Part shown: in pieces, positions 1-63,395 of the stretch
Position numbering within the stretch: position 1 is the first letter of the stretch
How the letters are laid out: every line of letters begins with the position of its first letter
Virus record (IMG/VR): IMGVR_UViG_3300037205_000035
Span: 1 to 63,395 of that record
DNA length: 63,395 bases
Reading direction: 5' to 3' (one strand)
Origin: a virus
Lineage: Duplodnaviria; Caudoviricetes
The notes under the pieces: generated by a model
What the model saw: only the letters and a program-made list of their open reading frames with translations
What the model was told of the DNA's origin: nothing
The model's database searches: none
Translations under genes and position numbers: made by a program

Positions 1-53
1 CGGAGTGACCCGCAACCCTGAACAGCACCCGGAGCATTGGAGGCTCCAAGTAC

Positions 54-317
54 ATGAAGACTATTCTCTCATTTCTCATGCTCGGCGCTTCGGCGTTCGG
101 GCAGCAGCCACCAGCCCCCGCACCGGCCCCAACCGAACTCGAACAGGTCAAGACCGAAAACGCCGCACTTCGCAAATACATCGCGGACTACGAAGTGTGG
201 GTCGAGAAAATCTACAACGCGGAAGTCGCCGCGAAGGCGTCCTGTTTAGGGCAGGCTCCAAAGGTTCCGCCTGCGCCTCCCGCAGCGCCCGCAACCCCGG
301 AGAAAGGAAAACAGTGA
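54..317 (+). CDS. Hypothetical protein with signal-peptide-like N-terminus and short coiled coil
   Basis: MKTILSFLMLGASAFG-Q; stop overlaps the next start (GTGA). Confidence 0.6.
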   Translation: MKTILSFLMLGASAFGQQPPAPAPAPTELEQVKTENAALRKYIADYEVWVEKIYNAEVAAKASCLGQAPKVPPAPPAAPATPEKGKQ

Positions 318-700
318 CCGCTCTCGAAGAACAAACCGAACTTCAGCATCACAACTACGGACGACCTGTAGTCTGGATAGCTTCAGATCGCAGAGATAAC
401 GGCGCAGAAAATTCCGCCATCTTCACATCTTTCGACGAGGCCGTGAGGTTCCTAAAATTTGGAATCTACGGGATCGATTGGACGAACTGGAAACCAGATC
501 CGAGATTGCAATATCCATACGAAGATCGAGACGGCAGCGACTGTCCCGAACTCAATCCGAAATTCGTCGTTCATTTCGATGGCGGCATAGGTACTGTTGC
601 AAAGACCTCGGTTGCACATAAGTTCGACTGGGGCGCGAAATATCGGATGGAGCAACTGGGATTTGCATCTGGGCCGCACGCCGCAGCGGAGGCAAAGTGA
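314..700 (+). CDS. Hypothetical protein
   Basis: GTG start after AAGGA, in frame with ORF 5..700, coupled to both neighbours. Confidence 0.55.
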   Translation: MTALEEQTELQHHNYGRPVVWIASDRRDNGAENSAIFTSFDEAVRFLKFGIYGIDWTNWKPDPRLQYPYEDRDGSDCPELNPKFVVHFDGGIGTVAKTSVAHKFDWGAKYRMEQLGFASGPHAAAEAK

Positions 701-1086
701 TCCTCGCCATTCTCGCAGCCATCGCTGCACAAGCTACCGCCCCACCCGCACCAGCACCGCCAATCGCTGGCACTCTTTGCCCCACGGCAGAGAGTTTTCA
801 AATAGGCGTCTGGACAGTGTGGGGAAACCTCCCCAGCGGACAGCCAGTGTACATCTGCAAGCCATTGATCCTCACGCCGCAACCGTCGCAGATATATAAG
901 CCTACAGTGCCGCTTCTTACAGTCACATTAAGTTGCAAGGTAGCGCGGCTCTACCTCAATGGTATGCACATCTCAAACCTCAACGGGGACTACACGCTGG
1001 ACCCCACCGGCCTTGTCGTCACCTTCGTCAAGCAAGTTCCGGGTATGGGACCGGATGATGCCCTTCTCGTCGATTATGTGTGCTGA
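697..1086 (+). CDS. Hypothetical protein, signal-peptide-like N-terminus, beta-rich C-terminus (possible tail-associated)
   Basis: MILAILAAIAAQ; LYLNG...GDYTL...VTF...DALLVDY is typical of phage tail beta-sandwich modules. Confidence 0.5.
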   Translation: MILAILAAIAAQATAPPAPAPPIAGTLCPTAESFQIGVWTVWGNLPSGQPVYICKPLILTPQPSQIYKPTVPLLTVTLSCKVARLYLNGMHISNLNGDYTLDPTGLVVTFVKQVPGMGPDDALLVDYVC

Positions 1087-1544
1087 TGCGACAAAAGTAC
1101 CACAGTTACTCCCGCAAGCGCGGGCGGAAGCCAGGCTCAAAGCGAATGCCGTGGCCGTCACCGTGGATCGTAAGCGTGTGGCGGCTGCTCCCTTGCCTGG
1201 GTTACCGGCTGAGTTGCGAAGCGGTAGAAGCGGCGGCGGTTTATTTTGCGGATCGGCCCAATCCCTGAACAGCGGGCAGAGGGCCGGAAGCGATCAGGCT
1301 CAGTTACGGAAGCAAATCAATCCCCAGAAGTAGCAGGTAACCGGGCAGGGCGGACCTTGAAAACAGTCCCCACCCTCCATGTACGCCGAACCAGCCTCGC
1401 AGTTCTGGCTGGCCTTGACCGGCGACCCGGAAGACATGCAGAGCATCGCAACGGCGGCGAGTGCGCTTTTAAATTTGATCATGCCAGTACAGTGCCACAT
1501 TCTCGGAAAATTCTCAAACTATTATTATGGCGTAATCATTACAC

Positions 1545-1574
1545 TTGACCTATGCCTATTCGACATAGTAGGAT
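1545..1574 (+). promoter_or_regulatory. Putative sigma70 promoter of the HTH gene, overlapping an ACCTATGCCTA operator-like site
   Basis: TTGACC-18-TAGGAT; ACCTATGCCTA at 1548-1558. Confidence 0.45.
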
Positions 1575-1583
1575 AATAATAAG

Positions 1584-1805
1584 TTGGCTATAGATCCAAA
1601 GATTTTGAACTCAAAGGGTGTACGATTCGGGGCACTAATCCTCAACATATCTGAGGTTAGTAGGAGAACTGGCCTTAGTCAGTCCTATGTGTCCCGCATC
1701 TTACACGGTAAAAGATACCCTAATCTTCTAGTCTGTAAGAAGTTGTGCGATATTCTCTGTATGGATCTCGATGATTTCCTAGCTACTATACAGGAGAGAT
1801 CTTGA
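1584..1805 (+). CDS. XRE/Cro-family helix-turn-helix regulator
   Basis: NISEVSRRTGLSQSYVSRILHGKRYPNL HTH signature. Confidence 0.85.
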   Translation: MAIDPKILNSKGVRFGALILNISEVSRRTGLSQSYVSRILHGKRYPNLLVCKKLCDILCMDLDDFLATIQERS

Positions 1806-1860
1806 GCTTCGTTCAATTCGCCGGAACTACAATGTATTTAAGAGGGTCGGCTAAACTTTA

Positions 1861-1892
1861 ACCTTGCCTATTAGGCATAGGTGTGGTAACCT
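1861..1892 (+). promoter_or_regulatory. Promoter with inverted-repeat operator upstream of the helicase
   Basis: TTGCCT-17-(TGg)TAACCT; ACCTTGCCTA-T-TAGGCATAGGT inverted repeat at 1861-1882. Confidence 0.5.
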
Positions 1893-1900
1893 ACATTTGG

Positions 1901-3460
1901 ATGAAAATTCCTTCCCCACAATCTGTAGGATTACCTGAGAAATTCCCCAAGTGGAGATCAGGTCAAGAGGAAGCTATAGCACTCTGTCTTGAGAATCCCA
2001 AGAGAGCTACTGTTTTGAGTGCACCCACAGGTTCTGGCAAGACGATCTCATATGTGGCAGCAGCATTACTATCAAAACTTCCAACTGTAATCGTTACAGA
2101 ATCCAAAGGATTGCAGAATCAGTTGATGCAGGACTTTTCAGAGATAGGGATGGTTGATATACGTGGTAGGAAAAACTACCAGTGTGATCTTAAGCCAGAT
2201 TACACCTGTGAAGAAGGCCACGCTGCTAGATGCCCGTACAAGGGGACTATTGGATGCCCTTCATCCCAAGCTGAAATGGCTGCTGCTAGTTCTAACCTAG
2301 TTGTTACCAACTATGCTAAATGGTGTGCGTCTAAGAAGTATGGGCAAGGAATGCAGCACTTCCAACAAGTGATATTTGATGAATGCCACTCTGCACCTCA
2401 CGCTCTCGCATCAGCAATGCAAGTAGTTCTCAACCATAAAGAGATTGAGGAGGGGCTTAAGATTCCATTCCCTGCTTCCTCTACTGCTGTTGACTTCCCT
2501 AACTGGAAACCTTGGGCATCTGCTGCTAAAGTGATTGCTGAGGCTGCAATGATTACAGCCCAAGCACGTATTACTGGCATCTCTGACCCAAAGCCTAGCT
2601 GGGTTAAGCACTATACCCACATGCGTAATCTGATGCGGAGACTAGCAACTCTAGCAACAGCTAATCCTCGTGAATGGATCGTAGAAGAGGTAGAGGCTGG
2701 ATATCAGTTTGACCCTATACGTCCCGGCAAGTATGCTGAGGCTGCTCTGCTGTTTAGGATTCCCAAGATTATTGCTGTAAGTGCCACAATCCGGCCTAAG
2801 ACAATGTACATGATTGGGATTGGAAAGGATAACTTTGAATTTAAGGAGTTTGATTCCAGTTTTGATAGAAAGCGTTGCCCAATATACTACATCCCAACAA
2901 TGCGTGTGGACGCTCGGAATCCTGATCTACGAATGTTGTGGGTTAAGCTTGATCAAATTGCAGCTAAACGGAGGGATAGAAAAGGTCTAGTACATACTAT
3001 CTCTTATACTCGGCGTGATGACATTCTCAATACTAGTCGTTTTGCTTCTTCGATGATCATCAACCCTAAAGGTGAGCCTACTGCTGACACTATTGAGCAG
3101 TACATAGATTCTCCTCCAGGAACTATCCTTGTCAGTCCTAGTATGGGGACTGGGTATGACTTCGCTGGTAAAACCTGTGAATGGCAGTTCATTTGCAAAA
3201 TACCGTTTGAGCCACCATCTAAGATTGTCAAGGCGAGAGAGGCCGATGACAAGGAGTACAGGGCATATCAAGCAATGCAGGGTCTGGTTCAAATGTGTGG
3301 CCGACCAATGCGAAGTAAAGAAGATCAAGCTGAGACGTTCATTTGTGACGATCATATTCAATGGTTTCTACCAAAATATGCTCATCTTGCACCCCGCAGT
3401 TTTCACGGATTTTTTAATCAGGTATCCATAGTTCCTGCACCACCTCCGAGGTTGCCGTAA
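1901..3460 (+). CDS. SF2 DinG/Rad3-like helicase
   Basis: Q motif (WRSGQ), Walker A APTGSGKT, Cys cluster, DECH, SAT, QMCGRPMR; ATG at 1901 preferred. Confidence 0.85.
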   Translation: MKIPSPQSVGLPEKFPKWRSGQEEAIALCLENPKRATVLSAPTGSGKTISYVAAALLSKLPTVIVTESKGLQNQLMQDFSEIGMVDIRGRKNYQCDLKPDYTCEEGHAARCPYKGTIGCPSSQAEMAAASSNLVVTNYAKWCASKKYGQGMQHFQQVIFDECHSAPHALASAMQVVLNHKEIEEGLKIPFPASSTAVDFPNWKPWASAAKVIAEAAMITAQARITGISDPKPSWVKHYTHMRNLMRRLATLATANPREWIVEEVEAGYQFDPIRPGKYAEAALLFRIPKIIAVSATIRPKTMYMIGIGKDNFEFKEFDSSFDRKRCPIYYIPTMRVDARNPDLRMLWVKLDQIAAKRRDRKGLVHTISYTRRDDILNTSRFASSMIINPKGEPTADTIEQYIDSPPGTILVSPSMGTGYDFAGKTCEWQFICKIPFEPPSKIVKAREADDKEYRAYQAMQGLVQMCGRPMRSKEDQAETFICDDHIQWFLPKYAHLAPRSFHGFFNQVSIVPAPPPRLP

Positions 3461-4046
3461 TGACTACAGGTACACAAGCTCCTGACAATGCAGACAAGAT
3501 AGTTTATAATTCACTATCCGGCTCTGGTACTTATTACATCTGGCTTAGTGAGTTTGGCTTCTGGTGCTGGGCAGCACTAGGTAATAGTGGCAAGGCTGTT
3601 ACTAGGTATGATGCTGAGCAGCAAGCTAAGAGGTGGATCAGAAGTGAACACTGAGATACTAGACGAGCGCATATTAGAGCGGCTAGACGAACTTAAGCGC
3701 ACAGTTCAGATTCACAGTCAGGTTATAGAGAGGCAGTTTCCACCTAATACTGTAGTGGATGAGTCTCTTAACAGTATCGAGATGAGTGTAATTTTACTCA
3801 ACTCGTGTATTAAAGAAAGGTTGGGTTGCTGATGGAGCAGAGGGCTAAAACGTCAAAACCGCCCCTGACGATACAGATACAATTCGCATGTGGGTGTGGA
3901 TTTACAACAGACGTGCTAAGAGCAGCGGAAGAACATGCGTTTTTGCATGACCATTCCTTAACCGTAACCGGGATGATTCGTTCACCCCACCGTGAAGTTA
4001 ATAGACAACCACGAGAGCAGAAAATAGAAAGGGAGTTCAAATACTA

Positions 4047-4949
4047 ATGGCATTGCCAAAGAAAAACGTGCCCGAACTTGAAATCGTCAATATCGGGTCA
4101 CTTGAGTTTTACACAGCGGGATTCAGCATTCCTGAAGGTAACTACACTTGGAAAGATGCAAGTGTGGTTATGCACGCCGGATTCAAAGAGAATAGCAATC
4201 AAAAAGCCCGATTGGGTGTAATGATTACGCTTGTTCCTGAAGACGCCCCAACCGAAGAGAAGAAGCAGTTTTATTCTTTCGGTAGCAACGCTGATAAGAG
4301 CTTTGCCCCCAACCCACATACGGGTAAGAGCGTTGTTCTTGTCCCCGGTGCTGCTGGCAACAGTATGCCAGATAGCACTAACTGGGTTGTTCTTCTCCGT
4401 TCTCTGTATGATAGCGGGCTTCCCAGTGGGGTATTTGTGGGAGACTTCTCAGTGTTTGATGGCCTGAAGTGCCACATGACCAGCATTCCTGAACCAGAGG
4501 AGAGAAAGGGTTTTGCTCAATCCCAGACTGGGGAAGCTCAAGCAGAACCCCGCCGCACCAACCAGATTGCCATCGTTACCGAGATCCTGCATGGGCCTTG
4601 GGATGGTGAAGAAACTCCTAAGAAGGCCACAGCCACAACTAAGCCTACAGCAAAACCTGTAGCTAAGAAGGCTGAGCCTGAACCAGAACCTGAGGAAACT
4701 GAGACAGCTACTGATGATGATGTAAAAGCTATTGCAGTAGCGGCTATCAGTGACGTACTTGAGAAAGAGCCGGAAGGTACTCTTAAACTCAAGGCGCGTA
4801 CTACAGCATTCGGCATCATCAAAAAGAAACATGGGGATGATGCAGCACAGGCAGCTACTGAACAGTTCTTCAGCAACGATAATGCTTTTAACAGCATTCT
4901 CGGAGAGCTTGGATATAAAGTGGCTGGCCCGAAGATCGTTCCTGCCTAG
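4047..4949 (+). CDS. Hypothetical replication-module protein (possible ssDNA-binding protein)
   Basis: 300 aa with K/P/E-rich linker; position between helicase and nuclease/AAA genes; function inferred from context only. Confidence 0.4.
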   Translation: MALPKKNVPELEIVNIGSLEFYTAGFSIPEGNYTWKDASVVMHAGFKENSNQKARLGVMITLVPEDAPTEEKKQFYSFGSNADKSFAPNPHTGKSVVLVPGAAGNSMPDSTNWVVLLRSLYDSGLPSGVFVGDFSVFDGLKCHMTSIPEPEERKGFAQSQTGEAQAEPRRTNQIAIVTEILHGPWDGEETPKKATATTKPTAKPVAKKAEPEPEPEETETATDDDVKAIAVAAISDVLEKEPEGTLKLKARTTAFGIIKKKHGDDAAQAATEQFFSNDNAFNSILGELGYKVAGPKIVPA

Positions 4950-5320
4950 ATTCTCCTACTAGCAGGTTGGCTGGGGGGCCAGAAATGGCCTCCCGTTTTC
5001 AGATGAAAGGATATATGTACAACGAAACAGAACAGTATCAAGCTAAAGCTGAAGCATCTGGTATAAAGACTAACCACATGCCTCTAAGCCCTAAGCCCTG
5101 GAAAAACAAAAGCATTGAAGAGAAGTTAGAGTCTTTACGTGAAAGCCAACAGGATATACGTAGATCACTTCACTACACGGCAAATGACGCCCAGAGAGCT
5201 AAAGAGGCTGCATACAAGCATGAGCACTCTGCTCATACAGGTGAGGTTGTACTAGCCCCCTCAAAGCTAGAAAACAGAGATAACGATTGTGGTTCATCTT
5301 ATGATCCACTTGCATAGCGT

Positions 5321-5935
5321 ATGATTGTACACGAGATCCCCGCTGAAATATCGCTACCAGAACCACTGACGCCTAGATCAGCGGGGATTCACGTTTCCGG
5401 GATTATACGGGCAATAGCTACTGAGGCTGGCATCCTGAAGCCTGAAGTAGCTGAAGAAGTATCACTAGTTGATGCCCGCTCTATTACTGATCCTGTAGCT
5501 ATTCTCCGAATATCGTTAGGGTTGGCGTGGGAGGAGTACTATCTGCCCAAAGTTCCCGGCCTCATTGACCATCCGGGTGAGATGAAAGTGGATGGCGTCT
5601 ACATGACACATGACGGGGAAAGTCTTGATGTAATCACTACAGAGCATACTCAACGATACGAGACTGTATGCCATGAGTGCAAACTTACTTGGAAGAGTAC
5701 TAAGACTGTTGGTGATCTCAGCAATCAGTTCATGTGGCTTTGTCAGATTAAAGCGTACTGCAAAGGATTGAACACAAGGTTTGCAAAGCTACACGTCTAT
5801 TTTGTGTGTGGCGATTACACTTACCCGATTCGTCCTCAGTTACGGGTTTGGTTGATTGAGTTCTCCGAGGAAGAGATTGATGGTAACTGGGACATGCTGA
5901 TAGACTACCGAGATGTTTTCGTACAAGGACAATGA
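5321..5935 (+). CDS. PD-(D/E)XK exonuclease-like protein
   Basis: THDG...HECKLTW...QIKAYC (D..ExK..QxxxY pattern). Confidence 0.65.
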   Translation: MIVHEIPAEISLPEPLTPRSAGIHVSGIIRAIATEAGILKPEVAEEVSLVDARSITDPVAILRISLGLAWEEYYLPKVPGLIDHPGEMKVDGVYMTHDGESLDVITTEHTQRYETVCHECKLTWKSTKTVGDLSNQFMWLCQIKAYCKGLNTRFAKLHVYFVCGDYTYPIRPQLRVWLIEFSEEEIDGNWDMLIDYRDVFVQGQ

Positions 5936-6789
5936 TACTACCTAACTCATTTCTACGTGATGGCTTTGTGAGTGCTGAGACAGCCCGCAAACGCCGATTT
6001 CTTCCCGGCTTACAACGTCCGGGTATTCTGATTGGTACTGAGGGAGAGACTAACACAGGAAAGACAGAGTTCATCCTGTCTTGTCCCGGCCCCGGCATCG
6101 TGCTTGCTGTAGACCGAATGTACGATGCTGTTCTTGACAACCCAGAACCCCCAGTCTCCCGCAATGACAATTTTGCTTTCAAAGAGATCAAGTTGTCAAT
6201 GGCGACTATGGCAGAGGATCACAAGGCAGTCTGGAAGTCATTCTATGAGGACTACATCAAAGCTCTTGCTAACCCAGATGCTAGAACAGTAGGCATTGAC
6301 GGGGATAGTGATACATGGGAGGTGCAGAGACTTGCTGAGTTTGGTAAACTCACTCAAATTCCATCTATCATGTACGTTGGTGTCAATGCGGCTAGGCGTG
6401 TAATGATTGCACGAGCATTTGATAGTGGCAAGATTGTTGTTGCCACTAACAAGGTCAAGCATGAGTATGTGACAGTCAGAGATGAAGAAGGGAACCCGAA
6501 GCTGAGCAAGGATGGGAAGGAAGTAAGAGAGAAGAGTGGGGATTTTGTCAGGCAGGGGTTTGATGATGACAACTACTTATGGCATATCCAATTGCGGCAT
6601 CTGAGAAAAGACGCTTACATCAACCCTAAGACTGGCAAAGAAGTTAAGACTCAGTTTGGTATTAGGATTCTGAAGTGCAAGAGTAATCCGGGGTTGAAAG
6701 GTGAGGAGTTGTGGGGCAGTGATGCTAACTTTGCTGGACTTGTGCAGTTAGCATATCCCAATACCGAGATAGGAGAGTGGGGTTTATGA
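5932..6789 (+). CDS. P-loop AAA ATPase (Sak4-like)
   Basis: Walker A GETNTGKT, Walker B-like VGIDGD, next to the exonuclease. Confidence 0.65.
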   Translation: MILPNSFLRDGFVSAETARKRRFLPGLQRPGILIGTEGETNTGKTEFILSCPGPGIVLAVDRMYDAVLDNPEPPVSRNDNFAFKEIKLSMATMAEDHKAVWKSFYEDYIKALANPDARTVGIDGDSDTWEVQRLAEFGKLTQIPSIMYVGVNAARRVMIARAFDSGKIVVATNKVKHEYVTVRDEEGNPKLSKDGKEVREKSGDFVRQGFDDDNYLWHIQLRHLRKDAYINPKTGKEVKTQFGIRILKCKSNPGLKGEELWGSDANFAGLVQLAYPNTEIGEWGL

Positions 6790-7178
6790 GTGGGTTTGAT
6801 GCAGTGCTCAGTTTGGTCAGTATCTCATCTTTACTCTGGATAATATTTAATTCTAGGGATAAATCAGATGGGCTAATATGTGATGATTGTGACTCAGAGA
6901 TATTGGCCTACTCTTCTCACATCCCACTTGAAGCCCTCAAAGCCATATCAGCCATCTATGAGGAAGGTGCGGAGAAATATGGGGATGTGGACAACTGGAA
7001 GACTAAGTACAAGTCTGAGGAAGCTCTTGAGGAGAGGCTTAAGCACGCTCAAATTCACCTATTGAAGTGGGTTTCAGGGGCTGAAACTGGTGAGGATGAC
7101 ATAGCGAAAGTAGCATGGTTCTGCTGCATGGTGATTTATATGCGAGAGAGGCACGGCATTGAATTGCCGCGAGAGTAA
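6786..7178 (+). CDS. dATP/dGTP diphosphohydrolase (DUF5664)-like protein
   Basis: IPLEAL...EEGAEKYG..NWK...HL..W..G...EDDIAKVAW. Confidence 0.7.
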   Translation: MSGFDAVLSLVSISSLLWIIFNSRDKSDGLICDDCDSEILAYSSHIPLEALKAISAIYEEGAEKYGDVDNWKTKYKSEEALEERLKHAQIHLLKWVSGAETGEDDIAKVAWFCCMVIYMRERHGIELPRE

Positions 7179-7187
7179 TCATTACAC

Positions 7188-7916
7188 TTGATTCTTGTCG
7201 ATTCACGTACTGGCAGCATTGAACTCCTGCCCATCATGAAGAAGCTGCAACTGCCTTGTGAGTCTGCAACTCTTGAGTATGGTGATTTTGCACTGGAGGG
7301 TAATGGCCCCAATGGTAGGATAGCTATTGGTATTGAGCGCAAGACTCTTCATGACTTACTCAGTTGCATTGATGATTCCAGGTATGCTGCTCATCAGCGC
7401 CCCGGCATGATGAGGATGTATGATAAGAGCTTCCTGATTCTGGAGGGATGCTGGAAGCCCCACGAGGAAGGCTTCTTAATGGAGGGGTTTAGGGCAGGTC
7501 AAAGTTGGGGATTCTGCAAGTATCGAACTCAGAGAGTGATGTATGCTAAGCTTCGCCGGTACTTATTCAGCATATCCTTGTCTGGTGTGGTGGTCATCTA
7601 CTCACGAGATCCATTCCAGACTGCATACGATATCGGAGAGTTGTACCATTACTTTAGCAAGAAGTGGGAAAATCACACCTCCCTGCTCAGCGTGCAACAG
7701 CTTGCCATACCTGATGTGAGGGGGACTATACCGTTAGTGAGGAAGTGGGCAGCACAAGTTACAGATGTTGGAGTCAAGTTGAGTCTGGAAGCTGAGAAGC
7801 TATTCAAGACTCCATTCAAGTTGGCGAATGCAGCAGAAGAAGAATGGCTGCAATTGCCTAGAGTGGGTGTGAAAACAGCAAGACAAATTGTAAAGGAGAT
7901 ACGAAATTGGAAGTGA
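7188..7916 (+). CDS. ERCC4 (XPF/Mus81-like) endonuclease with C-terminal HhH
   Basis: ILVDSR, GDF, IERKT..DL, LPRVGVKTA. Confidence 0.85.
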   Translation: MILVDSRTGSIELLPIMKKLQLPCESATLEYGDFALEGNGPNGRIAIGIERKTLHDLLSCIDDSRYAAHQRPGMMRMYDKSFLILEGCWKPHEEGFLMEGFRAGQSWGFCKYRTQRVMYAKLRRYLFSISLSGVVVIYSRDPFQTAYDIGELYHYFSKKWENHTSLLSVQQLAIPDVRGTIPLVRKWAAQVTDVGVKLSLEAEKLFKTPFKLANAAEEEWLQLPRVGVKTARQIVKEIRNWK

Positions 7917-8353
7917 ACTTAAACACATACGCTGCTGAAGTCCATGCAGCAAATGCTAAATGGTGGATCTGCTTGAAGTGCAACCAAACAGGATTCATTC
8001 ATGTGGTTGGACAGAGAGTAACTGGGGATACTACCCCTATCATAGTATCTGTTCCATGCCCTTACTGTAAGGATGGCAGACTAGAACGTAATGTGGGGGA
8101 ACTGCTTGCTTTAGTGCATTCAGAAATTAGTGAGGGTCTTGAGGGCCATCGTAAGGATTTAATGGATGACAAGCTGCCCCATCGTAAAATGTTTGAGGTA
8201 GAGCTTGCTGATGCTCTAATCCGAATCTTTGACATAGGTGCAGGATTAGGGCTTGATCTGGAAGGTGCATACCGGGAAAAGATGGAGTATAACAAAAACA
8301 GGGAGGATCACAAAATACAGAGCAGGCTAGCCCAAGGGGGTAAGAGGTACTAG
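7907..8353 (+). CDS. MazG-like NTP pyrophosphohydrolase with CxxC..CxxC insert
   Basis: LALVHSEISEGLE...EVELADALIRIFD. Confidence 0.8.
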   Translation: MEVNLNTYAAEVHAANAKWWICLKCNQTGFIHVVGQRVTGDTTPIIVSVPCPYCKDGRLERNVGELLALVHSEISEGLEGHRKDLMDDKLPHRKMFEVELADALIRIFDIGAGLGLDLEGAYREKMEYNKNREDHKIQSRLAQGGKRY

Positions 8354-8448
8354 TGTAATGATTACGTTTGATGCAGCGCCGAAACGTGCCGCGTAGAGGA
8401 GTGCGGGCCTTTTGAGGCAGCGCGGTAACCCCGCGAAAGGAAAAGAAG

Positions 8449-8727
8449 GTGATGACTATTTGGAAATTTCCACTTGCCACAGTTGACGAGCAGACTATCG
8501 TGATGCCGATAGTAAACCGGCCGCTAACGATCCAGATACAAAACGGACAGCCCTGCTATTGGGCTATCGTCGATCCAGCAAGCCGGAACATCCGGGTTAC
8601 GATCCGAACTTTCGGAACCGGACATCCGGGAGTTGCGGACTCGATGAATTACCTGGGTACTTACCAGCTACACGAGAGATCGCTTGTATTCCATGTATTC
8701 GCGGACGGCTGGTTTGAGTCGCGGTAA
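8449..8727 (+). CDS. Small phage protein bracketed by a 15-bp direct repeat
   Basis: TIWKFPL...FGTGH...YLGTYQ...VFHVF; CGCGGTAACCCCGCG at 8421-8435 and 8720-8734. Confidence 0.65.
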   Translation: MMTIWKFPLATVDEQTIVMPIVNRPLTIQIQNGQPCYWAIVDPASRNIRVTIRTFGTGHPGVADSMNYLGTYQLHERSLVFHVFADGWFESR

Positions 8728-9250
8728 CCCCGCGTGGAGGAATTTATGACCATAAACGATCTGCAAAAAGTATGGGTTCCCTGAGAGGGTGTAATGATTA
8801 CAACTCTCTACACAGCCGAAGAACAAAAGAAGTGGCACGAAGCACACCCAACAGAGAAGATGAAGATAGATGGCGGCTGGTACCACTTCCCAACAGGTGA
8901 TATCATGTACACCCACAGTAACACTCAAATGGTCCCATGCACTCAATTCACGCCTTGGGATGACATCTTTCTAGCACTCAAGAGAGGATGCTCAATACGG
9001 CTAATCAGATGATTACAGCAAGATCAGGAGATGTATACAAGTACTTAGATGCTAGAACCAGAAAGAGTGTGCTGGTTGAGTGTATCCTAGGCCAGCTACA
9101 GGTTAGGTATGACGAGGATAATCTAGCCCACACTGAACCAGAAGTGTACACCCAAGCGTATGCAGATAGCATAGTTAGGCAGATGAACAGTCGGACAAGC
9201 AGCCTAGTATTAGATTTTGCACGCTACTTGCTTATTACTAGAATAACTGC

Positions 9251-10621
9251 ATGAGCCGCTGTTCCTTATGCCCAAATGTCAACAACTGTGTATCACCCTC
9301 TGGCCCTGAGGACAGCCCCTATATCCTACTCGGTGAAGCGCCCGGAGTTGAAGAAAATAGGAAGGAGATGCCATTTGTCGGGAAGACTGGACGTGAACTT
9401 AACGAGCATTACTTGCCTCTCGCGGGACTTAGACGCAATTCTGTCAGAGTCCATAATGCGATCTCCTGCTATCCAACAAGCAATCAGGGAAAGCTTGATC
9501 CCAAGTCGAGTAAAGATAGTGAGCTACTTTCTGTCTGTGCCGCCCACCATCTGTATCCAGAACTTGAGCGACGTACCCATAAGCTTATCGTGCCAATGGG
9601 TAATTTTGCCTGTAGAGCCATTGACCCTACGATAGATTTAGAATTGCAGCATGGAATCCCACTTAAAACTAAGTGGGGTCCAGTTTTTCCAATGTACCAC
9701 CCTGCTGGCGGCATTCACATGCCTAAGGCAATTCTTAAAATTCGCACAGATTGGATCAGGCTCAAGAAATATATCAAGGGAACCCTACTTGAACCCTACG
9801 ATGAGTTTGAGGGTCAAGAAGACTACCGAGTAATAGACACTGTTGAGGAACTGGATGTAATCCTTACATATCAGTGGCAGCGCCCACTAGCTTGTGATAC
9901 TGAGACTATCAAAGGTGGGGCACCTTTCTGCTTCAGCTTCTCTGTTGATGCCGGAACTGGCTACCTGATATTGGCCTCACGTAGAGACTTATTGGATAGG
10001 CTACAGTGGCACTTAGATAAGTGGCGGGGAGTTATTCTCTGGCACAACTGGTTATTCGATGCTGAAGTTGTGCGAAGAATGAATCTCAGGTTCAACCGTA
10101 AGCTTATACGTGATACGATGGTGCTTGTGTTTCATATCGGAAACTTGCCCCAAGGCTTGAAGGCGCTTGCGTATCGAGAGCTAGGCATGACCATGATGGA
10201 TTTTATGGACATGGTTACTCCACACTCCAGGCAACGTGTCTTGAAATACTACAGAGACATGTATGCAGTAAAGTGGCCTAAGCCTGAAGCTCAAATGTTG
10301 CGAGATAAGGATGGGAAGTGGAAGGTAAAGCAGCCCCACACTCTAAACACCAAGCTTAAGAGCTTCTACACATACCTAGCCAAAGACCCTGACAAGAACG
10401 TGTTTGAGGCGTGGGATAACTGGGAAGATTCACATCAGATGATTCAAGATGAGTGTGGGGAGTATCCAGGTACCTGCATAACCCACGCTTGGGAAGATGA
10501 CCCTGCTAAAGTCATCTTCTATAGTGCGAGGGATGCTGACGCTTTACTGAGGATCTACCCAATCATTAAGGGCATGGCAACAAGAGTCCGTAGAGCACCA
10601 CAAGAATTGTGGCGGAATTGA
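9251..10621 (+). CDS. Family-4 uracil-DNA glycosylase fused to a 3'-5' exonuclease (N-terminal part of a split DNA polymerase A)
   Basis: CxxC, LLGEAPG..E...PFVG, MYHPA; then CDTET, HNWLFD, DTM, YSARDA exonuclease motifs. Confidence 0.85.
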   Translation: MSRCSLCPNVNNCVSPSGPEDSPYILLGEAPGVEENRKEMPFVGKTGRELNEHYLPLAGLRRNSVRVHNAISCYPTSNQGKLDPKSSKDSELLSVCAAHHLYPELERRTHKLIVPMGNFACRAIDPTIDLELQHGIPLKTKWGPVFPMYHPAGGIHMPKAILKIRTDWIRLKKYIKGTLLEPYDEFEGQEDYRVIDTVEELDVILTYQWQRPLACDTETIKGGAPFCFSFSVDAGTGYLILASRRDLLDRLQWHLDKWRGVILWHNWLFDAEVVRRMNLRFNRKLIRDTMVLVFHIGNLPQGLKALAYRELGMTMMDFMDMVTPHSRQRVLKYYRDMYAVKWPKPEAQMLRDKDGKWKVKQPHTLNTKLKSFYTYLAKDPDKNVFEAWDNWEDSHQMIQDECGEYPGTCITHAWEDDPAKVIFYSARDADALLRIYPIIKGMATRVRRAPQELWRN

Positions 10622-10830
10622 GGCGTAATCATTACATGCAATTCACACCAGTACCAAAGAACAAGCGGGCATCTATCAAACGCAACAAGCCATCAGTTAA
10701 TGTGAGGAAGTACTTCAACAAAGAGTTAGGGTCAGCACTGGATATAGTTGATCTATACCAGATTAGTAAGTGTGCCGACATAGCCAGAGACACCAGAGCT
10801 ACAAGGTACGATAGGAGACGGCCACAATGA
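10609..10830 (+). CDS. Small basic hypothetical protein between the two polymerase parts
   Basis: Overlaps both neighbours; start uncertain. Confidence 0.4.
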   Translation: MAELRRNHYMQFTPVPKNKRASIKRNKPSVNVRKYFNKELGSALDIVDLYQISKCADIARDTRATRYDRRRPQ

Positions 10831-12263
10831 TGAGGCCGCAGAGACTCTACAATAATGTTCGCCTATTGGATGGTGCAGGCCCCTGCCTAGAGAACGTGCG
10901 CCGCCTAGATCAAGGTGCAATGCCTATGATACAGAGCATGGCACGTACTGGATTGCAGATTGACCTATCCCACTTCAAAGAGATGGAAGGAACTCTTGAA
11001 CGGGACATGGACAAGATCACAGAGGAAGTCAGAGAGCTTACCGGCTACTACATCAATGTAGACTCTGGTGATCAAGTCTCTGACCTCTTATTCAAGAAGA
11101 TGGGCCTTAAGCAAGCTCGTCTGAAGATGACCAAAAGCGGAGATAGAGAGTCTGTAGAGGATGAAGTACTCACAGCTATTCAGCACGATCACCCTGTAGT
11201 GCCTAAGATCCTTGAATACAAAGAGTTTTCTAAGCTACTCGGTACTTATGTGCGCCCTATGCCTAAACTGGCTAGGAAGGTAGGGCCTAATGAGTGGCGC
11301 ATGTTCCCCAACTTCAACACTACGCGAGTACCTAGTGGTCGCCTAAGTTGTAAAGAGCCTAACTTGCTTGCTATGCCCACTCGTACAGATAGAGGCAGGG
11401 AGATCAGGAATGGATTCATTACACGTCCGGGTTGGTGCTATCTCTCGGTCGATGAATCGCAAATCGAGCCTAGGATAGCTGCACACCGTAGTAAAGATGA
11501 AGCTCTCATCAACGTATACCTCAACGAAGAAGATATCTATAGCGACTTTGCTACAGCAGCATTCAAGCTTAAGGATGAGCGCTACTTTGACAAAGAAGCT
11601 CTCAAGTGGAAGTACCCCACAGTAAACAAAGACGATCACAGACGACCGGCTAAGACCTGTGTACTAGCTTCTATCTATGATGTGACTGGTTTAGGACTCA
11701 GTGACCAGATGCCCGTAGTTTGTAAAAATTGCAACTGGTTGAGCCTTCCTACATCTGATAAGAATTACACAAGACACCCATGCCACAAGTTTGAATCTTT
11801 ATGGGGGGAGAACAAATGCACTGACCTTATCAACTCTTTCTACCTTAAGTATCGCGGTCTAATGCTGATGAGAAAAGCTGATCATCGGTATATGATGCAA
11901 CACGCTCTCATGGTGGATATGTGGGGCAGGATACTGCATGTTCAGGCTGTCAGGAGCATATTAGAGTGGGTAGTCGCAACAGCATTAAGGGAAGGTAGTA
12001 ACTTCCCGATTCAAAGCTCAGCACAGGGTACAGTCAAGTTAGCTATGGCAGCTATCTATGATGATATGGAAGATGCGGGCATGTTTGAGGTAGCTAATGT
12101 TTTACTTCAGGTCCATGACGAGCTACTGTTTGAGGTTCGTAATGATTACGCTCAGGATCTCATGGAACTTGTTAAGTACAGATTCGAGACTTGCGTACAA
12201 CTCGACGTGCCTATAAAAGCTGGTGGGGTGATGGCTGAAAATTGGGGGGCATTACCTAAATGA
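10827..12263 (+). CDS. polA: DNA polymerase family A, polymerase domain
   Basis: SGRLSCKEPNL, motif A DESQIEPR, motif B RRPAKTCVLASIY, motif C QVHDELL. Confidence 0.92.
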   Translation: MMRPQRLYNNVRLLDGAGPCLENVRRLDQGAMPMIQSMARTGLQIDLSHFKEMEGTLERDMDKITEEVRELTGYYINVDSGDQVSDLLFKKMGLKQARLKMTKSGDRESVEDEVLTAIQHDHPVVPKILEYKEFSKLLGTYVRPMPKLARKVGPNEWRMFPNFNTTRVPSGRLSCKEPNLLAMPTRTDRGREIRNGFITRPGWCYLSVDESQIEPRIAAHRSKDEALINVYLNEEDIYSDFATAAFKLKDERYFDKEALKWKYPTVNKDDHRRPAKTCVLASIYDVTGLGLSDQMPVVCKNCNWLSLPTSDKNYTRHPCHKFESLWGENKCTDLINSFYLKYRGLMLMRKADHRYMMQHALMVDMWGRILHVQAVRSILEWVVATALREGSNFPIQSSAQGTVKLAMAAIYDDMEDAGMFEVANVLLQVHDELLFEVRNDYAQDLMELVKYRFETCVQLDVPIKAGGVMAENWGALPK

Positions 12264-12547
12264 CATTCATGGAAGATACCTTAGCCAGATTGGTAGAGAT
12301 CATAAACCACAATCTTAAGCAGCATAATCTGCATGTAGAACTTATGTACATGTATTCAAATAGTACAGTATTAGGATATCTACACTACACTATGCCTAGC
12401 GGGCAGCTTAGCTCTGAGGAGTTAAATTTACATCCAGATATGCAGTTCACTCAGGATGGAATAGCTAAATCTATTGTAGAAGCTAGGGGCAGGCTGTATG
12501 ATCGAATCACTCGCGGAGTTTCCCTCTAACTTTTATTCAAAAAAGGG

Positions 12548-12576
12548 TTGACATACCTATGCCTATGTGGCATACT
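12548..12576 (+). promoter_or_regulatory. Sigma70 promoter for the ncRNA array/Ro60 operon, with ACCTATGCCTA in the spacer
   Basis: TTGACA-17-CATACT. Confidence 0.7.
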
Positions 12577-12609
12577 AGTTTCAGGTGGTTGTCCCTAGTA
12601 AGTCTCCTA

Positions 12610-12664
12610 AGCGGGCTACTTAGTAATCAGTGTAGCCCGCTCATCCCACCGAGTTCTTTGACAA
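12610..12664 (+). promoter_or_regulatory. Leader hairpin plus boxA-like antitermination element
   Basis: AGCGGGCTAC/GTAGCCCGCT hairpin, then GTTCTTTGACAA (12653-12664), similar to rrn boxA. Confidence 0.45.
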
Positions 12665-12667
12665 GAT

Positions 12668-12770
12668 TCCTGCTATACTTGAGAGCTTACATGTGCTGAT
12701 CGGTTCAGCGCAAGCCTCTGGCGCTTGAGAAACGGTTCAAATCCGTCTTAGCTCTCTGATCTCAGCAGGA
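12668..12770 (+). ncRNA. Y-RNA-like unit 1 (D-like arm, anticodon arm CTG, T arm)
   Basis: TCCTGCT..AGCAGGA and GAGAGC..GCTCTC stems, TACT/GATCT internal loop, TTACATG, CAAGC-CTCTGGC-GCTTG, ACGG-TTCAAAT-CCGT. Confidence 0.75.
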
Positions 12771-12778
12771 TAACATAT

Positions 12779-12922
12779 TCCCGACGCACTGTAATGCTTA
12801 CATGGTAAAACATAACCCTTTAAACGGTTAGATTCTTGGTTCAAATCCAAGCCTCCCCACCATTCACCTTTTTCATATGGGGAGGTTGTTTAAAAACAAC
12901 TAGCAGGACGATCTCGCCGGGA
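12779..12922 (+). ncRNA. Y-RNA-like unit 2 carrying a circularly permuted tRNA
   Basis: TCCCGACG..CGCCGGGA, CACT/GATCT, TTACATG; TAACC/GGTTA arm, CTTGG-TTCAAAT-CCAAG, CTCCCCA-CCA...TGGGGAG, GTTGTT/AACAAC. Confidence 0.75.
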
Positions 12923-12932
12923 TACAAAATAT

Positions 12933-13000
12933 GCCCAAGTCATCTAATGGTAGGATACCGTGACGACGGAAATTCAGGTTCGAGTCCTGACTTGGTACCA
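12933..13000 (+). tRNA. Degenerate tRNA-like RNA with encoded CCA and shortened anticodon arm
   Basis: CCAAG/CTTGG acceptor, D loop AATGGT, TCAGG-TTCGAGT-CCTGA, ends ACCA; anticodon arm only CCG-TGACGA-CGG. Confidence 0.55.
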
Positions 13001-13004
13001 AGCT

Positions 13005-13128
13005 TCCAGCTACACTCTTGAGCTTACATGCAGATGCAAATCTGATTACAGGTTCGAGTCCTGTGTCTACTGTTCGCAGTTGACTACTCTAATTGGCAAG
13101 AGACAACCGCTCTAGGATCTTAGCTGGA
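13005..13128 (+). ncRNA. Y-RNA-like unit 3 (YrlA-like topology: T arm, UUCG-closed acceptor stem, D arm)
   Basis: TCCAGCT..AGCTGGA, CACT/GATCT, TTACATG, CAGAT-GCAA-ATCTG, ACAGG-TTCGAGT-CCTGT, GTCTACTG-TTCG-CAGTTGAC, CTCT-AATTGGCA-AGAG. Confidence 0.8.
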
Positions 13129-13135
13129 TTAAGTT

Positions 13136-13219
13136 CTGCCCTTACTCTATTGCCTACATGATTGCTCGAAAGAGCACCAGACTGCTAATCTGACACTAAC
13201 GCAATATAATCTAGGGCAG
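13136..13219 (+). ncRNA. Y-RNA-like unit 4 (GNRA hairpin plus anticodon arm GCT)
   Basis: CTGCCCT..AGGGCAG, TACT/AATCT, ATTGC/GCAAT, CTACATG, TGCTC-GAAA-GAGCA, CAGA-CTGCTAA-TCTG. Confidence 0.7.
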
Positions 13220-13227
13220 TTTTATTT

Positions 13228-14802
13228 ATGACAAACGAAAAGGGGCTAAGCCCTAACCAACTCATCAGTGAGCTAACCAAGTCTCCTCACGGAGAACTCA
13301 GGGAGTACCTGACAGTAGGATCTCTGGCAGCTAAAGAGAACCCTGATTTATTTGCTCACCTCATTGCTTGGAACATGAGGAATGGGCAAATCAGGGACTC
13401 TAAGAAAGCTCTCCCTGTTATCGCTCTCACCAATCCCACATTACACGAGGACCATAGAGAGAACGCACTAGCTCACCTCGCTATGCTGTCTCCTCGTGAG
13501 TTCTGCCTAGCCTACCGATTTGCTCTCGATATCCGACCTAAAGGCTATATGAGCAGACTACGTAAGCTCGTAGTGGAGTACTTGCGTGATCTTGAGTCCG
13601 ATCGGCATGGGTGGAATCGCGCTGCTGTACAACACCGCAACAGTCTTGCTCAATTGTACTCTCTGTCTCATGCTGAACGCTCTCCCGCGATTGGATCTAT
13701 TCTGTTTGGTGGTGATGGTAGCAAGAGGCGCAATCGGGAGAAGATCAAGGGTGTGCTGCCACGAGGTTCTGTGTTTGAAGCTATTGCTACGCTCAAAGAT
13801 ATGGGGCCTACAGAAGCAGCAGGCGTAATCATTACACGCAAGATTCCATTTCTCGTGGCGATTGGAGCGTTAGGGGCTAAGGCTAAAGATCCTGTACTCG
13901 TGCAGGCTTTACTAAGCTCCATGTCTCCTACTGAGGTTGTCACTAACGTTAAGGCATTCGAGAGGCTGGGAGTCAAGACTGTACCGGCCTTGAAAGCTGC
14001 ATTTGAGGAAGCAATCGGTAGAGTTGCCAACAGTAAGAACAAGAGCAACACATTCAAGACTGCCCAAGCAATTGAAGCAGTAGATGATGAAGTGATCAAG
14101 GAAAAGTTGAAGGGGGTACAAGAGAAGCAGATTGCCAACATGAAAGGTATTGAGGGCAACTGGTTAGTACTTGGGGATGCAAGCGGAAGTATGTCAGCCT
14201 GTATAGAGGGAGCTAGAAATGTAGCGGCTACTCTGGCTAAGATGGTGAGAGGTAAAGTTACCTTAACCTTCTTCAACTATGCCCCGTACTCATTTGATGT
14301 AAGTGGGATGGATTACTCTGATATTGCCCGCAAGACTGCTCACATTACAGCACAGGGGGCTACAAGTATCGGGTGTGGGTTATTGTTGGCGATTGGAAAC
14401 AAAGCAGAGATTGATGGTATTGCCATTGTCTCTGATGCCGCTGAGAACCATCAACCATTGTTCGCTGACGTGTATAGAGCCTACAAGCAAAGTATCAACA
14501 AGGACATTCCAGTGTATCTGTTCCGAATGGGGTCTAAGAAGCCCACTGCATCTGTACCATCGGGAGCATATATGAGGGCTAGTCAGTTTGATCTTGCACA
14601 CTCTATGCAGGCTACTGGTGCGGATTTACAAGAGTTCGACTTGAATGGGACTGTAGACTACTATGGACTGCCCAACATTATACAGACTCTCAGGTGTAAT
14701 CGTTACAGCCTACTTCAAGAGATCATGGATACTCCGTTGAAGACTGTTGACCAAGTTCTTAACAGGCAGAAAAGGGAAGTAAAACATGTTGTTTTTGCCT
14801 AA
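13228..14802 (+). CDS. Ro60/Rsr-like TROVE domain + vWA protein
   Basis: Helical N-terminal ~300 aa (MSPTEVVTN...ERLG), then vWA MIDAS VLGDASGSMS, GATS, IVSD; flanked by Y-like RNAs. Confidence 0.75.
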   Translation: MTNEKGLSPNQLISELTKSPHGELREYLTVGSLAAKENPDLFAHLIAWNMRNGQIRDSKKALPVIALTNPTLHEDHRENALAHLAMLSPREFCLAYRFALDIRPKGYMSRLRKLVVEYLRDLESDRHGWNRAAVQHRNSLAQLYSLSHAERSPAIGSILFGGDGSKRRNREKIKGVLPRGSVFEAIATLKDMGPTEAAGVIITRKIPFLVAIGALGAKAKDPVLVQALLSSMSPTEVVTNVKAFERLGVKTVPALKAAFEEAIGRVANSKNKSNTFKTAQAIEAVDDEVIKEKLKGVQEKQIANMKGIEGNWLVLGDASGSMSACIEGARNVAATLAKMVRGKVTLTFFNYAPYSFDVSGMDYSDIARKTAHITAQGATSIGCGLLLAIGNKAEIDGIAIVSDAAENHQPLFADVYRAYKQSINKDIPVYLFRMGSKKPTASVPSGAYMRASQFDLAHSMQATGADLQEFDLNGTVDYYGLPNIIQTLRCNRYSLLQEIMDTPLKTVDQVLNRQKREVKHVVFA

Positions 14803-15352
14803 TAAAACTTGGAATATCATGGCTGAGTTTGGTCACAGAGCCTTTCGAGATGAGGGGCACATGATCTCTGTTATACTTTTTGAGGTTACAGGGGATTGGG
14901 GACCACCAGACCCATCAGACCGCCTAACTATCCTACAACAGCTTGATCTAGCTTCAAGGTTGGGTGATAGCTGGGATAATTTAATCTACAGCTTACAGCA
15001 GTTGTATGGGACTGTGGGAGAAAAAGAAAGGAATAGAAAGAAGAAGATGATTAACGAACTGAAGAACGCAAATGTGAACCGGCCCGATACTGAGGAGCTT
15101 GTAGCCCTGCTCTCATTTGCATGGTCACTGTCTAAAACTTACTCAGAACTCAAGATTGAGACTCCTGATTGGCTGGACTCTCGAACAAAGGAGATTACAC
15201 GAGAGATCAACATGAGAGAGCTTGCTAATAAAGACAAGCGCATCAAAGAAGTTGAGGCAAGGCTTACCAGCCTTGAAAGCACTGAAGAGAAAAAGGCAAG
15301 GCTGAAGCGGGAGCTTGATGAGTTGAAAGGCTCTACATCAGCAGCCGTATAA
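14786..15352 (+). CDS. Hypothetical protein with C-terminal coiled coil (alternative start 15047)
   Basis: Charged heptad C-terminus; followed by a terminator. Confidence 0.55.
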   Translation: MLFLPNKTWNIMAEFGHRAFRDEGHMISVILFEVTGDWGPPDPSDRLTILQQLDLASRLGDSWDNLIYSLQQLYGTVGEKERNRKKKMINELKNANVNRPDTEELVALLSFAWSLSKTYSELKIETPDWLDSRTKEITREINMRELANKDKRIKEVEARLTSLESTEEKKARLKRELDELKGSTSAAV

Positions 15353-15374
15353 CAACAACACACTGAGAAAGGAC

Positions 15375-15402
15375 AAGGGTAGCTAAACAGCTACCCTTTT
15401 TT
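15375..15402 (+). terminator. Rho-independent terminator
   Basis: AAGGGTAGCT-AAAC-AGCTACCCTT-TTTT. Confidence 0.8.
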
Positions 15403-16024
15403 ATGCTACAAGCACCTAACACACCACGAGAACAGATCACAAGAGATGGCCCCTACCACATGATAGGCTCTATGAAATACGGAACAGGAACAGTAGCTAA
15501 TGAGTCAGGAACAGGCCCAGCACTGTGCAGAAAGTGCAGACAAGTAGCATCGCCCGCACATTGTAGAAATGGAGCAGGAGAGGATATGCAAGTGTACTGT
15601 GGGAACTGCTGCCCGAACTGTGTAGTGTTCAGAAAGTATAACTCATGATTAACCCTAGACATATCACAGTTCCCAGCAAATACAAGTACAAAGGTAGGAT
15701 CTTTTGGGGCGGGATTCATTGGTGGGTATATCCACTAGCAAATGGTAACACTCTCATATTCGCCCGCAAAACTTGGAGAGAAGCTATGGACTGGATCATA
15801 AAGGAGTGCTCGTAATGACTACACAATTAACTCAACCGATACCCCTACAAACCCCTCGCGGCCCCGCCCTTGCATACCTAGTCATAGATCCGGGGTTGGA
15901 TCACGATCTCCAATGGGTATGCTTCCTAAAAAATGGTGAATCGTGGACTTTTCGCAACCCGGACATAAGACTGGCCGACAATTACACAATGGGACGATTA
16001 AACCACGTAAAATTGGAATAATGG

Positions 16025-16053
16025 TTGACAGTTGTACCGCTTCATGATATAGT
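16025..16053 (+). promoter_or_regulatory. Sigma70 promoter
   Basis: TTGACA-17-TATAGT with extended TG; ATG 7 nt downstream. Confidence 0.75.
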
Positions 16054-16060
16054 TAGTTAC

Positions 16061-16201
16061 ATGGAAAAACAAGTCAACCTGACAATAACAATGTCAGAAG
16101 AACTAAGGTACAAATTGAAACAGTTAGCCCTTGATTCCAGATCAACTCTCAAAGATGTAGTAATCAAGATCTTAGAGGAGGTGGTAAATGGCAAAGCGTA
16201 A
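16061..16201 (+). CDS. Ribbon-helix-helix (CopG/Arc-like) protein, 46 aa, not in the ORF track
   Basis: MEKQVNLTITMSEELRYKLKQLALDSRSTLKDVVIKILEEVV. Confidence 0.7.
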   Translation: MEKQVNLTITMSEELRYKLKQLALDSRSTLKDVVIKILEEVVNGKA

Positions 16202-16249
16202 AGACTCCCTCCCGCTACACATCGCCAGAAATGAGGAGTTCCCAACCCT

Positions 16250-16630
16250 ATGAAGAACACGTTCGCACCACCCCCCACCAAAGAGCCTGAGATCATTCCT
16301 GATGTAAGAGAACTGATTGATGACGTAAAGACCCGCAACCTTCTTGCAAAGCTTATTACTCAGTCAATTGATTGGGCAGCAGCAGAAAAGGAAGCAAAGA
16401 AAGCTCGTGAACCAATCACAACCCAGATCAAGAAGATACTTGGAGACTATGAGGTTGGCAAGGCTGTATGTAATGGTTACAGGCTCAACTACTTCAACTC
16501 TCCCAGATCAAGTATCAGCAAAGAACTTCTGTTGTCTAATGGCGTGAGTCCTGCCATTATTGCGAAATGCACAACCATGTCTAACTCTTATACATTGCGG
16601 ATAACAGCACCGGGGGAAGAAGATGAGTAA
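16250..16630 (+). CDS. Hypothetical protein
   Basis: 126-aa ORF in the operon downstream of the 16025 promoter. Confidence 0.6.
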   Translation: MKNTFAPPPTKEPEIIPDVRELIDDVKTRNLLAKLITQSIDWAAAEKEAKKAREPITTQIKKILGDYEVGKAVCNGYRLNYFNSPRSSISKELLLSNGVSPAIIAKCTTMSNSYTLRITAPGEEDE

Positions 16631-17009
16631 TTTACCAGAACATTATGTAGCTAGTGATGGGTCTATCCACAGCTTAACTTGTCTGGGTCTAGCTTGTGAT
16701 AGGGGATGTGAGTGGCTTAATGAGGAACTAGAATTACAGAAAGGGGAAGAAGATGAGTAAACAAATAGAGACTCTTGATAGGATCGGGGGAGAATTGCAC
16801 AACCTCTGTGTAGACACCCAACCAAGATCAGATCGTGATATCAACTTCAGGCTCAACTCTGCTCTTGAAGTTGCGCGAGATCAAGTCTACTATGCAGCCC
16901 GCATACTCAGGAAACGCATACCTGACCCCCGCCAACCTAGTTTGTTTGAGGAAGCTCAAGAGATGGTGAAATGGTGTGACCGATGCCAGAACCCGAAAGG
17001 AGCATGTAC

Positions 17010-17732
17010 ATGCCCGTAATGATTACAGCCGATAAAGAACTTGAGAAGACTAAAAAAGAAGCTCTCGTGCAGAGCCGACCGCTGCTAACCCAAGCTACTG
17101 CTCTACTTGTTGTAGATGAGCCTAGCTACATTGCTGCTGATGATCTCAGAGCTAAGATCAAGGCATCTCGTAAAGTGTTCTGGGACCGAATCACAAAGGC
17201 TGTCACACCCGCATATCAAGCATTGCAGGAGCTTTACAGCATTCGTAATGACCTGACTAAGCCTCTTGATGATGCTGATGAGGTTATTACGAGTAAGATG
17301 AAGGCATTCAAGGTGAGAGAGGCCGCAAGAGTTAGGGAGGAGGAGAGAAGGAAAGAGATTGAGGCCGCTAAACTCAGAGAGCAAGCAGCAGAGAAGTTGA
17401 GACGGGAGGAGACGGCTAAAACTGCCCAGATGCAGGCTAAGCTTGCAATGCAGCGGGAAGCACTAGAGGAGAAAGCAGAAGAGGTAGAGGCAAGACCAAT
17501 TGAGACTGTCAGAGCAGCCAATAGTAGCACTAGGACTATAACAAAGATCAGAGTAGTAGACAAGATAGCACTGCTAAAAGCTATTGTTGCTGGTGACCTA
17601 CCGCTTGATTTGGTAGATGTGGATATGTCTGTCTTTAATCAGGTGATCAAGCAGCTTGATAAAGATACGGCAATGCAGGTAGGGTGTGAGATTTATGAGG
17701 ACGTGCAGATTGTCAGCGGGAGGAGGGCATGA
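17010..17732 (+). CDS. Coiled-coil phage protein
   Basis: AAGGAG upstream of ATG 17010; long E/R/A heptads. Confidence 0.65.
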   Translation: MPVMITADKELEKTKKEALVQSRPLLTQATALLVVDEPSYIAADDLRAKIKASRKVFWDRITKAVTPAYQALQELYSIRNDLTKPLDDADEVITSKMKAFKVREAARVREEERRKEIEAAKLREQAAEKLRREETAKTAQMQAKLAMQREALEEKAEEVEARPIETVRAANSSTRTITKIRVVDKIALLKAIVAGDLPLDLVDVDMSVFNQVIKQLDKDTAMQVGCEIYEDVQIVSGRRA

Positions 17733-18000
17733 GAGTAGCACTTGAAGGCATCGGAGAGCTTAGGTTCTGGTTCAAGCACACACCTAAAGCTACAGTCATA
17801 TTCTGTACAGTTGGTGACACTGCCCCTATCCAGACTCACTCTCATCTTGCTAGGGGTGACTCCTACTGCAAGGCTACAGGTCGAAGGATTGCCCTAACCA
17901 GATTACTTGGGTGGGGCATGGTGCTATCTAGGGAACAGCGTAAGCTAATTTGGGCAGAGTACTTCAAGCAACACGCTGACCTGAAAAAATAACGAGCAAT

Positions 18001-18053
18001 AAAAAAGGCCCTCAGTCATCTCCTGTTTTAGGGGAGATGCTGAGGGCCTTTTT
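18001..18053. terminator. Bidirectional terminator between convergent operons
   Basis: A7-GGCCCTCAG...CTGAGGGCC-T5. Confidence 0.8.
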
Positions 18054-18095
18054 GCGTAATGATTACGCTTTCTTCTTAGGTGGATTCCATAAGGT

Positions 18096-19400
18096 TTAAG
18101 CCTTTTTGGACTTCGGGGCTACCCATTCCCCTGTAATTTTTGCCAACTGGGTATAGAGCATCTTATCTGTAAGAACACCAGCAAAGCACGACTTGAATGC
18201 TTCACCAATCTTGCTCACGATAGGGTAACTACCGGGTATCGCAAGCTCAGTAACAACCTTACGCATCTCAGTAGCATTGAGCGGTACAGCATCACCCGCA
18301 CCAGCTTTAGCAGCCGCCTTAGCCACAGTTCCAGCTTTCACTTCAACCTTACCTTCTTTGGCTTCAGCTTTCTTCTGTTCCCGCAACTCCTTCAGCTTGT
18401 TAGCCCGCTCTTGAACATCAGCCTCAAGCTTGCTAACTTTTGCCTCAGCTTTCTCAACTTCCTTCTGCTTGATAGCCTTAAGCCGTTCAGCTTCACGAGC
18501 TACTGCTTCAGCCGCTTTGAAAGCCTCTTGAGCCGCTTTCTTAGCTTCATCATCAGTCGCTTTCTTCTTGTCAGCAAACGCCTGCGCCGACCGATCATTA
18601 GCCTTTACAAGAGCATCTACAACCTTATCCGCTTCTGCCTTAGCATCAGCCAAAGCTTTCTTAGCGGCTTCGATCTTCTCGCCCTCCTGAGCAGTTTTCT
18701 TCTCAGATTCCAAGAACTTCGTTTCGTCAGCGTCTTCTTCTTCAAGCCGCTTCAGAGTCTCATTCTTAGCATCATCGTAAATCTCATCCACTTTAGCCTT
18801 AGGATCAATACCTTTAGACTGAGCTACTTTGTATGCTTTCATCAACTCGTACGCAGCCGCAACTCCAACTAAGCCCTCGTGAATGTCCTTTTGAATCTTC
18901 TTGGGCAATTCCAGAAAGCTGATAGTCATGTTCACGAACGAGTTAGATGCGGGCTGAATCTGGTTGCCAACTGCCCGTCGCTTGAACATGGTGCGAATCT
19001 CAATGCGGGGAACACCAGCATCAAGCAGAGCTTTCATAGCTTTTGCATCATCCATTGGAGAGTTGTCTTCCCGCTCAGTGTTGTGCATCAACTGCCGTTT
19101 AACACGGTCAATGTCACTGAGAGGCTCATGAATCTCAGCCGGAATATATAATCCCGCACCTGAATCATTAGCTTTGAGAAGACCAGCCAGCCGGTAATGG
19201 CCGTCGATAACTTCGTGAGTGAAATTCTCATCACCCTCAAGCTCAACAACCTCAATAGCTGTCTGTACTCCCCCCTGCTCGATAATGGAATCCTTCATGG
19301 ACTCCACACGAGTCTTAAGCAACCCGAAACGATAATTCTTGTCTGCCTTGATCCGACTAGGATCAAGCATCCAGATCTGTTTTTCAACTTCAGTATTCAT
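18096..19400 (-). CDS. ParB/Srx-domain protein with long A/K/E coiled-coil tail
   Basis: SMKDSIIEQGGVQTAIEV...VIDGHYRL...HNTEREDNSPMDDAKA; AAAGGA before ATG 19400. Confidence 0.8.
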   Translation of the reverse strand: MNTEVEKQIWMLDPSRIKADKNYRFGLLKTRVESMKDSIIEQGGVQTAIEVVELEGDENFTHEVIDGHYRLAGLLKANDSGAGLYIPAEIHEPLSDIDRVKRQLMHNTEREDNSPMDDAKAMKALLDAGVPRIEIRTMFKRRAVGNQIQPASNSFVNMTISFLELPKKIQKDIHEGLVGVAAAYELMKAYKVAQSKGIDPKAKVDEIYDDAKNETLKRLEEEDADETKFLESEKKTAQEGEKIEAAKKALADAKAEADKVVDALVKANDRSAQAFADKKKATDDEAKKAAQEAFKAAEAVAREAERLKAIKQKEVEKAEAKVSKLEADVQERANKLKELREQKKAEAKEGKVEVKAGTVAKAAAKAGAGDAVPLNATEMRKVVTELAIPGSYPIVSKIGEAFKSCFAGVLTDKMLYTQLAKITGEWVAPKSKKA

Positions 19401-19567
19401 ATTGTCCTTTGTTTTGATTTGCGCTGTATACGCTGTTGCTGTACCTACGATAACACCCCCACAGTCTATATCAACATAAATCGACATTAATAAAACTTAT
19501 AGGAGTATAAGAGAATTGAGAACCAACTACTTCAAACGTAGTAGGTGGAGGTGTAATGATTACGATC

Positions 19568-19613
19568 TCCAGACTTCCTATGCGGAAGTTTCGGCCTCAG
19601 CCTCATCAGTGGA
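19568..19613 (-). ncRNA. Hammerhead ribozyme 1 (type I)
   Basis: TCCA CTGATGA GGC-TGAG-GCC GAAA CTTCC-GCATA-GGAAG TC/TGGA. Confidence 0.85.
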
Positions 19614-19614
19614 T

Positions 19615-19884
19615 TCAGTAGGTGGGTTTAAAAGCCATGTCATTATCTAGCTTTAACCTCTGGTGGGGTGTAGATTCTATCACTTTAACTATCTGTAGGT
19701 AAGCTGCCCTATCTGTAAGACCCCCCATCATAAGACTAACTAAGGTGCCCCCAATTGCCCTAGTGCCAGGAACAGTAGAAGGTACGGCTAAATCTCTGAT
19801 AAATTTCCGTATCTCTGGGGCTGATAACGGAACTAGTCTATTGTCTTTTTTTGTAGTGGCCACTCGTCGTCTTGTGTCTGCCAT
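19615..19884 (-). CDS. Hypothetical protein
   Basis: GGAG SD within hammerhead 2. Confidence 0.65.
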   Translation of the reverse strand: MADTRRRVATTKKDNRLVPLSAPEIRKFIRDLAVPSTVPGTRAIGGTLVSLMMGGLTDRAAYLQIVKVIESTPHQRLKLDNDMAFKPTY

Positions 19885-19892
19885 ATTTAACT

Positions 19893-19945
19893 CTCCAGAC
19901 CAAGCTAGATAGCTCGGTTTCGCGCTTGTGCGCTCCTCAGTGGAG
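19893..19945 (-). ncRNA. Hammerhead ribozyme 2 (type I)
   Basis: CTCCA CTGAGGA GCGC-ACAA-GCGC GAAA CCGAGCT-ATCT-AGCTTGG TC/TGGAG. Confidence 0.88.
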
Positions 19946-20135
19946 TTACTGAAGCCCTCTTGGTACGTCTGGGTGCCTCAGTTTTAGGTTGTGGTGTAGG
20001 GTAGGTTTTGAAGCCTAAATTCAACTTATGGTAGTGAAGTCTTCCACAAGTTCTACATTCGTAGGTTAGGCTGTTGATATTGATGATGCCCTTATGCCGA
20101 AAGCGGCAATAGAGCTTAACCAGTTTTTCTAGCAT
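19905..20135 (-). CDS. Hypothetical protein (CxxC), 3' end overlaps hammerhead 2
   Basis: AAGGAG SD; YECRTCG. Confidence 0.6.
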   Translation of the reverse strand: MLEKLVKLYCRFRHKGIININSLTYECRTCGRLHYHKLNLGFKTYPTPQPKTEAPRRTKRASVTPLRSAQARNRAI

Positions 20136-20292
20136 TGACTCCTTTCTTGCTGACCTCTGCTAACCTGTCAGCCGTCATAGTGGCAAACCCTTTCTTGACC
20201 TTTGCTTGTCCCCCTTTGCGCCCCGCCTCTGCTCTTATCTTGTGCAGGCGCTGACGCCATTCTTTGAGAGTTTCTGGTTTGCCGTCCTTCAT
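20116..20292 (-). CDS. Small KGG-motif protein, 58 aa, not in the ORF track
   Basis: AEAGRKGGQAKVKKGFATM...EVSKKG. Confidence 0.55.
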   Translation of the reverse strand: MKDGKPETLKEWRQRLHKIRAEAGRKGGQAKVKKGFATMTADRLAEVSKKGVNARKTG

Positions 20293-20472
20293 GATCCCCA
20301 GACAGTGCTCATGGTTTAAGCTCCTTTCTTAGCTCTAGTGCCCGCTTAGCTCTCTGAGCATAGAGAGCTTGAACAATCGGACCACACTTAGTCTCAAAAG
20401 ACTTTGTATGATAGTGAGCTTCAGCAAGCTCAAGAGCACGAAACAACAGAGCGTAATCTGTTTTGTTAATTC

Positions 20473-20652
20473 TCACACCTCCCACCGTTTGACTTGGGTA
20501 TGCAGAGCCATCACAAATTCAGCAGCCATAGGCTCACTGTACTTGTATGCCTCATCATCTGACATGTTGGGTCTTTCATGCTTACCGCTTCGGATGAATG
20601 CAGCCCACTGAAGTAGGAGCTTTTGAAGCTGCTTTATTTCCTTTTGATTCAT
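20473..20652 (-). CDS. Hypothetical protein
   Basis: GAGGTG SD is the 3' strand of stem I of hammerhead 3. Confidence 0.6.
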   Translation of the reverse strand: MNQKEIKQLQKLLLQWAAFIRSGKHERPNMSDDEAYKYSEPMAAEFVMALHTQVKRWEV

Positions 20653-20657
20653 ACTCA

Positions 20658-20706
20658 CCTCTAGGGCCGTAATCATTACAGCCTTTCGCCTTCGCTCATC
20701 AGGAGG
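20658..20706 (-). ncRNA. Hammerhead ribozyme 3 (type I; palindrome in stem III)
   Basis: CCTC CTGATGA GC-GAAG-GC GAAA GGCTGTAATGATTACGGCC CTA/GAGG. Confidence 0.75.
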
Positions 20707-20778
20707 TTATTGCTTTCTCTGGCAGATTACAAAGAACACACCAGCCAGTATCAGGAACAGTAGGGCTATAGCGTGCAT

Positions 20779-21012
20779 TTAGTAGTTTCCTTCAGGATCA
20801 TGGTACTTGTCGATATGCCCAAACTCTAATGACTCATTGAAGATGCGCCTAACAGCAGCTTTTAGTAGCTGTATCTGACTAGTTCGGAATGACCATAGCA
20901 TTGTGCGTGTGCGAAACCTGCCAGCTAGGTTATGGGCTTCCTCAATGAAGTCTCTATTATATGGAACCCTAAGTTGCACACGGGTTTTAGATGTTGAAAG
21001 CTTCATTTTCAT
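20779..21012 (-). CDS. Small hypothetical protein (HARP-like pattern)
   Basis: VPYNRDFIEEAHNLAGRF...WSF. Confidence 0.5.
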   Translation of the reverse strand: MKMKLSTSKTRVQLRVPYNRDFIEEAHNLAGRFRTRTMLWSFRTSQIQLLKAAVRRIFNESLEFGHIDKYHDPEGNY

Positions 21013-21061
21013 AGTTTGTGTTCCTACCCCCTTATGAACCCCTGACCTCCCTTACAGTTCC

Positions 21062-21091
21062 AGTTTAACAGTGTTGAGTGCCTTATGTCAA
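21062..21091 (-). promoter_or_regulatory. Internal sigma70 promoter just downstream of hammerhead 4
   Basis: TTGACA-18-TAAACT with extended TG. Confidence 0.6.
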
Positions 21092-21092
21092 G

Positions 21093-21153
21093 TGGGATTC
21101 CAGACTCCTTATGCAGGAGTTTCGCCTGTTTATGCAGGCTCATCAGTAGCCCA
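21093..21153 (-). ncRNA. Hammerhead ribozyme 4 (type I)
   Basis: TGGG-CTA CTGATGA GCCTG-CATAAA-CAGGC GAAA CTCCT-GCATA-AGGAG TC/TGG-AAT-CCCA. Confidence 0.85.
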
Positions 21154-21445
21154 TATCTCGTTCTTCTTTACAGTCCCAACACTCGGTATATGGATACTTG
21201 CACTTTTCACCACACATAGAGCACGTTCCCGGCTGTTCACCTCTCCGTCTAGCCGCAATTGCTATTTGGTCTGTTCTTGATAGTGGCTGCTTATCTACAC
21301 CCGAAGCAAGTTTTACAGCTTCATCAAGTCGATTCAATGGTACAAACCAGATCTTTTTATTAGCATCCCACTTTCCACCCATATCTTTAAGTTGCTGGCG
21401 GATAGGGTAGGTATTACCAGCAACAGGCTTCATTTCTATTGTCAT
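21143..21445 (-). CDS. DUF5710-like small protein with C-terminal Zn finger
   Basis: TYPIRQQLKDMGGKWD...KIW; CxxC..CxxC. Confidence 0.6.
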   Translation of the reverse strand: MTIEMKPVAGNTYPIRQQLKDMGGKWDANKKIWFVPLNRLDEAVKLASGVDKQPLSRTDQIAIAARRRGEQPGTCSMCGEKCKYPYTECWDCKEERDMGY

Positions 21446-21454
21446 TTACTTTCT

Positions 21455-21500
21455 CCCAGACCGTAATCATTACACGGTTTCGCTTGCGCTCGTCAGTGGG
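21455..21500 (-). ncRNA. Hammerhead ribozyme 5 (type I; palindrome in stem III)
   Basis: CCCA CTGACGA GC-GCAA-GC GAAA CCG-TGTAATGATTA-CGG TC/TGGG. Confidence 0.85.
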
Positions 21501-21797
21501 CTAATCAGTAGCGATCTCGTAATAAAAGCCTTTGGCTGTACGAGTAAACAGGTTCCTTCTTAGGTATATGGGCAGTGCATTATAATACTCTATTTTGTTA
21601 ATGCGCCGCATAATCCTAAAGGGTTGAGGCTCAAACTTATAGATACCCTTTCCTTGCTCATAAACCTCATACTCAACCACATGGATTGAGTCGATAGCTA
21701 ATGCTGTATCTGACACAGCCACCATGAACTTAGACGACTGTACTATGCCTATAGCCTCAGCCCTTGTTAGTTTCTGTTTTGCTGGTTGTGGCGACAC
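21501..21797 (-). CDS. Hypothetical protein
   Basis: Stop abuts hammerhead 5; start abuts the upstream stop. Confidence 0.55.
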   Translation of the reverse strand: MSPQPAKQKLTRAEAIGIVQSSKFMVAVSDTALAIDSIHVVEYEVYEQGKGIYKFEPQPFRIMRRINKIEYYNALPIYLRRNLFTRTAKGFYYEIATD

Positions 21798-22085
21798 TTA
21801 AGTACCTTCAACATCCTGCGAGTACTGAATCTCTGCAACTTTATCATCTAAGATACCATTGCAAGCTTGGCATTCCTCGTCATCACAGCCATCAACATTA
21901 TGTTTATCCAGTGGAATGTATTCCCTTAGAATCTCATCACCACTGAGTAGTGTTACAGGCTCATCGGCCCCCCTACCAGCACCAGCTTTGGATATATCCA
22001 CATACTTGTCATACTCTAAGCCTGCTAAAGTGTGGTTACGCCCAACATAAACAGTCCCAATGTTTCCGACAACTACCTCTATCAT
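21798..22085 (-). CDS. Hypothetical protein
   Basis: GGGAG SD from hammerhead 6. Confidence 0.65.
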   Translation of the reverse strand: MIEVVVGNIGTVYVGRNHTLAGLEYDKYVDISKAGAGRGADEPVTLLSGDEILREYIPLDKHNVDGCDDEECQACNGILDDKVAEIQYSQDVEGT

Positions 22086-22094
22086 ATTTTCTCT

Positions 22095-22148
22095 CCCATA
22101 TGTCGTAACTTGTACGGCATTTCGCTAGATAACTAGCTCATCAGTGGG
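22095..22148 (-). ncRNA. Hammerhead ribozyme 6 (type I)
   Basis: CCCA CTGATGA GCTAG-TTAT-CTAGC GAAA TGCCGTA-CAAGT-TACGACA TA/TGGG. Confidence 0.85.
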
Positions 22149-22889
22149 TTAAATGTAGGCACATCCGGGGGATTTAAGCTCTCTCAGAACATCCAATGCA
22201 AGTTCTGCCGACAATATTAACCACTTATCAGCATCAGCAGAAGCAGCAGCAGCAGAACGAGCAGTATTAGCAGCAGCACGAGCAGCAGCATACACACCAT
22301 CAGCAACATGAGCAGTATCAGCAGCACGAGCAGCAGCAACAGCAGCATAGGCAGCATTAGCACCAGCAGCATAAGCAGCACCAGCAGCATAAGCAGCACC
22401 AGCAGCATCAGCATTAACATCATCATAAGCAGCATTAGCAGCAGCATTAGCAGTATAAGAAGCAGCACGAATAGCAGCAGAAGTACCTTCTGTTTCACAC
22501 CTTAATGCTACATCCAAGCAGGACTGATTATTTGGGAAAATCTGCCTAAACAATTGGGGGATTAAAACTTGGATAGTCTTTTGAGCTAATTTTTCAGAAA
22601 ATACTCCACCATCAACTACCCCCCTACTACCTACTTGTGCAATTCCTATGTTACGTAGACCCGTAGCTCTAGCTTTTGGTGATGACCAGTCTGAGTCATT
22701 GAGCCTAATTTCATATGCTCTAACAGCAGGCTCAACACAAGTAGGATTATCACCGTGGGGTAAATCAAGGGCATAACAAATAGCGGCCTCAATGTCCATC
22801 TGACCATTTCTATTTCCCACCCCCTTACACAGACCCCGACTAAGGGCTTCGTCAAATTTAGGAATCAACGTCTCAAAATTAATCTCCAT
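22149..22889 (-). CDS. Ala-rich (AAYAA/AADAA) repeat protein 1
   Basis: Globular N-terminus plus GCT-codon Ala tract. Confidence 0.7.
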   Translation of the reverse strand: MEINFETLIPKFDEALSRGLCKGVGNRNGQMDIEAAICYALDLPHGDNPTCVEPAVRAYEIRLNDSDWSSPKARATGLRNIGIAQVGSRGVVDGGVFSEKLAQKTIQVLIPQLFRQIFPNNQSCLDVALRCETEGTSAAIRAASYTANAAANAAYDDVNADAAGAAYAAGAAYAAGANAAYAAVAAARAADTAHVADGVYAAARAAANTARSAAAASADADKWLILSAELALDVLRELKSPGCAYI

Positions 22890-22894
22890 AATCT

Positions 22895-22950
22895 CTCCTT
22901 CTTCAGTACTCGATTCACGAGTAGACTAGGTTGTTAGCCTAGTTTCGGAG
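22895..22950 (-). ncRNA. Hammerhead ribozyme 7 (type II; extra A after A9)
   Basis: CTCC GAAA CTAGG-CTAACAA-CCTAG TC/TACTCG-TGAAT-CGAGTA CTGAAGA A GGAG. Confidence 0.8.
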
Positions 22951-23026
22951 TGTTTTACCGCGACTTGGTCCTCGGTGAGATAGTAGCGGGATGTGGCTTT
23001 GGCTTCGGTGATGGTTTGGCGGCCGT

Positions 23027-23218
23027 TCATGCGGACACCTCCGGTACTCCAGCAGCTTCCAGTAATTCGACATCGCCCTTGTCGATGTAGGGGACCAGAG
23101 ATTGAAGCTCGGCCAGTTCGCCGTAACTGATTCGCTCCGCCCGCAGTTCGCCGCGAAGATACTCCAGGCGTGCAGAGACTTCTTTCTCAAACAGCTTCTC
23201 ATCAGTTAATGTTGCCAT
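23027..23218 (-). CDS. Hypothetical protein
   Basis: GAGGA SD overlapping the core/stem II of hammerhead 8. Confidence 0.65.
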   Translation of the reverse strand: MATLTDEKLFEKEVSARLEYLRGELRAERISYGELAELQSLVPYIDKGDVELLEAAGVPEVSA

Positions 23219-23222
23219 GTTG

Positions 23223-23274
23223 TCCTCATCAGTACGCTTGTTGCGTAGACAGAGCGATTAAGCTCTGTTTCGGA
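23223..23274 (-). ncRNA. Hammerhead ribozyme 8 (type II)
   Basis: TCC GAAA CAGAGC-TTAATC-GCTCTG TC/TACGC-AACAA-GCGTA CTGATGA GGA. Confidence 0.85.
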
Positions 23275-23295
23275 GTTTGTGGTAAAATAGGTACC

Positions 23296-23754
23296 ATGAC
23301 ACACCGTAAAGTATGCCCAAAATGCCTTAAGAATCTCAGCCTAGATAAGTTTAAGCCTAGACCAAACGGAACTTATTCATACTGCTATGCTTGCGAGCTA
23401 TCTTATTATAAAGATTACAACAGGAAAAGATATGCAAGCCCTAAAGCTAGACAAGATGAGCTTAAGAGAACCAAAGACCGTTATCACGCTACATTCAAAC
23501 CAGACCGCATAGCCCGTAAGAAAGAGCTTATACGAATGATGGGCGGGAAGTGTGAACGCTGCGGATACTGCAAAAGTGCAGCGGCCTTAGACTTCCACCA
23601 TAAAGATCCAAAGACTAAGCGAAGAACCGTGTCCCACTTGATAGCCTTAAGATCAACAGATGCTTGGTCAGAGGCAAAGATAGAGGCTTCAGACTGTGAA
23701 CTTCTATGCAGCAATTGCCACAGAGAAGAAACATACCCCGGATGGGATATGTAA
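23296..23754 (+). CDS. HNH endonuclease, antisense to the surrounding operon
   Basis: CPKC..CYAC; GGKCERCGY..ALDFHH..LLCSNCHREE; TGGTAAAAT extended -10 just upstream of ATG 23296. Confidence 0.85.
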   Translation: MTHRKVCPKCLKNLSLDKFKPRPNGTYSYCYACELSYYKDYNRKRYASPKARQDELKRTKDRYHATFKPDRIARKKELIRMMGGKCERCGYCKSAAALDFHHKDPKTKRRTVSHLIALRSTDAWSEAKIEASDCELLCSNCHREETYPGWDM

Positions 23755-23808
23755 GCCCTGACTACCTTTATAGGTAGTTTCGCGTAATGATTACGCTCAT
23801 CAGAAGGC
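23755..23808 (-). ncRNA. Hammerhead ribozyme 9 (type I; palindrome is stem II)
   Basis: GCCTT CTGATGA GCGTAATCATTACGC GAAA CTACCT-ATAA-AGGTAG TC/AGGGC. Confidence 0.88.
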
Positions 23809-24960
23809 AAGTTGCAACACTTTACCAGCAGCCCTATCCATAGCATCTCGCTTGTCAGCGTAGTTTTGCTGAGAGAGTCTGGTAACTCCTGATGCAAAAC
23901 CCCAAGCTGAGTTAGGTTCATTGCCATGCAAGTCTGCATGACGGTCAGCTAACACATAAGCTTCTTCGCAGTCTTTGCGTGAGAGGCCAAAGGACTTACC
24001 ATATACGAAGTCTACGACCTCTTCTTTAGACTGCCCTAACAGCTTTTGTTTGGCCTGTCTAATCCGAATTTCATCATCGGATGCAGCAGTTTCCATCCTA
24101 GCCGTTATTGAAGCCATTGCTTCAGAGAATGCCCTACGTGCTTCCCCTGTGTGGCGGATTGTCACCTCACCTATGGTTTTGGTGTTCCAACAGATGTGAT
24201 TTCCGCACACCGATTCATACAGGAACAAAGTAGCTCTGAATCTAGCAGCGCCAACTTCTGAATTGCTCCAGAACACCCCACGATAGAGCGTTTCCCCATC
24301 ACCACCATTGATAGCCCGATCTTCATTGACCTGAAAGATAAAGCAATCATGGTCTGAAGCATATAGGCCGCTAGGTGATATCTCATCCCCGACCTTGACA
24401 CCTAGAGATGGGTGTGCCGACTTACGCAACACATCAGCCTCAGTAGCCTGACGTGTGGGCACATTCTCTAAGCCGCAAGGCCGAGCAGGGGGAGTCTTCC
24501 AACCTTCGTTCTCCTCCAACGCAAGCGCGAGGTTCGCTATCTCATAATTCCAGATGCGCGAGTACCTATCACTAGTAATGCAACGAACATCAAGCCCACC
24601 GTTCTGATGGAACATGATTTGCTGTCTACCACTAAGCTTAGACAAGCCGTGATTTAAGCAGTCCGCTGCAATTGGGGCGGGAAGCTGACGAAGATAAGAA
24701 GCTGGAGCTTCACAGAGATTGCTGAACTGCCCGAAAGCGTAATGCTGAAACTTCGCACCATGCTGACGAGTGGGACCATAGAGCAACAGGTCATTATCGT
24801 CAGTAGGTTGTACGGAGCAGGTAGAAAGCGCAAGTTCTTTTACTTTGCTTTCTTCTGCATAAGTGCGAGTCTTTTCCAGCAATTCGCTGAGTGTCCAGAA
24901 TCTTTGATCAGCGGGGCGGACTGCCCATTGACGGGAAGCCGCCACTAAGTTTGTACTCAT
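23800..24960 (-). CDS. DUF932-like phage/plasmid protein
   Basis: RCITSDRYSRIWN, WSNSEVG, YESVCGN, IRHTG. Confidence 0.7.
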   Translation of the reverse strand: MSTNLVAASRQWAVRPADQRFWTLSELLEKTRTYAEESKVKELALSTCSVQPTDDNDLLLYGPTRQHGAKFQHYAFGQFSNLCEAPASYLRQLPAPIAADCLNHGLSKLSGRQQIMFHQNGGLDVRCITSDRYSRIWNYEIANLALALEENEGWKTPPARPCGLENVPTRQATEADVLRKSAHPSLGVKVGDEISPSGLYASDHDCFIFQVNEDRAINGGDGETLYRGVFWSNSEVGAARFRATLFLYESVCGNHICWNTKTIGEVTIRHTGEARRAFSEAMASITARMETAASDDEIRIRQAKQKLLGQSKEEVVDFVYGKSFGLSRKDCEEAYVLADRHADLHGNEPNSAWGFASGVTRLSQQNYADKRDAMDRAAGKVLQLAF

Positions 24961-24978
24961 GTGTCGTCCTTTATATTT

Positions 24979-25039
24979 GATGTGATCTTCAGCAATAGGC
25001 CATCAACCCTATTGAACGCGAGTTAATCGCGTTTCACTC
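24979..25039 (-). ncRNA. Hammerhead ribozyme 10 (type II, weak stem II)
   Basis: GT GAAA CGCGA-TTAAC-TCGCG TT/CAATAGG-GTTGATGG-CCTATTG CTGAAGA TCAC. Confidence 0.6.
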
Positions 25040-25273
25040 TTCTGCCCTCGCTATTCTGCCAACTTTCTTTACCCAATCAGGTGAATCATCAGCTAGTGCT
25101 GAGGGTAGATTATCGGCAAGAATGAGACACAAGCTATACCAGTTGTCATGCATACGTTCTGGGGCACGATATGGATAAGTGTGTCTCATAAAGTCATCAA
25201 TAGCAGAGGATGCCGGATGATCCGGTGGAATCTCCGCTTTGATTCTGTCAACTACTTCACCAAAGTTACGCAT
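25034..25273 (-). CDS. Hypothetical protein (start revised to ATG 25273)
   Basis: GAGGT SD from hammerhead 11. Confidence 0.65.
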   Translation of the reverse strand: MRNFGEVVDRIKAEIPPDHPASSAIDDFMRHTYPYRAPERMHDNWYSLCLILADNLPSALADDSPDWVKKVGRIARAEE

Positions 25274-25279
25274 ATTTTT

Positions 25280-25342
25280 ACCTCTAACACCGTAATCATT
25301 ACACGGTGTTTTCGCTTGATTCACACAAGCTGATCACGAGGT
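25280..25342 (-). ncRNA. Hammerhead ribozyme 11 (type I; G3-C8 core variant; palindrome in stem III)
   Basis: ACCTC GTGATCA GCTTG-TGTGAAT-CAAGC GAAA ACACCG-TGTAATGATTA-CGGTGT TA/GAGGT. Confidence 0.8.
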
Positions 25343-25525
25343 TTAGTCCTGCTTCGTATATACGTTCAAACCAAGAGTTGCCCCAGTGTTAGGGTCAACC
25401 TGAATGTTTCCCTGTGTTGTGGCAATAACCGTAGTCTTGCCCGATGCGCTCTTGCCATGCCGTTCAGATAAGTCAACCTCAATCGTGAGGATCTTACCTT
25501 TGATCGTAGTCTTTACATTAACCAT
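25343..25525 (-). CDS. Small phage protein
   Basis: LTIEVDLS..HGKSASGKTTVIATTQGN; AAGGA SD. Confidence 0.7.
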   Translation of the reverse strand: MVNVKTTIKGKILTIEVDLSERHGKSASGKTTVIATTQGNIQVDPNTGATLGLNVYTKQD

Positions 25526-25547
25526 GTTTTGTCCTTTGAGGTTGAAT

Positions 25548-25579
25548 ACCCCGACCGTAATGATTACGGTTTCGTCTTG

Positions 25580-25598
<19 letters not shown>
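25548..25598 (-). ncRNA. Hammerhead ribozyme 12 (type I; palindrome is stem III)
   Basis: ACCTC CTGACGA GTCTT-AAC-AAGAC GAAA CCGTAATCATTACGG TC/GGGGT. Confidence 0.85.
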
Positions 25599-26527
<929 letters not shown>

Positions 26528-26536
26528 ATGTTTCAT

Positions 26537-26585
26537 CTCCATACACGCCCACATTAGCGTGTTTCGCTTGCGCTCATCAGTGGAG
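26537..26585 (-). ncRNA. Hammerhead ribozyme 13 (type I)
   Basis: CTCCA CTGATGA GC-GCAA-GC GAAA CACGCT-AATGTG-GGCGTG TA/TGGAG. Confidence 0.85.
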
Positions 26586-26900
26586 CTACACATCAGCATA
26601 ATGATATGTAGTATGTTTCTCTGGCTTCTTCTCGTGGAGTGTGACCCACACATGCCGAACGTAGTAATCTTCGGGCGTGTTTGATCTCTCATCATCATAT
26701 TTCATGCGTTTCTCAAACACCCATCCAATTGTGCGGACACCTTTTACAGTGTCTATGTGAACTTTTGAGATACAGCGGCCATACTCACGCTGTAGACCTT
26801 TAAACAGCTTGCCTTTGTCATCAGTCCACGCCTCAAACACGCCGGATTCACCAAATTGATACCCTTTGGTTTCGTTGGTGTACGTCTCTGAAATGTACAT
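26586..26900 (-). CDS. Hypothetical protein (start revised to ATG 26900)
   Basis: GGAG SD from hammerhead 14; stop abuts hammerhead 13. Confidence 0.7.
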   Translation of the reverse strand: MYISETYTNETKGYQFGESGVFEAWTDDKGKLFKGLQREYGRCISKVHIDTVKGVRTIGWVFEKRMKYDDERSNTPEDYYVRHVWVTLHEKKPEKHTTYHYADV

Positions 26901-26905
26901 ATCAT

Positions 26906-26952
26906 CTCCATACGCTTTGCAGCGTTTCATCCTTTCGGAATCATCAGTGGAG
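26906..26952 (-). ncRNA. Hammerhead ribozyme 14 (type I; U.U at base of stem II)
   Basis: CTCCA CTGATGA T-TCC-GAAA-GGA-T GAAA CGCT-GCAA-AGCG TA/TGGAG. Confidence 0.8.
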
Positions 26953-27092
26953 TATGCCTTTTATCCGTCAAGGCTAAGGCCGATATTCTCGTGACTCGGA
27001 CCAACGCTATCTTTTTACCTGAGAGTTCACTTGCGCGTGGTTAGCAAGACCGTTGCGGTAGAGGATACATTAACAGGGGAAAGATAGAAAAC

Positions 27093-27383
27093 TTAGGCTA
27101 CTTGCTTGCGATTGTCTTTTGTTACGTATGCTGGATCATTTAGCGGACAATCAGCAGCAGTATGAAACTGTGGCGCATCACTTGCGTATATCTGGCTGTA
27201 ACTCTTGAGGCCGTATTTGATCGGCACTCTGAAGTCATCAGGCCGTCTAACCCAAGTTTGGGTTTCGCCATTACGTCTCCAGTGCTCAGTGTGTTCCTTG
27301 ATACCACCATTGGGACCAATGACACGAGTACAAGTGCCGAAGTGAAACTCGTGGGCAGTTAAAGCTTGCTCTTTTGTAATCAT
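27093..27383 (-). CDS. Hypothetical protein
   Basis: WRRNGETQTWVRRPDDFRVPIKYGL; GGAG SD from hammerhead 15. Confidence 0.7.
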   Translation of the reverse strand: MITKEQALTAHEFHFGTCTRVIGPNGGIKEHTEHWRRNGETQTWVRRPDDFRVPIKYGLKSYSQIYASDAPQFHTAADCPLNDPAYVTKDNRKQVA

Positions 27384-27390
27384 TACGTTT

Positions 27391-27447
27391 CTCCCGACAC
27401 TAGACTAGCTAGTGTTTCGCTCGAATTTCACGAGCTAATCATGAGAG
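27391..27447 (-). ncRNA. Hammerhead ribozyme 15 (type I; A3-U8 core variant)
   Basis: CTCTC ATGATTA GCTCG-TGAAATT-CGAGC GAAA CACTAG-CTAGT-CTAGTG TC/GGGAG. Confidence 0.8.
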
Positions 27448-27448
27448 T

Positions 27449-27685
27449 TTAGCTGTATATAGGGAACACGGAGTCAACCATACTCAGAATATCTGACTTA
27501 GTGTGCCCCAGGTCATAAAGCTTCCTAAGTTGCACACGCAACTCAGTAGCTTGCACCAATTTTACTTCAGTCCAGATAGGATCAATGAAGTCTTTAGCTT
27601 CTTTCAATCCAACTGTCACGTTGCACGTTTCTTGAATGTGAACACGCAACTTCTTAATCGCATCAATCTTGTTTGTAGCTGTCAT
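27449..27685 (-). CDS. Small protein with ribosomal L7/L12 C-terminal-like motif
   Basis: NKIDAIKKLR...VGLKEAKDFID; start revised to ATG 27685. Confidence 0.6.
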   Translation of the reverse strand: MTATNKIDAIKKLRVHIQETCNVTVGLKEAKDFIDPIWTEVKLVQATELRVQLRKLYDLGHTKSDILSMVDSVFPIYS

Positions 27686-27691
27686 GTGATC

Positions 27692-27740
27692 TCCCGACAC
27701 CAGCATTTAACGCTAGTGTTTCGCATTGCTCGTCAGGGGA
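27692..27740 (-). ncRNA. Hammerhead ribozyme 16 (type I)
   Basis: TCCC CTGACGA GC-AAT-GC GAAA CACTAGCG-TTAAA-TGCTGGTG TC/GGGA. Confidence 0.8.
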
Positions 27741-27971
27741 TTAGCGCCGTCGCTTTGTAGCCCGTCGCTCATTCGTCATACAGCCGCTGCACTGATTCTT
27801 TGTTCCTTTTGTGCTCGCAGCACAAGTACAAGGTTCAATTTTAGTCGATGGCACACGCCTTGCACTATCCCTATGTCTCTGACCATTAAGATTATGGCTA
27901 GGCATAGTTCGTATACCTGCATCTGAAAGACTCTTACCACGTTCTAACTTGGGTATTGCCGATGTGTTCAT
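27741..27971 (-). CDS. Small basic hypothetical protein
   Basis: Bounded exactly by hammerheads 17 and 16. Confidence 0.6.
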   Translation of the reverse strand: MNTSAIPKLERGKSLSDAGIRTMPSHNLNGQRHRDSARRVPSTKIEPCTCAASTKGTKNQCSGCMTNERRATKRRR

Positions 27972-27981
27972 TTACTTAATC

Positions 27982-28030
27982 TCCCGACTGCTATCTCTAG
28001 CAGTTTCGTCTGTTAAGACTCATCAGGGGA
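27982..28030 (-). ncRNA. Hammerhead ribozyme 17 (type I)
   Basis: TCCC CTGATGA GTCT-TAAC-AGAC GAAA CTGCTA-GAGA-TAGCAG TC/GGGA. Confidence 0.88.
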
Positions 28031-28031
28031 T

Positions 28032-28799
28032 TTAAGCTTGCATACCATACTGTTCTGTAATATACCGCCGCAAGCTTTTAGTCAGTTGCTCCAATCCATA
28101 CTTCTCAAATGTCCCGCCGAAAGCTTTGGTTATACCTTCAGGGTATCGACTAGGCGATTCAGGACTCCATGCTATAGCTAAAGCGTGCTGTCCCACTGGA
28201 GCCACTCGGAATCTCTTAACTGCCCTAATCAGCATAGATGGAACATAGTACTTCTCATCTAAGTGAGAATCCAAGTGGGATGTATAGTGATTGACTTCAC
28301 CTAATGACTGCCCGTTCTGAGTAATCATTAAGCAATACCAGCAGTCACCATTCGACGGTGCGGGAACAGAGCCAGCTACGAAAGCTTTCATGTAACCTTC
28401 CACGTAAGTTTTGATCCTACGTTTCAGTTTCAAAAGCTTTGCAGGGTCTTCACCTTCACCAGTCACACTACCGTCCGAATGCACCATAATGCCGTCATCG
28501 AATGCGAATTGCTTTGCATTGTCTGACCAGCTTTGGCCTAATCGCATGTACCATATACCTCTGTCAGTGTAAAACCGCGCGATGTTTTGAAACTCATTCA
28601 TGCGCTGTTTCGTGGTGACAGTTCGCCAACCACCGGAATCAAAGCTCACATCGCCGTTTGGCTTGAAAGTCATGATTACAGTATTGTGTAGGCGTATGTT
28701 GATGTCATCTCCATTACGCTCTAAGTACGTGTTGTTTGCGATCTTTCGGCGGGTAGAACATCTCCCAGTTAGTTGATCGTTTGCCGTCTGATAGTTCAT
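28032..28799 (-). CDS. Phage hypothetical protein
   Basis: RLHNT...DSGGWRTVTTKQRMN; bounded by hammerheads 18 and 17. Confidence 0.7.
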   Translation of the reverse strand: MNYQTANDQLTGRCSTRRKIANNTYLERNGDDINIRLHNTVIMTFKPNGDVSFDSGGWRTVTTKQRMNEFQNIARFYTDRGIWYMRLGQSWSDNAKQFAFDDGIMVHSDGSVTGEGEDPAKLLKLKRRIKTYVEGYMKAFVAGSVPAPSNGDCWYCLMITQNGQSLGEVNHYTSHLDSHLDEKYYVPSMLIRAVKRFRVAPVGQHALAIAWSPESPSRYPEGITKAFGGTFEKYGLEQLTKSLRRYITEQYGMQA

Positions 28800-28806
28800 A
28801 GTCTCT

Positions 28807-28865
28807 CCATACCACCGTAATCGTTACAGTGGTTTCATCGCTGGACTAGAGCGAATCATCAGTGG
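28807..28865 (-). ncRNA. Hammerhead ribozyme 18 (type I; palindrome variant in stem III)
   Basis: CCA CTGATGA T-TCGCT-CTAGTCC-AGCGA-T GAAA CCACTGTAACGATTACGGTGG TA/TGG. Confidence 0.8.
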
Positions 28866-28866
28866 T

Positions 28867-29235
28867 TTAGTTTGTCTCCACGATTACAGGCGTGAACTGT
28901 AACGTAAACGCTTTATCGTGGAAGTAGTTCACCTTGTTCTCGCGTAACACTCGCTCTGAATCTACAGGCTTGTAGCGAGTAGGATCATAGCTGAGTGTGA
29001 GATGAAACAGCTTCTTATCCTTGCGAAATCGGCTGTTATCCACCTTGACAGCGAGTACCTGCATACCCGGCGCGTTCAAGTATCCAATCACTTTCAGTTC
29101 CCGCGCCGTCGAAACGATGCGGGATGGAAAGTAGACTGTTACATGATCAGCCTTAATAGCAGGATTCTTAGGCGGAAACGTAGCAAGCACCATGTTACGT
29201 GATTGATCCGTAAGTTGTAATGCACTGTATGGCAT
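28867..29235 (-). CDS. 2H phosphoesterase-family protein
   Basis: Two HxT motifs (DHVTV, FHLTL) in 122 aa; GGAG before ATG 29235. Confidence 0.65.
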   Translation of the reverse strand: MPYSALQLTDQSRNMVLATFPPKNPAIKADHVTVYFPSRIVSTARELKVIGYLNAPGMQVLAVKVDNSRFRKDKKLFHLTLSYDPTRYKPVDSERVLRENKVNYFHDKAFTLQFTPVIVETN

Positions 29236-29294
29236 AAGAGTTCTCCAAAGCTCAATAGAGCACTCCCCACTATTCGTAAACAGTGGGGTTTGCA

Positions 29295-29810
29295 CTACTC
29301 AGTAAATGGTATCTGAAATGTTTGCCTGATATATACGGATTGCTGTTGTCTAGCAGCAGCATACGTAGCATCAGCAGCAGCATACGCAGCAGCATACGCA
29401 GCAGCATACGTAGCATCAGCAGCAGCATACGCAGCAGCATACGCAGCAGCATACGCATCAGCAGCAGCAGCACGAGCAGCAGCAGCAGCAGCATCAGCAG
29501 CATACGCAGCAGCAGCATCAGCAGCATACGCAGCAGCAGCATCAGCAGCATACGCAGCAGCATCAGCACGAGCAGCAGCAGCAGCAGCATCAGCAGCATA
29601 ACGCGAGTTTTTTGCGTCATCTGCAAACTTCCTAGCGGCTACTGGCAACAGTGCAATGTTGCTTGATACGATTGAATGCCCTATCCACCACAGTAACCAT
29701 GATGGATTAGGGCAATTCTGCCATACCTCAACAGCAGTGCTGTATTGTTTGGCCCATGCCCTAGCTTCTGTACACGCGCCAATCGATTTCAGGTGTTCGT
29801 GAATGTTCAT
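29295..29810 (-). CDS. Ala-rich repeat protein 3, paralog of 25580..26527
   Basis: HLKSIGACTEARAWA..EVWQNCPNPSWLLWW. Confidence 0.7.
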   Translation of the reverse strand: MNIHEHLKSIGACTEARAWAKQYSTAVEVWQNCPNPSWLLWWIGHSIVSSNIALLPVAARKFADDAKNSRYAADAAAAAARADAAAYAADAAAAYAADAAAAYAADAAAAAARAAAADAYAAAYAAAYAAADATYAAAYAAAYAAADATYAAARQQQSVYIRQTFQIPFTE

Positions 29811-30008
29811 ATACGCTCCAAACCACCACCTAAGCAACACCTATTTATGACCCGTTGAGACTCCGTAATAGCTAGTCTCTAATCTCTAATGCACACGGTA
29901 ACGTGCTAGGTCTTAGGTGGTGGATTGCAGCGTGCAATCTAATCGTCTAGTAGCCTTGCAATCATGCTCTATCTATTAGGCGATTAGATTGCCTAAACTG
30001 TAATGGTT

Positions 30009-30302
30009 ACACTCGAATAGCCTAGTGAACCTGCTAGAGTTCACTTAACCTCCCGTTTGATTTTGATCATTGACTTAATCTCAATGTCTCTACCAGTCTT
30101 GAGGTTCTGAAAGATGTAATGCCGACGAAGGCTCCGTGTTAGGAATCCGTTCCCACCACGTTCTACCTCGCCAATGAATTGAGCCTCAGTGAATCCGCCC
30201 GAATACTGCACACGATAAACCTTGCCACGTTCCAACGTTATTGCAGACATTCTTGTATTCTCCTATTGTCCTGTTAGCAGGATCATTAGGCTATTCGAGT
30301 GT
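30009..30302. repeat. 28-bp inverted repeat (26/28) enclosing gene 30041..30250
   Basis: ACACTCGAATAGCCTAGTGAACCTGCTA (30009-30036) vs TAGCAGGATCATTAGGCTATTCGAGTGT (30275-30302). Confidence 0.85.
30041..30250 (-). CDS. Small hypothetical protein, probably first gene of the leftward operon
   Basis: AGGAG SD. Confidence 0.65.
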   Translation of the reverse strand: MSAITLERGKVYRVQYSGGFTEAQFIGEVERGGNGFLTRSLRRHYIFQNLKTGRDIEIKSMIKIKREVK

Positions 30303-32518
30303 TGACACTTTCGCCAACACTCCACTAGCAGCCAATCTTTCAGCCTGTAGCTTGCGCTCATCACCCGTAGGCGATATCGGGGTTACTTGATTGACTGGTA
30401 GTAGAGTGCTGGTTAATCGTGGATTGATTTTAATTAGCATGTTCTCAGTTACTCAATCAAGTACTGAGGTTAGCCGATATTGAGACTTGAGACTGCATTC
30501 GCTCATTAGCTTGAGGGATTAACCATAGCGCGAGTCCAAAGACTGAATCTATGGTGTGTACCATTCCGTTAAACTTGCGAAACTCATGATCACTACCAAT
30601 TCGCACACTGGCCATTTGCACGCGATTACGGCCTGTACAGTCAATTCGTAACTCATGGGTGACCACTTATAACCATCGTGAGACTCTGCCGCTAGAATCG
30701 GCATACACGCGATAGAGTACAGCATTCGTCTAGGATCACTCATTGAGCATTGAATCGACCGATACAGGCCACAATCAATAGCAATGGAGCTGGGAGAACT
30801 GATAGGGATTCTTAAGAGGAGGATATCGGGAATAGCGTTGGTATAGGTGCAAGTGCTGTACCGTCGAATGACTCAGTACAGGCTACCGTGGGAGGTTCGT
30901 TTACTCTCACTTGCGCGTCACAACATGGTTCTACTATGCACTGCTACCAGACCCTAATCGCCTCATGCTACCAGTCATAGCCAAGCCGTTTGTAGTTCCC
31001 ACGATACCCTGTAACCCAGTTCACTCAAGAACAATGGAGTACAAGCCCATAGGACGGCCGCATCCTGATATCCAGCGTCAACCATGACGCCAACACAACA
31101 TGAGAGTAAGGGCGCTGCAATCCAGCTTGCGCTATCGCGTAATCACTGGACTGTCATCGCAGTGCAGGAAGTCAACCTGCTACTCACTCATTAGGTCAGT
31201 CCGCTATTGGGCTTTACCACCTGACCTTCGCGCTAGATATTGCAGGACCATAACCAAACGCTAACTATAAGCAAACAATGATTGTCTATTAGGCATAGGT
31301 GTATTCAGAATTCACACTAAGAAACAATAAAGAACTGATAACCTCAATTCAGTCAATAGGTTAGACTGTGGAAATAGTGTGCTTTCACAGTGTGAAGCTT
31401 TTTCACAGTGAATAGATGGCGAATAGGACTACATCATAGTGTAGTCATTACAGCATGGTCTAGCTAGGGTATGCTCCATTGCTGATAGTGTAGAGCTTCG
31501 CTCTACCCTACACCACTGTAGCTATGCTCCCAACATCGCCACAACCAGCACCACGGCCATCTCGCACAATGGCCGTTCTTGCTGTCTAGTGGCCTCGCCA
31601 CGCGATCATACGGCGAGCTTTGATCAGTCCGCATGGTCGTGTTTCGACCATAAGCTCACAGGCTGCAAATGGGCTATAGTGATGGTTACTATAGTAGCTA
31701 TTGCTATAGTTATCATTGGTATAGCTTCGATGAGGCGCGCTCGTGCTTTTTTCACACCCGTTTTGCGCCCGCTAAGCACGCCAATAGCCAATCTCCACCA
31801 CGCGCCCACTGAGGTACTCGACATGTCGCAGTGTCAGTCTCGTGCTTCGATTGCACCACGACGCTGCTAGCAGCCTTAGATTGAGTGTGTCAAAAGCGAA
31901 CATGAAGCGAACAAATAGCACTGCTATCTGCCCATCAGCACTGTCAGAATGGACACTTTGAAGCGCAAAGCAGCCTCAAAAGTGGCAAAAAGTGTAACGA
32001 TTACAGTTCTCGATCCGGGTGGTGGGGGGTACTACATGACGGGGGTGCTGAGAACGCCCCGCATATGTTCAACTGCATATGTTCAACTCCACGTATGTTA
32101 ATTTGTTGGTGTGCATTTTTATGCCTATTAGCAGAATTGTCACCAAACTTTATTCTTGACCAACTGTAATGATTACACTGAAAATAAGCACCCCCATTTT
32201 TCTGTAGTATTTTTGACAATTATTGGGTGCTGTAAAATGATGCGACGCTATATCAATCAAGTTTAGAAAATAACGCTGTATCGTATATGAGCTACGCTCA
32301 TATCCTCTTAGGGCTGGCCTTCGGCCATCCCTATGCTATGATGCTATCATGCCAGATGATAAACAGGTTTGTATTGAATGTGATGGGTGTGGAACTATGG
32401 CAGATGACTCTATCTGCAAGTTATGCAAGGGAATTGGTTTAGTAAAATCAGGACAACCCCTATCCTTAGAGGATATTTGGGCTGAATATATTGAGAAAAG
32501 AAATAGTGGGGGAGTGAA

Positions 32519-33217
32519 GTGAGAGGCAAAATTAAGAAAATCCTCAACCGTAAGATGTCTAAAGTCAAGAAGCACCCCCTAGAATCTGACGAAGATAACC
32601 CACTCGAAATAGACAATCAAAGTATGGATGACGGTGTAATCATTACACCAGACGTACCTATCTCTCTGCCAAAATCAACAAACGCATTCAAAACCAGATC
32701 AAAAAAGTCAGGCAAGGGGACTTACTACAGCGAAGTATTGGCTGATCGTATCCTTGAGCGCGTGGCTGCTGGTGAAGACTTGCGACGAATCTGTAAAGAG
32801 GATGGGTTCCCCCCTGCCCACATAGTTCTTAGTTGGTTCTTGTACCCAGACGAGATCGAGAGGCCCAACTTTGCTGCCAGATTCGAGAAAGCTACTACGA
32901 TTGGACTACATATGATGGCAACAGAGATAGTCTCTATTGCTGATGATAGTGGGAAAGATAAAGTGAAGAAGATGGTGGACGGCAAGACAATTGAGGTTGT
33001 TGACACTGAACACATTGCTCGTGACAAGCTTCGCATAGATACAAGAAAGTTCATCCTACAACGTAAACTACGGAAAGAATTTGGCGACAATGTGCAAGTG
33101 CAGCATTCCGGCACTATTGATTTAGCTGCACGACTCGCAAGTGCAAGGGGTAGGGCTGATCTACGCGAGTTACCAATCAATCGCAACACAACATTGATAC
33201 AGGGGGATAGCGATTAA
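32519..33217 (+). CDS. terS: Terminase small subunit (Sf6 gp1-like)
   Basis: YSEVLADRILERVAAGEDLRRIC...IADD...HIARDKLRIDTRK. Confidence 0.85.
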   Translation: MRGKIKKILNRKMSKVKKHPLESDEDNPLEIDNQSMDDGVIITPDVPISLPKSTNAFKTRSKKSGKGTYYSEVLADRILERVAAGEDLRRICKEDGFPPAHIVLSWFLYPDEIERPNFAARFEKATTIGLHMMATEIVSIADDSGKDKVKKMVDGKTIEVVDTEHIARDKLRIDTRKFILQRKLRKEFGDNVQVQHSGTIDLAARLASARGRADLRELPINRNTTLIQGDSD

Positions 33218-33369
33218 TGTAATGATTACAGTTTTATGTTATATGGGGCCAAGTATCACGCCTATTTGCGTAAGTTTTCTGCCCCCTTCATCATTACGAA
33301 ATCGCGCTACGCGCAATTCCGCACATGATTCGGGGATAAAGCAGGATCAAAATAGCCCAAAATAAGGCA

Positions 33370-33398
33370 TTGACAGCTTGTTTTTGATCTGATATAAT
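33370..33398 (+). promoter_or_regulatory. Consensus sigma70 promoter
   Basis: TTGACA-17-TATAAT with extended TG. Confidence 0.8.
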
Positions 33399-33696
33399 AT
33401 CATGTAGGGAGGGTCGTAGGGAGGTCCACATATACTAATTCATTAGTAGGCCCCAATTTTGATGATTGGAGCGTAGATACACTAATAGAATGGAGGGCGA
33501 AGCCCGACATTATAGTAGGGGAGCTAGTAAAGGTAAATCATGCGAGGATACAGGGTGTTAACAGTTGATGAGAAAGAGAAGATGTGGAAGTTTTTTAATC
33601 CACCCTACAACTTATCAATAGCTGTAATAGCACGGAGGTTTCAAACTACCTACAGAACGACGTGGGGAGCAACAGAAGGAAGGAAACGAAAACAGG

Positions 33697-34041
33697 ATGC
33701 TAAGAAAACTAACATGGAGTAGTGTATTGATTACACTTTCTGCTCTGTGTAGCAGTGCAGTAATGGACACTAAAACTTACTTTATGACAGGTGCCGGTGA
33801 AGCTATAGTGGATGGCACAGTATCTATATTAGATAGATCCAAGGCTCCAGCAATGGTGTATATGGATTCATCATGCAAGTATTTCTCTACCAATCCAGTC
33901 ATATTGGATAGTCGGGGAGGGGCACATATATTTATCAAGTCTGGATTATACATGATTAGAGCATACTCCAGAGATCAAAAGTTGGAGTGGATCATCAACA
34001 ACATATACATTGATAAATTGAATCAGATGGTATGCAGATGA
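33697..34041 (+). CDS. Tailspike head-binding-domain-like protein with signal-like N-terminus
   Basis: VYMD...TNPVILDSRG resembles TYTD...TNPVLTNSAG in 60070..61176. Confidence 0.45.
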   Translation: MLRKLTWSSVLITLSALCSSAVMDTKTYFMTGAGEAIVDGTVSILDRSKAPAMVYMDSSCKYFSTNPVILDSRGGAHIFIKSGLYMIRAYSRDQKLEWIINNIYIDKLNQMVCR

Positions 34042-34841
34042 GTGATATATCTACTCAATTAACTTTGAGAGAGCTTGTGGTCAGGCTACTAACTGCGGGT
34101 AATCATTTGACCGTAGCCTTATCTGACTTATCTAAGGGTTGGCAGGATTGGACTAGGGAAGAAGCTTTACGCCGATATGTAGGTCGGTGGCAGTATGATG
34201 TTTTGATTGCTTGTAGAACTGCGATGGACGTGTCTGCTGAGTATAGAAAAGGAGGATACTAATGAGTATTCAAGTCGGAGAATGGACTGGGATATATACG
34301 TATGGTCCCCCAGATCATAAAAATGGGGACATATTCAAGTTCGATGAGGCTATTCCAATCGAGGTACAGATAAAAGTAGGGGATGTACTTAGGTACATGA
34401 ATGAGTATGAGTTCAAAATACTAGAAGTTAAAGATAACCTAGTCAGGATGTGGGGGCCAACACCAATTAAAGATAAGTAGGTTACAACACATGGGCTGGT
34501 TTTGATTAACAAACCTTAATCATTTTAGGCTAGACTTCAGTGATGTTGGCGTTATACTGAAGGTGTGAGCAAGTCTTAGAAAGGAGACAACATGCACACT
34601 TTAACCTTAATCCTTGACGGGAAAACTGAAACTTTTCAACGAGTTACCTCTATCACACCGAAATCTGTAGGTAGAACTCCAGCAAACACTGGCATTTACT
34701 GCCAAGAGTGTGCTGAAGCTCTCCGATCAGATATGCTTAGCTGCCCTAACTGTGGGCAAGCGACGGTACGCTACTTGACAGCAGCGTAATCATTACACTT
34801 CTCCCAAACCCAGCCAATCGAGTGATCGAGTCTGGAAACAT

Positions 34842-34875
34842 AAGAGCCTTCAAGAGCAATCTTGGGGGCTTTTTT
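34842..34875 (+). terminator. Rho-independent terminator
   Basis: AAGAGCCTTCAAGA-GCAA-TCTTGGGGGCTTTTTT. Confidence 0.7.
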
Positions 34876-34889
34876 GTTAGGATATAGCC

Positions 34890-36536
34890 ATGCCTTTTCA
34901 ACGGGGGCAATCCAGCCCTATCATCAGCCCTCACTCAGACGGTGCTGACTTCTCTGAATCACAACTAGCTGATTTAGTCCTATCTTGTCACTATGACCCA
35001 CTTAAATTTGTGCAGATTGCCTATCCTTGGGGCGAAAAAGGGCCTTTAGAGAGGTATGAAGGCCCCGACACTTGGCAAGAAGATTTCCTAATTGAGTGGG
35101 GGGAGGCTCTTAAGAAAAACAATTTTGATGGTGAAAACCCAGTCCCACCAATTAGGATGACTCGTTCTAGCGGACATGGGGCGGGCAAAAGCGTGCTATG
35201 CGCCCAAATTACCCACTTTATTATGAGCACCCGGCCTCACTGTAAGGGGTCAGTTACAGCTAATACATACGGACAGCTTGAGACTAAGACATGGGCAACA
35301 GTTCAAAAATGGACTAAGTGGTTAATCTGCCGACACTGGTTTTCTATAACTGGGAGTAGACTATGGCAGAACGACTATAGAGAGTCTTGGTTTGTTGAAC
35401 CGCTGTCTTGTGCTGAGGAGAACTCAGAGGCGTTTGCAGGTCAACACGCAGCCGAATCAACATCTTTCTATATATTTGATGAGGGATCAAATGTACCCGA
35501 TAAGATTTATGAGGTTGCTGAGGGTGGAACAACAGACGGAGAAGCTATGCTGTTTGTGTTCGGCAACCCTACCCGCTCAAGTGGTAAGTTCTTCCGTATA
35601 AACTTCGGAGCAGATAGAAATAGGTGGAACCACAAAGCCATAGATAGTAGAACCTGTAGATATACTAACAAGCCACTAATAAAAGAGTGGGAAGAGGACT
35701 GGGGGGAGGACTCGGATAGGTTTAGGGTACGGGTCAAGGGCTTACCCCCGTCTGCATCAGATTTGCAATTCATTTCTACATCATTAGTTACTGCTGCAAA
35801 ACAGCGCCCACCTACCTATCTTAAGAATGATCCTGTCATAGCTGGGTTGGATATAGCTAGGGGTGGGGATGATAATGTTGTGATTAGGTTTAGGAAAGGT
35901 AGGGATGCAGCCTCAATACCACCTATAGTATTAGCTGGTCAGATGGTCAGGGATAGTACCTTACTTGAGAGTTTGGTAATTGATATCCTTAAGAATGGTG
36001 CTCCACTTAGACAGGCTGACGTAAAAGAGTCTGAGTATAATCCAGAGTCTACCGGACCCCGATCAAATAGAGTGCATGTTGATATGCTGTTTGCTGATGG
36101 AACTGGTGTAGGGGGGCCTATCTGTGATCATTTGAAAGCTATGGGGTATCGGGATAGAGTTGTGGAGATACAATTTGGTGCTGAAGCTCCAAACACAGCA
36201 GGATTTCAGGAATGTGCGAATATGAGAAGTTGGATGTGGGAAGGAATGAGGTCTTGGCTGGCTACGGGATCTATTGATGCTTCAACTGATCTTGAGAGTG
36301 ATCTTGTTAGCCCTATGTTCCATTATCGACCTTCTGATAATGCTCTTATATTGGAGAGTAAAGAGAGCATTAAGAAGAGATTAGGTGGATCTCCTGATAA
36401 TGGGGATGCACTAGCCCTAACATTTGCTAGGCCAGTGATGCCATTGAAATCTGACTCACAGATTAGGGCTGAGGAAGAGGCTGGAGAGACAGATTGGGAA
36501 ACTGGGGGATTAAATAGGGGTAGAGTATGGGGGTAA
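34890..36536 (+). CDS. terL: Terminase large subunit
   Basis: SGHGAGKS, IFDEG, GNPT, GLDIARGGDD, SPDNGDALALTF. Confidence 0.92.
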   Translation: MPFQRGQSSPIISPHSDGADFSESQLADLVLSCHYDPLKFVQIAYPWGEKGPLERYEGPDTWQEDFLIEWGEALKKNNFDGENPVPPIRMTRSSGHGAGKSVLCAQITHFIMSTRPHCKGSVTANTYGQLETKTWATVQKWTKWLICRHWFSITGSRLWQNDYRESWFVEPLSCAEENSEAFAGQHAAESTSFYIFDEGSNVPDKIYEVAEGGTTDGEAMLFVFGNPTRSSGKFFRINFGADRNRWNHKAIDSRTCRYTNKPLIKEWEEDWGEDSDRFRVRVKGLPPSASDLQFISTSLVTAAKQRPPTYLKNDPVIAGLDIARGGDDNVVIRFRKGRDAASIPPIVLAGQMVRDSTLLESLVIDILKNGAPLRQADVKESEYNPESTGPRSNRVHVDMLFADGTGVGGPICDHLKAMGYRDRVVEIQFGAEAPNTAGFQECANMRSWMWEGMRSWLATGSIDASTDLESDLVSPMFHYRPSDNALILESKESIKKRLGGSPDNGDALALTFARPVMPLKSDSQIRAEEEAGETDWETGGLNRGRVWG

Positions 36537-36992
36537 CTGTGGATAGTACATCAGGTGTGGCCGGTGATACATCGTCTGTAATCATTACAGCTAGTCTAGT
36601 GGGTAAGTACATAACCTTAGGGGGTAATGGCAGGTCTAAATCATTTAATATAGATAACTTTTTAGGAATTACTACTTGGTTAGTGGAAACATGTAAAAAA
36701 AAGCAGAATCCTGAGGTGGAGGACACTACAGATATTATTACTAAAAAATTAGAGGCAGAAAAGCTTAGACGGGGAGTTTAGGTGTGTTATATTGTGGGTG
36801 ATTTATGCTCCAGTTACGCACTGTAATCACTACACTCCTGATTCCTATCTTGCTACCTGCTACTAAAGTAGCGTCCCATCTACCTACAATTGCGGCTGGA
36901 GCTACAATAACCATATCTGCACTTGAGTTACCTGATACTATTAAGAAGTTCAAGAAAGCAATCAGGAAAGTAAAAAAGAAAGTGGTGGGACA

Positions 36993-37205
36993 TTGAAGAA
37001 CTGGAAAACGTCTTTGTTTGGTGTCATCTCTGCTCTAGCAATGTTTTCAATATCAGCCCCTGAACTATTTGTCAAGTGGATATGGGTTATCCCTACTGCT
37101 AAGTTTATTTTAGCGGGAGGGTTAGCTGGTATGGGACTAGTGGCTAAGGATGGTAGTACTCATTCTACCCCCACCGAAGTAAAAGAGGCGGGGTGGAAAG
37201 AGTAA
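36993..37205 (+). CDS. Putative holin (2 TM)
   Basis: MKNWKTSLFG, two hydrophobic segments, AKD. Confidence 0.55.
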   Translation: MKNWKTSLFGVISALAMFSISAPELFVKWIWVIPTAKFILAGGLAGMGLVAKDGSTHSTPTEVKEAGWKE

Positions 37206-37735
37206 TGGATGCCATTGACATCAAGAAATCAACAGATGAGATTATAGCCCAACTACCCGGAATAGAGGGGTTTGTTGAGGGGGCTAGATTAGCTATAACA
37301 GCATCTGTTAAGGAAGTAGTGAGTGAGGCTCTAGTTGCTGTGGCTGATGGAGTAGGGCAGTTGGTTAGTCTTGGTCAGGCTGTAGATGGTGCAACTGTAA
37401 CGATTACATCGTCAGCACCTATCACAATATCTATTCCAACCTTCACAGCCACTGTTTTGATGCCACTTAAGCCTAGTAAATAGTTCCAAAAGGAGTGTCT
37501 AAGATATGAACATTGCTACTAAAATTGTTCAACTGTGTGGACTAAAGGGACCATACAAGGATGATAATCAACTAGGTGACGCTCTTGCTTTAGGGTTTGA
37601 CTCAGCAGATAAAGAAGAAATCAAAAGCATGTTTTGTCTTCTAGCGTCCAGAGAACTTAGCAATTCAGATAATGTAAGTCTGGTTGACTACCAAAAGCAT
37701 TTGGCTAGTAGCTCTAGCCCGAAAGGATAAAACTT

Positions 37736-38227
37736 ATGAAACTAGCTGTAATCAGCACACTTTTTGCGACTGCTTTGTTTGGTCAAACTATAACCCCAGT
37801 AACTCCTACCTTCTCTAACCTGCCTAATTACTGGGCTGCTGTTGGGGGTGGGTATACTCAGGGGGGGTATTCTGAGGGTATTATTTCATTCGGTGCCAAT
37901 ATCGCTGGTAGTTACTATAGTAAGACTACCTTTGATGTATTCAAAACCTACACCAGTGTCCGTACTGGATTCTGCAAAGCTATGGCACAGTCTGGAAACT
38001 GGACACTTTTAGCCTGTGTTGATGCTGGCATTTCAACTGGAACTCCAGTTATAGGGAACTTTACTGGAGGAGCAACCGCTGCATATAATTTAGGCAACAA
38101 GTATAAGTCTTTGGCCGGTACATTTGTGGCTGTTGAGTTTCGAGTTACAGGGGCTACAACCAGCACTACAGTAGCTCCGAATCAAGTTACTCCGGGTGTT
38201 TTCTTAGCGGTTGGAAAGTCCTTTTAG
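37736..38227 (+). CDS. Signal-peptide protein, possible outer-membrane beta protein
   Basis: MKLAVISTLFATALFG-Q; alternating strands; C-terminal F. Confidence 0.45.
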   Translation: MKLAVISTLFATALFGQTITPVTPTFSNLPNYWAAVGGGYTQGGYSEGIISFGANIAGSYYSKTTFDVFKTYTSVRTGFCKAMAQSGNWTLLACVDAGISTGTPVIGNFTGGATAAYNLGNKYKSLAGTFVAVEFRVTGATTSTTVAPNQVTPGVFLAVGKSF

Positions 38228-38995
38228 CGTATGCAAGAAGCAGAGACTATTCATAGGACATTTGTTGCTGATTGTCCTAGTTGCCAGTCTAAATCTGTGC
38301 ATACGGATGAAGATTGGGATAAGCATCATCCTAACAACAGGCATGGATACTTGAGAGAAATAGGGTGGAGTAAAGAGGGTTTAAGTGCCTAAGATTGGAG
38401 TAGTAGTTGACGGGGTATGTTCAGACTGTGGGCATACTATACAAGTAGGGGAGTGGCCGTTTGCATGTGGTGGACATGGGGATCATATTCTCTACATGCG
38501 CTTATCATTTATGCCTAGTGGCCGAACTGTAGATTATGCTCCCCCCACTCCGATCTCACCAATTAAAGAACCACAGATGACAAGAACGTGGCTGAATCCT
38601 GATGGGTCAACGCGAGAGATGCACCCTAGAGAGTGGTGCAGGACTAATGCTGTAGATATGGCAGACGGTGTGAAAGAACCAAGTTATTTGAGGTAAAGAA
38701 ATGACAGCATCTTACGAGATAATTCCAGGATTCAAGTTGCCGAATGATGAGATGGTGATCTACGCAAAAGATCAACCTCAATATCTACAACTACCTATGT
38801 GGAAGGGGCCTGACCCTGAAGGTAGGAGAGTAGCTAGGTTTAAGCTTACTTGGAAAGAGCGAGTATCCGTGCTATTCTATGGATCAATCTGGCTAAGCGT
38901 TTTGACCTTTGGAAACTCACTTCAGCCTGTAAAACTTGACACAGACTGCCCTTTAATGGCTAGCGCAATGCTTGATGAAGAGGTATAATCTGACC

Positions 38996-39682
38996 ATGAA
39001 AACCTTTCTCCGGCGGTACTCGACTCTCTTCGTGATCCTGTTTGCTCTTATGACTGCTGTAATCATTACACAGACTCATGCGGCTACCATTGGTACTCTT
39101 GCTCAATTACCTACCTCATCTGGAGGGGTGTTTACCCAAGACAATTTGAACCAGATCAACACTAATGCAACTACAGCCAATACCAACTTCACTAATATCA
39201 ATACTGCCCTAACTACTGGTACAGGTATTGTCTTGACTAGTGCAACTGGTACACCAACTAATGCTGGTGTGTTCTTAGATACTGGAACTATTAATCTCAC
39301 GCTATCACAACTCCAGACCCTGAACTCTGTCGGATACACAATCCTTGCGGCTCCAGGCGCTACCAGCATGTACCAGATGGGGGGCTGCACCCTCAACCTA
39401 ACGTATGGTAGTGCTGCATTCACTGGTGGTGGTACTGTCTCTATTGGGTATGGTACGACTAGTTCTCCTGCCACTAACGGAACTATAGCCTCTACCGTGT
39501 TCACAACCTTCTCAGCATCCCATGCTGTTATAGTGCTTCCTGTAGCTGTAGCTGTTACAGCCACTACTTCTCTAGTAAATAAGGCTATTGTGATGACTGC
39601 GGCATCTGCTGATTTTGCAGCGGGTACTGCGGCTACTGGACAGTTAGATTGCCAGTATAGGATTCTCACAGGAATATCTTAA
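38996..39682 (+). CDS. Thr/Ala-rich virion-type protein with signal-like N-terminus
   Basis: Composition and position before the portal. Confidence 0.5.
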   Translation: MKTFLRRYSTLFVILFALMTAVIITQTHAATIGTLAQLPTSSGGVFTQDNLNQINTNATTANTNFTNINTALTTGTGIVLTSATGTPTNAGVFLDTGTINLTLSQLQTLNSVGYTILAAPGATSMYQMGGCTLNLTYGSAAFTGGGTVSIGYGTTSSPATNGTIASTVFTTFSASHAVIVLPVAVAVTATTSLVNKAIVMTAASADFAAGTAATGQLDCQYRILTGIS

Positions 39683-39907
39683 TGTTGTCCTCTCTTCAAA
39701 GCATTCTACAACAGGAGATAGCTACACCTCTATCTAAGGCCCCTACTGTTGGCACTCTTAAGGCCAGTACGGGGCCTGCACGAGTGTTGAGGCAGAGGAT
39801 ACAGCCATACGTGTCTTCTGGTATTCCTGGTGTGAAGAAAGGGCGTAAGGTTAGTTTGAAAGCTCTTATGTCCCCAATTAGGACTAGTTATGTAGGGGGG
39901 GATACAA

Positions 39908-40063
39908 TTGGCACTAATTAAACCAAGTCATGTGGGACTGCTGCATAAGGATTTGGGCATACCACAAGGTAAAAAGATACCTTTGAGTGCTCTAATGCAG
40001 GCTAAGAAGTCTTCAAACCCAGCCGTAAGAAAGCGGGCAACCTTTGCCAGAAACTTCAGATAA
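39908..40063 (+). CDS. Small basic phage protein, 51 aa, not in the ORF track
   Basis: GLLHKDLGIPQGKKIP...RKRATFARNFR. Confidence 0.55.
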   Translation: MALIKPSHVGLLHKDLGIPQGKKIPLSALMQAKKSSNPAVRKRATFARNFR

Positions 40064-40410
40064 TTCATTCTCACTGGATATGCTCGACCCTCTATCTTTG
40101 AGCGAGGATCAGTTCTTTGATAGGTATATCAAGCCAATCATAGAAGCATCGGATAAGAAGATCATGGAGAAAATAGAGGAAAAGATATGCCAGCTATTAC
40201 CGAAGAAACTATAACCATTACACCCCCAGCAGAAGAACAGCCTGTCACCTGCATTTTCGTGCATGAGGGATTAGCTGTACACGCTGAGAACATTGTGCAT
40301 CCGGGTATGGGTATAATCGAGAAGAATATAGGGGAAGTAAAGCATCAGTTTGCTTGGGATATGCTAACTAAGAAAGGTGAGCATATCTTTCGCTCAGTGT
40401 AATCATTACA

Positions 40411-42564
40411 GTGCCTAAACCCGATATCACCAAAGAAATCCGAGAGAATCTGATGGCCGTTAAAAGTAACGACCGTCATAATCGAGAAGCATATCGGGAT
40501 AATACTCGCTTTTTGAACGGGGAGCAATGGGAGCCGCTTGAAGCTCAAGCTAGACGCGGTAAGCGTCTTATGCTTACTGCTGACCAACTCAACGCTCCCG
40601 TAGATCAAGTTGTTAACAGTGTTCGCCAGAATAAACCTGGCCCAAAAGTCTCACCTTCTGGTAGTGGTACAGATAAGTATGATGCAGATATCATGGAAGG
40701 TATCTTGCGCCGTATTGATTCTGATAATGTGGCTTGGGTAGCTTTTGAGACTGCAATGGAGACGGCTACTGGTGGTAATTTTGGCTGTTGGGAAGTTGGC
40801 TTGGATTATGAGAATGAGCGTAGCTTTGAGAGGAAAGTAACTGTAGAAGCTATTCCCAACCCTAACGAGACTGTATTCTTTGATCCGACTGCGATTAAGA
40901 AGGATAGGTCTGATGCTGAATGGGCACTTCGCTTGTACTCGTATAGCTTAGAGAAGTACAAAGCTCAGTTTGGGAGTAACACTAAGATTCCCATTAGATC
41001 GGGCATGATGAGTGCCATTTTTGATTTCTATCAGTCATTCCGTGATCCTTCCATGTCTGGGTGGGCACAGACTGATGGTATTCAGGTTGCTAAGTACTGG
41101 AAGGTTGAGAGAGAGCAGGAGATGCTTCTCCTGTACTCTAACGGCGTGGCATACTGGGATTCCGAGAGAGATCTTATACCTAGAGGGGTAGTGCCTGACG
41201 CTAGAAAAATAGAGCGTAAAGTGGAACACCGCTCTATCCATTGGTATATAACTAACGGGTATGAAATTTTGGATGACGGAGTATGGGTGGGTCAGTACAT
41301 CCCATTATTCCCTGTCTATGGCAGAGAGCGGTGGGTAGATAATAAACGCTATATCTCCAGCATGATTCAGCTTGCAAAACAGGCGCAACAAGCGTTTAAC
41401 TTTTCATTTACTGGTGCCTGTGAAGTTCTAGCGAGTACTTCAAAGTCTCCATTTATTGGGCTACTTGGTCAATTCAGAAGCAAGTATAATCAGTGGAAGA
41501 CTTCTAACACAACTATTGCTGCATTCCTTGAGTATGATGAGGTTGAGTTAAAAAATGGGACGGTGTTTACTGAAGCCCCCAAGAGAAACATCCAAGAGCC
41601 ACCAATCCAGGCATTCCTCGCTTTCTGCAACCTCTGTATCAATGCAATACAGAGGTCAACGAGCATCTTTGACCCGTCTTTGGGTAAACAGAAATCGGAT
41701 CAGAGTGGAAGGGCCATACAAGAGCTTCAGGAACAGTCTACTGAAGGCAATTATCATTGGTCTGATGCTCTGACAATAGCTTTGACACACTACTACCGTG
41801 TTGTAGCAGATATTGTGCAGCAGGAGTATGATGCTCCCCAAGCGACTAAGATATTGCGGGCTGATGGATCACCAGAAGAAGTTGAGATTAACAAGACTTT
41901 TGAACACTCAACCCCAGACGGTAAGAAAACATCAAGAATCTACAACATTGCACAGGGTAATTTTGCATACACAGTAGATGTTGGACCTTCAGCACCCTCT
42001 CAGCGTCAAGCAGCCGCTATGAAGATTGCAGGCTTGATTAAAGTGCTGCCTCCTCAACTCGTGGCTGCTGCTGCGGACTTAATTGCTAAGCTCAATGATC
42101 TTGGGCCGTTAGGTGATGAGATTGCTAACCGATGGATTCCTCCGCAATATAGGGATGCTAATGATCCTCAGGCTGCTACAGCTAAGCTTGCTCAGGCTAT
42201 GCAGCAAAATCAGCAGCTTACTCAGGTTGTACAGAAGCTTTCTGAGGTGCTGAAGACTAAGAAGCTTGAGGGTATGAATAAGAAAGAGGTTGCGTTTATT
42301 CAAGCTCTAGCTACAATTAGATCGGCTGAGATTAAGGCTGGGAGTGATGAGGGGCAGAGAGATGCTGATAGTTTTGAGCATATTCTTGGGCTTGCTCATG
42401 ATGCAGCATCAAGTGCTGTGGATAGGCAGCATGAATTAAATTTGAATGATCAGGAGCATGGGCAGACTATGGAGCAGATGTTGCAAGATCACGCTAATAC
42501 TTTGCAGCAGAATCAACAGCAGGCGGACTTAGCCCCTGAACCTGAACCGGCAACACAGACGTAA
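40411..42564 (+). CDS. Portal protein (P22 gp1-like)
   Basis: 717 aa, F.NGEQW, FFDPTA..DRSDAEW, SGRAI, DVGPS, Q-rich C-terminal barrel. Confidence 0.88.
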   Translation: MPKPDITKEIRENLMAVKSNDRHNREAYRDNTRFLNGEQWEPLEAQARRGKRLMLTADQLNAPVDQVVNSVRQNKPGPKVSPSGSGTDKYDADIMEGILRRIDSDNVAWVAFETAMETATGGNFGCWEVGLDYENERSFERKVTVEAIPNPNETVFFDPTAIKKDRSDAEWALRLYSYSLEKYKAQFGSNTKIPIRSGMMSAIFDFYQSFRDPSMSGWAQTDGIQVAKYWKVEREQEMLLLYSNGVAYWDSERDLIPRGVVPDARKIERKVEHRSIHWYITNGYEILDDGVWVGQYIPLFPVYGRERWVDNKRYISSMIQLAKQAQQAFNFSFTGACEVLASTSKSPFIGLLGQFRSKYNQWKTSNTTIAAFLEYDEVELKNGTVFTEAPKRNIQEPPIQAFLAFCNLCINAIQRSTSIFDPSLGKQKSDQSGRAIQELQEQSTEGNYHWSDALTIALTHYYRVVADIVQQEYDAPQATKILRADGSPEEVEINKTFEHSTPDGKKTSRIYNIAQGNFAYTVDVGPSAPSQRQAAAMKIAGLIKVLPPQLVAAAADLIAKLNDLGPLGDEIANRWIPPQYRDANDPQAATAKLAQAMQQNQQLTQVVQKLSEVLKTKKLEGMNKKEVAFIQALATIRSAEIKAGSDEGQRDADSFEHILGLAHDAASSAVDRQHELNLNDQEHGQTMEQMLQDHANTLQQNQQQADLAPEPEPATQT

Positions 42565-42599
42565 TCATTACATTCTGAAAGGTATGGTAGGCTATACGC

Positions 42600-43727
42600 A
42601 TGGAAACACAAACTGAAACTACGGGTAGTGAAATAACTACTACAGTTGAAGAACCCAAAGTATTGACTTTGGCTGAAGTAGAGAAACAGTATCATGAGAG
42701 CTTTGATAAGTCTCGTGGTAGGGATATGGAGAAACTGTATCCCGGCCAAGTCAAGAAAGAAGAAGCAAATACAGTAGAGGCTAAGACTGTTGAGACTAAG
42801 GTTGAAACTCCCAAGACTGAAGAACCAAAGCAGCCAACAAAGGCTGACCGTGATTTAGGCAAGCTAAGATCAAGATTGCGAGAAGAAATTGAAGCTCGTA
42901 CTACTCTTGAGGCTAGGCTTGCCGCTATTGAGGAAAAGTCAAAACCCACCATAAAGACTGAAACTGTAACGATTACAGAACCAAAACGGGAGGCTTTTAC
43001 TACCGATGCGGAGTACTTTGAAGCCGTTCGTAAGTTTGATAAGGCACAGCAAGACTCTGAGCTTAAGAAAGTTCGAGAAGACTTTCAGAAAAATGAAGAA
43101 GTCAAAGCATGGAATGAGCGGGTGGCTGATTTCCAAGCTCGTATTGCAGCAGCTAAGGCTAAACATGAAGATTGGGATACAGTCGCGGCCAATACCAAAG
43201 TAGTGTTTGAACCTGTACTGCAAGGTGTTATTATGGATGCTGATCCTGAGCTTCTGTACCATTTTGCAAAAAACCCTGCTGATGCCAGGCAAATCAACAA
43301 GCTTTCTGGGACTGCTGTAGTCGCAGTTTCTAATGCAGATGATCTAACATCTGTGCTAAGGTATTTATCGAGCCATCCTGATGATGTGGCTAAACTGAGT
43401 GCTATGCACCCAGTCAAGGCACAAAACTATATCGGGAAGATTGAAGCAAGGATTGAGCTTGAAGCTGCTACTTCCAAAAAGGATGAGGCGACTAAAGGCA
43501 AGGCAGAAGAAGTAAAGACTAGCACCTCTTCGGGCGAAAGCACTACACAGGCAACTGCTTCGGGTGCAGAAACTACAAAGGTGCAAAGGATCAAACAGGA
43601 ACCTCCCCAGAAGTTGTCAGGCGGGGTTCCATCATCTAAAACATATTCTGACCCTGAGAGCATGTCTCTTAAGGAGAGGGAAATGCTACTGATGCAAGAT
43701 CCTAAGTATGCAAGGCGTAGGGGCTGA
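42600..43727 (+). CDS. Scaffolding protein
   Basis: Charged coiled coil between portal and coat; PELLYHFAKNP. Confidence 0.75.
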   Translation: METQTETTGSEITTTVEEPKVLTLAEVEKQYHESFDKSRGRDMEKLYPGQVKKEEANTVEAKTVETKVETPKTEEPKQPTKADRDLGKLRSRLREEIEARTTLEARLAAIEEKSKPTIKTETVTITEPKREAFTTDAEYFEAVRKFDKAQQDSELKKVREDFQKNEEVKAWNERVADFQARIAAAKAKHEDWDTVAANTKVVFEPVLQGVIMDADPELLYHFAKNPADARQINKLSGTAVVAVSNADDLTSVLRYLSSHPDDVAKLSAMHPVKAQNYIGKIEARIELEAATSKKDEATKGKAEEVKTSTSSGESTTQATASGAETTKVQRIKQEPPQKLSGGVPSSKTYSDPESMSLKEREMLLMQDPKYARRRG

Positions 43728-43830
43728 CCGGGCTAGTGCTGTGAAGCGCAAGTTCACCCAACTGTAATTATTACACTTGGATGTTAACGGGGCCTCGCTA
43801 CTGTCATGAGACAGAAGAGGGCTAAAAGCA

Positions 43831-45057
43831 ATGCCAACAAATACGTTGGTTACTCCTCAGATGATAACTCAGCTTCCGCTGATTATCCTGAAAAACACTA
43901 CCCGATTCGTTCCCAACGTCGATAGGATGTTTGAGAAGGATTTTGGGAACAAACGGATGAAGATTGGGGCAACAGAGCAGCTTCGCCGCCCTGCCCGCTT
44001 CCTTGGTCGAGATGGTCAGGCATGGACGCCTGAAGGTCTAACTGATACCTTCGTCCCCCTCACAATCAACTTCCAGCATGGCGTAGACTTTGAGTTCAGT
44101 AGCATCGAACGTGCTCTGTCTATTGAAGAGATGACTGCTCGTTATCTCAAACCCGCTGCTACGTCTATTGCGAACAAGGTTGACTATAACTTTGGTCGAT
44201 ATATGGCGCTGTCTACTGCCAATCTGGTTGGTACTCCGGGTACTTCGGCTACTGGTTCAACTGCTCAGCAGGTTTATGCTGGTGCTCAAGTGCTGTTGGA
44301 TCAGATGGCATTCCCCACAGATGATCGCTGTGTAGTCTACAACTCAGCCATGTCTAGCAAGTTGGCAACTACTAACTTGACCCTGTTCAATCCGGTGCCT
44401 GAGATTTCTAAGGCTTATCGGAAAGGGTTGCAGGGTGAATTTGTTGGGTTTGAGTTCTACAAGGATGAAAACACCAACGTATACACGTTTGGTACGTATA
44501 CGGGAACTCCTGTAGTTAATGGTGGGGGTCAGGTAGGATCTTCTCTTATCCTTAGTGGATTCACCTCTAGTACCTTCGTTGGTAATGTTGGGGATGTATT
44601 CACTATTGGGGGCGTGTACGCTGTCAATCCTCAGTCTCGTCAGAGTACAGGCAGTTTGCAGCAGTTTGTTCTCACTGCGGCGGCTACTGATACTGCTGGT
44701 GCGGCTACTGTTCAGATTTACCCCCCGATCATCCCCTCTGGCCAGTTCCAGAACGTAACTAACTCACCGGCCACTAACTCAGCTATTGTCTTTGCTGGAG
44801 CTACATCTGGTGGATCAGCTATCGTTTCTCCGACTGGCATTGCGTTTGAGAAGTCTGCATTCTCTGCTGCCTTTGTTCCGCTTGAAGTTCCCACAGCAGT
44901 TGAAGAGGCTTACATGGAGAAGGATGAAGATACCGGCATCTACATGCGTTATCTCATGCAGTACGATGGGGTGCGAGATATGATGATTGGTCGCTTTGAT
45001 GTGGTGTATGGCATCACAGGAAGTTACTTGGAGGGTTCCGTCCGCGTATCCCAGTAA
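43831..45057 (+). CDS. Major capsid protein (P22 gp5-like)
   Basis: KIGAT..RRP, YLKPA..IANKVD, GDVFTIGGVYAVNPQ, RFDVVYG. Confidence 0.9.
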   Translation: MPTNTLVTPQMITQLPLIILKNTTRFVPNVDRMFEKDFGNKRMKIGATEQLRRPARFLGRDGQAWTPEGLTDTFVPLTINFQHGVDFEFSSIERALSIEEMTARYLKPAATSIANKVDYNFGRYMALSTANLVGTPGTSATGSTAQQVYAGAQVLLDQMAFPTDDRCVVYNSAMSSKLATTNLTLFNPVPEISKAYRKGLQGEFVGFEFYKDENTNVYTFGTYTGTPVVNGGGQVGSSLILSGFTSSTFVGNVGDVFTIGGVYAVNPQSRQSTGSLQQFVLTAAATDTAGAATVQIYPPIIPSGQFQNVTNSPATNSAIVFAGATSGGSAIVSPTGIAFEKSAFSAAFVPLEVPTAVEEAYMEKDEDTGIYMRYLMQYDGVRDMMIGRFDVVYGITGSYLEGSVRVSQ

Positions 45058-45090
45058 CAGTGTAATGATTACGGACAAAAGGAAAACACA

Positions 45091-45921
45091 ATGACTAAAC
45101 TCTTTAAAGTACTTTCAATTATTGGACTGATTACGTCTGCTTGCTTTGCACAGCAGACTACAACTCAGACAACTCTCAGTGCTGCTATAACCTCTACGTC
45201 TGGACAGACTCCTACATCTACTGTCTGTGTTGCTTCTTCAACCGGAATCGTAGCGCCGGGGTTTGCTGGAGGTTTTTCTGGCACTAACCAGACTGAGCTT
45301 GTGGCAGATCATGAGGCAATGATGGTACAGTCTGCTACCCCTAGCCCTAACTGCTGGATTGTCTCTCGTGGGTGGGATGGCACACGCCAAACTTCTCATG
45401 CAAATGCTGCTGTTGTGTGGGTTGGACCTCCGGGTTCCTTGGTAGGGTCACCATTTACCTATGACGCCCCTATCGCTGGTACTCCCTGTGTGTCTACCAC
45501 GCAGGCATATCTTCCTCGTATCCTTATTGCCGGATCTCAACGTGAGGATTCACAGACTGGTTGGGCATTTAACTGCTCTGCTGTTACTGGTACTGTGGGC
45601 TTGAATACATGGACTGCTGTTCAGCTTCCTATCAATGGTGGGTCTAGCGGACTACACTGCTATGCTGCTACTGATGCTGGGGCTAATAATGCAGTCACTG
45701 CTTTAGTTCCGGGTCTTCCACAGGTTACTGGGGCTTGCGTAAATCTTGTTCTTGGTCACACCCTGCAAGCTGGTGCAAATACCTTTGCACTTAATAGTGC
45801 TACTGCCGTGGCTATTAGGTCACACTTCAATCAAGCGAATACTATAGGTACTGCGTATGCCGCAACTGGAACTGTTCAGTTGCAGTATAACGGAACCTAT
45901 TGGTTGGATCTTTCACAATAA
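45091..45921 (+). CDS. Putative capsid decoration/accessory protein with signal-like N-terminus
   Basis: TTLSAAIT..DHEAM..VSRGWDGT..SH; follows the coat gene. Confidence 0.5.
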   Translation: MTKLFKVLSIIGLITSACFAQQTTTQTTLSAAITSTSGQTPTSTVCVASSTGIVAPGFAGGFSGTNQTELVADHEAMMVQSATPSPNCWIVSRGWDGTRQTSHANAAVVWVGPPGSLVGSPFTYDAPIAGTPCVSTTQAYLPRILIAGSQREDSQTGWAFNCSAVTGTVGLNTWTAVQLPINGGSSGLHCYAATDAGANNAVTALVPGLPQVTGACVNLVLGHTLQAGANTFALNSATAVAIRSHFNQANTIGTAYAATGTVQLQYNGTYWLDLSQ

Positions 45922-46284
45922 GGAAAACACATGAGCTTACATAAACCTTTTCCAAGTATTCTGGATAGGCCAACTCCTCAGGTGGGGGAACGATACCTCC
46001 ACTCTGAGGAAGCTCAATCCAACAGTAATGATTACGCTTTGTCTGCTATTGCTGAAAGTGCAGCCGCAGCTAGTGTACATCATGATCTACAGACTGGTGT
46101 TGTTCTAAAAGGGTATGAACAAGTACCACTACAAGATGGCCAGTTTGAACCAACTCATGTTCACTCTACTAAAGTAGCGGGTGAATACATGCTAGTTACT
46201 TCACAGGAGCAACTTGATCAGTTACTCGCTACAGGTGATTGGTCAAACACTCCTTTGGAAGTCACTAAGTTAAAAGAGGTCTAA

Positions 46285-46989
46285 ATGCCGGAAATTAATA
46301 GCTATGAAGGACCGGGGTACGTGGAAGGTGCGCCCCCCGGCCTGAAGAGGAAGTCAAGTTTCCAGAGTATTAAGGAGACTCACAGAGACGTGATGGATGC
46401 ACATGAACGTAATGGCATTATCGCGCTGAATGCTATGGATTTTGAGCGAACACGTCATCTGCCTGTAGGTAGAGGTAGATTGGCGTGTGATGAGAATGGG
46501 GAGTTTGATAAGAGGGCTAGGCGTCCCACGTATAGTCCCGCCGCTCATCCTGCCTACCCCCGCCAGTTGCACTCAACTGTAACTGAGGGAGAGTACAAGG
46601 ATGTAAACAACAAAGAAGATCACATCGCTGCTCTGGCTACTCGTTTGTGGTCAGATACACCTCTTGAGCGTAAGAAGCGGTTTATTCTTACGGATGAGCA
46701 GGCCATGCACAATCTTCATGCTGAGATTAAAGGTGAGCGTGCCGCCCGCCTCATGCTCGAAAAACAGCTTGAAAATGGTGTAATCGTTACAGAGGAGCCA
46801 TTTGATAATTCTAAGCAGCAGCTAGCTATGGAAGAGTTGAAAGCAGAGAATCAGGCTTTATCTGATCGTCTGAATCAGCTTTTCTCATTGCTTGAAGCTC
46901 AAAATGCTGAAAGACAGCCCGCTAAGAACCCACTTGAGGATGAGGATGAAGAAGTAGTTCTCTCTGGTGGAAATAAGAAACGCCGATAA
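46285..46989 (+). CDS. Hypothetical virion-module protein
   Basis: GAGG SD; coiled-coil C-terminus. Confidence 0.55.
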   Translation: MPEINSYEGPGYVEGAPPGLKRKSSFQSIKETHRDVMDAHERNGIIALNAMDFERTRHLPVGRGRLACDENGEFDKRARRPTYSPAAHPAYPRQLHSTVTEGEYKDVNNKEDHIAALATRLWSDTPLERKKRFILTDEQAMHNLHAEIKGERAARLMLEKQLENGVIVTEEPFDNSKQQLAMEELKAENQALSDRLNQLFSLLEAQNAERQPAKNPLEDEDEEVVLSGGNKKRR

Positions 46990-47001
46990 AGGAAGTAGCC
47001 C

Positions 47002-47778
47002 ATGACAGCCCAGACTATCATTACCCAAGCCTTGATTGACATGGGCATTTACTTCCCCGGTGAAACCCCAGCCGCTTCGGAGTCCAGTAATGGTTTGACT
47101 AAACTCAACATCATGCTGGATTCCTGGAGTGGTGCTAGGGATTTGATCTATGAGATTGGTCTTGCATTATACGCCTTGAGCAATGCCCAGACATTCCCTA
47201 TAGGACCAACCGCAACCTCCCCGTTTAATGTGGCTCGTCCGATTAAGATCGAGACTGCCACTATAGTTATTACTATTGGGGGTAAGTTACTAAGGTTCCC
47301 ACTCCAGATCATACGTGAAGAAGAATGGACGGCTATATCTGATCTTGGGGCTACTGGTACAGTTCCAAGTAAACTGTACTATGATCCTAGTGAGCCTAAT
47401 GCAGCCCTGAACTTTCACCCTATCCCTCTAGCCTCTGCTACTACGCAGGTTGAGCTTGGGACTTGGACTGCTGTTCAACAGTTTGCTCTACTATCAACAA
47501 ATGCCACTTTACCCCCCGCCTACTACAAGGCTATTCTGATTGGGTTACAGCTTGAGCTTGCCCCAACCTACGGCAATCTTGTTAGTGCCCAGATCCTTGA
47601 ATTGAGAGCACAGCAATTAAAGGAAGCATTAGCAATTGTCAGAGACTTGAACTCCAAAGTGCAAATGGTTCAGTTGCAGCCTGTCTCTACTGGTCAGCCT
47701 CAGCAACCACAGCAAGGCAACAACCCTAATCAGTTAGCCGCTATTCAAGCTGCACTGGCTGCTAGAGGCCAACAGTAG
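47002..47778 (+). CDS. Head-tail adaptor (P22 gp4-like), copy 1
   Basis: IITQAL...GETP..LN.MLDSW...LPPAY..AI..L..ELAP.YG. Confidence 0.7.
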   Translation: MTAQTIITQALIDMGIYFPGETPAASESSNGLTKLNIMLDSWSGARDLIYEIGLALYALSNAQTFPIGPTATSPFNVARPIKIETATIVITIGGKLLRFPLQIIREEEWTAISDLGATGTVPSKLYYDPSEPNAALNFHPIPLASATTQVELGTWTAVQQFALLSTNATLPPAYYKAILIGLQLELAPTYGNLVSAQILELRAQQLKEALAIVRDLNSKVQMVQLQPVSTGQPQQPQQGNNPNQLAAIQAALAARGQQ

Positions 47779-48578
47779 TGTCTATTCAATTCTCTCAGTT
47801 AGCCTACCAAGCAGCCCGTTATTCTGGCCAATTACTCCCCGGAGGTGTAATGAATACAGAACTAACTGCGGATTATCTGTTTGAGTGCAATGCTATGATT
47901 GATAGCTGGAATGCACAAGAGTTAGCCCAGTACTTTATTGATGATAGGTACTTTGCTATTACAACCTCTCAGCAAAGCTATACGTTAGGGCCTACAGGTA
48001 ACTTTAATACAGATATTAACAATGTAGCTCTTACATATCGACCTCAGCGAATCTTAAGAGCTAACCTGATTCTACTGTCTACGGGTGGTGGGGGAGGTGG
48101 GACTACAACCCGTATTCCTATTCAGATTATCCCTGTTGAGGACTTTGCGGACATTCCAGTAATCGACATTAGTAGTCAGGTCACGATTCGTATGTATGTG
48201 CAGACTACTAAGGATAATGTAACCTTGTGGATGTTCCCGTTCCCTACTGCTGGGAATCAGATTGAGTTCTTTATGTGGCCGGGATTCCCACAATTTGCAA
48301 GTACTTCAGCCTTGTTTGATGCTCCTCCCGGTTGGCAAGACTTCCTTACATACGCTCTTGCTGAGCGCATGTACTTCTTGAATACAAAAGACACGCAGAA
48401 GACGATGGGGCCGGGAGTTAATAGAGGAGCGTGGCTACACTCTAAGAAGATTGAAGCTGAGAGATTAGTGTGGGGATCTAATGCCCCAACTCCAGAGCTT
48501 ACTCCTGATCTCATTACAAATGATCAAAATGGGCAGGGTGCGCCATTTGACTACTTGATAGGCGATTTCTCCCAGTAA
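47778..48578 (+). CDS. Head-tail adaptor (gp4-like), copy 2
   Basis: NAMIDSW..YTLGP..RP..PPGW..L.YALAER. Confidence 0.65.
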   Translation: MSIQFSQLAYQAARYSGQLLPGGVMNTELTADYLFECNAMIDSWNAQELAQYFIDDRYFAITTSQQSYTLGPTGNFNTDINNVALTYRPQRILRANLILLSTGGGGGGTTTRIPIQIIPVEDFADIPVIDISSQVTIRMYVQTTKDNVTLWMFPFPTAGNQIEFFMWPGFPQFASTSALFDAPPGWQDFLTYALAERMYFLNTKDTQKTMGPGVNRGAWLHSKKIEAERLVWGSNAPTPELTPDLITNDQNGQGAPFDYLIGDFSQ

Positions 48579-48613
48579 TCAAATGGTAAATGTAATCATT
48601 ACGGTTAAATCCC

Positions 48614-49036
48614 ATGCTTGAAGCTTCCTGCAAACTCGCTACTATAGTCGGCGTCACCTCCATGCTAATCATGCCGGATCAACCGCAGTTCTACGTCATG
48701 GTGTCTACCTTAGGCGTAGCTGTAGCTGGACTAATTACTCAGTTACTAAAGAACAGAAGCACAGCTTTATCTGAGGAGAAGAAACAGAAGGAAGATGAGA
48801 GGAGACGAGAGTGGGAAATTGTAGATAGGGAGTACTATCGGGAAATAGTTAGGTCTGAAGTTCAGAAAACTGCTGCATTAACTGCACTGACTGCTCACGA
48901 GATTAAGCTAAAGATTGAGGAAAACACCCAACTTACACAAGTTGGTATTGAGAAGACTGAAGCGTTTGCTGCCACTGCAAATGATATTAATGGTAAGATC
49001 CAGTCGGCTGTAGAGGCTATTCGAGAAAATAGGTAA
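48614..49036 (+). CDS. Membrane-anchored coiled-coil protein
   Basis: Two N-terminal hydrophobic segments. Confidence 0.5.
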   Translation: MLEASCKLATIVGVTSMLIMPDQPQFYVMVSTLGVAVAGLITQLLKNRSTALSEEKKQKEDERRREWEIVDREYYREIVRSEVQKTAALTALTAHEIKLKIEENTQLTQVGIEKTEAFAATANDINGKIQSAVEAIRENR

Positions 49037-50568
49037 TGAATATACCGGGGTTTATAGGCCCGTCGTATCTCTCAATGTCTAAGTACGCATCTGTGGAGCG
49101 GTGCGTTAATTTCTACTTGGAAGTTGTTGAAGATCCCCACGAAAACAAATCCCGTCAAATTCTATACCCATGTCCTCTTGCTGGATATCTTAGTGGTCAG
49201 CCCCCTGCTGGACTCAGGCAGAGGAATAGAGGACTACTTGAAGTTAATGGGCGTGTGTTTGGTGTAAATGGCACTCAGATGTTTGAGTACATAACACCTT
49301 ACAACACTGTGGCAGGGACTACTGCTGGTCAGTTTGGTGGTTGGAGTATTATTGGGACTATTGTAGATGATGGTGATCCAGTCTCGATGATAGCTAATGG
49401 TGTCAATGCAGGCAATCCGGCATCCAACACTAATCAACAGATATTTGTTACTACATCCTCAGGAAATGGGTATATCTATACCTTAGGGGGAGTGTTCACT
49501 AATCTAGGTACTGTGCCGGGATTTATGGCTGGGCAGGGTGCGGCATTTTTAGATGACTTCTTTATCTCTATTATTACTGGGACGAATGGGTTTCAGATAT
49601 CAAAGCAGAATGATGGAACTCAGTGGGATAACACCCAAGTCGCTTACACTCAGGGTCAATCGGATGCTCTTAGCGCCATCATAGCGGATAGAGAGTATTT
49701 ATGGTTGCTAGGTAGTAGAAGGTCAGAAATTTGGTACAACTCAGGTGCTCAATTCTTCCCGTTCGCTATACAGCCGGGGGCTTTCCTTGAGATTGGCATT
49801 CAGGCATGGCACACACTTGTTCAGGCTGATAATTCGTTATTCTGGATGGGGCAGGATAAGAGAGGTGGATTATCCTTTTGGAGAGCTAACGGTCTTATAC
49901 CTATCCGAGTAAGTAATCATGCTGTAGAACAAATGTGGGCTAGCTATGCAAAGGTTTCGGATGCTTTTTCCTACTCGTTTTTGTGGAGGGGTCATACTTT
50001 TATTCGCATCATTTTCCCATCTGCTAATGCCGGATGGACGTATGATGCAGCAGCTTCACAGCAGTTAGGTTATGCAGTATGGCATGAGAACTCATTCACT
50101 GACTCTAATGGGAACTCTTTAGCACCATTTGAGGGTGCTCACTGTTATGTTGCTCCTGAGAACTCATATACAGGGCAGGGGTTTCACATCATAGGTAGTA
50201 GAGGTGCTGATGGTAATCCCGGTGCTCTCTATACTTTTACAGATCAGACAATTATTGATGCTGATCCTGCATTACTGCTTCGCTACTCAAATGATGGCGG
50301 CAACACATGGGGTAGTGAACGCCCTATCAAGGTTGGTAAGGTTGGGGATTACACTAAGCGTGCTAGGGCGATTTTGTGCGGGGCTGGTAGGGACAGGGTG
50401 ATTTGGGTAAGGTGTAATGATTACGGTAATTGCCCACAAAATCCAGATGGAACTGGTGGATTTACTATGACTCGTGATCGTATATCCCCACATGATTTCG
50501 ATGAGAATAAGTACATTCGGTATAGCTCATACGAGTTTGAAGTGAATAAAGGCATTGGCCTAAGATGA
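49036..50568 (+). CDS. Packaged DNA stabilization / tail hub protein (P22 gp10-like)
   Basis: FIGPSY..CVNFY, G.RRSEIWYNSG, RVSNHAVE, LRYSNDGGNTW. Confidence 0.8.
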   Translation: MNIPGFIGPSYLSMSKYASVERCVNFYLEVVEDPHENKSRQILYPCPLAGYLSGQPPAGLRQRNRGLLEVNGRVFGVNGTQMFEYITPYNTVAGTTAGQFGGWSIIGTIVDDGDPVSMIANGVNAGNPASNTNQQIFVTTSSGNGYIYTLGGVFTNLGTVPGFMAGQGAAFLDDFFISIITGTNGFQISKQNDGTQWDNTQVAYTQGQSDALSAIIADREYLWLLGSRRSEIWYNSGAQFFPFAIQPGAFLEIGIQAWHTLVQADNSLFWMGQDKRGGLSFWRANGLIPIRVSNHAVEQMWASYAKVSDAFSYSFLWRGHTFIRIIFPSANAGWTYDAAASQQLGYAVWHENSFTDSNGNSLAPFEGAHCYVAPENSYTGQGFHIIGSRGADGNPGALYTFTDQTIIDADPALLLRYSNDGGNTWGSERPIKVGKVGDYTKRARAILCGAGRDRVIWVRCNDYGNCPQNPDGTGGFTMTRDRISPHDFDENKYIRYSSYEFEVNKGIGLR

Positions 50569-50933
50569 GTATTTCACTCGCATGTAACAGCAGCTTCCCC
50601 AGCACTAATAATGTTGCTGAGGTTGGAATTGCATACTCTGGTCAGCCCGTAGTAAGTGGTGACACTCCCCCGGATACTTGGAGCATTAGTGTTGGGGCGC
50701 TTCCTCCCGGTATGTCTATAGATCCTGTTGCGGGAACTATCACTGGAACTTGCCAGTCTATAGGAACTTACTACTTCACTATTCATATCACTGACTCTGC
50801 ATCAAACTCAACTACTGTAGCCTGCTCTATCTCTGTTGTTCCAACTAAGTATGGGGGTACTCAGTTTAGTCCTGTAACTGGGTTTTGGGCGTTAGTTGGT
50901 GGCTACATGAATGTAGATCAGGGGAGTAATTAG
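50565..50933 (+). CDS. Ig-like (He_PIG) domain protein
   Basis: WSISVGALPPGMSIDP..GTITGT..GTY.FTI..TDS. Confidence 0.75.
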   Translation: MSISLACNSSFPSTNNVAEVGIAYSGQPVVSGDTPPDTWSISVGALPPGMSIDPVAGTITGTCQSIGTYYFTIHITDSASNSTTVACSISVVPTKYGGTQFSPVTGFWALVGGYMNVDQGSN

Positions 50934-51592
50934 TGGCAAATAATGTATCCCCAGCCCCAATCCAAGTAGCTAATCAGCCATTAGATTCTGGGGGGAACTT
51001 TAATGCTGTTTGGCAGAGGTGGTTTAACTCGGTTGGATTGTTCATCAATACTCTGTACACTGTACTGCTTCAGACTAATGGAGTTAGCAACAAAGTTCAG
51101 AATGTGTTGAATTTGATTGCTGATCCTAACGGGACAGTTATCTTGACTCCTGATAGTAATGGGGGTGTAACGATTACAGCTACGGGTGGAAGTGTTGGAC
51201 CCCCCGGACCCCCCGGAATATCAGTGCGTGGGCTTGGCTTCCCTATCGGCCAGCCCGGTAGTGGGGTTTCGCTGACAACATCGAATACGAGCGGTGTGCT
51301 CGTGGTTCCGTTTGCCTGCACGATTCAGGGATGGTCACTCGCACTCGGGCCTGGTGATTCCGGGACATGCACGGTGAAGTTCTGGAAGATCGCGGCTGGC
51401 ACGGCAATTCCAACATCGGCTAACTCGATCAATACCAGCGGCGTGTCTCTTTCAACGGGAACGGCGGTTGAGTCAGCGACCGTCAGCGATTTCACGACGC
51501 TATCTATCGCGGCGGGCGACCTCATCATCATGGCGATAACCGCTATTTCCGGCACCATCGACAACATAACTGGAATGCTGGCGGCAAAATGA
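50933..51592 (+). CDS. Tail-associated protein with short collagen-like motif
   Basis: WQRWF N-terminus; GPPGPPG. Confidence 0.55.
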   Translation: MANNVSPAPIQVANQPLDSGGNFNAVWQRWFNSVGLFINTLYTVLLQTNGVSNKVQNVLNLIADPNGTVILTPDSNGGVTITATGGSVGPPGPPGISVRGLGFPIGQPGSGVSLTTSNTSGVLVVPFACTIQGWSLALGPGDSGTCTVKFWKIAAGTAIPTSANSINTSGVSLSTGTAVESATVSDFTTLSIAAGDLIIMAITAISGTIDNITGMLAAK

Positions 51593-51620
51593 CAGTACTG
51601 CGCGGGAGCCCGTACAACAG

Positions 51621-52748
51621 ATGAGTTTTCCCGTTATCTTTAGTTGCTTAACGGCGACTTCAACGCCAGTTTTTGAAGTTTTCAATGCCCCTCTCAGCAC
51701 GTCCCCCGTATCTCCCACGTCGCAGTGGAGTCAGACCGTAGATGGTACGTTCCAGCCATTCTCCGGTGCCTATAATAGCGCGGGGGTGGCGTTCTTTCTT
51801 TCTACCGACCTGTTCAGCCTGAATCCGGCCACCGGATCGCAATCCGTGGTTATTTCGGCTCCGGCCTTTGGCCTGGGAAGCAATTCCGGCGGCTGTCTCG
51901 CAATAGATTCGGCAGGTAATTTCTATGGGCCGGATTTAACCAATACAAGCATCATCTACTACACATCTGGAGGGGCTGGCCCTACAACACTGGCTACGGT
52001 TACCACTGGCCAGATAGAAACGCTGGCGATCAATTATGCCGGAAATTTGATTGTTGTCGCATCCGACAGCATAGGCGTCCGCTCGCTAATCCAGGTAACA
52101 TTGCCAAGCGGAGTTGTTACGACGCTGCATTCTCCGATTTTCACCGGAGTTTCCGGTTATACCTTCTCTTCTGGTATCGCATTCGATGCTCAAGGGAATA
52201 TTTATGTCTCTTACATTGCGTTGGCGAACGTCGCGGGCGGTATAGCAAAGTACTCGAAAACCGGAGCGATTATAAACGAATCTTTCTGGACCGTTCCGCA
52301 ACCTACAGACTGGCAGGCTACCCACGTTTACACCGTTGGGACTATAATCGATCCCGCCATCTCGGTGAACGGGGTATGGCAATGCACAACGGGCGGCACC
52401 AGCGCGGGAACCCGCCCATCATGGCCGCTTCCGACACCAGGCGCGACAGTGACAGAAACCACCGGAGTCGCATGGATTTGCCTGGGGATATTCATTGGTC
52501 AGTTTGGCCCGAATGGTTTGGCCTACGATCCGGTATCGAAACTCCTGGTGACAGGCGGAAACATTGGCAACACGCCGTTAGGTGTGGTGACGGCGATCAC
52601 ACTGGCGGGCGCAACGGCAAACCAGTATGCAGGATTAACCGGAGCGCCACTGAATTACACCTGGCAAAGTCAACTTGCTTTTATCGGTCCCCTCGCGCCA
52701 GCAATTCCGAGTGGAGCTTCATGGCAGCCGGGACCGTTCATCATATGA
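51621..52748 (+). CDS. Beta-propeller-like protein with carbohydrate-binding-like insert (receptor-binding candidate)
   Basis: LAIDSAGNFY / IAFDAQGNIYVS repeats; WQATHVYTVG..WQCTTGGTS. Confidence 0.55.
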   Translation: MSFPVIFSCLTATSTPVFEVFNAPLSTSPVSPTSQWSQTVDGTFQPFSGAYNSAGVAFFLSTDLFSLNPATGSQSVVISAPAFGLGSNSGGCLAIDSAGNFYGPDLTNTSIIYYTSGGAGPTTLATVTTGQIETLAINYAGNLIVVASDSIGVRSLIQVTLPSGVVTTLHSPIFTGVSGYTFSSGIAFDAQGNIYVSYIALANVAGGIAKYSKTGAIINESFWTVPQPTDWQATHVYTVGTIIDPAISVNGVWQCTTGGTSAGTRPSWPLPTPGATVTETTGVAWICLGIFIGQFGPNGLAYDPVSKLLVTGGNIGNTPLGVVTAITLAGATANQYAGLTGAPLNYTWQSQLAFIGPLAPAIPSGASWQPGPFII

Positions 52749-53203
52749 TAAAACTAACTAACTTATTTCTACTCTTAGTCTCTGCTAGTGTCAGCACGGC
52801 ACAATCTATTGGTATCTCAATACCTGTTCATGCAATTACTCATCCTATATCTGCATATCACGACATAATTCCTGATAGGAATTTAATCATCGGTGCTATC
52901 TCTACACTTGAAATAGTCAATGCTGCTGATTATGGGACTACGTATAGAGGGGTAGTTCAGCTTGGGGGATGTGAACAGAACCCACTTTTCACACTTGCTC
53001 CTTGTGTATTTAATGCCCCGCGCTTTACTGGGGTTAAGATTGCTGTAGCGGCTGCTCCCATTGCCCAATTCCTACCTGTCTGGTTAGGTTGGCACAACTC
53101 AACCTATATCAAGTCAATGGCGATTGTTGATTTATTAGGTTCAGCACCTCTAGCTGGTGCAGTCGGTAATAATGTCTGGGTGTTGTCACATTGGAGGAAA
53201 TAG
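52745..53203 (+). CDS. Membrane protein
   Basis: Hydrophobic segments; ADYGTT..GGCEQNPLF. Confidence 0.5.
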   Translation: MIKLTNLFLLLVSASVSTAQSIGISIPVHAITHPISAYHDIIPDRNLIIGAISTLEIVNAADYGTTYRGVVQLGGCEQNPLFTLAPCVFNAPRFTGVKIAVAAAPIAQFLPVWLGWHNSTYIKSMAIVDLLGSAPLAGAVGNNVWVLSHWRK

Positions 53204-53402
53204 TTTGGGTGTAATCATTACACTGTGTAGTAATGATAGAACGTGGTATACTAGTGATACCAGAATCGAATAGGTCGGCTCTGGCGTGTGCTACAAGAAA
53301 CGGCTTGACCCAGTTAGGATACAACCCTAAATCTCTGATCCGAGATGGGGTGTTTGTGGGTCAGTACTTCTTTGGGATCTTAAGACCTGAAGGAGCATAA
53401 AA

Positions 53403-54428
53403 ATGGCCGTAATCATTACATCCTCAGTAATACCGGATAAGAAGCTAATTAGACAGGTAGAACTTAGTGACCTATCGAACTTAGTGGAGCTTGCGCGTAC
53501 TTTTTTAGCTTCATCCCAAACACTTCAAATTGAGGATTTTGATTTAGGCAAGTTCATATCTACATGGTCTGCCTTAATCACTTCGGGTATTGGGGTCATA
53601 TTCATTGTTGGAAATTTTGAGGGGGCTATTGGGGGGATTGTTAGGCAGGATATTTATGGGGATAAGTGGGTTGGTGAGGAATTATTCTGGTTTGTTAAAC
53701 CGGAGAGCAGAGGAGTTGGTATAGCCCTCTACCAGGAATTTGAACAGTGGTGTGGATTACATGGAGCATCATCTATGCAGATGGTACACATAAATGATCT
53801 TATGCCGGGGAAAGTTAGGAATTTCTATCTTAGAAGTGGCTTTAGAGAGGTAGAGACTAGGTACGCTAAATCACTTAAAACCATAGAAGTCATAGATGAC
53901 TTTTTGTTTGATCCCAAGTCGTATCAGAAAGATTGCATAATGGCGGAATTTAAGTCCTACCATTTTGCAGATGAGGACTGCACATTTCATGGTATATCTC
54001 CAGTCCCATTAGATAGCCTGATTCCTACCCAGATAATCAAGTTATTTCCATCTGCTAAGCCCACTCTATCTTTTCTAAGGAAAAGCCCTTTAGGGCAGGT
54101 AGAGCCACACTATATACACACAGACACTGATATGGGAGAGTGGAGTGCTATCCTATACCTGAACGACAACCCCCCAGATGGGGATGGTACAACCTTCTGG
54201 AAACATAAATCAGGAGTAGTTGGCAGCTTTATACCCCATGAAAGGTCTAGTGAGGGTCAAACACGTAATGGGTGGGCCGAATATGCAAATGTAAAGTCTA
54301 AATTTAATAGACTTTTGATTTTCAAATCGGAGCTTTTTCACTCCCGTTCTATTTTTGATAATTGGGGAGATGATCAGGAGTCTAGGCTTACTCAGATTAC
54401 TTTTGGGAAAGGTAAAATACTAGTATGA
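53403..54428 (+). CDS. GNAT acetyltransferase fused to a 2OG-Fe(II) oxygenase-like domain
   Basis: WFVKPESRG..FYLRSGF; VIDDFL..HTD..ILYLN..GTTF..FNRL..FHSR. Confidence 0.75.
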   Translation: MAVIITSSVIPDKKLIRQVELSDLSNLVELARTFLASSQTLQIEDFDLGKFISTWSALITSGIGVIFIVGNFEGAIGGIVRQDIYGDKWVGEELFWFVKPESRGVGIALYQEFEQWCGLHGASSMQMVHINDLMPGKVRNFYLRSGFREVETRYAKSLKTIEVIDDFLFDPKSYQKDCIMAEFKSYHFADEDCTFHGISPVPLDSLIPTQIIKLFPSAKPTLSFLRKSPLGQVEPHYIHTDTDMGEWSAILYLNDNPPDGDGTTFWKHKSGVVGSFIPHERSSEGQTRNGWAEYANVKSKFNRLLIFKSELFHSRSIFDNWGDDQESRLTQITFGKGKILV

Positions 54429-55315
54429 GTGTAGGTCTTAGTGTTGGTGCAGGTCTTGCTATAGCCGGTGCGGTAGGTGGGGTAGGCAGTATAGCTTCTT
54501 CCGTGCTTGGCTCTAATGCTGCTACGAGTGCTGCCAGTACCCAAGCTCAGGCTGCTGAACAAGCTACTCAGCTACAGGCTAATGAGTTTGCACAAACTCA
54601 AGCTAATGAGGCCCCTTGGTTGCAGGCTGGGGGTACGGCTTTGTCAGCTTTAATGCAGGGTCTACAGCCGGGAGGATCATTATCTACTCCCTACTCTGGA
54701 ACATTTACTGCCCCTGACCCTTCGCTTGCTGCTGTCTCTACTACTCCTGGGTTTCAGTTTACAAAGAATCAAGGTGAGCAGGCTATTCTTGATGCTCAAA
54801 GTGCATCTGGGGGTGCGTTTACTGGGGCTACTGCTAAGAATTTGGACGTGTTCAACAGTAATCTTGCGGATACCACTTACCAGAGTCTGTACCAACAAGA
54901 GTTCAATAATGCTTTGAGTGATTTCACCACTCAATACAATACCTACAACACAAATCAGTCTAACTTGTACAATAAGCTGGCTAGTGTAAGTAATCTTGGA
55001 CAAACGACGGCTACTCAACTTGGGCAATTAGGGCAGCAAAGTGTTGCAGGTCAGGCCAATACATTAACTAGTGGAGCAGCGGCTACTGCGGGGGGTATAA
55101 TAGGGTCAGCAAATTCTATTGCTAGTGGGATAGGTGGAGTAGCTAATGCTGCTAGTGGAGTAGCTAGTGGTATCAGCTTACAGAATCTACTTAGTGGGTT
55201 AACCCAGAGTGGGTATTCACAGTCAGTTCCGGCTTCATACGTAACCCCACAAACGTATCAACCCACAGCCCCTGCTTCATACCTAACCCCGCAGCCGTAT
55301 GAGCCACCAGCATAG
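54425..55315 (+). CDS. DNA ejection protein (P22 gp7-like)
   Basis: G/A-rich N-terminus, PWLQAG, TPGFQF. Confidence 0.7.
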   Translation: MSVGLSVGAGLAIAGAVGGVGSIASSVLGSNAATSAASTQAQAAEQATQLQANEFAQTQANEAPWLQAGGTALSALMQGLQPGGSLSTPYSGTFTAPDPSLAAVSTTPGFQFTKNQGEQAILDAQSASGGAFTGATAKNLDVFNSNLADTTYQSLYQQEFNNALSDFTTQYNTYNTNQSNLYNKLASVSNLGQTTATQLGQLGQQSVAGQANTLTSGAAATAGGIIGSANSIASGIGGVANAASGVASGISLQNLLSGLTQSGYSQSVPASYVTPQTYQPTAPASYLTPQPYEPPA

Positions 55316-55340
55316 TTGTAATGATTACATTGGATAAAAT

Positions 55341-57029
55341 ATGGCACTAGACCCAGCTATCAGCTTAGGCTTTAAGCCCCCAGTAATAAATCAGGTTAAT
55401 CCTGTAGACACTATCACGAAAGCACTTAGCTTGCGGGATATGATGCAGCAGCAGCAACTTCGTCAGGCTCAGACTGAAGATTACGCTGCTCAGGTTCAAC
55501 AGAGGCAGTCGGATTTGCAGGATCAACAAACTTTCCAGAATGGAATGCAGAATCCAGCGACTAGACTTAAAGTAGCTTCTGGGGATTTCTCTGATTTTGA
55601 GGGAAATATGCAGGAAAAGAATCTTGACCCAATAAGGGCTAGCAGGCTGTCATATATATCAGGTTTAGCTAAACAAAACACGGATGATTTGAATAATGTT
55701 AACTCCTCCCTACCTGTAGTAGCAAAAGCTATCAATGGCCTTAAAGCACTTAGAAAAGATGATGGCACACTAGATTTAAATAAGGTTAATGATGCTTTAC
55801 CCGGAACACTAGCTACACTATCCCCGGCATTAAAGGCACTTAAAGCTGACCCATCAGTAATGCCCAAGACTATTACAGATGAGTCTCAGCTAGATGATTT
55901 AGCCTCACATGTAGGAGCGGCATACGAGTTAAATAATCAGGCGCTGACTATGAAAGAGGCGAAGTCTAAGGCTGATGAAGCTGCACAGAAAGCTATACAG
56001 GCTAAGAATGATGCTACTAAGTCTGGTCTGTATAATCCGGCTGCTGGCACTAATGTTTATAACTTAGCTGATGTGGCTGGAGCTACCCCGGCTAATCCCC
56101 CCAAGCCTACACTGAGTATCCCCATTAAATCTGAGGGAGAGATACCGCTAGGAGCAGATAGGGTTGCACAGTCTAATCAAATGCTGGCTGATAGATATCA
56201 AGGGGTGCATGGCAAAAACTCAGCACTTCCCCCTGCTTACACACTGCCCGATAATGCTACTCAGAAAGACTATGATCGTGTTCATCAGGCATTACAGTCT
56301 GAGGAGCAGGCTGCACAGTCTAGGGCACAGTTTGCTCAGAGTGAAGGGATTCGCCAAGCACTACTGGCTAATGCTCAGTCATCTACTAAGGACAGAGAGG
56401 ATGCCCAAAGTAGGAAACCTGTACAAGCCACTGAACCTAGTACGGGTAAATTAGTCTTTACCAACTATGGAGATGCAGTGTCTAAGGGATACAAGGATAT
56501 CGTAGATTCGACTGGGACTGAACAAAATAAGATAAACGCTGCCCGTCAGTGGATACCCCTAGCATCTAAGATGTCTGATACTTCTGATCCAGATAAGATG
56601 GGAACTCTCCAGCTTATCCAAGAGTTGGACAAGAAAAAAGCTCTTGGACCCTTTGCTAGTAGGTTTAATGAAGTTATGACTGGTAAGGTTGGGTCTGGGG
56701 ATCTTACTAGTGACCCTGAAACTAGGGCCATGTATTCTGCTCTAAGAACCAAGCTTGAGTTAGCCAATAGCCTACTCCTTAATGTCCACGTTGGACAGAG
56801 GGGTGGAAGCTACATGATGGAGCAGTTTAAGAATCTAGCTGACTCTGGGAAGATGAGTGCCGACACCTTAAAGAATGGGGTTAAGTCGGAACTTAATTAT
56901 GCCGAAGATAGGGCTATGTCTCCATCACGCCCAGCACAGGGGCAGTACAAGGTTGGTTGGACGTATGGAGACAAGGAGTATCTAGGTGGAGATCCTAAGA
57001 GCTTAGATAGTTGGAGGCCACATTTCTAA
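55341..57029 (+). CDS. Ejection/internal virion protein
   Basis: MALDPAISLG, Q-rich; position. Confidence 0.6.
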   Translation: MALDPAISLGFKPPVINQVNPVDTITKALSLRDMMQQQQLRQAQTEDYAAQVQQRQSDLQDQQTFQNGMQNPATRLKVASGDFSDFEGNMQEKNLDPIRASRLSYISGLAKQNTDDLNNVNSSLPVVAKAINGLKALRKDDGTLDLNKVNDALPGTLATLSPALKALKADPSVMPKTITDESQLDDLASHVGAAYELNNQALTMKEAKSKADEAAQKAIQAKNDATKSGLYNPAAGTNVYNLADVAGATPANPPKPTLSIPIKSEGEIPLGADRVAQSNQMLADRYQGVHGKNSALPPAYTLPDNATQKDYDRVHQALQSEEQAAQSRAQFAQSEGIRQALLANAQSSTKDREDAQSRKPVQATEPSTGKLVFTNYGDAVSKGYKDIVDSTGTEQNKINAARQWIPLASKMSDTSDPDKMGTLQLIQELDKKKALGPFASRFNEVMTGKVGSGDLTSDPETRAMYSALRTKLELANSLLLNVHVGQRGGSYMMEQFKNLADSGKMSADTLKNGVKSELNYAEDRAMSPSRPAQGQYKVGWTYGDKEYLGGDPKSLDSWRPHF

Positions 57030-59530
57030 TGTCTTCTCCTGTATCCTCGATATTCGTACCCCCTGATCCTAGTATCGGCCAAGCCCCTAGTAACTTTGTG
57101 CCCCCAGATCCATCCCTAGGTAGACCAAAAAGTGTAATCAATACACAGGATGATCGTAATGTTACTCAGAAGATTATAGGTGGATTGCTGGAAGGTGCTA
57201 CTTCCACTATTCCGGCTGCTGCTACATCTATTATTCACCCGTATGATGCTCTAACCAACCTAATACAGTCTCATAAGGACACATACAGTAAAGCTGTTGA
57301 TTCATTCAAGTCTGGGGATATATCGGGTGGTCTTCAGCATTTGGCCAGTAGTGGTATACCCTTAATTGGCCCTATGGCTGATGATCTTGTTGATTATGCC
57401 ACTAGTGAGAAGGCAGACCCGGAAGAAGCTGCTAGGAAATTAGGAAGTGTACTAGTAGCGTTGGGGGCACCTAAAGCCATTAAAGAATCTCCAGCCCTAC
57501 TTAAATCTACAGCAGGTAGGATCTGGCCGGATTTACTAAAGGCAGATGTTTCTAAAGATTTAATTAACTCATATTCTCCTACTGATCCCCGATTCAACGA
57601 GAGGGCACCGGGAGCGGCTGCGGATATCAAGAAGTATGCAATAGATGGGAACGGTAAACCTGTAACTATTACAGGTAACGAGCATCTAGCCTCTACTTCT
57701 CCATCTCAGGTGGTAACCCCAGCACTGCAAGCTAATCGGGCGGCTATGGACGCATGGCATCAGCCAGTTCAGCAGGCTGGTATTACTGCATCCCCTAGTA
57801 ACATACTTAAGGCTACTCAGGATAGTCTTAAGTCTATGGCTGACCCTACTACTAGGCAAGCATTACTGGATGAAGCTAGGGGGGAGATCAACCAGCAGCC
57901 ATTAACTGCGGATAGACTAAAAGAGCTTATCGAAGAAAAGAATGGGGAGTTGAAGGGATTCTATTCTAAAGATCCAGCTATTCAAGCTGCTGCAAAACAG
58001 GCGGGGGCTGTTAGTGGCAAGTCACAGGCTTTACTTGAAGCTCAAGCTCAAGCTTTACGTGATGAATACTATAATATGTTGGACCCTCAGAATGGTGGGG
58101 CAGGCCCTCGTGAGATTCAGAGACGGTATGGGGCTATTAAGATGCTTCAGGACGAAGCCAGTGCAGGAGCTACCCGTAATAAGATACTTGGTGAGACTGG
58201 TGGATCTGCGGCATCCAAGTTTACTCAAGCTGGATTGAATACTCTTGATTTAGTCGGAGCGCCTTTTAGAGAAGGTGGGCTGTCTGAGGGCCTTAATAGG
58301 ATACTTGAGCCATTTAGGGGTGAGACTGATCCACTAATTAAGCGTGCTTTTGCTAATGCCCCCGATTCCACACCTTTGCCTCAAGCACCATCTATTCAGC
58401 AGAGGTATCCTCAGTCATTTGGATCTAGGCAAATCACTGCTGGAACTACACCCCCTGTCAATGTTCAGCCATCTAGTGGGCGTGTAATCATTACGCCTCA
58501 ATCTTCACAGGAAGCTATTGCTCAAGGTATTGCTAGAGCAGCAGATACTACGCCGGGGGTTAACGATGTAGGTGGCGGATATCGTACACTAGGGCCTGCT
58601 AGGACTATATTTCAGGGGACTGAAGTTCCACCCACTAAACCGATCACTGTGCGGCTTGCAGATGGTTCAATAGTGCCGGGAGTTCCACTTGAGGATAGGG
58701 GATTACCGACTGATCCAAGTAGGACTGTTCCACCAGTCCAGCAAACTAGTGGGGCATCAGCTACCCCCTCACCGCAACCTTTTAGGGTTGGATTTCCACC
58801 TGAAGCACCAAAGCAGCTTCTGCCTAGAGATCCTAATAATCCTGCCCCTAATTCTGCCCCGATATTTAAAAAAGATAGTGGAATACCCTTTGATAAGGTT
58901 CGTGTTACGGATAAAACAGACGCACTGCCTGATTCTGGAGGTGGGATAGGCCCAGGTTTTGGGGTATACCGAGTCCCGCTATCTGAGATTATAAGTAGAG
59001 AGGATATTACTGGGGATAAACTTAAAGCCGCTGATATTCAAGACTACGCTAACCGAATGAAAGCCGGGGATGAACCCCCAGCAGCATTTGGGCATTACGA
59101 TCCGACCACAGGCAAAGTTACTATTACAAGCGGGTCACGTAGGTTTGCAGCGGCTAATGTAGCAGGTAAAGAGGATCTACCTGTAGCCATCTCATCTGAT
59201 TACTCTCCTGAGTCTGGTCCCCCCACAGAATTTCAACAGGGTAAGATGAGGAATGAGAAAGGTCAAGTTTTGGGCGGTAAAACTACTCGTGAAGTAGTCC
59301 AGAAAGGGCAACCTGTAATCACTACACAAAATATTGAACCAGCTAATCCCACTGCTCCAGCCTATGTTTCACCTAGAATGCGGGCATTGATGGATGAAGA
59401 AGCTAACCGTCAGTATGGTGTGAAGTACTCAGATTTGAGAGATGGGTCTACACAGAAAGCTTTTGTTGACTCTCAGATCAGCAAGAATCTTATGAGGCTG
59501 AATAGTCTTATGCAAGGGAAGGTACAGTAA
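57029..59530 (+). CDS. Large ejection protein with C-terminal ParB/Srx-like domain
   Basis: RVPLSEI..DYANRMKAGDEPP..ITSGSRRFAAA..GKEDLPV. Confidence 0.6.
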   Translation: MSSPVSSIFVPPDPSIGQAPSNFVPPDPSLGRPKSVINTQDDRNVTQKIIGGLLEGATSTIPAAATSIIHPYDALTNLIQSHKDTYSKAVDSFKSGDISGGLQHLASSGIPLIGPMADDLVDYATSEKADPEEAARKLGSVLVALGAPKAIKESPALLKSTAGRIWPDLLKADVSKDLINSYSPTDPRFNERAPGAAADIKKYAIDGNGKPVTITGNEHLASTSPSQVVTPALQANRAAMDAWHQPVQQAGITASPSNILKATQDSLKSMADPTTRQALLDEARGEINQQPLTADRLKELIEEKNGELKGFYSKDPAIQAAAKQAGAVSGKSQALLEAQAQALRDEYYNMLDPQNGGAGPREIQRRYGAIKMLQDEASAGATRNKILGETGGSAASKFTQAGLNTLDLVGAPFREGGLSEGLNRILEPFRGETDPLIKRAFANAPDSTPLPQAPSIQQRYPQSFGSRQITAGTTPPVNVQPSSGRVIITPQSSQEAIAQGIARAADTTPGVNDVGGGYRTLGPARTIFQGTEVPPTKPITVRLADGSIVPGVPLEDRGLPTDPSRTVPPVQQTSGASATPSPQPFRVGFPPEAPKQLLPRDPNNPAPNSAPIFKKDSGIPFDKVRVTDKTDALPDSGGGIGPGFGVYRVPLSEIISREDITGDKLKAADIQDYANRMKAGDEPPAAFGHYDPTTGKVTITSGSRRFAAANVAGKEDLPVAISSDYSPESGPPTEFQQGKMRNEKGQVLGGKTTREVVQKGQPVITTQNIEPANPTAPAYVSPRMRALMDEEANRQYGVKYSDLRDGSTQKAFVDSQISKNLMRLNSLMQGKVQ

Positions 59531-60021
59531 TGAAGGCAGCAGCCACAGTAGCCAAAGACTTTAAGACGGCGATTGATATTGAGGCAACCCTACACAACAA
59601 GTACCAACTGTCCAAAAGACAGTTCAAGTACTGGGGATTGAATGGCCCAGCCTGTCACCTTGGTAAGTTCCAACACTCCTGTCATGATTTTGTTAATATG
59701 ATAACTCGTCGTGCTCTGTTTTTGCAGGTTGAGGACTTATCCTACCAGCCAGACAAGATTGGTATGGACGTGGGGGTTAAAGCGGTTCTTGCTACTCTAC
59801 TTGATCTTGAGGTAAAAGCATCTGAGTTTTACGAGACTGCTGTAGCCAATGCTTTCAAGGCCAATGATACCCCGTCGATGAAGCTGTTCTCTCATTTATG
59901 TAAGTGGCATCAGGCTGATTACAAGACAGGTAAGGGGGATGGACACTTGGATTGGCTTGAGAAGCAGATTGACCAAATTAACCGAGTGGGAGAAAAAGAG
60001 TACATAACAGCCCATATCTAA
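59530..60021 (+). CDS. Bacterioferritin-like protein with degenerate ferroxidase centre
   Basis: E18, Y25, WGL35-37, E94 and HLDWLEKQI..I..VG...Y colinear with Bfr. Confidence 0.75.
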   Translation: MKAAATVAKDFKTAIDIEATLHNKYQLSKRQFKYWGLNGPACHLGKFQHSCHDFVNMITRRALFLQVEDLSYQPDKIGMDVGVKAVLATLLDLEVKASEFYETAVANAFKANDTPSMKLFSHLCKWHQADYKTGKGDGHLDWLEKQIDQINRVGEKEYITAHI

Positions 60022-60069
60022 ATCTGATATAATGATGTATAGCCTCACTGTCGGGAGATAGAGAGAGAG

Positions 60070-61176
60070 ATGATAAAACGACTAGGTGTAATCATTACGG
60101 TGGTGGTATGGGGGATGTTGGCTCAATCCCCTATTCCACAAACGCCATTTCAAGCAATAGATACTCGTAGTGGCACAGCTATACCCTGTGTAGGATGTCA
60201 GCTATTTACTTATGTTGCGGGTACTACAACTTCTCTTGCAACATATACGGACGCTACTCTTGGGACAGAAAATACAAACCCAGTACTAACTAATTCTGCT
60301 GGTTACTCTGTCAGTGGGTCTACTATTGTGGGGGTATTCGTTGGCCTTAACACCTGCTATAAACTTGTCCTTGAAGACTCCAGTAATGTTGTTATTTGGA
60401 CTCAGGACGGCATCTGCTATCTCCCATCTACAGCTTCCCCGTCTTTTACTAACCTTACTGTTAGTGGGACTCTCACAGCTAATGGCACTGTTACTGGAAC
60501 TCACTTACAGAGTGTGGGCACTATGGATAGCCCAACTTTTGTATCAGTTTCTGTATCTGGATCAATTCTACCTACTACTGCGGCTGGGGCAGCGGTTGGT
60601 TCCCTAGCTAAACCATTTTCGTCAATCTACATAGGACCGTCAGCGAGTACTGGGGAGCTATTATCCGCCCCTAACCTAACTACTAATCGTCAGGTTAATT
60701 TTGCTGACCAAGGGGCATCGGGCGCTGTAGCTTTTGGGGATCAGAGTGATGCCACTAAGGTAGCTATAATTAGCACTAGTTCGGCAACTACAGGAACTAA
60801 TACAACACTAGCAATTAATTCTACATCTGGTAGGCTGATATCTTTTCCAGATGCTTCCTTTACGGTATCCGGGGCTAAAGCTACAGAGTGTGGAACAGCA
60901 GCGGGAGCTTGTGCTGGCACTAATATTGGAACTACTGTCAAGATCATCCGAGGGACTGCAACGGCTACCAGTGGAACACCCTCAACAGTATCAATAACTG
61001 GGATTACACCTGTGTTTACGGCTACTACAACAGTTAGCTGCTTTGCTGAAGACGTTACGAACGTAGCCAATGTGTTTCAGGTTTTGACAGGGGGCTATAT
61101 CAGCACTTCCGCCGTAACATTTACTGGACCGGCCTCTGTTACTGACGTAATTAGATGGACTTGCATAGGATATTAA
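60070..61176 (+). CDS. Tail fibre/tailspike-like protein (head-binding-like N-domain)
   Basis: LFTYVAGTTT..TYTD..NTNPV..YKLVLED..WTQD. Confidence 0.7.
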   Translation: MIKRLGVIITVVVWGMLAQSPIPQTPFQAIDTRSGTAIPCVGCQLFTYVAGTTTSLATYTDATLGTENTNPVLTNSAGYSVSGSTIVGVFVGLNTCYKLVLEDSSNVVIWTQDGICYLPSTASPSFTNLTVSGTLTANGTVTGTHLQSVGTMDSPTFVSVSVSGSILPTTAAGAAVGSLAKPFSSIYIGPSASTGELLSAPNLTTNRQVNFADQGASGAVAFGDQSDATKVAIISTSSATTGTNTTLAINSTSGRLISFPDASFTVSGAKATECGTAAGACAGTNIGTTVKIIRGTATATSGTPSTVSITGITPVFTATTTVSCFAEDVTNVANVFQVLTGGYISTSAVTFTGPASVTDVIRWTCIGY

Positions 61177-61184
61177 GGAGAAAG

Positions 61185-61670
61185 ATGCGGAACGTAATCA
61201 TTACACTTTTGGTTGTTAGTTGCCTGTTTTCGCAACCTACTCCAACATATTTTGTAGCTAGGACTGGGGCAGTATCTCTATCCTCTGCTGGTACATCTGC
61301 TACAGTGCAGCAGCCTGCAACTAATGGAGAAAACATACAGTTTACTAAGGTTGTTGTTAGTTGCCCCGCAAGTTGTACAATTACTCAGACTCAGAATGCG
61401 AATGCAATAACTGGGTCTAGTGGGACTGCTGGTAGTGTGGTTGGGACTGACCCAACTTCGGGAGCATCTTTCTTATTAACATTCTGGACCGCTGTTACGT
61501 TATCAGGGGGTACTGTGACTAATGCTTTCCCCTGTTCTGCTGCTTGTACCCAAGCATTCGACTTGTCTGCAATAAAGTTTGGGAATACTGGAACAAGCAC
61601 AAATTACTCAGTAACTATCTCGTCTGTTACCGGAACAGCCTATATTGATTTTTACGGATACCGCCAATGA
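61185..61670 (+). CDS. Thr/Ser-rich tail-module protein with signal-like N-terminus
   Basis: AAGGAG SD; MRNVIITLLVVSCLFS-Q. Confidence 0.55.
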   Translation: MRNVIITLLVVSCLFSQPTPTYFVARTGAVSLSSAGTSATVQQPATNGENIQFTKVVVSCPASCTITQTQNANAITGSSGTAGSVVGTDPTSGASFLLTFWTAVTLSGGTVTNAFPCSAACTQAFDLSAIKFGNTGTSTNYSVTISSVTGTAYIDFYGYRQ

Positions 61671-62902
61671 AAATCGTAATCATTACACTTTTGCTGGTAA
61701 TAGGCTGCTCGGCTCAATTTCCAATTCCAGATAGTTCGGTTAGTGGTGGCTCATCAGGGGGAGGGGGCACCCCCGGCGGATCTACTGGGCAGATTCAGTA
61801 CAACAATGCTGGAGCTTTCGGTGGCTACACTATTGTTCCGGCGGCTAATATAGGCGCAGCCGGAACCGGGAACCAACTTCAGATACGGAACTCGTTCACC
61901 GGCGCGCTGCTTGGCGTCACACTGTCCGGCGATGGAACGCTTGGAGCCACCGGCACGCTGACCGTGACGGGAACAAATGGCGCTGCGTTGCCTGTGAGCG
62001 CGGCGGCTTTGGCGACAAATTCTAGTGGGCAGATTATCGCGGGAGCCCCCTGCGGCACCGGCACCGCCCAGGGCCAGATAGCCGTATCCGGGGCAAGCCC
62101 GTTTACGGGGTGCTCGTTTGGGACGGCGACGTTGAGTGGTGGGGCGCTGACGTTGAGCGCGGCAGGTACGGCAAGCTCGATCACGTTCGGCAACGCCACA
62201 TCCGGCACCCTTACCCTTCAGCCCGTTACTGGAGCACTGGGAACGGTGACGATTTCGGCACCTGCGTCCACCGGGACGATGGCACTGACTAACATCAATA
62301 ATGCTTTCTCGACTACGCAGGGGTTCACGTCTATAACCGCCTCCGGGACGGTGACCGTAAACCAACCCGGCATAGGCTCAACCCCCACCTACAATATCCA
62401 AAGCATCAACTCCACCAACGCAGCAGCAGGTGCTCAACAATGGGCGTGCGGACCTCTGATTCAGGGGCAAGGCTGGGGCACGACTGCACCCGGTTCGCAG
62501 TCTGTGGCGTTTGCGGATTGCGTACAGCCGGTGCAGGGGACTACGGCACCGAGCGGGACCAGAAACACTTACGCGATTATCAATGGGACGCCGACGAATG
62601 TGATGAGTTTGACGAGTGGGGGAGCGCTTTCTTTGTCAGACCTTACTATTAACGGTGACGTCATAACATCCCTTTCTGGAAATGCTCTTAATATCAATAC
62701 CTCCAATGGACTATTAGTAACAGGCAGAATAACAGGCGGAAATGCAGGGTTAGTGTTAACTAATTCGTCATATATCACGACGACAGCAGGACAGGTAAGC
62801 CTGGGCAGCGCAACCGCCGCTGTCTCGAACTGTGGCGCAGTCGCAACCGCCTGTCTGGTTATCAACGTCGCCGGAACCACTCGATACATTCCGTATTACT
62901 GA
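61667..62902 (+). CDS. Gly/Thr-rich tail fibre-like protein
   Basis: PGGSTGQIQYNNAGAFGG; C-terminal INVAGTTRYIPYY. Confidence 0.65.
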   Translation: MKIVIITLLLVIGCSAQFPIPDSSVSGGSSGGGGTPGGSTGQIQYNNAGAFGGYTIVPAANIGAAGTGNQLQIRNSFTGALLGVTLSGDGTLGATGTLTVTGTNGAALPVSAAALATNSSGQIIAGAPCGTGTAQGQIAVSGASPFTGCSFGTATLSGGALTLSAAGTASSITFGNATSGTLTLQPVTGALGTVTISAPASTGTMALTNINNAFSTTQGFTSITASGTVTVNQPGIGSTPTYNIQSINSTNAAAGAQQWACGPLIQGQGWGTTAPGSQSVAFADCVQPVQGTTAPSGTRNTYAIINGTPTNVMSLTSGGALSLSDLTINGDVITSLSGNALNINTSNGLLVTGRITGGNAGLVLTNSSYITTTAGQVSLGSATAAVSNCGAVATACLVINVAGTTRYIPYY

Positions 62903-62912
62903 GGCCATAACC

Positions 62913-63395
62913 ATGAAAATCGCAATCCTCCTCCTCATCTCCGCACTCTCTCTGGGAGCCCAAATCATCTCGACCGACGGGACGCAGGGCAAAGCATCGG
63001 TCGGATCTAACATCCCAATTCAACTCGTAGCGACGGATACGCTTGTCAATACCCCGGCCAGCTACAACTACTCAATAGCCATCCCTCGCTGGCTCTTCGC
63101 ACAACTGGCTTTCCCAACCGTGCCGACTTTGACGCTTACCGGCAACGTGGCTAGCAATGCGACCGTGATCCCGGTATCATCCTCAGCGGGTCTTGCGGTT
63201 GGCATGGGGCTCTGCATGATGAGCTTGCCCGCCAACACGCTTCCAGTCCCGACTACGTGCCCACTGATCAACAACGTGAACGGATGCACGACAACTGGAT
63301 GCCTTGCAATCAGCGGCGGTGAAGTGTCCCGCATCATAAGCATCAGCGGAAACAACGTCACCGTGCTCAGAACCGGGACTATCGGCACGCCGGGA
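62913..63395 (+). CDS. Partial protein running off the window end, signal-like N-terminus
   Basis: MKIAILLLISALSLGA-Q; no stop seen by eye. Confidence 0.5.
   Translation, partial: MKIAILLLISALSLGAQIISTDGTQGKASVGSNIPIQLVATDTLVNTPASYNYSIAIPRWLFAQLAFPTVPTLTLTGNVASNATVIPVSSSAGLAVGMGLCMMSLPANTLPVPTTCPLINNVNGCTTTGCLAISGGEVSRIISISGNNVTVLRTGTIGTPG

Follow-up and report, generated by a model that had tools for sequence, protein, structure and literature searches.

A dispersed 13-bp palindrome in a lineage of podoviruses: putative docking sites of a phage-encoded ParB-type clamp

Introduction

Why does a short palindrome recur every one to two kilobases along a phage genome, even where it has to be written into unrelated proteins, and what reads it? 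The question is raised by the window analysed here, i.e. the complete 63-kb genome of a podovirus (63,395 nucleotides). An earlier note, made from the sequence alone, described at least 36 perfect cores of GTAATSATTAC and about 14 near copies, and proposed that they bind a dimeric protein that coats or organises the genome (parS-like or stoperator-like) or, alternatively, that they titrate a Fur-family regulator of the host.

Results

The palindromic site and its distribution

The core is present exactly 36 times between 1532 and 61686 (Table 1), as the note had implied, while dinucleotide-preserving shuffles contain 0.02 copies on average and 1 at most, and 0 of 100 shuffles reached 36. Near copies are indeed present, but their number was underestimated: 26 carry one mismatch, as opposed to about 2 expected from a third-order Markov model. 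Copies with two mismatches are not in excess in the window (14 vs about 21 expected). The 11-bp core holds, but the true unit is longer, a 13-bp palindrome of 6-1-6 architecture that reads YGTAATSATTACR in the window and TGTAATSATTACA in its relatives. Of the exact cores, 34 of 36 have C or T at position -6 and all 36 have A or G at position +6; no conserved flank was found beyond +/-7. The mismatches are located at the two inner half-site positions in 21 of the 26 copies, and T...A flanks on both sides accompany 21 of 26 mismatched copies vs 9 of 36 exact ones, an excess that amounts to flank compensation, i.e. affinity-threshold behaviour.

With gene borders defined by longest-ORF calling, not by gene-finder output, 180 of the 359 sites of the window and its relatives are intergenic or at most 12 nt from a gene end (40.2 expected), and in 47 of the 359 the site supplies the TAA stop codon. 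Twenty exact sites of the window lie fully within called ORFs, 12 of them in frame 0 (V-I/M-I-T) and 8 in frame 1 (x-N-H/D-Y); TAA closes the third reading frame. The placement at gene borders and in frame, the recurring peptides and the sites in PolA (12139) and in the Sf6-type TerS (32636) are all as first described. The names Ro60 and gp10-like were not confirmed: the product of 13228-14802, named Ro60, has the PHROG 'RNA-binding protein' as its sole match and no match in Pfam. The site attributed to the ejection protein falls just past its stop. In the spacing test that the note had proposed, 10 of 14 genomes had sites spaced more regularly than expected by chance at P<0.05 (CV 0.38-0.96).

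Table 1. Palindromic sites and candidate reader proteins in the window
Feature	Position	Strand	Context
Cro/C1-type HTH protein, 73 aa	1584..1805	+	first gene, shared replication module; competing reader, or perhaps a partner
ParB/KorB/Noc-like protein, 463 aa	18096..19487	-	candidate palindrome reader, shared replication module
Exact site	1532..1542	.	47 nt upstream of HTH gene start
Exact site	4218..4228	.	in 4047-4949, frame 0 (VMIT); alignment column of sites in G004, G009
Exact site	7175..7185	.	TAA = stop of 6777-7178; ERCC4 gene 8 nt on
Exact site	8355..8365	.	directly after stop of 7907-8353
Exact site	8791..8801	.	ATG = start of ORF 8794-9012
Exact site	10625..10635	.	UDG/exo gene stop + 4 nt
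Exact site	12139..12149	.	within PolA, frame 1 (RNDY)
Exact site	13825..13835	.	within 13228-14802, frame 0 (VIIT)
Exact site	17016..17026	.	TAA = stop of 16753-17019; VMIT near next gene's start
Exact site	18056..18066	.	convergent gap, ParB-like stop + 35 nt; terminator-like flag
Exact site	19553..19563	.	about 70 nt upstream of ParB-like start
Exact site	20669..20679	.	intergenic
Exact site	21463..21473	.	intergenic
Exact site	23784..23794	.	11 nt beyond stop of 23800-24960 (-)
Exact site	25292..25302	.	within 25034-25324 (-), frame 1 (CNDY)
Exact site	25557..25567	.	intergenic; terminator-like flag, + strand
Exact site	27376..27386	.	start of 27093-27383 (-)
Exact site	32166..32176	.	within small ORF 32001-32219 (-), frame 1
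Exact site	32636..32646	.	within Sf6-type TerS, frame 0 (VIIT)
Exact site	33219..33229	.	TerS stop + 2 nt
Exact site	34786..34796	.	TAA = stop of 34592-34789
Exact site	36578..36588	.	within 36527-36781, frame 0 (VIIT)
Exact site	39059..39069	.	within 38972-39682, frame 0 (VIIT)
Exact site	40399..40409	.	TAA = stop of 40187-40402; portal gene 7 nt on
Exact site	42561..42571	.	TAA = portal gene stop
Exact site	45062..45072	.	coat gene stop + 5 nt
Exact site	46025..46035	.	within 45931-46284, frame 1 (SNDY)
Exact site	48592..48602	.	intergenic
Exact site	50414..50424	.	within 49036-50568, frame 1 (CNDY)
Exact site	53211..53221	.	gap or small ORF ahead of 53403
Exact site	53409..53419	.	codons 3-6 of 53403-54428 (VIIT)
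Exact site	55318..55328	.	ejection-protein gene stop + 3 nt
Exact site	58484..58494	.	within 57011-59530, frame 0 (VIIT)
Exact site	60088..60098	.	codons 7-10 of 60070-61176
Exact site	61194..61204	.	near 61155-61670 start
Exact site	61676..61686	.	stop of 61155-61670 + 6 nt; start of 61667-62902
One-mismatch copy	2087..2097	.	helicase gene
One-mismatch copy	2546..2556	.	
One-mismatch copy	3457..3467	.	helicase stop
One-mismatch copy	5630..5640	.	ortholog of exact sites in G002, G007, G013, G009
One-mismatch copy	6400..6410	.	
One-mismatch copy	9857..9867	.	
One-mismatch copy	12791..12801	.	
One-mismatch copy	14696..14706	.	
One-mismatch copy	15812..15822	.	
One-mismatch copy	16470..16480	.	
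One-mismatch copy	28321..28331	.	
One-mismatch copy	28669..28679	.	
One-mismatch copy	28817..28827	.	
One-mismatch copy	30000..30010	.	
One-mismatch copy	31441..31451	.	
One-mismatch copy	31994..32004	.	
One-mismatch copy	33724..33734	.	
One-mismatch copy	36823..36833	.	
One-mismatch copy	37397..37407	.	
One-mismatch copy	42966..42976	.	
One-mismatch copy	43764..43774	.	central T = W form
One-mismatch copy	46780..46790	.	
One-mismatch copy	47847..47857	.	
One-mismatch copy	51167..51177	.	
One-mismatch copy	57134..57144	.	
One-mismatch copy	59315..59325	.	

Private site classes in related phages

More than 20 related records of uncultured phages, which have just a replication module in common with the window, carry such palindromes genome-wide, evenly spaced and at a density of one per 1.3-2.5 kb. 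Thirteen further whole records (G001-G013) have 16-38 copies each of their own class word, yet at a blastp E of 1e-5 they have only replication-module genes in common with the window; their structural genes are unrelated to those of the window, except for tail genes common to G010. Judged from these genomes, the dispersed palindrome is a trait of the lineage. The outer GTA...TAC is constant, while the centre varies from S to W and the inner AT to AC, AA, TA, GT or GC, and 12-bp forms are found as well. The window and its class-1 relatives carry AT-S-AT; the other classes are AT-W-AT (33 copies in G007, 32 of 32 in G013), AC-S-GT (17 of 17 in G012), AA-S-TT (15 copies in L185), TA-W-TA (12 in L183), GT-S-AC (8 in L191), GC-S-GC (4 exact and 7 near in L177) and the 12-bp words AT-CG-AT (6 in L179) and AT-GC-AT (6 in L228). 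Each class with a half-site other than GTAAT represents a single independent lineage, since L217 and G012 are one and the same phage.

In the PolA tree the variant-class phages adjoin class-1 sisters (98/99, 95/94, 99/99 and 90/90). Many sites occupy orthologous codons across the relatives and are kept over about 50% protein divergence, e.g. at ERCC4 column 184/186 (9 of 11 genomes) and helicase column 44 (8 of 11). At column 128 of p204, G002 has an S-type site, G007 and G013 have a W-type site and G009 has a Y/R-type site, and the window holds a one-mismatch copy. The comparison of orthologs for site turnover, another check proposed in the note, thus shows retention and conversion in place, and we conclude from tree and alignments that sub-lineages have converted every copy, in concert, to a private variant.

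A ParB-like candidate reader

The best candidate for the reader is the ParB-like protein of the replication module, whose gene is kept in all related records covering its region. It matches PHROG 1033 'ParB-like partition protein' (E 1.2e-16) and, in profile searches against the PDB, Spo0J (2.5e-7), Noc (2.8e-6) and KorB (0.012). The protein carries GxYRxxA and ENxxR motifs, with Tyr in place of the first Arg of the canonical GERR box and, in the window's own copy, His in place of the Glu of ENxxR. That copy has no Pfam match at 1e-3; ParB_N gave no match in 4 of the 5 genomes searched, and 17 bits, below the cut-off, in G006. Foldseek with the AF2 model (pLDDT 77.3) returned ParB-family clamps as all of its top matches (ParB 1e-8), and the KorB-KorA-DNA complex 8qa9 was matched with a TM of 0.57 and an rmsd of 5.4 A. 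Neither ParA nor an integrase was found in any of the 5 genomes in which they were looked for.

The predicted self-complex scored 0.55, the best of 3 controls 0.00. Of the proteins solved as one-chain pairs 20 of 30 attained this mark, and of those solved as single chains 1 of 23, counts that apply roughly, since our own alignment was used. The runs agreed in at least 62% of contacts with a partner pLDDT of at least 71, and the predicted interface is symmetric, comprising residues 400-456.

Recognition helix and site class

For pairs of roughly matched divergence, the identity of the ParB-like recognition helix is 0.72 within site classes vs 0.53 between them; for the Cro-like HTH protein the values are 0.50 and 0.47, with class 3 and G013 left out as their contigs are truncated. 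At an N-domain identity of 0.52-0.53, G001 and G004, which have the same site, agree in helix (1.00) and hairpin (0.80) more closely than G004 and G012, between which the half-site has changed (0.62 and 0.40). Among about 40 helix-site pairs no helix type is paired with two different half-sites, where the peptide patterns of the metagenome scan are biased towards SNS[FM] helices. The class-1 site accompanies several helices (F.NMT, M.NIY, M.NIL, I.NIK, F.NMM and others), so the helix 'code' is degenerate, and M.NIY is common to class 1 and class 2. A correlation with hairpin length, considered for the reading of the central base, fails for L228. On these comparisons the ParB-like helix changes together with the half-site and the Cro-like helix does not, a co-variation confounded with phylogeny as reader and sites are inherited in one module.

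Discussion

We consider that the palindromes probably serve a dimeric ParB-type clamp, encoded by the phage itself, for docking and loading; this clamp would mark or coat the whole genome. Of the earlier proposal of a dimeric, genome-wide parS-like binder, the binder is favoured by the comparative evidence, while coating and organising are its conjectural part. A C-terminally joined dimer would sit on each site with one HTH per half-site and its inserted basic beta-hairpin near the dyad; on the model of ParB, Noc and KorB it would close as a nucleotide-gated clamp and then slide off. With a loading site every 1-2 kb the whole chromosome would stay occupied. KorB, too, has a 13-bp palindrome of 6-1-6 layout as its operator, and the pair at its centre is C:G (PMC5577506). 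The phage protein resembles ParB-family clamps in predicted fold and appears partner-less. We found no publication on a phage ParB-palindrome system of this kind.

Rather unlikely, in our view, is that the sites are operators of the Cro/C1-type HTH protein, which as a dimer would repress or block transcription across the genome, with the ParB-like protein doing something else. The HTH protein (Pfam HTH_3, 1.4e-8) equals the ParB-like protein in conservation and synteny, proteins of this family usually dimerise on short palindromes, and in 5 of 10 genomes its gene is preceded by a site at a distance of 28-62 nt, as autoregulation predicts. Such a system would be the symmetric equivalent of stoperators or of the dispersed C1 operators of phage P1; of the 'stoperator-like' label in the earlier note only this evolutionary analogy survives, as the sites are symmetric and orientation bias is absent. 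However, the recognition helix of the HTH protein does not follow the site: the first base-contacting position is Q, Q, K, T, T, I, N, L and K despite identical 13-mers, and the helix QSYVSRIL is the same in the window and in L170, whose site differs. Moreover, half of the sites are deep within genes at long-conserved positions, and promoter-like signals near them are not in excess (20 vs 28.1 expected in 17500-35000). We give still less weight to a reader among the other conserved module proteins (4047-4949, 5321-5935, 5932-6789) or to a titrated or recruited host protein, e.g. of the Fur/Zur family. The three proteins have no solved relatives and no family matches, but they show enzyme-like motifs, i.e. 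a Walker A/B ATPase and a D...HEVK nuclease-type signature (our consensus reading, not a family match). The class-1 core does fit the centre of the Zur box CGTAATNATTACG quoted in the earlier note; yet the C...G flanks of that box are found on both sides of only 4 of the 36 window sites, T...A flanks nearly every copy in the relatives, the central position, N in the box, holds a fixed base, and the inner bases of the relatives have changed in concert to words unlike the box. A host reader would also need to shift its specificity in step with every phage sub-lineage. In one candidate cellular genome, a 1.4-Mb MAG, 21 of 21 copies are on its single phage-like contig and 0 elsewhere; the note's question, whether the motif is as frequent in the host, was put to this one genome.

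It is very improbable that the repeats are a mutational or recombinational by-product (HIP1-like drive, mini mobile elements, module-junction linkers) or RNA or ssDNA hairpins for termination, processing or priming. The border sites and the stop codons they supply would fit, as would the terminator-like flag at 2 of the 11 sites in 17500-35000 and, by our own remark, a mean spacing close to the length of Okazaki fragments. But a stem of 5-6 bp with a loop of 1-3 nt is weak, a T-run is absent at most sites, and no strand bias with respect to transcription was found (80 C vs 103 G on the sense strand). Mobile elements are at odds with the lack of common flanking sequence, and a by-product with the flank compensation in mismatched copies. 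Retention at the same codons and in-place conversion to new symmetric variants call for selection by a two-fold symmetric reader.

If the sites are loaded by a ParB-type clamp, the purpose is most likely to mark the phage DNA genome-wide, organising or compacting the replicating DNA and/or exerting KorB-like silencing or timing. The private specificities of the sub-lineages would then stop co-infecting related phages from reading one another's genomes.

Occurrence of the palindrome in the window genome

The complete 63,395-bp IMG/VR record contains 36 exact GTAATSATTAC cores, found at the places where an earlier note had put them, while dinucleotide shuffles give a mean of 0.02 and a maximum of 1 core, i.e. 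the observation is real and strongly non-random. One-mismatch copies are in excess as well (26 versus about 2 expected under a 3rd-order Markov model of the window); two-mismatch copies show no enrichment in the window under the same model. The central C and G "variants" are a single duplex, read from opposite strands. The earlier note took the unit to be 11 bp long; its core stands but its length does not, since position -6 is a pyrimidine in 34/36 and position +6 a purine in 36/36 exact sites. The consensus is YGTAATSATTACR in the window and TGTAATSATTACA in the relatives. Flanking T...A on both sides is found in 9/36 exact cores versus 21/26 one-mismatch copies, and 21 of the 26 mismatches fall at the two inner half-site positions. 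Judged from the sequence, this pattern of flanks and mismatches is probably the behaviour of sites selected for a binding-energy threshold.

The genes identified in the window include a P22-type portal and coat, an Sf6-type small terminase, a large terminase and an ejection protein, together with a family A polymerase (PolA), a UDG-like/exonuclease ORF, an SF2 helicase, an ERCC4-HhH nuclease and a MazZ-like domain; a Cro/C1-type HTH protein, an Arc-like repressor and HNH nucleases are also encoded. No deposited phage was matched by Megablast with 20 kb of the window, and tblastn with PolA or the coat protein found only distant cultured relatives (<30% and <=37% identity, respectively). The apparently split polymerase layout is also present in relatives. 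The MazZ-like domain prompted us to consider a Z-base genome, a candidate that was rejected: a PurZ-type adenylosuccinate synthetase was not found in the window genome, which thus gives no indication of a Z-base pathway. The AGC/CAG tracts, the longest of which is 565 nt of AGCAGC with 82-85% matches, lie inside three early-region ORFs, and the encoded proteins must therefore be largely low-complexity.

Features of the window genome, and site forms in further related loci
Feature	Location	Strand	Remark
Cro-like HTH protein	1584-1805		73 aa
MazZ-like dATP/dGTP diphosphohydrolase N-domain	6777-7178		Pfam PF18909, 3.6e-11
ORF with UDG-superfamily domain and PHROG "DNA polymerase" match	9251-10621		one ORF of the apparently split polymerase region 9251-12263
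Separate family A polymerase ORF	10827-12263		small ORF between 9251-10621 and 10827-12263
tRNA-Gln (anticodon CTG)	12683-12756		single, between PolA and the next gene block
ORF called Ro60 in the earlier note	13228-14802		PHROG "RNA-binding protein" 7.4e-7; no Pfam family at 1e-3
ParB-like protein	18096-19487	-	463 aa
AGC/CAG-type trinucleotide repeat tracts	22229-22479, 25664-26228, 29352-29600		
ORFs containing AGC/CAG tracts	22149-22889, 25580-26698, 29295-29840	-	
Perfect sigma-70-type promoter match	33370-33398		TTGACA, 17 nt, TATAAT, upstream TG; just past the small terminase gene
GTAAA-S-TTTAC	L185		15 copies
GTATA-W-TATAC	L183		12 copies
GTAGT-S-ACTAC	L191		8 copies
GTAGC-S-GCTAC	L177		4 exact and 7 near copies
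12-bp GTAAT-CG-ATTAC	L179		6 copies
12-bp GTAAT-GC-ATTAC	L228		6 copies
Relaxed site forms	L170, L169		

Conservation and conversion of the sites in related phages

Relatives were gathered by an exact 14-mer scan of viral contigs, followed by PolA- and ParB-based searches. Cores of the window type (class 1, GTAAT-S-ATTAC) occur in the whole phage records G001-G006 and G008-G010 (33, 38, 25, 26, 19, 25, 16, 10 and 18 copies, respectively), and in most whole records nearly all copies are the full 13-mer TGTAATSATTACA. What the window has in common with its relatives is the replication module only (32-71% protein identity), which consists of the HTH protein, the helicase, three unassigned proteins, ERCC4, UDG/exo, PolA, a RecE-like protein and the opposite-strand 463-aa protein; the structural genes of the relatives gave no blastp match to the window at 1e-5, except the tail genes of G010. 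As only the replication module is shared and yet the sites span all modules, the reader should be a module-encoded or a host factor. No module-bearing relative without the ParB-like gene was found, every locus lacking the gene ending before that region. L193 (a PolA relative of 32% identity) and L167, whose ParB is of canonical type and lacks the hairpin insert, have no dispersed palindrome over the 11-13 kb that they cover.

Beyond the replication module, G010 (17814-25414) shares a tail/ejection block with the window (54425-61670, 25-57% identity). Set against the unrelated structural genes of the other relatives, this block is a clear case of module mosaicism.

Several relatives carry a different word. 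G007 has 33 copies of GTAATWATTAC (class 2) and just 5 of the S type, G013 is W-type in 32/32, G012 has GTAACSGTTAC (class 3) in 17/17 copies, and G009 has mixed GTAAY-S-RTTAC forms. In total at least 9 site classes were found, and the outer GTA...TAC is invariant in all of them. In a PolA tree of 22 rows (midpoint root, for drawing only; excluding G008, which has no PolA, the fragments G010 and L192, and L193 at 32% identity) class 1 is present in every major branch and the variant lineages adjoin class-1 sisters (G004/G012 98/99, G006/L191 95/94, L174/L179 99/99, and G002 with G009+G007+G013 90/90). We infer at least 4 independent switches of site class.

The same alignment columns hold sites across genomes, namely helicase column 44 in 8/11 and ERCC4 column 184/186 in 9/11, and columns 128 or 141 of p204, a gene of the shared module, likewise do so in many genomes. 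The same p204 codons contain an S-type site in G002, a W-type site in G007 and G013, a Y/R-type site in G009 and a one-mismatch copy at position 5630 of the window. The sites thus compared appear to be old and converted in place. Read in frame 0, a change from S to W either is synonymous or replaces Met by Ile; it is synonymous in the preferred frame because ATC, ATA and ATT all encode Ile.

Placement of the sites

With gene borders defined by longest-ORF calling, 16 of the 36 exact window sites are not wholly within an ORF, frame 0 accounts for 12 (V-I/M-I-T) and frame 1 for 8 (x-N-H/D-Y); several sites provide the TAA stop of one gene or occupy the first codons of the next. Across 14 lineage genomes about half of the sites are inside genes, the in-gene frames being 126 to 47, and 180/359 are intergenic or <=12 nt from a gene end versus 40.2 expected; 47/359 supply a stop codon. 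Spacing is more even than random (P<0.05) in 10/14 genomes, with a CV of 0.38-0.96. There is no orientation bias with respect to the nearest gene (central base on the sense strand 80 C vs 103 G in six genomes), no conservation of the flanks of the window sites beyond +/-7, and no enrichment of promoter-like signals near sites in 17500-35000 (20 vs 28.1 expected). The sole 12/12 promoter match of that interval is the one listed in the table. An intrinsic terminator or REP-like hairpin was rejected on the lack of flank conservation, on the share of sites lying within genes, and on the finding that only 2/11 sites in 17500-35000 are terminator-like.

Which protein follows the site

The Cro-like HTH protein and the ParB-like protein are the two DNA-binding proteins that are both conserved and syntenic. 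The recognition helix of the latter is F.NMT in 7/8 class-1 genomes of the first set and different in each other half-site class: class 3 has F.NMR, along with a deletion of 6 residues in the hairpin and Lys in place of Ala, and the remaining half-site classes have H.NNS, H.NML, Y.NIT, W.NIV and W.NII, each variant half-site being one independent lineage (L217 is identical to G012, and L218 91% identical to G007) and the metagenome scan being biased by its peptide patterns. An M.NIY helix accompanies the GTAAT half-site with centre S, W or GC, and class 1 is served by several different helices. Helix identity of the ParB-like protein is 0.72 within and 0.53 between classes; the corresponding values for the Cro-like protein, which is unreadable in G012 and G013, are 0.50 and 0.47. 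The Cro-like helix varies within class 1, and it is identical in the window and in L170 despite their different sites. In a contrast matched for N-domain identity (0.52-0.53), proteins with the same site have a helix identity of 1.00 and a hairpin identity of 0.80, as against 0.62 and 0.40 where the half-site has changed. The idea that the centre of the site is read through hairpin length agrees with G012 and L179, but L228 contradicts it, and it was rejected.

Some Cro-like orthologues, those of G004, G007, L170 and L183, have a proline-rich C-terminal tail (R-I/L-P...L-P type), which the window protein does not have. The tail might serve to dock a partner protein, and it is conceivable that the Cro-like protein is a clamp-locking partner (KorA/TrbA type) of the ParB-like protein. 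As to the three unassigned module proteins, each gave 0 profile matches against PDB sequences; by our reading, their conserved motifs resemble those of a P-loop ATPase and of a PD-(D/E)XK-type nuclease.

The ParB-like protein

The 463-aa protein is, judging from profile and fold comparisons, a member of the ParB family. It matches PHROG 1033 at 1.2e-16, and in a profile search of PDB sequences Spo0J (2.5e-7), Noc (7ol9, 2.8e-6 over N-domain and HTH) and KorB (0.012). The AF2 model (pLDDT 77.3, pTM 0.54) has only ParB-family clamps as its top Foldseek matches (ParB-CDP 1.2e-8, Noc 1.4e-7), with sulfiredoxin lower in the list, and its best superposition is on the KorB-KorA-DNA complex 8qa9 (TM 0.57, rmsd 5.4 A). 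Profile, Foldseek and PHROG matches all place a ParB/Srx-type nucleotide-binding domain at the N-terminus. Pfam ParB_N reaches 17 bits in 1/5 genomes, below the cut-off, which makes the protein a divergent member. The GxYRxxA and ENxxR boxes are present, with G96, Y98, R99, N136 and R139 (nearly) invariant; among family representatives G.YR is found in 90/102 and the E preceding NxxR in 97/106. In the GERR box the first Arg is replaced by Tyr, and the Glu of ENxxR is His in the window's own protein.

An HTH follows directly after the N-domain (helices 161-167 and 182-193, inserted beta-hairpin 169-179 in the AF2 model); the HMM alignment to Noc continues through it, and the DNA complexes of KorB and Noc are among the top structural matches. 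The recognition helix has the pattern [ST]N[SA]-x-x-N-x-x, and the basic hairpin is inserted directly before it. A coiled coil of about 150 residues and a C-terminal domain follow. For the latter, modelling predicts a symmetric dimer: the self-complex model scored 0.55 (best of 3 controls 0.00) with a symmetric interface at residues 400-456, runs that agree in >=62% of contacts and pLDDT >=71. The mark used is reached by 20/30 solved one-chain pairs and 1/23 single chains, counts that apply only roughly, as an own alignment was used. Residues 1-35 are of low confidence (pLDDT <50), and the N-termini are unconserved among orthologues.

A ParA-type ATPase (searched for as PF13614) was found in 0/5 (near-)complete genomes, as compared to 14/14 control genomes, and a tyrosine integrase also in 0/5. 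A profile search of 1.84 billion representatives returned 7,282 proteins at E 1e-3, a number that includes ordinary ParBs, 465 at 1e-10 and 230 at 1e-30; almost all of the best 150 span the full length. In 116 of these 150 the helix could be located, and its three variable positions show 50 combinations by a rough, regex-based count, with F.NMR and W.NIV in 4 representatives each; scaffold and nucleotide-pocket motifs, by contrast, are conserved.

Interpretation and alternatives

We consider it fairly probable that the palindromes are docking and loading sites of a dimeric, partner-less ParB/KorB-like protein of the phage, set at intervals that let it cover the entire genome, and that reader and word co-evolve into private variants. 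Binding at the palindromes, nucleotide dependence, sliding and biological purpose of the protein are inferred.

The earlier note had offered, besides binding sites that organise the genome, the titration of a host Fur/Zur regulator. The Fur/Zur box CGTAATNATTACG does not fit: both its C...G flanks are present in just 4/36 window sites, the relatives have T...A in 33/33, 36/38, 25/25, 25/26 and 19/19 copies, and the centre is fixed as S or W rather than free, with inner bases varying by sub-lineage. Titles and abstracts of the literature on the 11-mer concern unrelated primers or constructs only. A host-wide palindrome of the HIP1 type is another alternative. The sole cellular-genome match of the ParB-like family in a scan of bacterial genomes is a 45-kb contig in a Patescibacteria MAG (contig C89 of G014, locus L194). 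This contig is itself a phage of the lineage: it carries class-1 sites and encodes the ParB-like protein with a class-1 helix. Its presence in the MAG either results from faulty binning or hints at the host. All 21 copies of the word in this 1.4-Mb MAG are confined to the phage-like contig, and the HIP1-like candidate was rejected on this one candidate cellular genome, which may not be the host's. Insofar as the MAG is relevant, the distribution argues against a host-wide compositional feature.

A canonical ParABS partition system was rejected on the absence of a cognate ParA in the five genomes. ParB-dependent thymine dioxygenases were considered because of a weak 2OG-oxygenase match in the window; as far as their description goes, they involve ParBs without a DNA-binding domain, and the enzymes favour trinucleotides (PMC13229309). 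The window oxygenase is not of TET/JBP type by Pfam names and is not among the lineage-shared genes, and the candidate was rejected.

Comparison with known systems

By analogy, KorB of RK2 appears to be the closest mechanistic model for such a docking protein. As described in the work cited, KorB belongs to the ParB family and works as a CTP clamp, which is loaded at operators dispersed over the replicon, slides and acts at a distance (PMC11790492). The operator, O_B, consists of 13 bp in a 6-1-6 palindrome around a central C:G pair (PMC5577506). Both proteins are of the ParB family with an N-terminal nucleotide domain and an HTH, and the phage sites too are 13-bp 6-1-6 palindromes with a central C:G, at many places on the replicon. 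The words differ, except in class 8, whose inner 9 bp are identical to O_B. On the other hand, KorB is borne by a plasmid (IncP-1 RK2) and acts with IncC (ParA), KorA and TrbA, whereas the phages lack ParA (0/5), and the phage protein has a beta-hairpin inserted in the HTH and a coiled coil of ~150 residues, its profile match to KorB being only 0.012. RK2 has 12 O_B sites; the density of phage sites, ~1 per 1-2.5 kb across a lytic-type genome, is far above this.

For an orphan ParB that reads numerous dispersed sites, the model would be Noc of Bacillus subtilis, a ParB paralogue without ParA whose short palindrome is scattered in many copies over the whole replicon. Noc is cellular and tethers DNA to the membrane for division-site control. 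Its site word is a different one. A conserved counterpart of its membrane-targeting amphipathic helix is not evident in the phage protein, where residues 1-35 are of low confidence and unconserved. Noc is named as an orphan ParB in a 2025 survey which, in the part that concerns us, counts many orphan ParB-fold proteins on phages and mobile elements with almost no assigned roles (PMC12704722).

Among phages, the closest published observation, as far as its description extends, is the dyad repeat of the Cluster O mycobacteriophages (Cresawn et al. 2015), whose apparently non-temperate genomes have >30 copies of an invariant 17-bp inverted repeat each (34 in Corndog), 14 copies lying between ORFs and 10 near ORF ends (PMC4351075). 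These genomes also encode a ParB-like domain protein, but the phage group is unrelated, the architecture is 7-3-7 (TGTTCGGNNNCCGAACA) with another word, and the central triplet is partly asymmetric with transcription; in the passages on the repeat the authors drew no link between it and the ParB-like protein and described no private variants or in-place conversions (PMC4351075). The stoperators of Cluster A show the same evolutionary pattern of a private word and a co-evolving reader: up to ~30 dispersed 13-bp copies are reported, and repressor and motif co-diverge between subclusters, which leads to heteroimmunity (PMC6550527). However, a stoperator is described as lacking symmetry and following the direction of transcription, its reader being the immunity repressor of a temperate phage, which acts as a monomer (PMC9283540), while the sites found here are symmetric and unoriented (80 vs 103), integrase and ParA were found in 0/5 genomes, and the candidate reader has a ParB fold. 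Dispersed ParB docking sites in a lytic-type phage were not found in the literature outside supplements.

A more far-reaching reading, which we regard as rather doubtful, is that palindrome and clamp together give lytic phages a private "barcode" for their genomes: the clamp would load only on DNA that bears the phage's own word and coat it end to end, marking self against host and co-infecting relatives. The purpose could be a private compartment for replication or packaging, protection from nucleases, or the silencing of rivals that share the word. Under conflict among related phages, reader and barcode would then switch time and again, and this would explain the at least 4 independent in-place conversions of every site and the 50 helix variants among 116 representatives.

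Unexplained genome-wide dyad repeats of phages have been on record since the description of Cluster O (PMC4351075). The present lineage links orphan phage ParB-fold proteins with such repeats, and it supplies naturally occurring variants of both reader and site (at least 9 site classes, 230 family representatives at E <=1e-30). If the docking-site reading is true, partner-less phage ParBs would have a testable function and ready-made orthogonal protein-DNA pairs would be at hand, in a system that would show how DNA-binding specificity and tens of sites can shift together while function is retained.

Follow-up and report, generated by a model that had tools for sequence, protein, structure and literature searches.

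Along the minus strand of this virus genome, one gene junction after another carries a sequence that resembles a hammerhead ribozyme. Are these sequences genuine hammerheads, and what would they do for the operon that contains them? The DNA analysed (the window, 63,395 nucleotides) is the complete 63-kb genome of a tailed phage, and it has a minus-strand operon of small orphan genes that spans roughly 14 kb; the sequences lie in the distal 9.3 kb of this operon. Gene calls, as well as the promoter and terminator sites given below, are heuristic calls made for this analysis; on these calls, hammerheads occupy 16 of the 21 junctions in this distal part, in line with the original prediction that they sit at most gene junctions.

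Hammerhead motifs on the coding strand

The whole window was scanned with a descriptor. Its core was NUGANNA, with positions 3 and 8 in Watson-Crick pairing, followed by GAAA, and H17 was not G; stem II had at least 2 bp, stem III at least 5 bp including A15.1-U16.1, and stem I at least 3 bp. Fifteen type I hammerheads were found on the minus strand, all inside 19568-28865, together with two of type II (22895-22950 and 23223-23274), which gives 17 intact hammerheads. On the plus strand of the whole window, the scan returned 0 type I and 0 type II matches. When 40 dinucleotide shuffles of the whole window were scanned on both strands, the type I descriptor matched 0.575 times on average and 3 times at most, which bears out the claim of a density confined to the coding strand. 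A type III scan yielded an alternative reading of the 23808 copy, one implausible match with a 54-nt loop, and nothing else. Coordinates and cut sites agree with those predicted, for example the cut after 19572, and so do the cleavage triplets: GUC in nine type I and both type II copies, GUA in three, and AUA, UUA and CUA in one each.

The original prediction counted 18 hammerheads, 15 of type I and 3 of type II. The third type II motif (about 24972-25040, GUU) did not hold, and the solid count is 17. Read by eye, its stem II consists of U·U, C-G, A·A and C-G; it fails the stem II test and is unmatched by the type II descriptor, and core G12 and A13 are both base-paired in the fold of lowest energy. 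It is a hammerhead-like element that is probably degenerate.

Covariance model R2 derives from 32 type I hammerheads, all taken from viral contigs other than the window. The features of the operon, from its 5' part to its 3' part, are listed here with their R2 scores and predicted folds.

28807-28865, minus: type I hammerhead; cut after 28810 (GUA); U10.1·U11.1; stem I of 3 bp; genome-wide palindrome in stem III; R2 14.1 bits, lowest of 15; folds as stems II and III, stem I marginal.
27982-28030, minus: type I hammerhead; cut after 27986 (GUC), GGGAG directly next, then ATG; R2 44.5 bits; minimum-energy structure is the full three-way fold.
27692-27740, minus: type I hammerhead; stem II of 2 bp; cut after 27696 (GUC), GGGAG directly next; R2 29.0 bits; alternative fold at minimum energy.
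27391-27447, minus: type I hammerhead; core AUGAUUA with compensated A3-U8; cut after 27396 (GUC), GGGAG directly next; R2 23.7 bits; full fold.
26906-26952, minus: type I hammerhead; U10.1·U11.1; cut after 26911 (GUA), then UGGAG; R2 35.3 bits; full fold.
26537-26585, minus: type I hammerhead; stem II of 2 bp with GCAA loop; cut after 26542 (GUA), then UGGAG; R2 27.5 bits; alternative fold at minimum energy.
25548-25598, minus: type I hammerhead; overlaps last 18 nt of upstream gene; cut after 25553 (GUC), Shine-Dalgarno 17 nt beyond; stem III is the palindrome; R2 45.7 bits, highest of 15; outer helix shifted in minimum-energy fold.
25280-25342, minus: type I hammerhead; core GUGAUCA with compensated G3-C8; cut after 25285 (UUA), then GAGGU; palindrome in stem III; R2 17.0 bits; full fold, z-score -4.48.
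24972-25040, minus: hammerhead-like element in type II order, probably degenerate.
23755-23808, minus: type I hammerhead; upstream stop codon within core; cut after 23760 (GUC), no gene start after it; stem II is the palindrome; R2 36.0 bits; full fold in centroid structure.
23731-23752, minus: terminator-like hairpin directly after the 23808 hammerhead; consensus match only.
23170-23754, plus: HNH endonuclease gene (PHROG 2255, E = 1.8e-25) on the opposite strand, between two hammerheads.
23223-23274, minus: type II hammerhead; cut after 23248 (GUC); 5' strand of closing stem II, GGA, is part of Shine-Dalgarno GAGGA; RF02276 28.2 bits, under the gathering score of 37; full fold.
22895-22950, minus: type II hammerhead; extra A after A9; cut after 22924 (GUC); 5' strand of closing stem II, GGAG, is the Shine-Dalgarno; full fold.
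22095-22148, minus: type I hammerhead; cut after 22099 (AUA), then UGGGAG; R2 24.2 bits; full fold.
21455-21500, minus: type I hammerhead; stem II of 2 bp with GCAA loop; cut after 21459 (GUC), then UGGGAG; palindrome in stem III; R2 28.7 bits; full fold.
21100-21149, minus: type I hammerhead; upstream stop codon within core; stem I of 3 bp; cut after 21103 (GUC), no Shine-Dalgarno next; R2 33.5 bits; folds as stems II and III only.
21062-21091, minus: promoter-like site just past the 21149 hammerhead; TTGACA, 18 nt, TAAACT, with TG; 10 of 12 positions, consensus match only.
20657-20707, minus: type I hammerhead; stem II of 2 bp; bulged C and palindrome in stem III; cut after 20662 (CUA), then GAGGU; R2 19.4 bits; full fold.
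19893-19945, minus: type I hammerhead; also encodes the final 13 codons of the gene upstream; cut after 19898 (GUC), then UGGAG; R2 32.6 bits; full fold.
19568-19613, minus: last type I hammerhead; cut after 19572 (GUC), no start codon nearby; a GGAG...palindrome...CUCC hairpin comes next; R2 40.1 bits; full fold.

Conservation, covariation and predicted folding

Every one of the 15 type I copies is found by R2, with E <= 0.0017 for 14 of them and E = 0.024 for the fifteenth; the model gives one extra weak match on the minus strand (55827-55863, E = 0.017) and, on the plus strand, no match below E = 1. All core positions are kept and the NUH triplet is legal in 17 of 17 motifs. Two copies depart at position 3, and both are compensated at position 8 (A3-U8 and G3-C8); among the 17 copies, no one-sided change of the 3-8 pair was found. 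The catalytic C3-G8 pair forms solely in the active hammerhead fold.

The stems had been said to differ between copies with pairing kept, and the covariation is strong: in the model-fitted alignment of the 15 type I copies, 11 of 15 pairs have changed on both sides. In this alignment 88.5% of the cells are paired; the figure is 64.4% for shuffles, none of which, out of 500, attains the value observed, and 27-43% when partners are slid; the covariation score is 0.603, against 0.185 in shuffles. As for folding, the full three-way fold is the minimum-energy or centroid structure in 12 of the 17 segments, and the hammerhead is not the preferred fold in the other five. Two copies have U·U at 10.1/11.1 and four have a stem II of 2 bp. 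In an independent assembly, that of a second run from another study (X2), contigs agree with the window letter for letter across 10 or more of the 17 motifs.

The Rfam results speak against the prediction. No motif of the window was matched at gathering score; seven hammerhead-family matches fall below it, all on the minus strand, and RF00163 matches two copies at about 21 bits. Textbook-looking phage hammerheads of another contig likewise score under the cut-off of this Rfam model.

Could the motifs be inactive look-alikes, either stabilising or RNase-recognition pairs of hairpins or decayed copies, with host RNases doing any processing? The sub-threshold Rfam scores are consistent with this, as are the closing helices of only 3-5 bp, the failure to identify any tertiary contact between stem I and loop II, the decayed appearance of 24972-25040 and the plain GNRA-capped hairpins that relatives carry at the same junctions. 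However, a full core and a legal triplet are retained in every intact copy while the stems vary freely, both departures from C3 are compensated at G8, and the other strand and the other operons are free of copies. We consider inactivity of the whole set very unlikely.

Proposed self-processing of the operon mRNA and the Shine-Dalgarno

Because the motifs are genuine hammerheads by every sequence test applied, lie on the coding strand and occupy most junctions, self-cleavage into mostly single-gene mRNAs is the best-supported mechanism. With a probability of roughly 0.75, the best explanation of these sequences is that 17 functional hammerheads would cut the polycistronic RNA. Transcription would probably fall to the host polymerase, as none of the proteins examined was recognised as a phage polymerase; that the operon is 'early', as had been proposed, we only infer from the small ORFan genes adjoining a divergent promoter region. 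Each junction segment of 46-63 nt would fold as it is transcribed, stems II and III as local hairpins and the short closing helix last. Cleavage that yields 2',3'-cyclic phosphate and 5'-OH ends is established chemistry for the hammerhead family. Here the RNA would cut itself after H17, leaving the cyclic phosphate upstream and the 5'-OH downstream. Each cistron would then become its own mRNA. Its 3' end would carry two hairpins and the cyclic phosphate, and its 5'-OH leader, reduced to a minimum, would begin at the ribosome-binding site. Such small genes may be insulated from their neighbours in stability and translation, and gene cassettes could be exchanged without retuning.

Tandem prophage hammerheads are described as cleaving in vitro while polycistronic fragments of ~2 kb are transcribed (PMC3088659), and RNA-virus type I hammerheads with a helix II of 1-2 bp and no typical loop-loop contacts as self-cleaving both in vitro and in vivo (PMC13725137). 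In the present motifs, cleavage at cellular Mg2+ could be slow, owing to the short closing helices and the lack of an identified tertiary contact. None of the listed sequencing runs contains this stretch as RNA.

The motifs are fitted closely between the genes. Each starts 0-2 nt past the stop codon of the gene before it, or overlaps that codon. The Shine-Dalgarno of the next gene comes 0-1 nt after the cut in 11 of 15 type I copies, and the start codon 5-9 nt further on. In 11 of the 15 type I copies and in both of type II, the closing helix has the Shine-Dalgarno itself as its 3' strand, paired with an anti-Shine-Dalgarno-like strand (CUCCA, UCCC or ACCUC). The main role might be a licensing of translation, in which each downstream gene stays untranslated until its junction cuts itself and the helix of 3-5 bp melts. 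This unmasking is compatible with self-processing, as an added layer. Of 13 strict type I copies here, 10 have a Shine-Dalgarno-like motif within 8 nt after the cut; of 28 type I hammerheads sampled from other viruses, 2 do. The design recurs in two unrelated viral contigs (L149 and L175), although the set that includes them was selected with a pattern requiring TCCA ahead of the core. In E. coli, engineered ribozymes that hide the ribosome-binding site are described as raising reporter expression 5- to about 100-fold when active (PMC5052635). On cleavage, the mean predicted probability that the Shine-Dalgarno is unpaired rises from 0.39 to 0.60 over 14 junctions, but the gain is clear (at least 0.18) at only six of them, seven change by less than 0.1 and one drops by 0.19. 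Moreover, a helix of 3-5 bp is a weak mask against the ribosome, and a cut adjoining the Shine-Dalgarno may merely reflect compaction. Unmasking as the main role is thus a tentative proposal, one that we think possible but do not favour.

Variation among phages and comparison with known systems

The nearest relatives have no hammerheads at the same junctions and carry plain GNRA-capped hairpins there instead, so hammerhead function would be dispensable or replaceable. In sampled viral contigs, clusters hold at most three strict motifs per stretch, and six type I model matches occur in 14 kb.

Joints in strain variants coincide with hammerheads. In single low-depth lake-water contigs, at 80% likeness and with some sides short, 19574 is joined to 19933, with one gene fewer and one hammerhead where the window has two, and 22956 is joined to 23759, without the HNH block, one type II hammerhead and one gene. 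Between two near-twin contigs that are about 90-95% identical (L012 and L011), a segment of roughly 220 nt with a small ORF and a hammerhead in L012 replaces about 76 nt with a plain hairpin in L011. Hammerheads might therefore chiefly mark exchangeable cassettes of accessory genes and help them to recombine, the shared core and the Shine-Dalgarno-constrained closing helix serving as microhomology for gene gain or loss between two ribozymes at the DNA level. The varying identities of the genes flanked by prophage hammerheads (PMC3088659) fit such exchange. However, microhomology leaves the retention of every catalytic nucleotide and of the 3-8 tertiary pair unexplained, and orthologues of the hammerhead-flanked genes are present in relatives without hammerheads. 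As the chief role, cassette exchange seems improbable.

In phage T7, RNase III cuts the early polycistronic mRNA at structured intercistronic sites, and each of the resulting individual mRNAs retains a 3' hairpin. The enzyme is a host protein that acts on double-stranded stems and leaves 5'-phosphate and 3'-OH ends. The likening of the present operon to T7 is a fair description by analogy: in both, one long transcript would be cut at structured sites between cistrons into individual mRNAs, whereas here the RNA would cut itself and leave 5'-OH and 2',3'-cyclic phosphate ends.

RiboJ is an engineered ribozyme insulator, and Wieland and Hartig reportedly engineered, in 2008, a ribozyme that masks the ribosome-binding site in bacteria. 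As would be the case in the present operon, the ribozyme in such devices, as described by Felletti et al. 2016 (PMC5052635), stands just upstream of the Shine-Dalgarno, sets the 5' end of the mRNA and can free the ribosome-binding site. Those ribozymes are designed, one per gene and with extended helices; here the arrangement is natural, occurs 13 times in one transcript and uses closing helices of 3-5 bp. A fusarivirus described in 2026 by the de la Pena lab (PMC13725137) likewise has an intergenic type I hammerhead with a short helix II, which takes up an intergenic region of 66 nt and cleaves 7 nt ahead of the start codon of the next ORF. Different from the phage operon, this RNA virus is eukaryotic; its one site produces a subgenomic RNA, and it has no Shine-Dalgarno logic.

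The closest precedent is found in prophages. Perreault et al. 2011 (PMC3088659) described multiple clustered hammerheads flanking single prophage genes and proposed single-gene mRNA processing, and de la Pena et al. 2017 (PMC6155905) and Weinberg et al. 2019 (PMC6765202) restate the clusters; the arrangement is thus not new in kind, contrary to what the original prediction suggested, and the same processing proposal already stands in PMC3088659 and PMC6155905. Those clusters share with the present array a mixed topology, the coding strand, a position between small non-conserved phage genes and covariation of C3-G8, which is naturally U3-A8 in PMC3088659 and A3-U8 or G3-C8 here. The text of Perreault et al. 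speaks of triple and tandem arrangements, and its Figure 3 and supplements could contain larger clusters; the present operon alone has 17. The Shine-Dalgarno lies within the closing helix here, a term unmentioned in the passages of PMC3088659 on which this comparison draws. The arrangement has been known in phages since 2011, and for an example of it the array is unusually large. Its special features are the copy number, the Shine-Dalgarno in the closing helix, the absence from the nearest relatives and the variant joints at hammerheads; relative to its kind, only the copy number in one operon stands out.

The hammerhead array and its genomic setting

The record is rated 100% complete and linear, with 63,395 bases, and its matches to terminase, P22-like portal and head closure proteins establish the contig as a phage. 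The portal is ∼30% identical to P22-like portals from phages of various Proteobacteria, and megablast against the named phages found no close named phage. The genome contains the following parts:

1–17.7 kb, plus strand: replication block, with helicase, ERCC4 nuclease, UDG-family protein, family A DNA polymerase and exonuclease
∼32.4 kb down to 18.1 kb, minus strand: small-gene operon, with nearly all genes lacking a family match
∼32.1–33.4 kb: divergent promoter region; its plus strand matches the sigma-70 consensus perfectly, whereas the minus strand offers only weak candidates (consensus matches)
32.5–63.4 kb, plus strand: structural block, with terminase, P22-like portal and head closure

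The weak family matches of the operon are DUF932, Kyano_Gp96 and DUF5710, and one ParB-like protein is encoded at the operon end. In two operon proteins (25580–26527 and 22149–22889, both on the minus strand), an N-terminal part that looks folded precedes very long low-complexity repeats rich in alanine (A, Y, D, G); the repeats are encoded by GCTGCT-type repeats in both cases, and neither protein has a family match. These alanine-rich repeats account for spurious matches to Rfam isrG and miRNA models and for a huge read depth from other organisms. A 524-aa protein (13228–14802, plus strand) matches PHROG 850 'RNA-binding protein' (E = 7e-7) but has no Pfam hit; its gene adjoins the sole tRNA gene of the phage, tRNA-Gln (CTG), at 12683–12756 on the plus strand. 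Among 38 distinct proteins scanned, of ∼102 ORFs, no phage RNA polymerase, RNA ligase or polynucleotide kinase was found.

A descriptor demanding perfect stems and the canonical core identified six type I hammerheads, every one of them on the minus strand. The relaxed descriptor tolerated one stem defect, accepted a stem II as short as 2 bp and let core positions 3 and 8 form any Watson–Crick pair; it identified 15 type I motifs on the minus strand, all inside 19568–28865, and again none on the plus strand. In 40 dinucleotide shuffles of the whole window, searched on both strands, the mean was 0.575 motifs and the maximum 3, so both controls proposed with the original prediction favor the array. 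The type II descriptor added two more copies, at 22895–22950 and 23223–23274. Two type III matches (23775–23827 and 18534–18615) were rejected, one being an alternative reading of a copy and the other implausible. The solid total is thus 17 hammerheads, 15 of type I and two of type II, one fewer than the 18 originally claimed. Their predicted cuts fall after 28810, 27986, 27696, 27396, 26911, 26542, 25553, 25285, 23760, 23248, 22924, 22099, 21459, 21103, 20662, 19898 and 19572. The copy that was lost is the third type II element at ∼24972–25040; its stem II consists of U·U, C–G, A·A and C–G, its best fold pairs core residues G12 and A13, and it looks degenerate and was not counted as intact. 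Judged on these sequence criteria, the hammerhead array is real. By eye, the 140-nt spacer ahead of the 26952 copy (27093–26953, minus strand; copies are named by their higher coordinate) starts with one stem I-like strand and a mutated core, and may be a decayed extra copy.

Heuristic gene calls, from which two doubtful 39-codon ORFs were omitted, place 22 genes and 21 junctions between 29235 and 19400. At least one solid hammerhead is present at 16 of the 21 junctions, in agreement with the claim that most gene junctions carry a hammerhead on the minus (coding) strand. One junction has two, which flank an antisense HNH endonuclease gene. A degenerate element is located at one junction; the other four have no motif, and three of these are formed by overlapping or abutting genes.

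Core, stems and covariation

The conserved core (C3 U4 G5 A6 N7 G8 A9, G12 A13 A14, A15.1–U16.1 and H17, not G) was found in 17/17 motifs, and the NUH triplet is legal in all of them. The 3–8 pair belongs to the active fold of the hammerhead. Fifteen motifs possess canonical CUGANGA, and the remaining two have a swapped 3–8 pair, AUGAUUA in the 27447 copy and GUGAUCA in the 25342 copy; no copy has a one-sided change, both departures from C3 being matched at G8. The preservation of the core, the triplet and the 3–8 pair suggests selection for catalysis. U3–A8 covariation occurs naturally, according to PMC3088659, which also uses pairing directly beside the core (10.1–11.1, 1.1–2.1 and 15.1–16.1) as a criterion. 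In the array, 1.1–2.1 and 15.1–16.1 are paired in 15/15 type I copies, and 10.1–11.1 is G–C in 13/15 and U·U in the other two (28865 and 26952).

Stem II spans 2 to 6 bp in length and is only 2 bp in four copies, and the closing helix, the short outer stem of each hammerhead, is 3–5 bp. The type II copy 22950 has one additional A after A9. Fast cleavage at low Mg2+ needs a tertiary contact between stem I and loop II, or a pseudoknot. By eye, only the 28030 and 25598 copies possess a loop II resembling the common viral type. Type I hammerheads with a 1–2-bp helix II and without the usual loop–loop contacts are reported in PMC13725137 to be active.

Predicted folding of the 17 isolated segments
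12 copies: full three-way fold, in the minimum-energy or the centroid structure
2 copies: stems II and III only
3 copies: shifted or alternative fold

The Rfam model search was another of the checks proposed earlier. No match at gathering score was obtained in the whole window with RF00163, RF02276, RF00008 and relatives; below threshold, the region has seven hammerhead-family matches, each of them on the minus strand. The best RF02276 match reached 28.2 bits against a cut-off of 37, and the best RF00163 match 21.4 bits against a cut-off of 34. RF00163 produced two weak matches of ∼21 bits in the window, and it scored 31.9, 23.4 and 19.4 bits on clear phage type I copies of G006, another viral record, all below the cut-off. 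Because RF00163 under-scores such clear copies elsewhere, we take the Rfam null as the sign of an insensitive model and not as counter-evidence.

We also used an independent covariance model, R2. MAFFT alignments of the window copies and of external copies were discarded, as their 3′ halves were out of register, and the model was instead bootstrapped from four gap-free sequences. Viral contigs were scanned for the core signature, and four external type I hammerheads that share one geometry served as the seed; the seed model gathered 32 external copies, from which R2 was rebuilt with nothing from the window inside. With filters off, R2 recovered 15/15 type I copies in the whole window at 14.1–45.7 bits, with E-values of 0.0017 or lower for 14 copies and 0.024 for one; no plus-strand match with E < 1 was found in the window. 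A weak R2 match at 55827–55863 on the minus strand (14.5 bits, E = 0.017), antisense to a structural gene, is probably due to chance, as the descriptor does not find it.

In the 15-copy type I alignment, which was fitted to the model from external sequences, 88.5% of the cells are paired, compared to 64.4% in shuffles (0/500 reach the observed value) and 27–43% with slid partners. Two-sided changes occur in 11/15 pairs of this alignment. A separate count at structurally numbered positions agrees, each position of stems II and III showing 3–6 kinds of pair; the pairing percentage from this count is partly circular because the descriptor itself demands pairing. Between copies, the stem II–III segments have a median identity of 0.61 and a highest identity of 0.79. 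By these measures the copies are not recent duplicates, and the proposal that the stems differ with pairing kept, not by simple duplication, is borne out.

Sampled viral contigs, relatives and population variants

Our first loose descriptor over-called in AT-rich contigs (many type II and III motifs, variant cores and long loops) and was replaced by a strict rule. Under the strict rule the window contains 15 motifs, whereas each of 80 unsorted viral stretches with the core signature (641 kb) contains at most three: 51 have none, 22 have one, three have two and four have three. In a second viral set, chosen for TCCA before the core, up to six type I model hits were found in 14 kb (contig L174). 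In many external viral type I hammerheads (loci L021, L069, L163, L090 and others), the 5′ strand of stem I ends with TAA immediately before the core, as in GTCTAA, GCATAA and ATCTAA; this TAA may be the stop codon of the upstream gene built into the ribozyme, a coupling unlike that in the window.

Through homologues of two operon proteins, with 41–70% identity, 16 related loci were collected, three of them viral and 13 from metagenomes. The only hammerhead that the descriptor and R2 identified in these loci is a single type I copy in L012 (40.8 bits), which shares the design seen in the window. Rfam at E ≤ 1 gave nothing on L001–L003, other ribozyme classes included, and R2, run over the full length of G002 (96% complete), G003 (100% complete) and G009, found no hammerhead there. 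Of the architecture to be sought in related phages, these searches found only the single L012 copy. Searching viral contigs via the terminase found no relatives, and searching for the exact stem II signature returned one unrelated contig, without hammerhead.

L012 is ∼90–95% identical to another related locus, L011. The segment L012:6499–6717 (∼220 nt), containing a ∼62-codon small ORF and the type I hammerhead, replaces L011:6718–6793 (∼76 nt), which contains a plain hairpin; as read from the two loci, this is a direct example of a gene gained or lost together with a ribozyme. The inspected junctions of the relatives consist of a stop codon, a GNRA-capped hairpin, an extended Shine–Dalgarno sequence (SD; AAUGGAG) and a start codon. 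Since a hairpin precedes the SD at these junctions, elaboration of such an existing hairpin into a hammerhead is a plausible route of origin. The junction motif CGAAUGGAG in the relatives was considered as a new element and rejected, being only the extended SD behind a hairpin.

Contigs from two peat runs of different studies are identical to the window. One of them, X2, covers 10 or more of the array's 17 motifs without a single difference; the other, X1, may represent the source sample of the window. Among the RNA runs listed, none contained the stretch, and two RNA runs from the study of X2 share next to none of its sequence words. In lake water, variant joints fall at hammerheads, each seen in a single low-depth contig. 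The joint of 19574 to 19933 lacks one gene and has one ribozyme instead of two, and at the joint of 22956 to 23759 the HNH gene is missing, along with one type II ribozyme and one gene. The HNH endonuclease gene (23170–23754, plus strand) is antisense in the operon and is located between type I and type II hammerheads; because one lake-water contig lacks it entirely, the HNH block looks like a mobile insertion.

The genome also contains the palindrome GTAATSATTAC (extended form, YGTAATSATTACR), which occurs 64 times at ≤ 1 mismatch, 37 of them exact, versus 1.83 expected. It recurs roughly once per kb, lying in both orientations (for example at 7175, 8355, 10625, 42561, 45062, 48592 and 55318), and 23 of the 64 occurrences are intergenic, compared to an intergenic share of 11% of the genome. 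It forms stem III in five hammerheads and stem II in one. It is also present in the related loci L001, L002, L010 and L012, and it is equally dense in hammerhead-free relatives. The palindrome probably acts at the DNA level, as a site of protein binding or of processing.

Coupling to the Shine–Dalgarno sequence and possible functions

The motifs start 0–2 nt past the upstream stop codon or overlap it. In 11/15 type I copies, GGAG, GGGAG or GAGG lies 0–1 nt after the cut site, and the start codon is 5–9 nt further; in both type II copies, the SD is the 3′-side strand of the closing stem II. In total, 13 of the 17 motifs have the SD inside the closing helix. Four copies are exceptions: 23808 is followed by one terminator-like hairpin and then the antisense HNH gene, 21149 has a promoter-like site downstream, 19613, the last of the array, has no start codon nearby, and the SD of 25598 is 17 nt downstream. 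An SD-like motif within 8 nt after the cut is present in 10/13 strict type I copies here, compared to 2/28 in the sampled other viral stretches; the SD-coupled design recurs in the unrelated contigs L149 and L175 of the TCCA-selected set.

Most likely, the hammerheads would self-cleave co-transcriptionally and cut the operon RNA into mostly single-gene mRNAs, each beginning at its ribosome-binding site. At 14 junctions, the predicted probability that the SD is unpaired rises upon cleavage from a mean of 0.39 to 0.60; the gain is clear at six junctions, negligible at seven and negative at one. As a clear gain is predicted at only 6/14 junctions, we treat unmasking of the ribosome-binding site as a hypothesis.

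A bolder reading, which we consider improbable, regards the hammerheads as portable cassette adaptors. Each accessory-gene cassette would carry a ribozyme in whose closing helix the SD of the next gene pairs with an anti-SD mimic, cleavage would license translation and isolate the cassettes, and recombination would take place at the near-uniform helices. By extension, the helices would allow an excised cistron to re-form the hammerhead across its own two ends. Ligation of its 5′-OH and 2′,3′-cyclic phosphate, whether through the reverse reaction or through an RtcB-type ligase of the host, could then yield an exonuclease-proof circular mRNA. End compatibility for such circularization is not enriched, being observed for 8/14 adjacent pairs compared to 88/210 of all ordered pairs. 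Perreault et al. (PMC3088659) state that circular or spliced products were not detected in their cases.

Compared with the cassette reading, processing into mostly single-gene mRNAs is the account that we prefer. No new kind of system is revealed here; the value of the array lies in offering a compact natural test bed for what phage hammerheads do, with 17 ribozymes in one transcript, varied cores (A3–U8, G3–C8, U·U at 10.1/11.1) and two topologies. Close relatives possess orthologous genes, with plain hairpins in place of the hammerheads, and this contrast makes three questions directly testable: whether cleavage sets mRNA stability, whether it frees the ribosome-binding site, or whether the hammerheads merely mark cassette borders. 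Their role in bacteria and phages is described as elusive or open in two reviews that restate the flanking hammerheads (PMC6765202 of 2019, PMC6155905 of 2017), and was called elusive as late as 2026 (PMC13725137).

Unmasking of the ribosome-binding site by ribozyme cleavage works in engineered Escherichia coli constructs, according to PMC5052635. In this engineered class the ribozyme sequesters the SD by pairing and releases it on cleavage; here, it is located in the closing helix in 13/17 motifs. Prophage genes individually flanked by multiple hammerheads are described in PMC3088659, where processing into single-gene mRNAs was proposed and tandem arrangements cleave in vitro. Neither a larger array nor SD coupling turned up in the accessible phage-hammerhead literature, although the figures and supplements of PMC3088659 may show clusters of more than three. 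The original prediction knew of no operon of such density; the kind was in fact known, and what stands is the size. Like the phage and prophage arrays of Perreault et al. (2011), in which several coding-strand hammerheads flank single genes or short blocks, the window has hammerheads at 16/21 junctions; the array is the largest found here and belongs to this already described kind.

Follow-up and report, generated by a model that had tools for sequence, protein, structure and literature searches.

The window analysed here is a complete phage record of 63.4 kb. On its minus strand, which is the coding strand of the gene block there, between positions 19568 and 28865, a structure-descriptor scan finds 15 type I and 2 type II hammerhead ribozymes, and reading by eye adds a doubtful eighteenth, type II-like copy at 24982–25039 (−). 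These 17–18 hammerheads in 9.3 kb are set between small genes, mostly of unassigned function. The descriptor required a NUGANNA core with complementary positions 3 and 8, GAAA, a residue other than G at H17, a stem II hairpin, a stem III hairpin closed by A–U and no fewer than 3 bp in stem I. The same scan gives no hammerhead on the plus strand of the window, and a stricter descriptor gives 13 matches, every one on the minus strand; in 100 Markov shuffles the mean is 0.1 and the maximum 1. The copies listed in a preliminary description of the locus match those of the scan exactly when numbered by ascending coordinate. That numbering is used below, with Shine–Dalgarno sequence abbreviated to SD:

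28807–28865 (−): hammerhead 18, type I; stem I CCA/UGG; 3′ product from 28809, UGGAGAGACUAUG; next gene ATG 28799, 255 aa.
27982–28030 (−): hammerhead 17, type I; stem I UCCC/GGGA; 3′ product from 27985, GGGAG first; next gene ATG 27971, 76 aa.
27692–27740 (−): hammerhead 16, type I; stem I UCCC/GGGA; 3′ product from 27695; next gene ATG 27685, 78 aa; longest-ORF start 27706, within the ribozyme.
27391–27447 (−): hammerhead 15, type I; core AUGAUUA (compensated A3–U8); stem I CUCUC/GGGAG; 3′ product from 27395; next gene ATG 27383, embedded in a GTAATGATTAC motif, 96 aa; minimum-energy fold a three-stem hammerhead.
26906–26952 (−): hammerhead 14, type I; stem I CUCCA/UGGAG; U.U pair at 10.1–11.1; 3′ product from 26910; next gene ATG 26900, 104 aa; longest-ORF start 26930, within the ribozyme; ORF-free gap of about 140 nt upstream.
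26537–26585 (−): hammerhead 13, type I; stem I CUCCA/UGGAG; 3′ product from 26541; next gene ATG 26527, 315 aa, alanine-rich repeat protein; longest-ORF start 26698, upstream of the ribozyme.
25548–25598 (−): hammerhead 12, type I; stem I ACCUC/GGGGU, no SD use; actual SD AAGGA at +17; gene ATG 25525; by eye, the new 5′ end GGGGU could re-pair with a downstream ACCUC.
25280–25342 (−): hammerhead 11, type I; core GUGAUCA (compensated G3–C8); stem I ACCUC/GAGGU; 3′ product from 25284; next gene ATG 25273, 79 aa; fold z = −4.5.
24982–25039 (−): copy 10, doubtful, type II-like, missed by the descriptor and read by eye; GAAA, 6-bp stem III, U17, 7-bp stem I hairpin and CUGAAGA core; poor stem II (just U.U, C–G, A.A, C–G); folding predicts the two hairpins; SD AAGGA further downstream, ahead of the DUF932 gene (ATG 24960).
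23755–23808 (−): hammerhead 9, type I; stem I GCCUU/AGGGC; stem II GCGUAAUCAUUACGC; DUF932 gene stop codon within the CUGAUGA core; then a terminator-like hairpin (23752–23731) and, past it, the antisense of an HNH endonuclease gene.
23223–23274 (−): hammerhead 8, type II; stem II UCC/GGA, 3 bp, the GGA lying within SD GAGGA; predicted cleavage before 23247; next gene ATG 23218, 63 aa.
22895–22950 (−): hammerhead 7, type II; stem II CUCC/GGAG, 4 bp, the GGAG forming SD AGGAG; extra A after A9; predicted cleavage before 22923; next gene ATG 22889, 246 aa; minimum-energy fold a three-stem hammerhead.
22095–22148 (−): hammerhead 6, type I; stem I CCCA/UGGG; 3′ product from 22098, UGGGAG first; next gene ATG 22085, 95 aa.
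21455–21500 (−): hammerhead 5, type I; stem I CCCA/UGGG; 3′ product from 21458, UGGGAG first; next gene ATG 21445, 100 aa.
21100–21149 (−): hammerhead 4, type I; stem I CUA/UGG, no SD use; upstream gene's stop codon within the core; then a promoter-like site (21091–21062); next gene start 21012.
20657–20707 (−): hammerhead 3, type I; stem I ACCUC/GAGGU; 3′ product from 20661; next gene ATG 20652, 59 aa; longest-ORF start 20676, within the ribozyme.
19893–19945 (−): hammerhead 2, type I; stem I CUCCA/UGGAG; 3′ product from 19897; next gene ATG 19884, 89 aa; an upstream 76-aa ORF continues across the ribozyme to a stop in stem III.
19568–19613 (−): hammerhead 1, type I; stem I UCCA/UGGA; no start codon downstream; the new 5′ end UGGAG could re-pair with a downstream CCUCCA over a GTAATCATTAC hairpin.

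Judged from their cores, covariation and predicted folds, the ribozymes look functional. U4, G5, A6, A9, A15.1–U16.1 and a non-G H17 are intact in all 17 descriptor copies, as are all the invariant hammerhead core positions, including G12, A13 and A14. The C3–G8 pair is kept in 15 of the 17 and replaced in the other two by compensated G3–C8 and A3–U8 pairs; no copy carries a single, uncompensated change at 3–8. Pair types in stem I vary among the copies (A–U, C–G, U–A and U–G), and stems II and III are likewise variable in sequence. Several of the ribozyme stems hold the palindrome GTAATSATTAC, which occurs genome-wide. When each copy is folded alone, the minimum-energy structure is the full three-stem hammerhead for about half of the 17, with stems II and III present in most of the others. 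Stem I is a helix of 3–5 bp (3 bp in copy 18), open-ended and free of internal loops; the stem II loops are not conserved, some being GNRA-like, and no tertiary contact between stems I and II is evident. Such a contact is a requirement for fast hammerhead cleavage at cellular Mg2+.

No copy matches an Rfam model at gathering thresholds; the best sub-threshold scores are those of Hammerhead_II on copy 8 (28.2 bits against a cutoff of 37, E = 0.033) and of Hammerhead_3 on copy 17 (27.9 bits against a cutoff of 48.5). The models miss these copies because short stems and minimal loops score poorly. The failure is a limit of the curated models, not a sign that a defining hammerhead feature is absent.

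In 13 copies, base pairing places an SD within one of the ribozyme's helices and so ties RNA cutting physically to translation initiation. As the preliminary description had reported, stem I contains the SD in copies 2, 3, 5, 6, 11 and 13–18. A GGAG, GGGA or GAGG motif starts there at +1 or +2 past the cleavage site. The motif in these 11 type I copies is the 3′ strand of the 3–5 bp stem I, an ATG follows after a spacer of 5–10 nt, and the downstream ORFs encode 59–315 aa. The further claim that stem II takes this role in type II copies 8 (GAGGA) and 7 (AGGAG) is also borne out, the SD there forming the 5′ strand of the stem. Across the array, the 3′ strands of stem I contain 44 G residues and the 5′ strands 1. 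Type I copies 1, 4, 9 and 12 keep the G-rich 3′ strand with no SD role, so G-richness alone is no proof of SD use. The fusion of SD and ribozyme is real, and it revises gene starts as had been suggested: in 5 of the 13 cases (copies 16, 14, 13, 11 and 3), the longest ORF of the following gene opens 5′ of the cleavage site, and an SD-supported start takes its place.

In most of the type I copies that bear an SD, the upstream stop codon lies 0–1 nt ahead of stem I; by reading frame, it falls within the core or stem III in copies 9, 4, 2 and 7. A terminating ribosome covers about 12 nt 3′ of the stop codon. With stops so placed, a ribosome terminating before stem I may melt its 5′ strand, free the SD by long-range translational coupling and block folding of the ribozyme, in which case cutting would be limited to poorly translated RNA; such control may also run besides cleavage gating. 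It would be a second route to an unmasked SD, one that the preliminary description leaves out of account. However, the design is unchanged at copy 14, which has no upstream ORF, and the strict conservation of the catalytic core argues that selection acts on cleavage itself. We consider control of folding by ribosomes unlikely.

The fused design is rare. It was absent from two background samples of phage type I hammerheads, both picked without regard to stem I (0 of 62 and 0 of 53, 115 in total). An automatic rule scores 8 of the 15 type I copies in the window as fused against 0 of the 115 (Fisher p = 4e-9); with hand-chosen starts the window count is 11 of 15. In the second sample, a separate SD stands downstream in 23 of 53, and stem I is typically 6 bp long. 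In targeted searches, at least 12 further phage contigs proved to have the fused design. All 3 hammerheads of one record (G001) have it, and more cases are present in two others (G002 and G003). A GGGAG-stem pattern returned 10 matches, all of them hammerheads, with a start codon 7–13 nt later in 9; some have stems of 6–7 bp of the CCUCCC/GGGAGG type. In the literature searched, the equivalents are all engineered. The design is a real and rare variation on clustered phage hammerheads, not their usual build.

Related loci show what can stand in its place. Among 13 loci related around the DUF932 gene, 12 lack a hammerhead and have hairpin-plus-SD junctions instead, which makes the ribozymes dispensable for this gene set. 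Contig L190 carries a small ORF and a CUCCA/UGGAG hammerhead with an ATG directly after it; in its sister L189 (90% identical), that site is occupied by a plain hairpin and AGGAGG. Hairpin junctions occur in both contigs, as does a small RNase III-like gene. An exchange of this kind, together with the small and mostly unassigned flanked genes and the palindrome within several stems, would suit a role at the DNA level, in which the repeats are conserved linkers for cassette exchange by recombination and RNA cleavage is secondary or lost. Against this, sequence outside the core is little shared between copies (mean column identity 51%), which makes them poor substrates for homologous recombination, and both the compensated 3–8 changes and the covarying stems indicate that RNA structure is under selection. 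We regard a DNA-level role as highly improbable.

The anatomy of the junctions, their rarity and their recurrence in other phages are direct observations; the function that we propose for them, with moderate confidence, is that hammerheads cut a polycistronic block into single-gene mRNAs and that, at the 13 fused junctions, translation is coupled to cleavage. The leftward block of accessory genes would be transcribed as a long polycistronic RNA and cut by the hammerheads, which sit precisely between the stop codon of one gene and the start codon of the following one. At a fused junction, the SD, being the 3′ strand of stem I (type I) or the 5′ strand of stem II (type II), would be partly masked in uncut RNA by an upstream pyrimidine strand (CUCCA, UCCC or ACCUC) similar to the anti-SD end of 16S rRNA. 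After cleavage, the helix would be held in trans only and, at just 3–5 bp, should fall apart and let both products separate. The upstream mRNA would end just past its stop codon with two hairpins and a 2′,3′-cyclic phosphate. The downstream mRNA would carry a 5′-OH end and, in keeping with the earlier suggestion of a message starting at the SD, is predicted to begin 0–1 nt before it, with a leader of 9–14 nt. With its SD freed by its own cut, each cistron's translation would be both coupled to and insulated by that cleavage event, and the gene with its ribozyme–SD unit would amount to a portable expression cassette, in line with the difference between L190 and L189.

How well the uncleaved fold would hide the ribosome-binding site was estimated by nearest-neighbour folding of the 13 copies. 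Opening the SD is predicted to cost 2.63 kcal/mol on average in uncut RNA and 1.30 kcal/mol once cleavage has occurred; the cost falls in 12 of the 13 copies and rises in copy 3. The preliminary description had the site hidden in uncleaved RNA. This stands insofar as the helix closing the ribozyme has the SD as one of its strands, but the predicted masking is modest, at 1–4 kcal/mol, and in copies 6 and 11 the SD is almost unmasked already in uncut RNA. Cleavage gating of translation would fit this structure, with cleavage in vivo, product release and any gain in translation or stability as inferences.

These modest energies also suit another reading, in which cleavage is fast, constitutive and serves operon processing only (a role suggested for other prophage hammerheads too), masking is too weak or brief to affect translation, and the SD overlaps stem I because intergenic space has been squeezed to the ribozyme alone. 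Spacers are indeed about the length of the ribozyme plus some 10 nt, with stop codons adjoining stem I in most copies, and such adjacency is common in ordinary phage hammerheads too (34 of 62). Moreover, in a study of twister ribozymes in E. coli, cleavage in the 5′ UTR by itself left expression unchanged (PMC5052635). By contrast, masking the SD inside the ribozyme did alter expression in that study. Two further observations weigh against compaction as a sufficient cause: none of the 115 background hammerheads is fused, their phages being compact too, and some other phages pair the whole SD with stems of 6–7 bp, beyond what compaction would need. Compaction alone is a possible but rather doubtful explanation.

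Under the proposed coupling of translation to cleavage, any benefit of the 5′-OH end depends on the host. RNase E disfavours 5′-OH ends, whereas RNase J1 degrades the 5′-OH product of the glmS ribozyme, and in RNase J hosts such an end can destabilise an mRNA instead of protecting it.

The closest natural relatives are the clustered prophage hammerheads of Perreault et al. 2011 (PMC3088659), described there as cleaving in vitro and in E. coli, with a proposed role in processing long phage RNAs into single-gene mRNAs. Those clusters and the present array both combine type I and type II hammerheads, placed singly between small phage genes that share a transcript (a predicted one here), and core positions 3 and 8 covary in both (U–A there, G–C and A–U here). 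The clusters in that paper contain about 3 hammerheads, compared with 17–18 in the present 9.3-kb block. They also differ, as described, from the present design, in which one strand of stem I or II doubles as the SD and stem I spans just 3–5 bp; the words 'Shine' and 'ribosome binding' do not occur in the paper's main text.

The parallel with engineered devices that had been drawn for this locus holds: switches that mask the SD, built from hammerhead or twister ribozymes, function in E. coli (Felletti 2016, PMC5052635). In these designs (a hammerhead by Ogawa and Maeda, cited in PMC5052635, and the twister version of that study), cleavage frees the SD and raises expression. The SD is base-paired inside a self-cleaving ribozyme in both the engineered and the phage cases, but the engineered switches described there are artificial, with extended stems and usually a ligand-sensing aptamer. 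Here, the helix is natural and very short, and the unit recurs at 13 gene junctions. No aptamer domain was found in the copies, whose stems II and III are simple hairpins of 7–25 nt with no match to a riboswitch family in Rfam. With plain hairpins and no aptamer, the copies would work like a constitutive platform rather than a switch. A RiboJ-type insulator is another engineered parallel: a ribozyme just upstream of the ribosome-binding site strips the upstream RNA context and gives each gene a defined 5′ end, leaving a hairpin and a separate ribosome-binding site. Compared with RiboJ, the predicted mRNAs of the type I copies start at the SD itself, whereas type II copies 7 and 8 would keep a 5′ hairpin.

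Finally, two natural systems share single elements of the proposal. The early polycistronic mRNA of phage T7 is processed by RNase III, as summarized in Nicholson's review (PMC3867540), and in T7, as is predicted for this block, intercistronic signals yield gene-sized phage mRNAs with structured 3′ ends. T7 relies on a host enzyme to cut hairpins; here the RNA is predicted to cut itself, and the window encodes no RNase III homologue. The glmS ribozyme, too, cleaves itself within a bacterial 5′ leader and thereby alters downstream expression, as is proposed here; it depends on a metabolite cofactor, and expression falls on cleavage (Weinberg et al. 2019, PMC6765202). In the phage array, by contrast, no ligand site is evident and cleavage would be expected to permit expression.

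We read the minus strand directly and scanned both strands with a structural descriptor. In its strict form the descriptor picked out 13 type I hammerheads, all of them on the minus strand; in 100 Markov shuffles it returned a mean of 0.1 and a maximum of 1. Once stem III was allowed a single mismatch or bulge, the set grew to 15 type I and two type II ribozymes, all within 19568-28865. Once numbered by rising coordinate, the copies listed in the preliminary description agree with those of the descriptor. The natural ribozyme parts measure 46-63 nt. One further element is doubtful:

24982-25039, minus strand: copy 10, a doubtful type II-like 18th element, read by eye

In copy 10 both strands of the core are present, along with stem III (6 bp) and stem I (7 bp), but stem II consists only of C-G / C-G with U.U and A.A mismatches; an alternative register through the upstream CUGAUGA at 25092 was rejected by eye, as it would leave the element without stem I and without G12. 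Rfam gave no match in the window at gathering thresholds, and the hammerhead matches below those thresholds were limited to five weak ones; sub-threshold matches to isrG and to miRNA families were dismissed as artefacts of GCU-repeat coding sequence in alanine-rich repeat genes. Our own type III descriptor gave only loose false positives and was dropped. MAFFT aligned the 15 type I copies in a way that did not fit their structure, so our own descriptor with shuffle controls took the place of a covariance model.

All 17 copies keep U4, G5, A6, A9 and the A15.1-U16.1 pair, and none has G at position 17. In the active hammerhead fold C3 and G8 pair with each other. Fifteen copies have C/G at these positions, copy 11 has G/C and copy 15 has A/U, and no uncompensated single change at 3/8 was found among the 17 copies examined. 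Natural U3-A8 covariation is reported by Perreault et al. (PMC3088659). Stems II and III diverge widely in sequence among the copies, and stem I is built of A-U, C-G, U-A and U-G pairs. Folded in isolation, about half of the copies have the complete three-stem fold as their minimum-energy structure, and most of the others form stems II and III.

The preliminary description had proposed that Shine-Dalgarno sequences (SDs) are built into the ribozyme stems, and this was borne out for both types. In 11 type I copies (18, 17, 16, 15, 14, 13, 11, 6, 5, 3 and 2), GGAG, GGGA or GAGG begins at nucleotide 1 or 2 past the cleavage site and is itself the 3′ strand of stem I, a helix of 3-5 bp; the SD is followed by a spacer of 5-10 nt and then by the ATG of an ORF of 59-315 aa, giving post-cleavage leaders of 9-14 nt. 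In the type II copies 8 (GAGGA) and 7 (AGGAG), the SD forms the 5′ strand of stem II and lies 21-24 nt past the cleavage site, behind the stem I hairpin. The partner strands CUCCA, UCCC and ACCUC are presumably similar to the anti-SD end of 16S rRNA. Across stem I in the window, G residues on the 3′ strand outnumber those on the 5′ strand by 44 to 1, an asymmetry that would not be expected from a need for stability alone. The accompanying proposal that several start codons should be corrected also held: at 5 of the 13 junctions with a fused ribozyme and SD, the start of the longest ORF precedes the cleavage site and gives way to an SD-supported ATG.

To set this arrangement against phage hammerheads in general, we used two samples of viral contigs picked by core and stem II sequence only, and hence unbiased for stem I. 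The first holds at least 62 type I ribozymes among 80 listed loci (55 of the 62 distinct, some of them near-duplicates) and the second at least 53 among 80 listed loci, again with some near-duplicates. An automatic rule required GGAG, GAGG or AGGA no more than 9 nt after cleavage, with the first start codon (ORF of at least 40 aa) 4-12 nt past the motif. This rule is passed by 8 of 15 type I copies in the window versus 0 of 62 and 0 of 53 among the matches listed (Fisher p = 4e-9). Copies 14, 13 and 3 miss the rule solely through an earlier candidate start codon, and the count by hand is 11 of 15. Background stem I usually has 6 bp and, among the matches listed, only a mild G asymmetry (98:61 and 91:50 in the two samples); in 23 of 53 matches listed in the second sample the SD is separate and lies beyond stem I. 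Placement of SDs within the ribozymes of the window is confirmed, well past chance, and the fused design is not the ordinary form of phage hammerheads.

The design recurs in other contigs. Targeted searches fixed the motif itself and left the start codon and additional pairing unspecified. The pattern CUCCA...UGGAG matched four phage contigs, including a distant relative (G001; replication proteins 30-35% identical to those of the window) in which all three hammerheads carry UGGAG or GGGAG and then ATG. All ten matches to UCCC...GGGAG were hammerheads, eight of them distinct; in nine of the ten, a start codon that opens an ORF of 40 aa or more follows 7-13 nt past the motif, and some have CCUCCC/GGGAGG-type stems of 6-7 bp. 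In 185,579 prokaryote (bacterial and archaeal) genomes, CUCCA...UGGAG gave 34 matches, none with hammerhead stems. These were set aside as chance matches, mostly in coding sequence, and supplied neither a clue to the host nor prophage examples. The architecture is a rare but recurrent variant of clustered phage hammerheads, with the ribosome-binding site inside the ribozyme.

Another viral contig, L007, packs six type I hammerheads into 11 kb (567-11389), five with a 6-bp stem I and one with 3 bp. AT-rich leaders follow all six, and no ATG at SD spacing comes after any of them; one stem I (ACUCCA/UGGAGU) includes GGAG, yet it too has no ATG at that spacing. This suggests a host that is not reliant on SD sequences.

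The hammerheads of the window lie in a complete phage record (estimated completeness 100%, 63,395 bases) that encodes a terminase, a portal, a major head protein, a helicase and a split DNA polymerase, and for which no near-identical relative was found in the phage collection searched. Its genes are on the plus strand apart from a minus-strand block at about 18.1-32.5 kb, which holds the array among small genes of mostly unassigned function, including those for a ParB-like protein and a DUF932 protein. The block also holds one HNH endonuclease gene on the opposite strand. Features referred to here are:

9251-10621 and 10827-12263, plus strand: DNA polymerase in two separate ORFs, matching successive parts of one PHROG profile
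12683-12756, plus strand: tRNA-Gln(CUG), a single tRNA gene after the polymerase ORFs
23296-23754, plus strand: HNH endonuclease gene (PHROG 2255, E = 1e-25), antisense within the minus-strand block

Four type I copies (1, 4, 9 and 12) do not use stem I as an SD and look like end-trimming ribozymes. Copies 9 and 8 bracket the HNH gene in antisense, with a terminator-like hairpin next to copy 9 and ahead of the gene on the minus strand, and cutting at both would excise an antisense RNA of that gene. A promoter-like site comes next after copy 4. For copies 12 and 1, the 5′ end created by cleavage can pair again, with a duplicate of the stem I 5′ strand that lies further downstream, and so form a terminal hairpin.

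Other features of the block were noted in passing. Three paralogous alanine-rich proteins with long A/D/Y/G repeats are encoded by GCU-rich DNA on the minus strand (25580-26527, 22149-22889 and 29295-29840), without a Pfam or PHROG match. A hydrophobic 23-codon ORF (MHAIALLFLILAGVFFVICQRKQ; 20707-20778, minus strand) begins right at the stop of the preceding gene (UAAAUG), and its own stop codon overlaps the first base of hammerhead 3 stem I. Between the gene end at 27093 and hammerhead 14, about 140 nt (26953-27092, minus strand) are free of ORFs; no other long gap interrupts the array, and a promoter or a small RNA may lie here.

The window is also rich in the 11-bp palindrome GTAATSATTAC, with 62 occurrences at no more than one mismatch compared with 0.99 expected, 36 of them exact. 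It occurs about once per kb in both gene blocks (for example at 1532, 7175, 8355, 17016, 33219, 40399, 42561, 55318 and 61676), and half of the exact sites are at or between gene ends, positions that make up 14% of the genome. The palindrome forms stem III of hammerheads 3, 5, 11, 12 and 18 (the last with one mismatch) and stem II of hammerhead 9, and related contigs have it often as well (L196, with 10.7 kb, has 8 copies). It could act as an RNA hairpin or as a protein-binding site.

Relatives were sought through the DUF932 protein. None of 13 fetched loci (DUF932 protein 57-70% identical) has a hammerhead beside the DUF932 gene; in one of the contigs compared, L190, a hammerhead lies about 3.3 kb upstream of that gene, ahead of a different gene. 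In a syntenic relative (L004, 7760-9230), the stop codon at a junction is followed by a GC-rich hairpin and then by the conserved UGAGGUA(U/A)(G)ACUAUG; these junctions resemble the 3′ half of the window junctions, stem III plus SD, minus the catalytic strands. The sister contigs L190 and L189 are about 90% identical and differ at one junction: L190 (6498-6722) has a 62-aa ORF and a CUCCA/UGGAG hammerhead followed directly by the ATG of an RNase III-like gene, and L189 (6717-6800) has a hairpin and AGGAGG at the equivalent place. The RNase III-like gene encodes 127 aa, with a signature recognized by eye, and has no homologue in the window. This swap indicates that an ORF with its ribozyme and SD can be exchanged, as one unit, for a hairpin/SD junction.

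Hammerhead cleavage after position 17 leaves a 5′-OH on the downstream product and a 2′,3′-cyclic phosphate on the upstream product. The best-supported function of the array is processing to single-gene mRNAs that begin at their own SD, and each upstream product would retain its stop codon and end in two hairpins. That cleavage also gates translation, as the preliminary description had proposed, is plausible and has an engineered precedent: the 3-5 bp helix would dissociate, freeing the SD and raising translation. In partition-function calculations, which leave out tertiary structure, the mean cost of opening the SD is 2.63 kcal/mol uncleaved versus 1.30 in the 3′ product, and it drops with cleavage in 12 of the 13 copies, copy 3 showing the opposite; the predicted unmasking is modest. 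A study in Escherichia coli reports both that engineered SD-masking ribozymes control expression and that 5′ UTR cleavage alone is without effect on it (PMC5052635). In most cases just 0-1 nt separates the upstream stop codon from stem I, so a terminating ribosome should melt this helix too, which would offer a second route to SD unmasking and a means for translation to hinder ribozyme folding. Any stabilization of the mRNA by its 5′-OH would depend on host nucleases. No RNA ligase, kinase or RtcB-like enzyme turned up when 10 further phage proteins were scanned against Pfam.

These elements can be assembled into a tentative picture of natural ribozyme-gated translation, which we consider possible but somewhat doubtful as a whole. 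The 3′ end of each accessory gene would bear a hammerhead closed by an anti-SD/SD duplex, the next cistron would be translatable only after self-cleavage or melting by the upstream ribosome, and the gene with its ribozyme/SD would pass from one phage genome to another as an expression cassette that insulates itself. If true, ribozyme-gated translation would be the first defined function for bacterial and phage hammerheads. Clusters of hammerheads flanking prophage genes are known, and processing of long transcripts has been proposed for them (PMC3088659); a 2019 review still calls the role of bacterial and phage hammerheads largely elusive and, of the self-cleaving ribozymes in bacteria, regards glmS alone as well understood (PMC6765202).

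The window supplies 13 natural junctions at which cleavage and ribosome binding use identical nucleotides, together with internal controls (four copies without SD use and two compensated core variants), and relatives supply plain hairpin junctions at equivalent positions; coupling of processing to unmasking of the ribosome-binding site is therefore directly testable. For annotation, Rfam thresholds overlook all copies, and calling genes by their longest ORF gives the wrong start at 5 of the 13 junctions. A literature search that paired hammerhead or self-cleaving ribozymes with the SD or ribosome-binding site in phages, prophages, cyanophages and metagenomes returned engineered systems only, in a scope mostly outside subscription journals, where an earlier mention is possible. 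Evolution has here arrived at a synthetic-biology design: SD-masking ribozyme switches and insulators are engineered, whereas the block in the window is natural.
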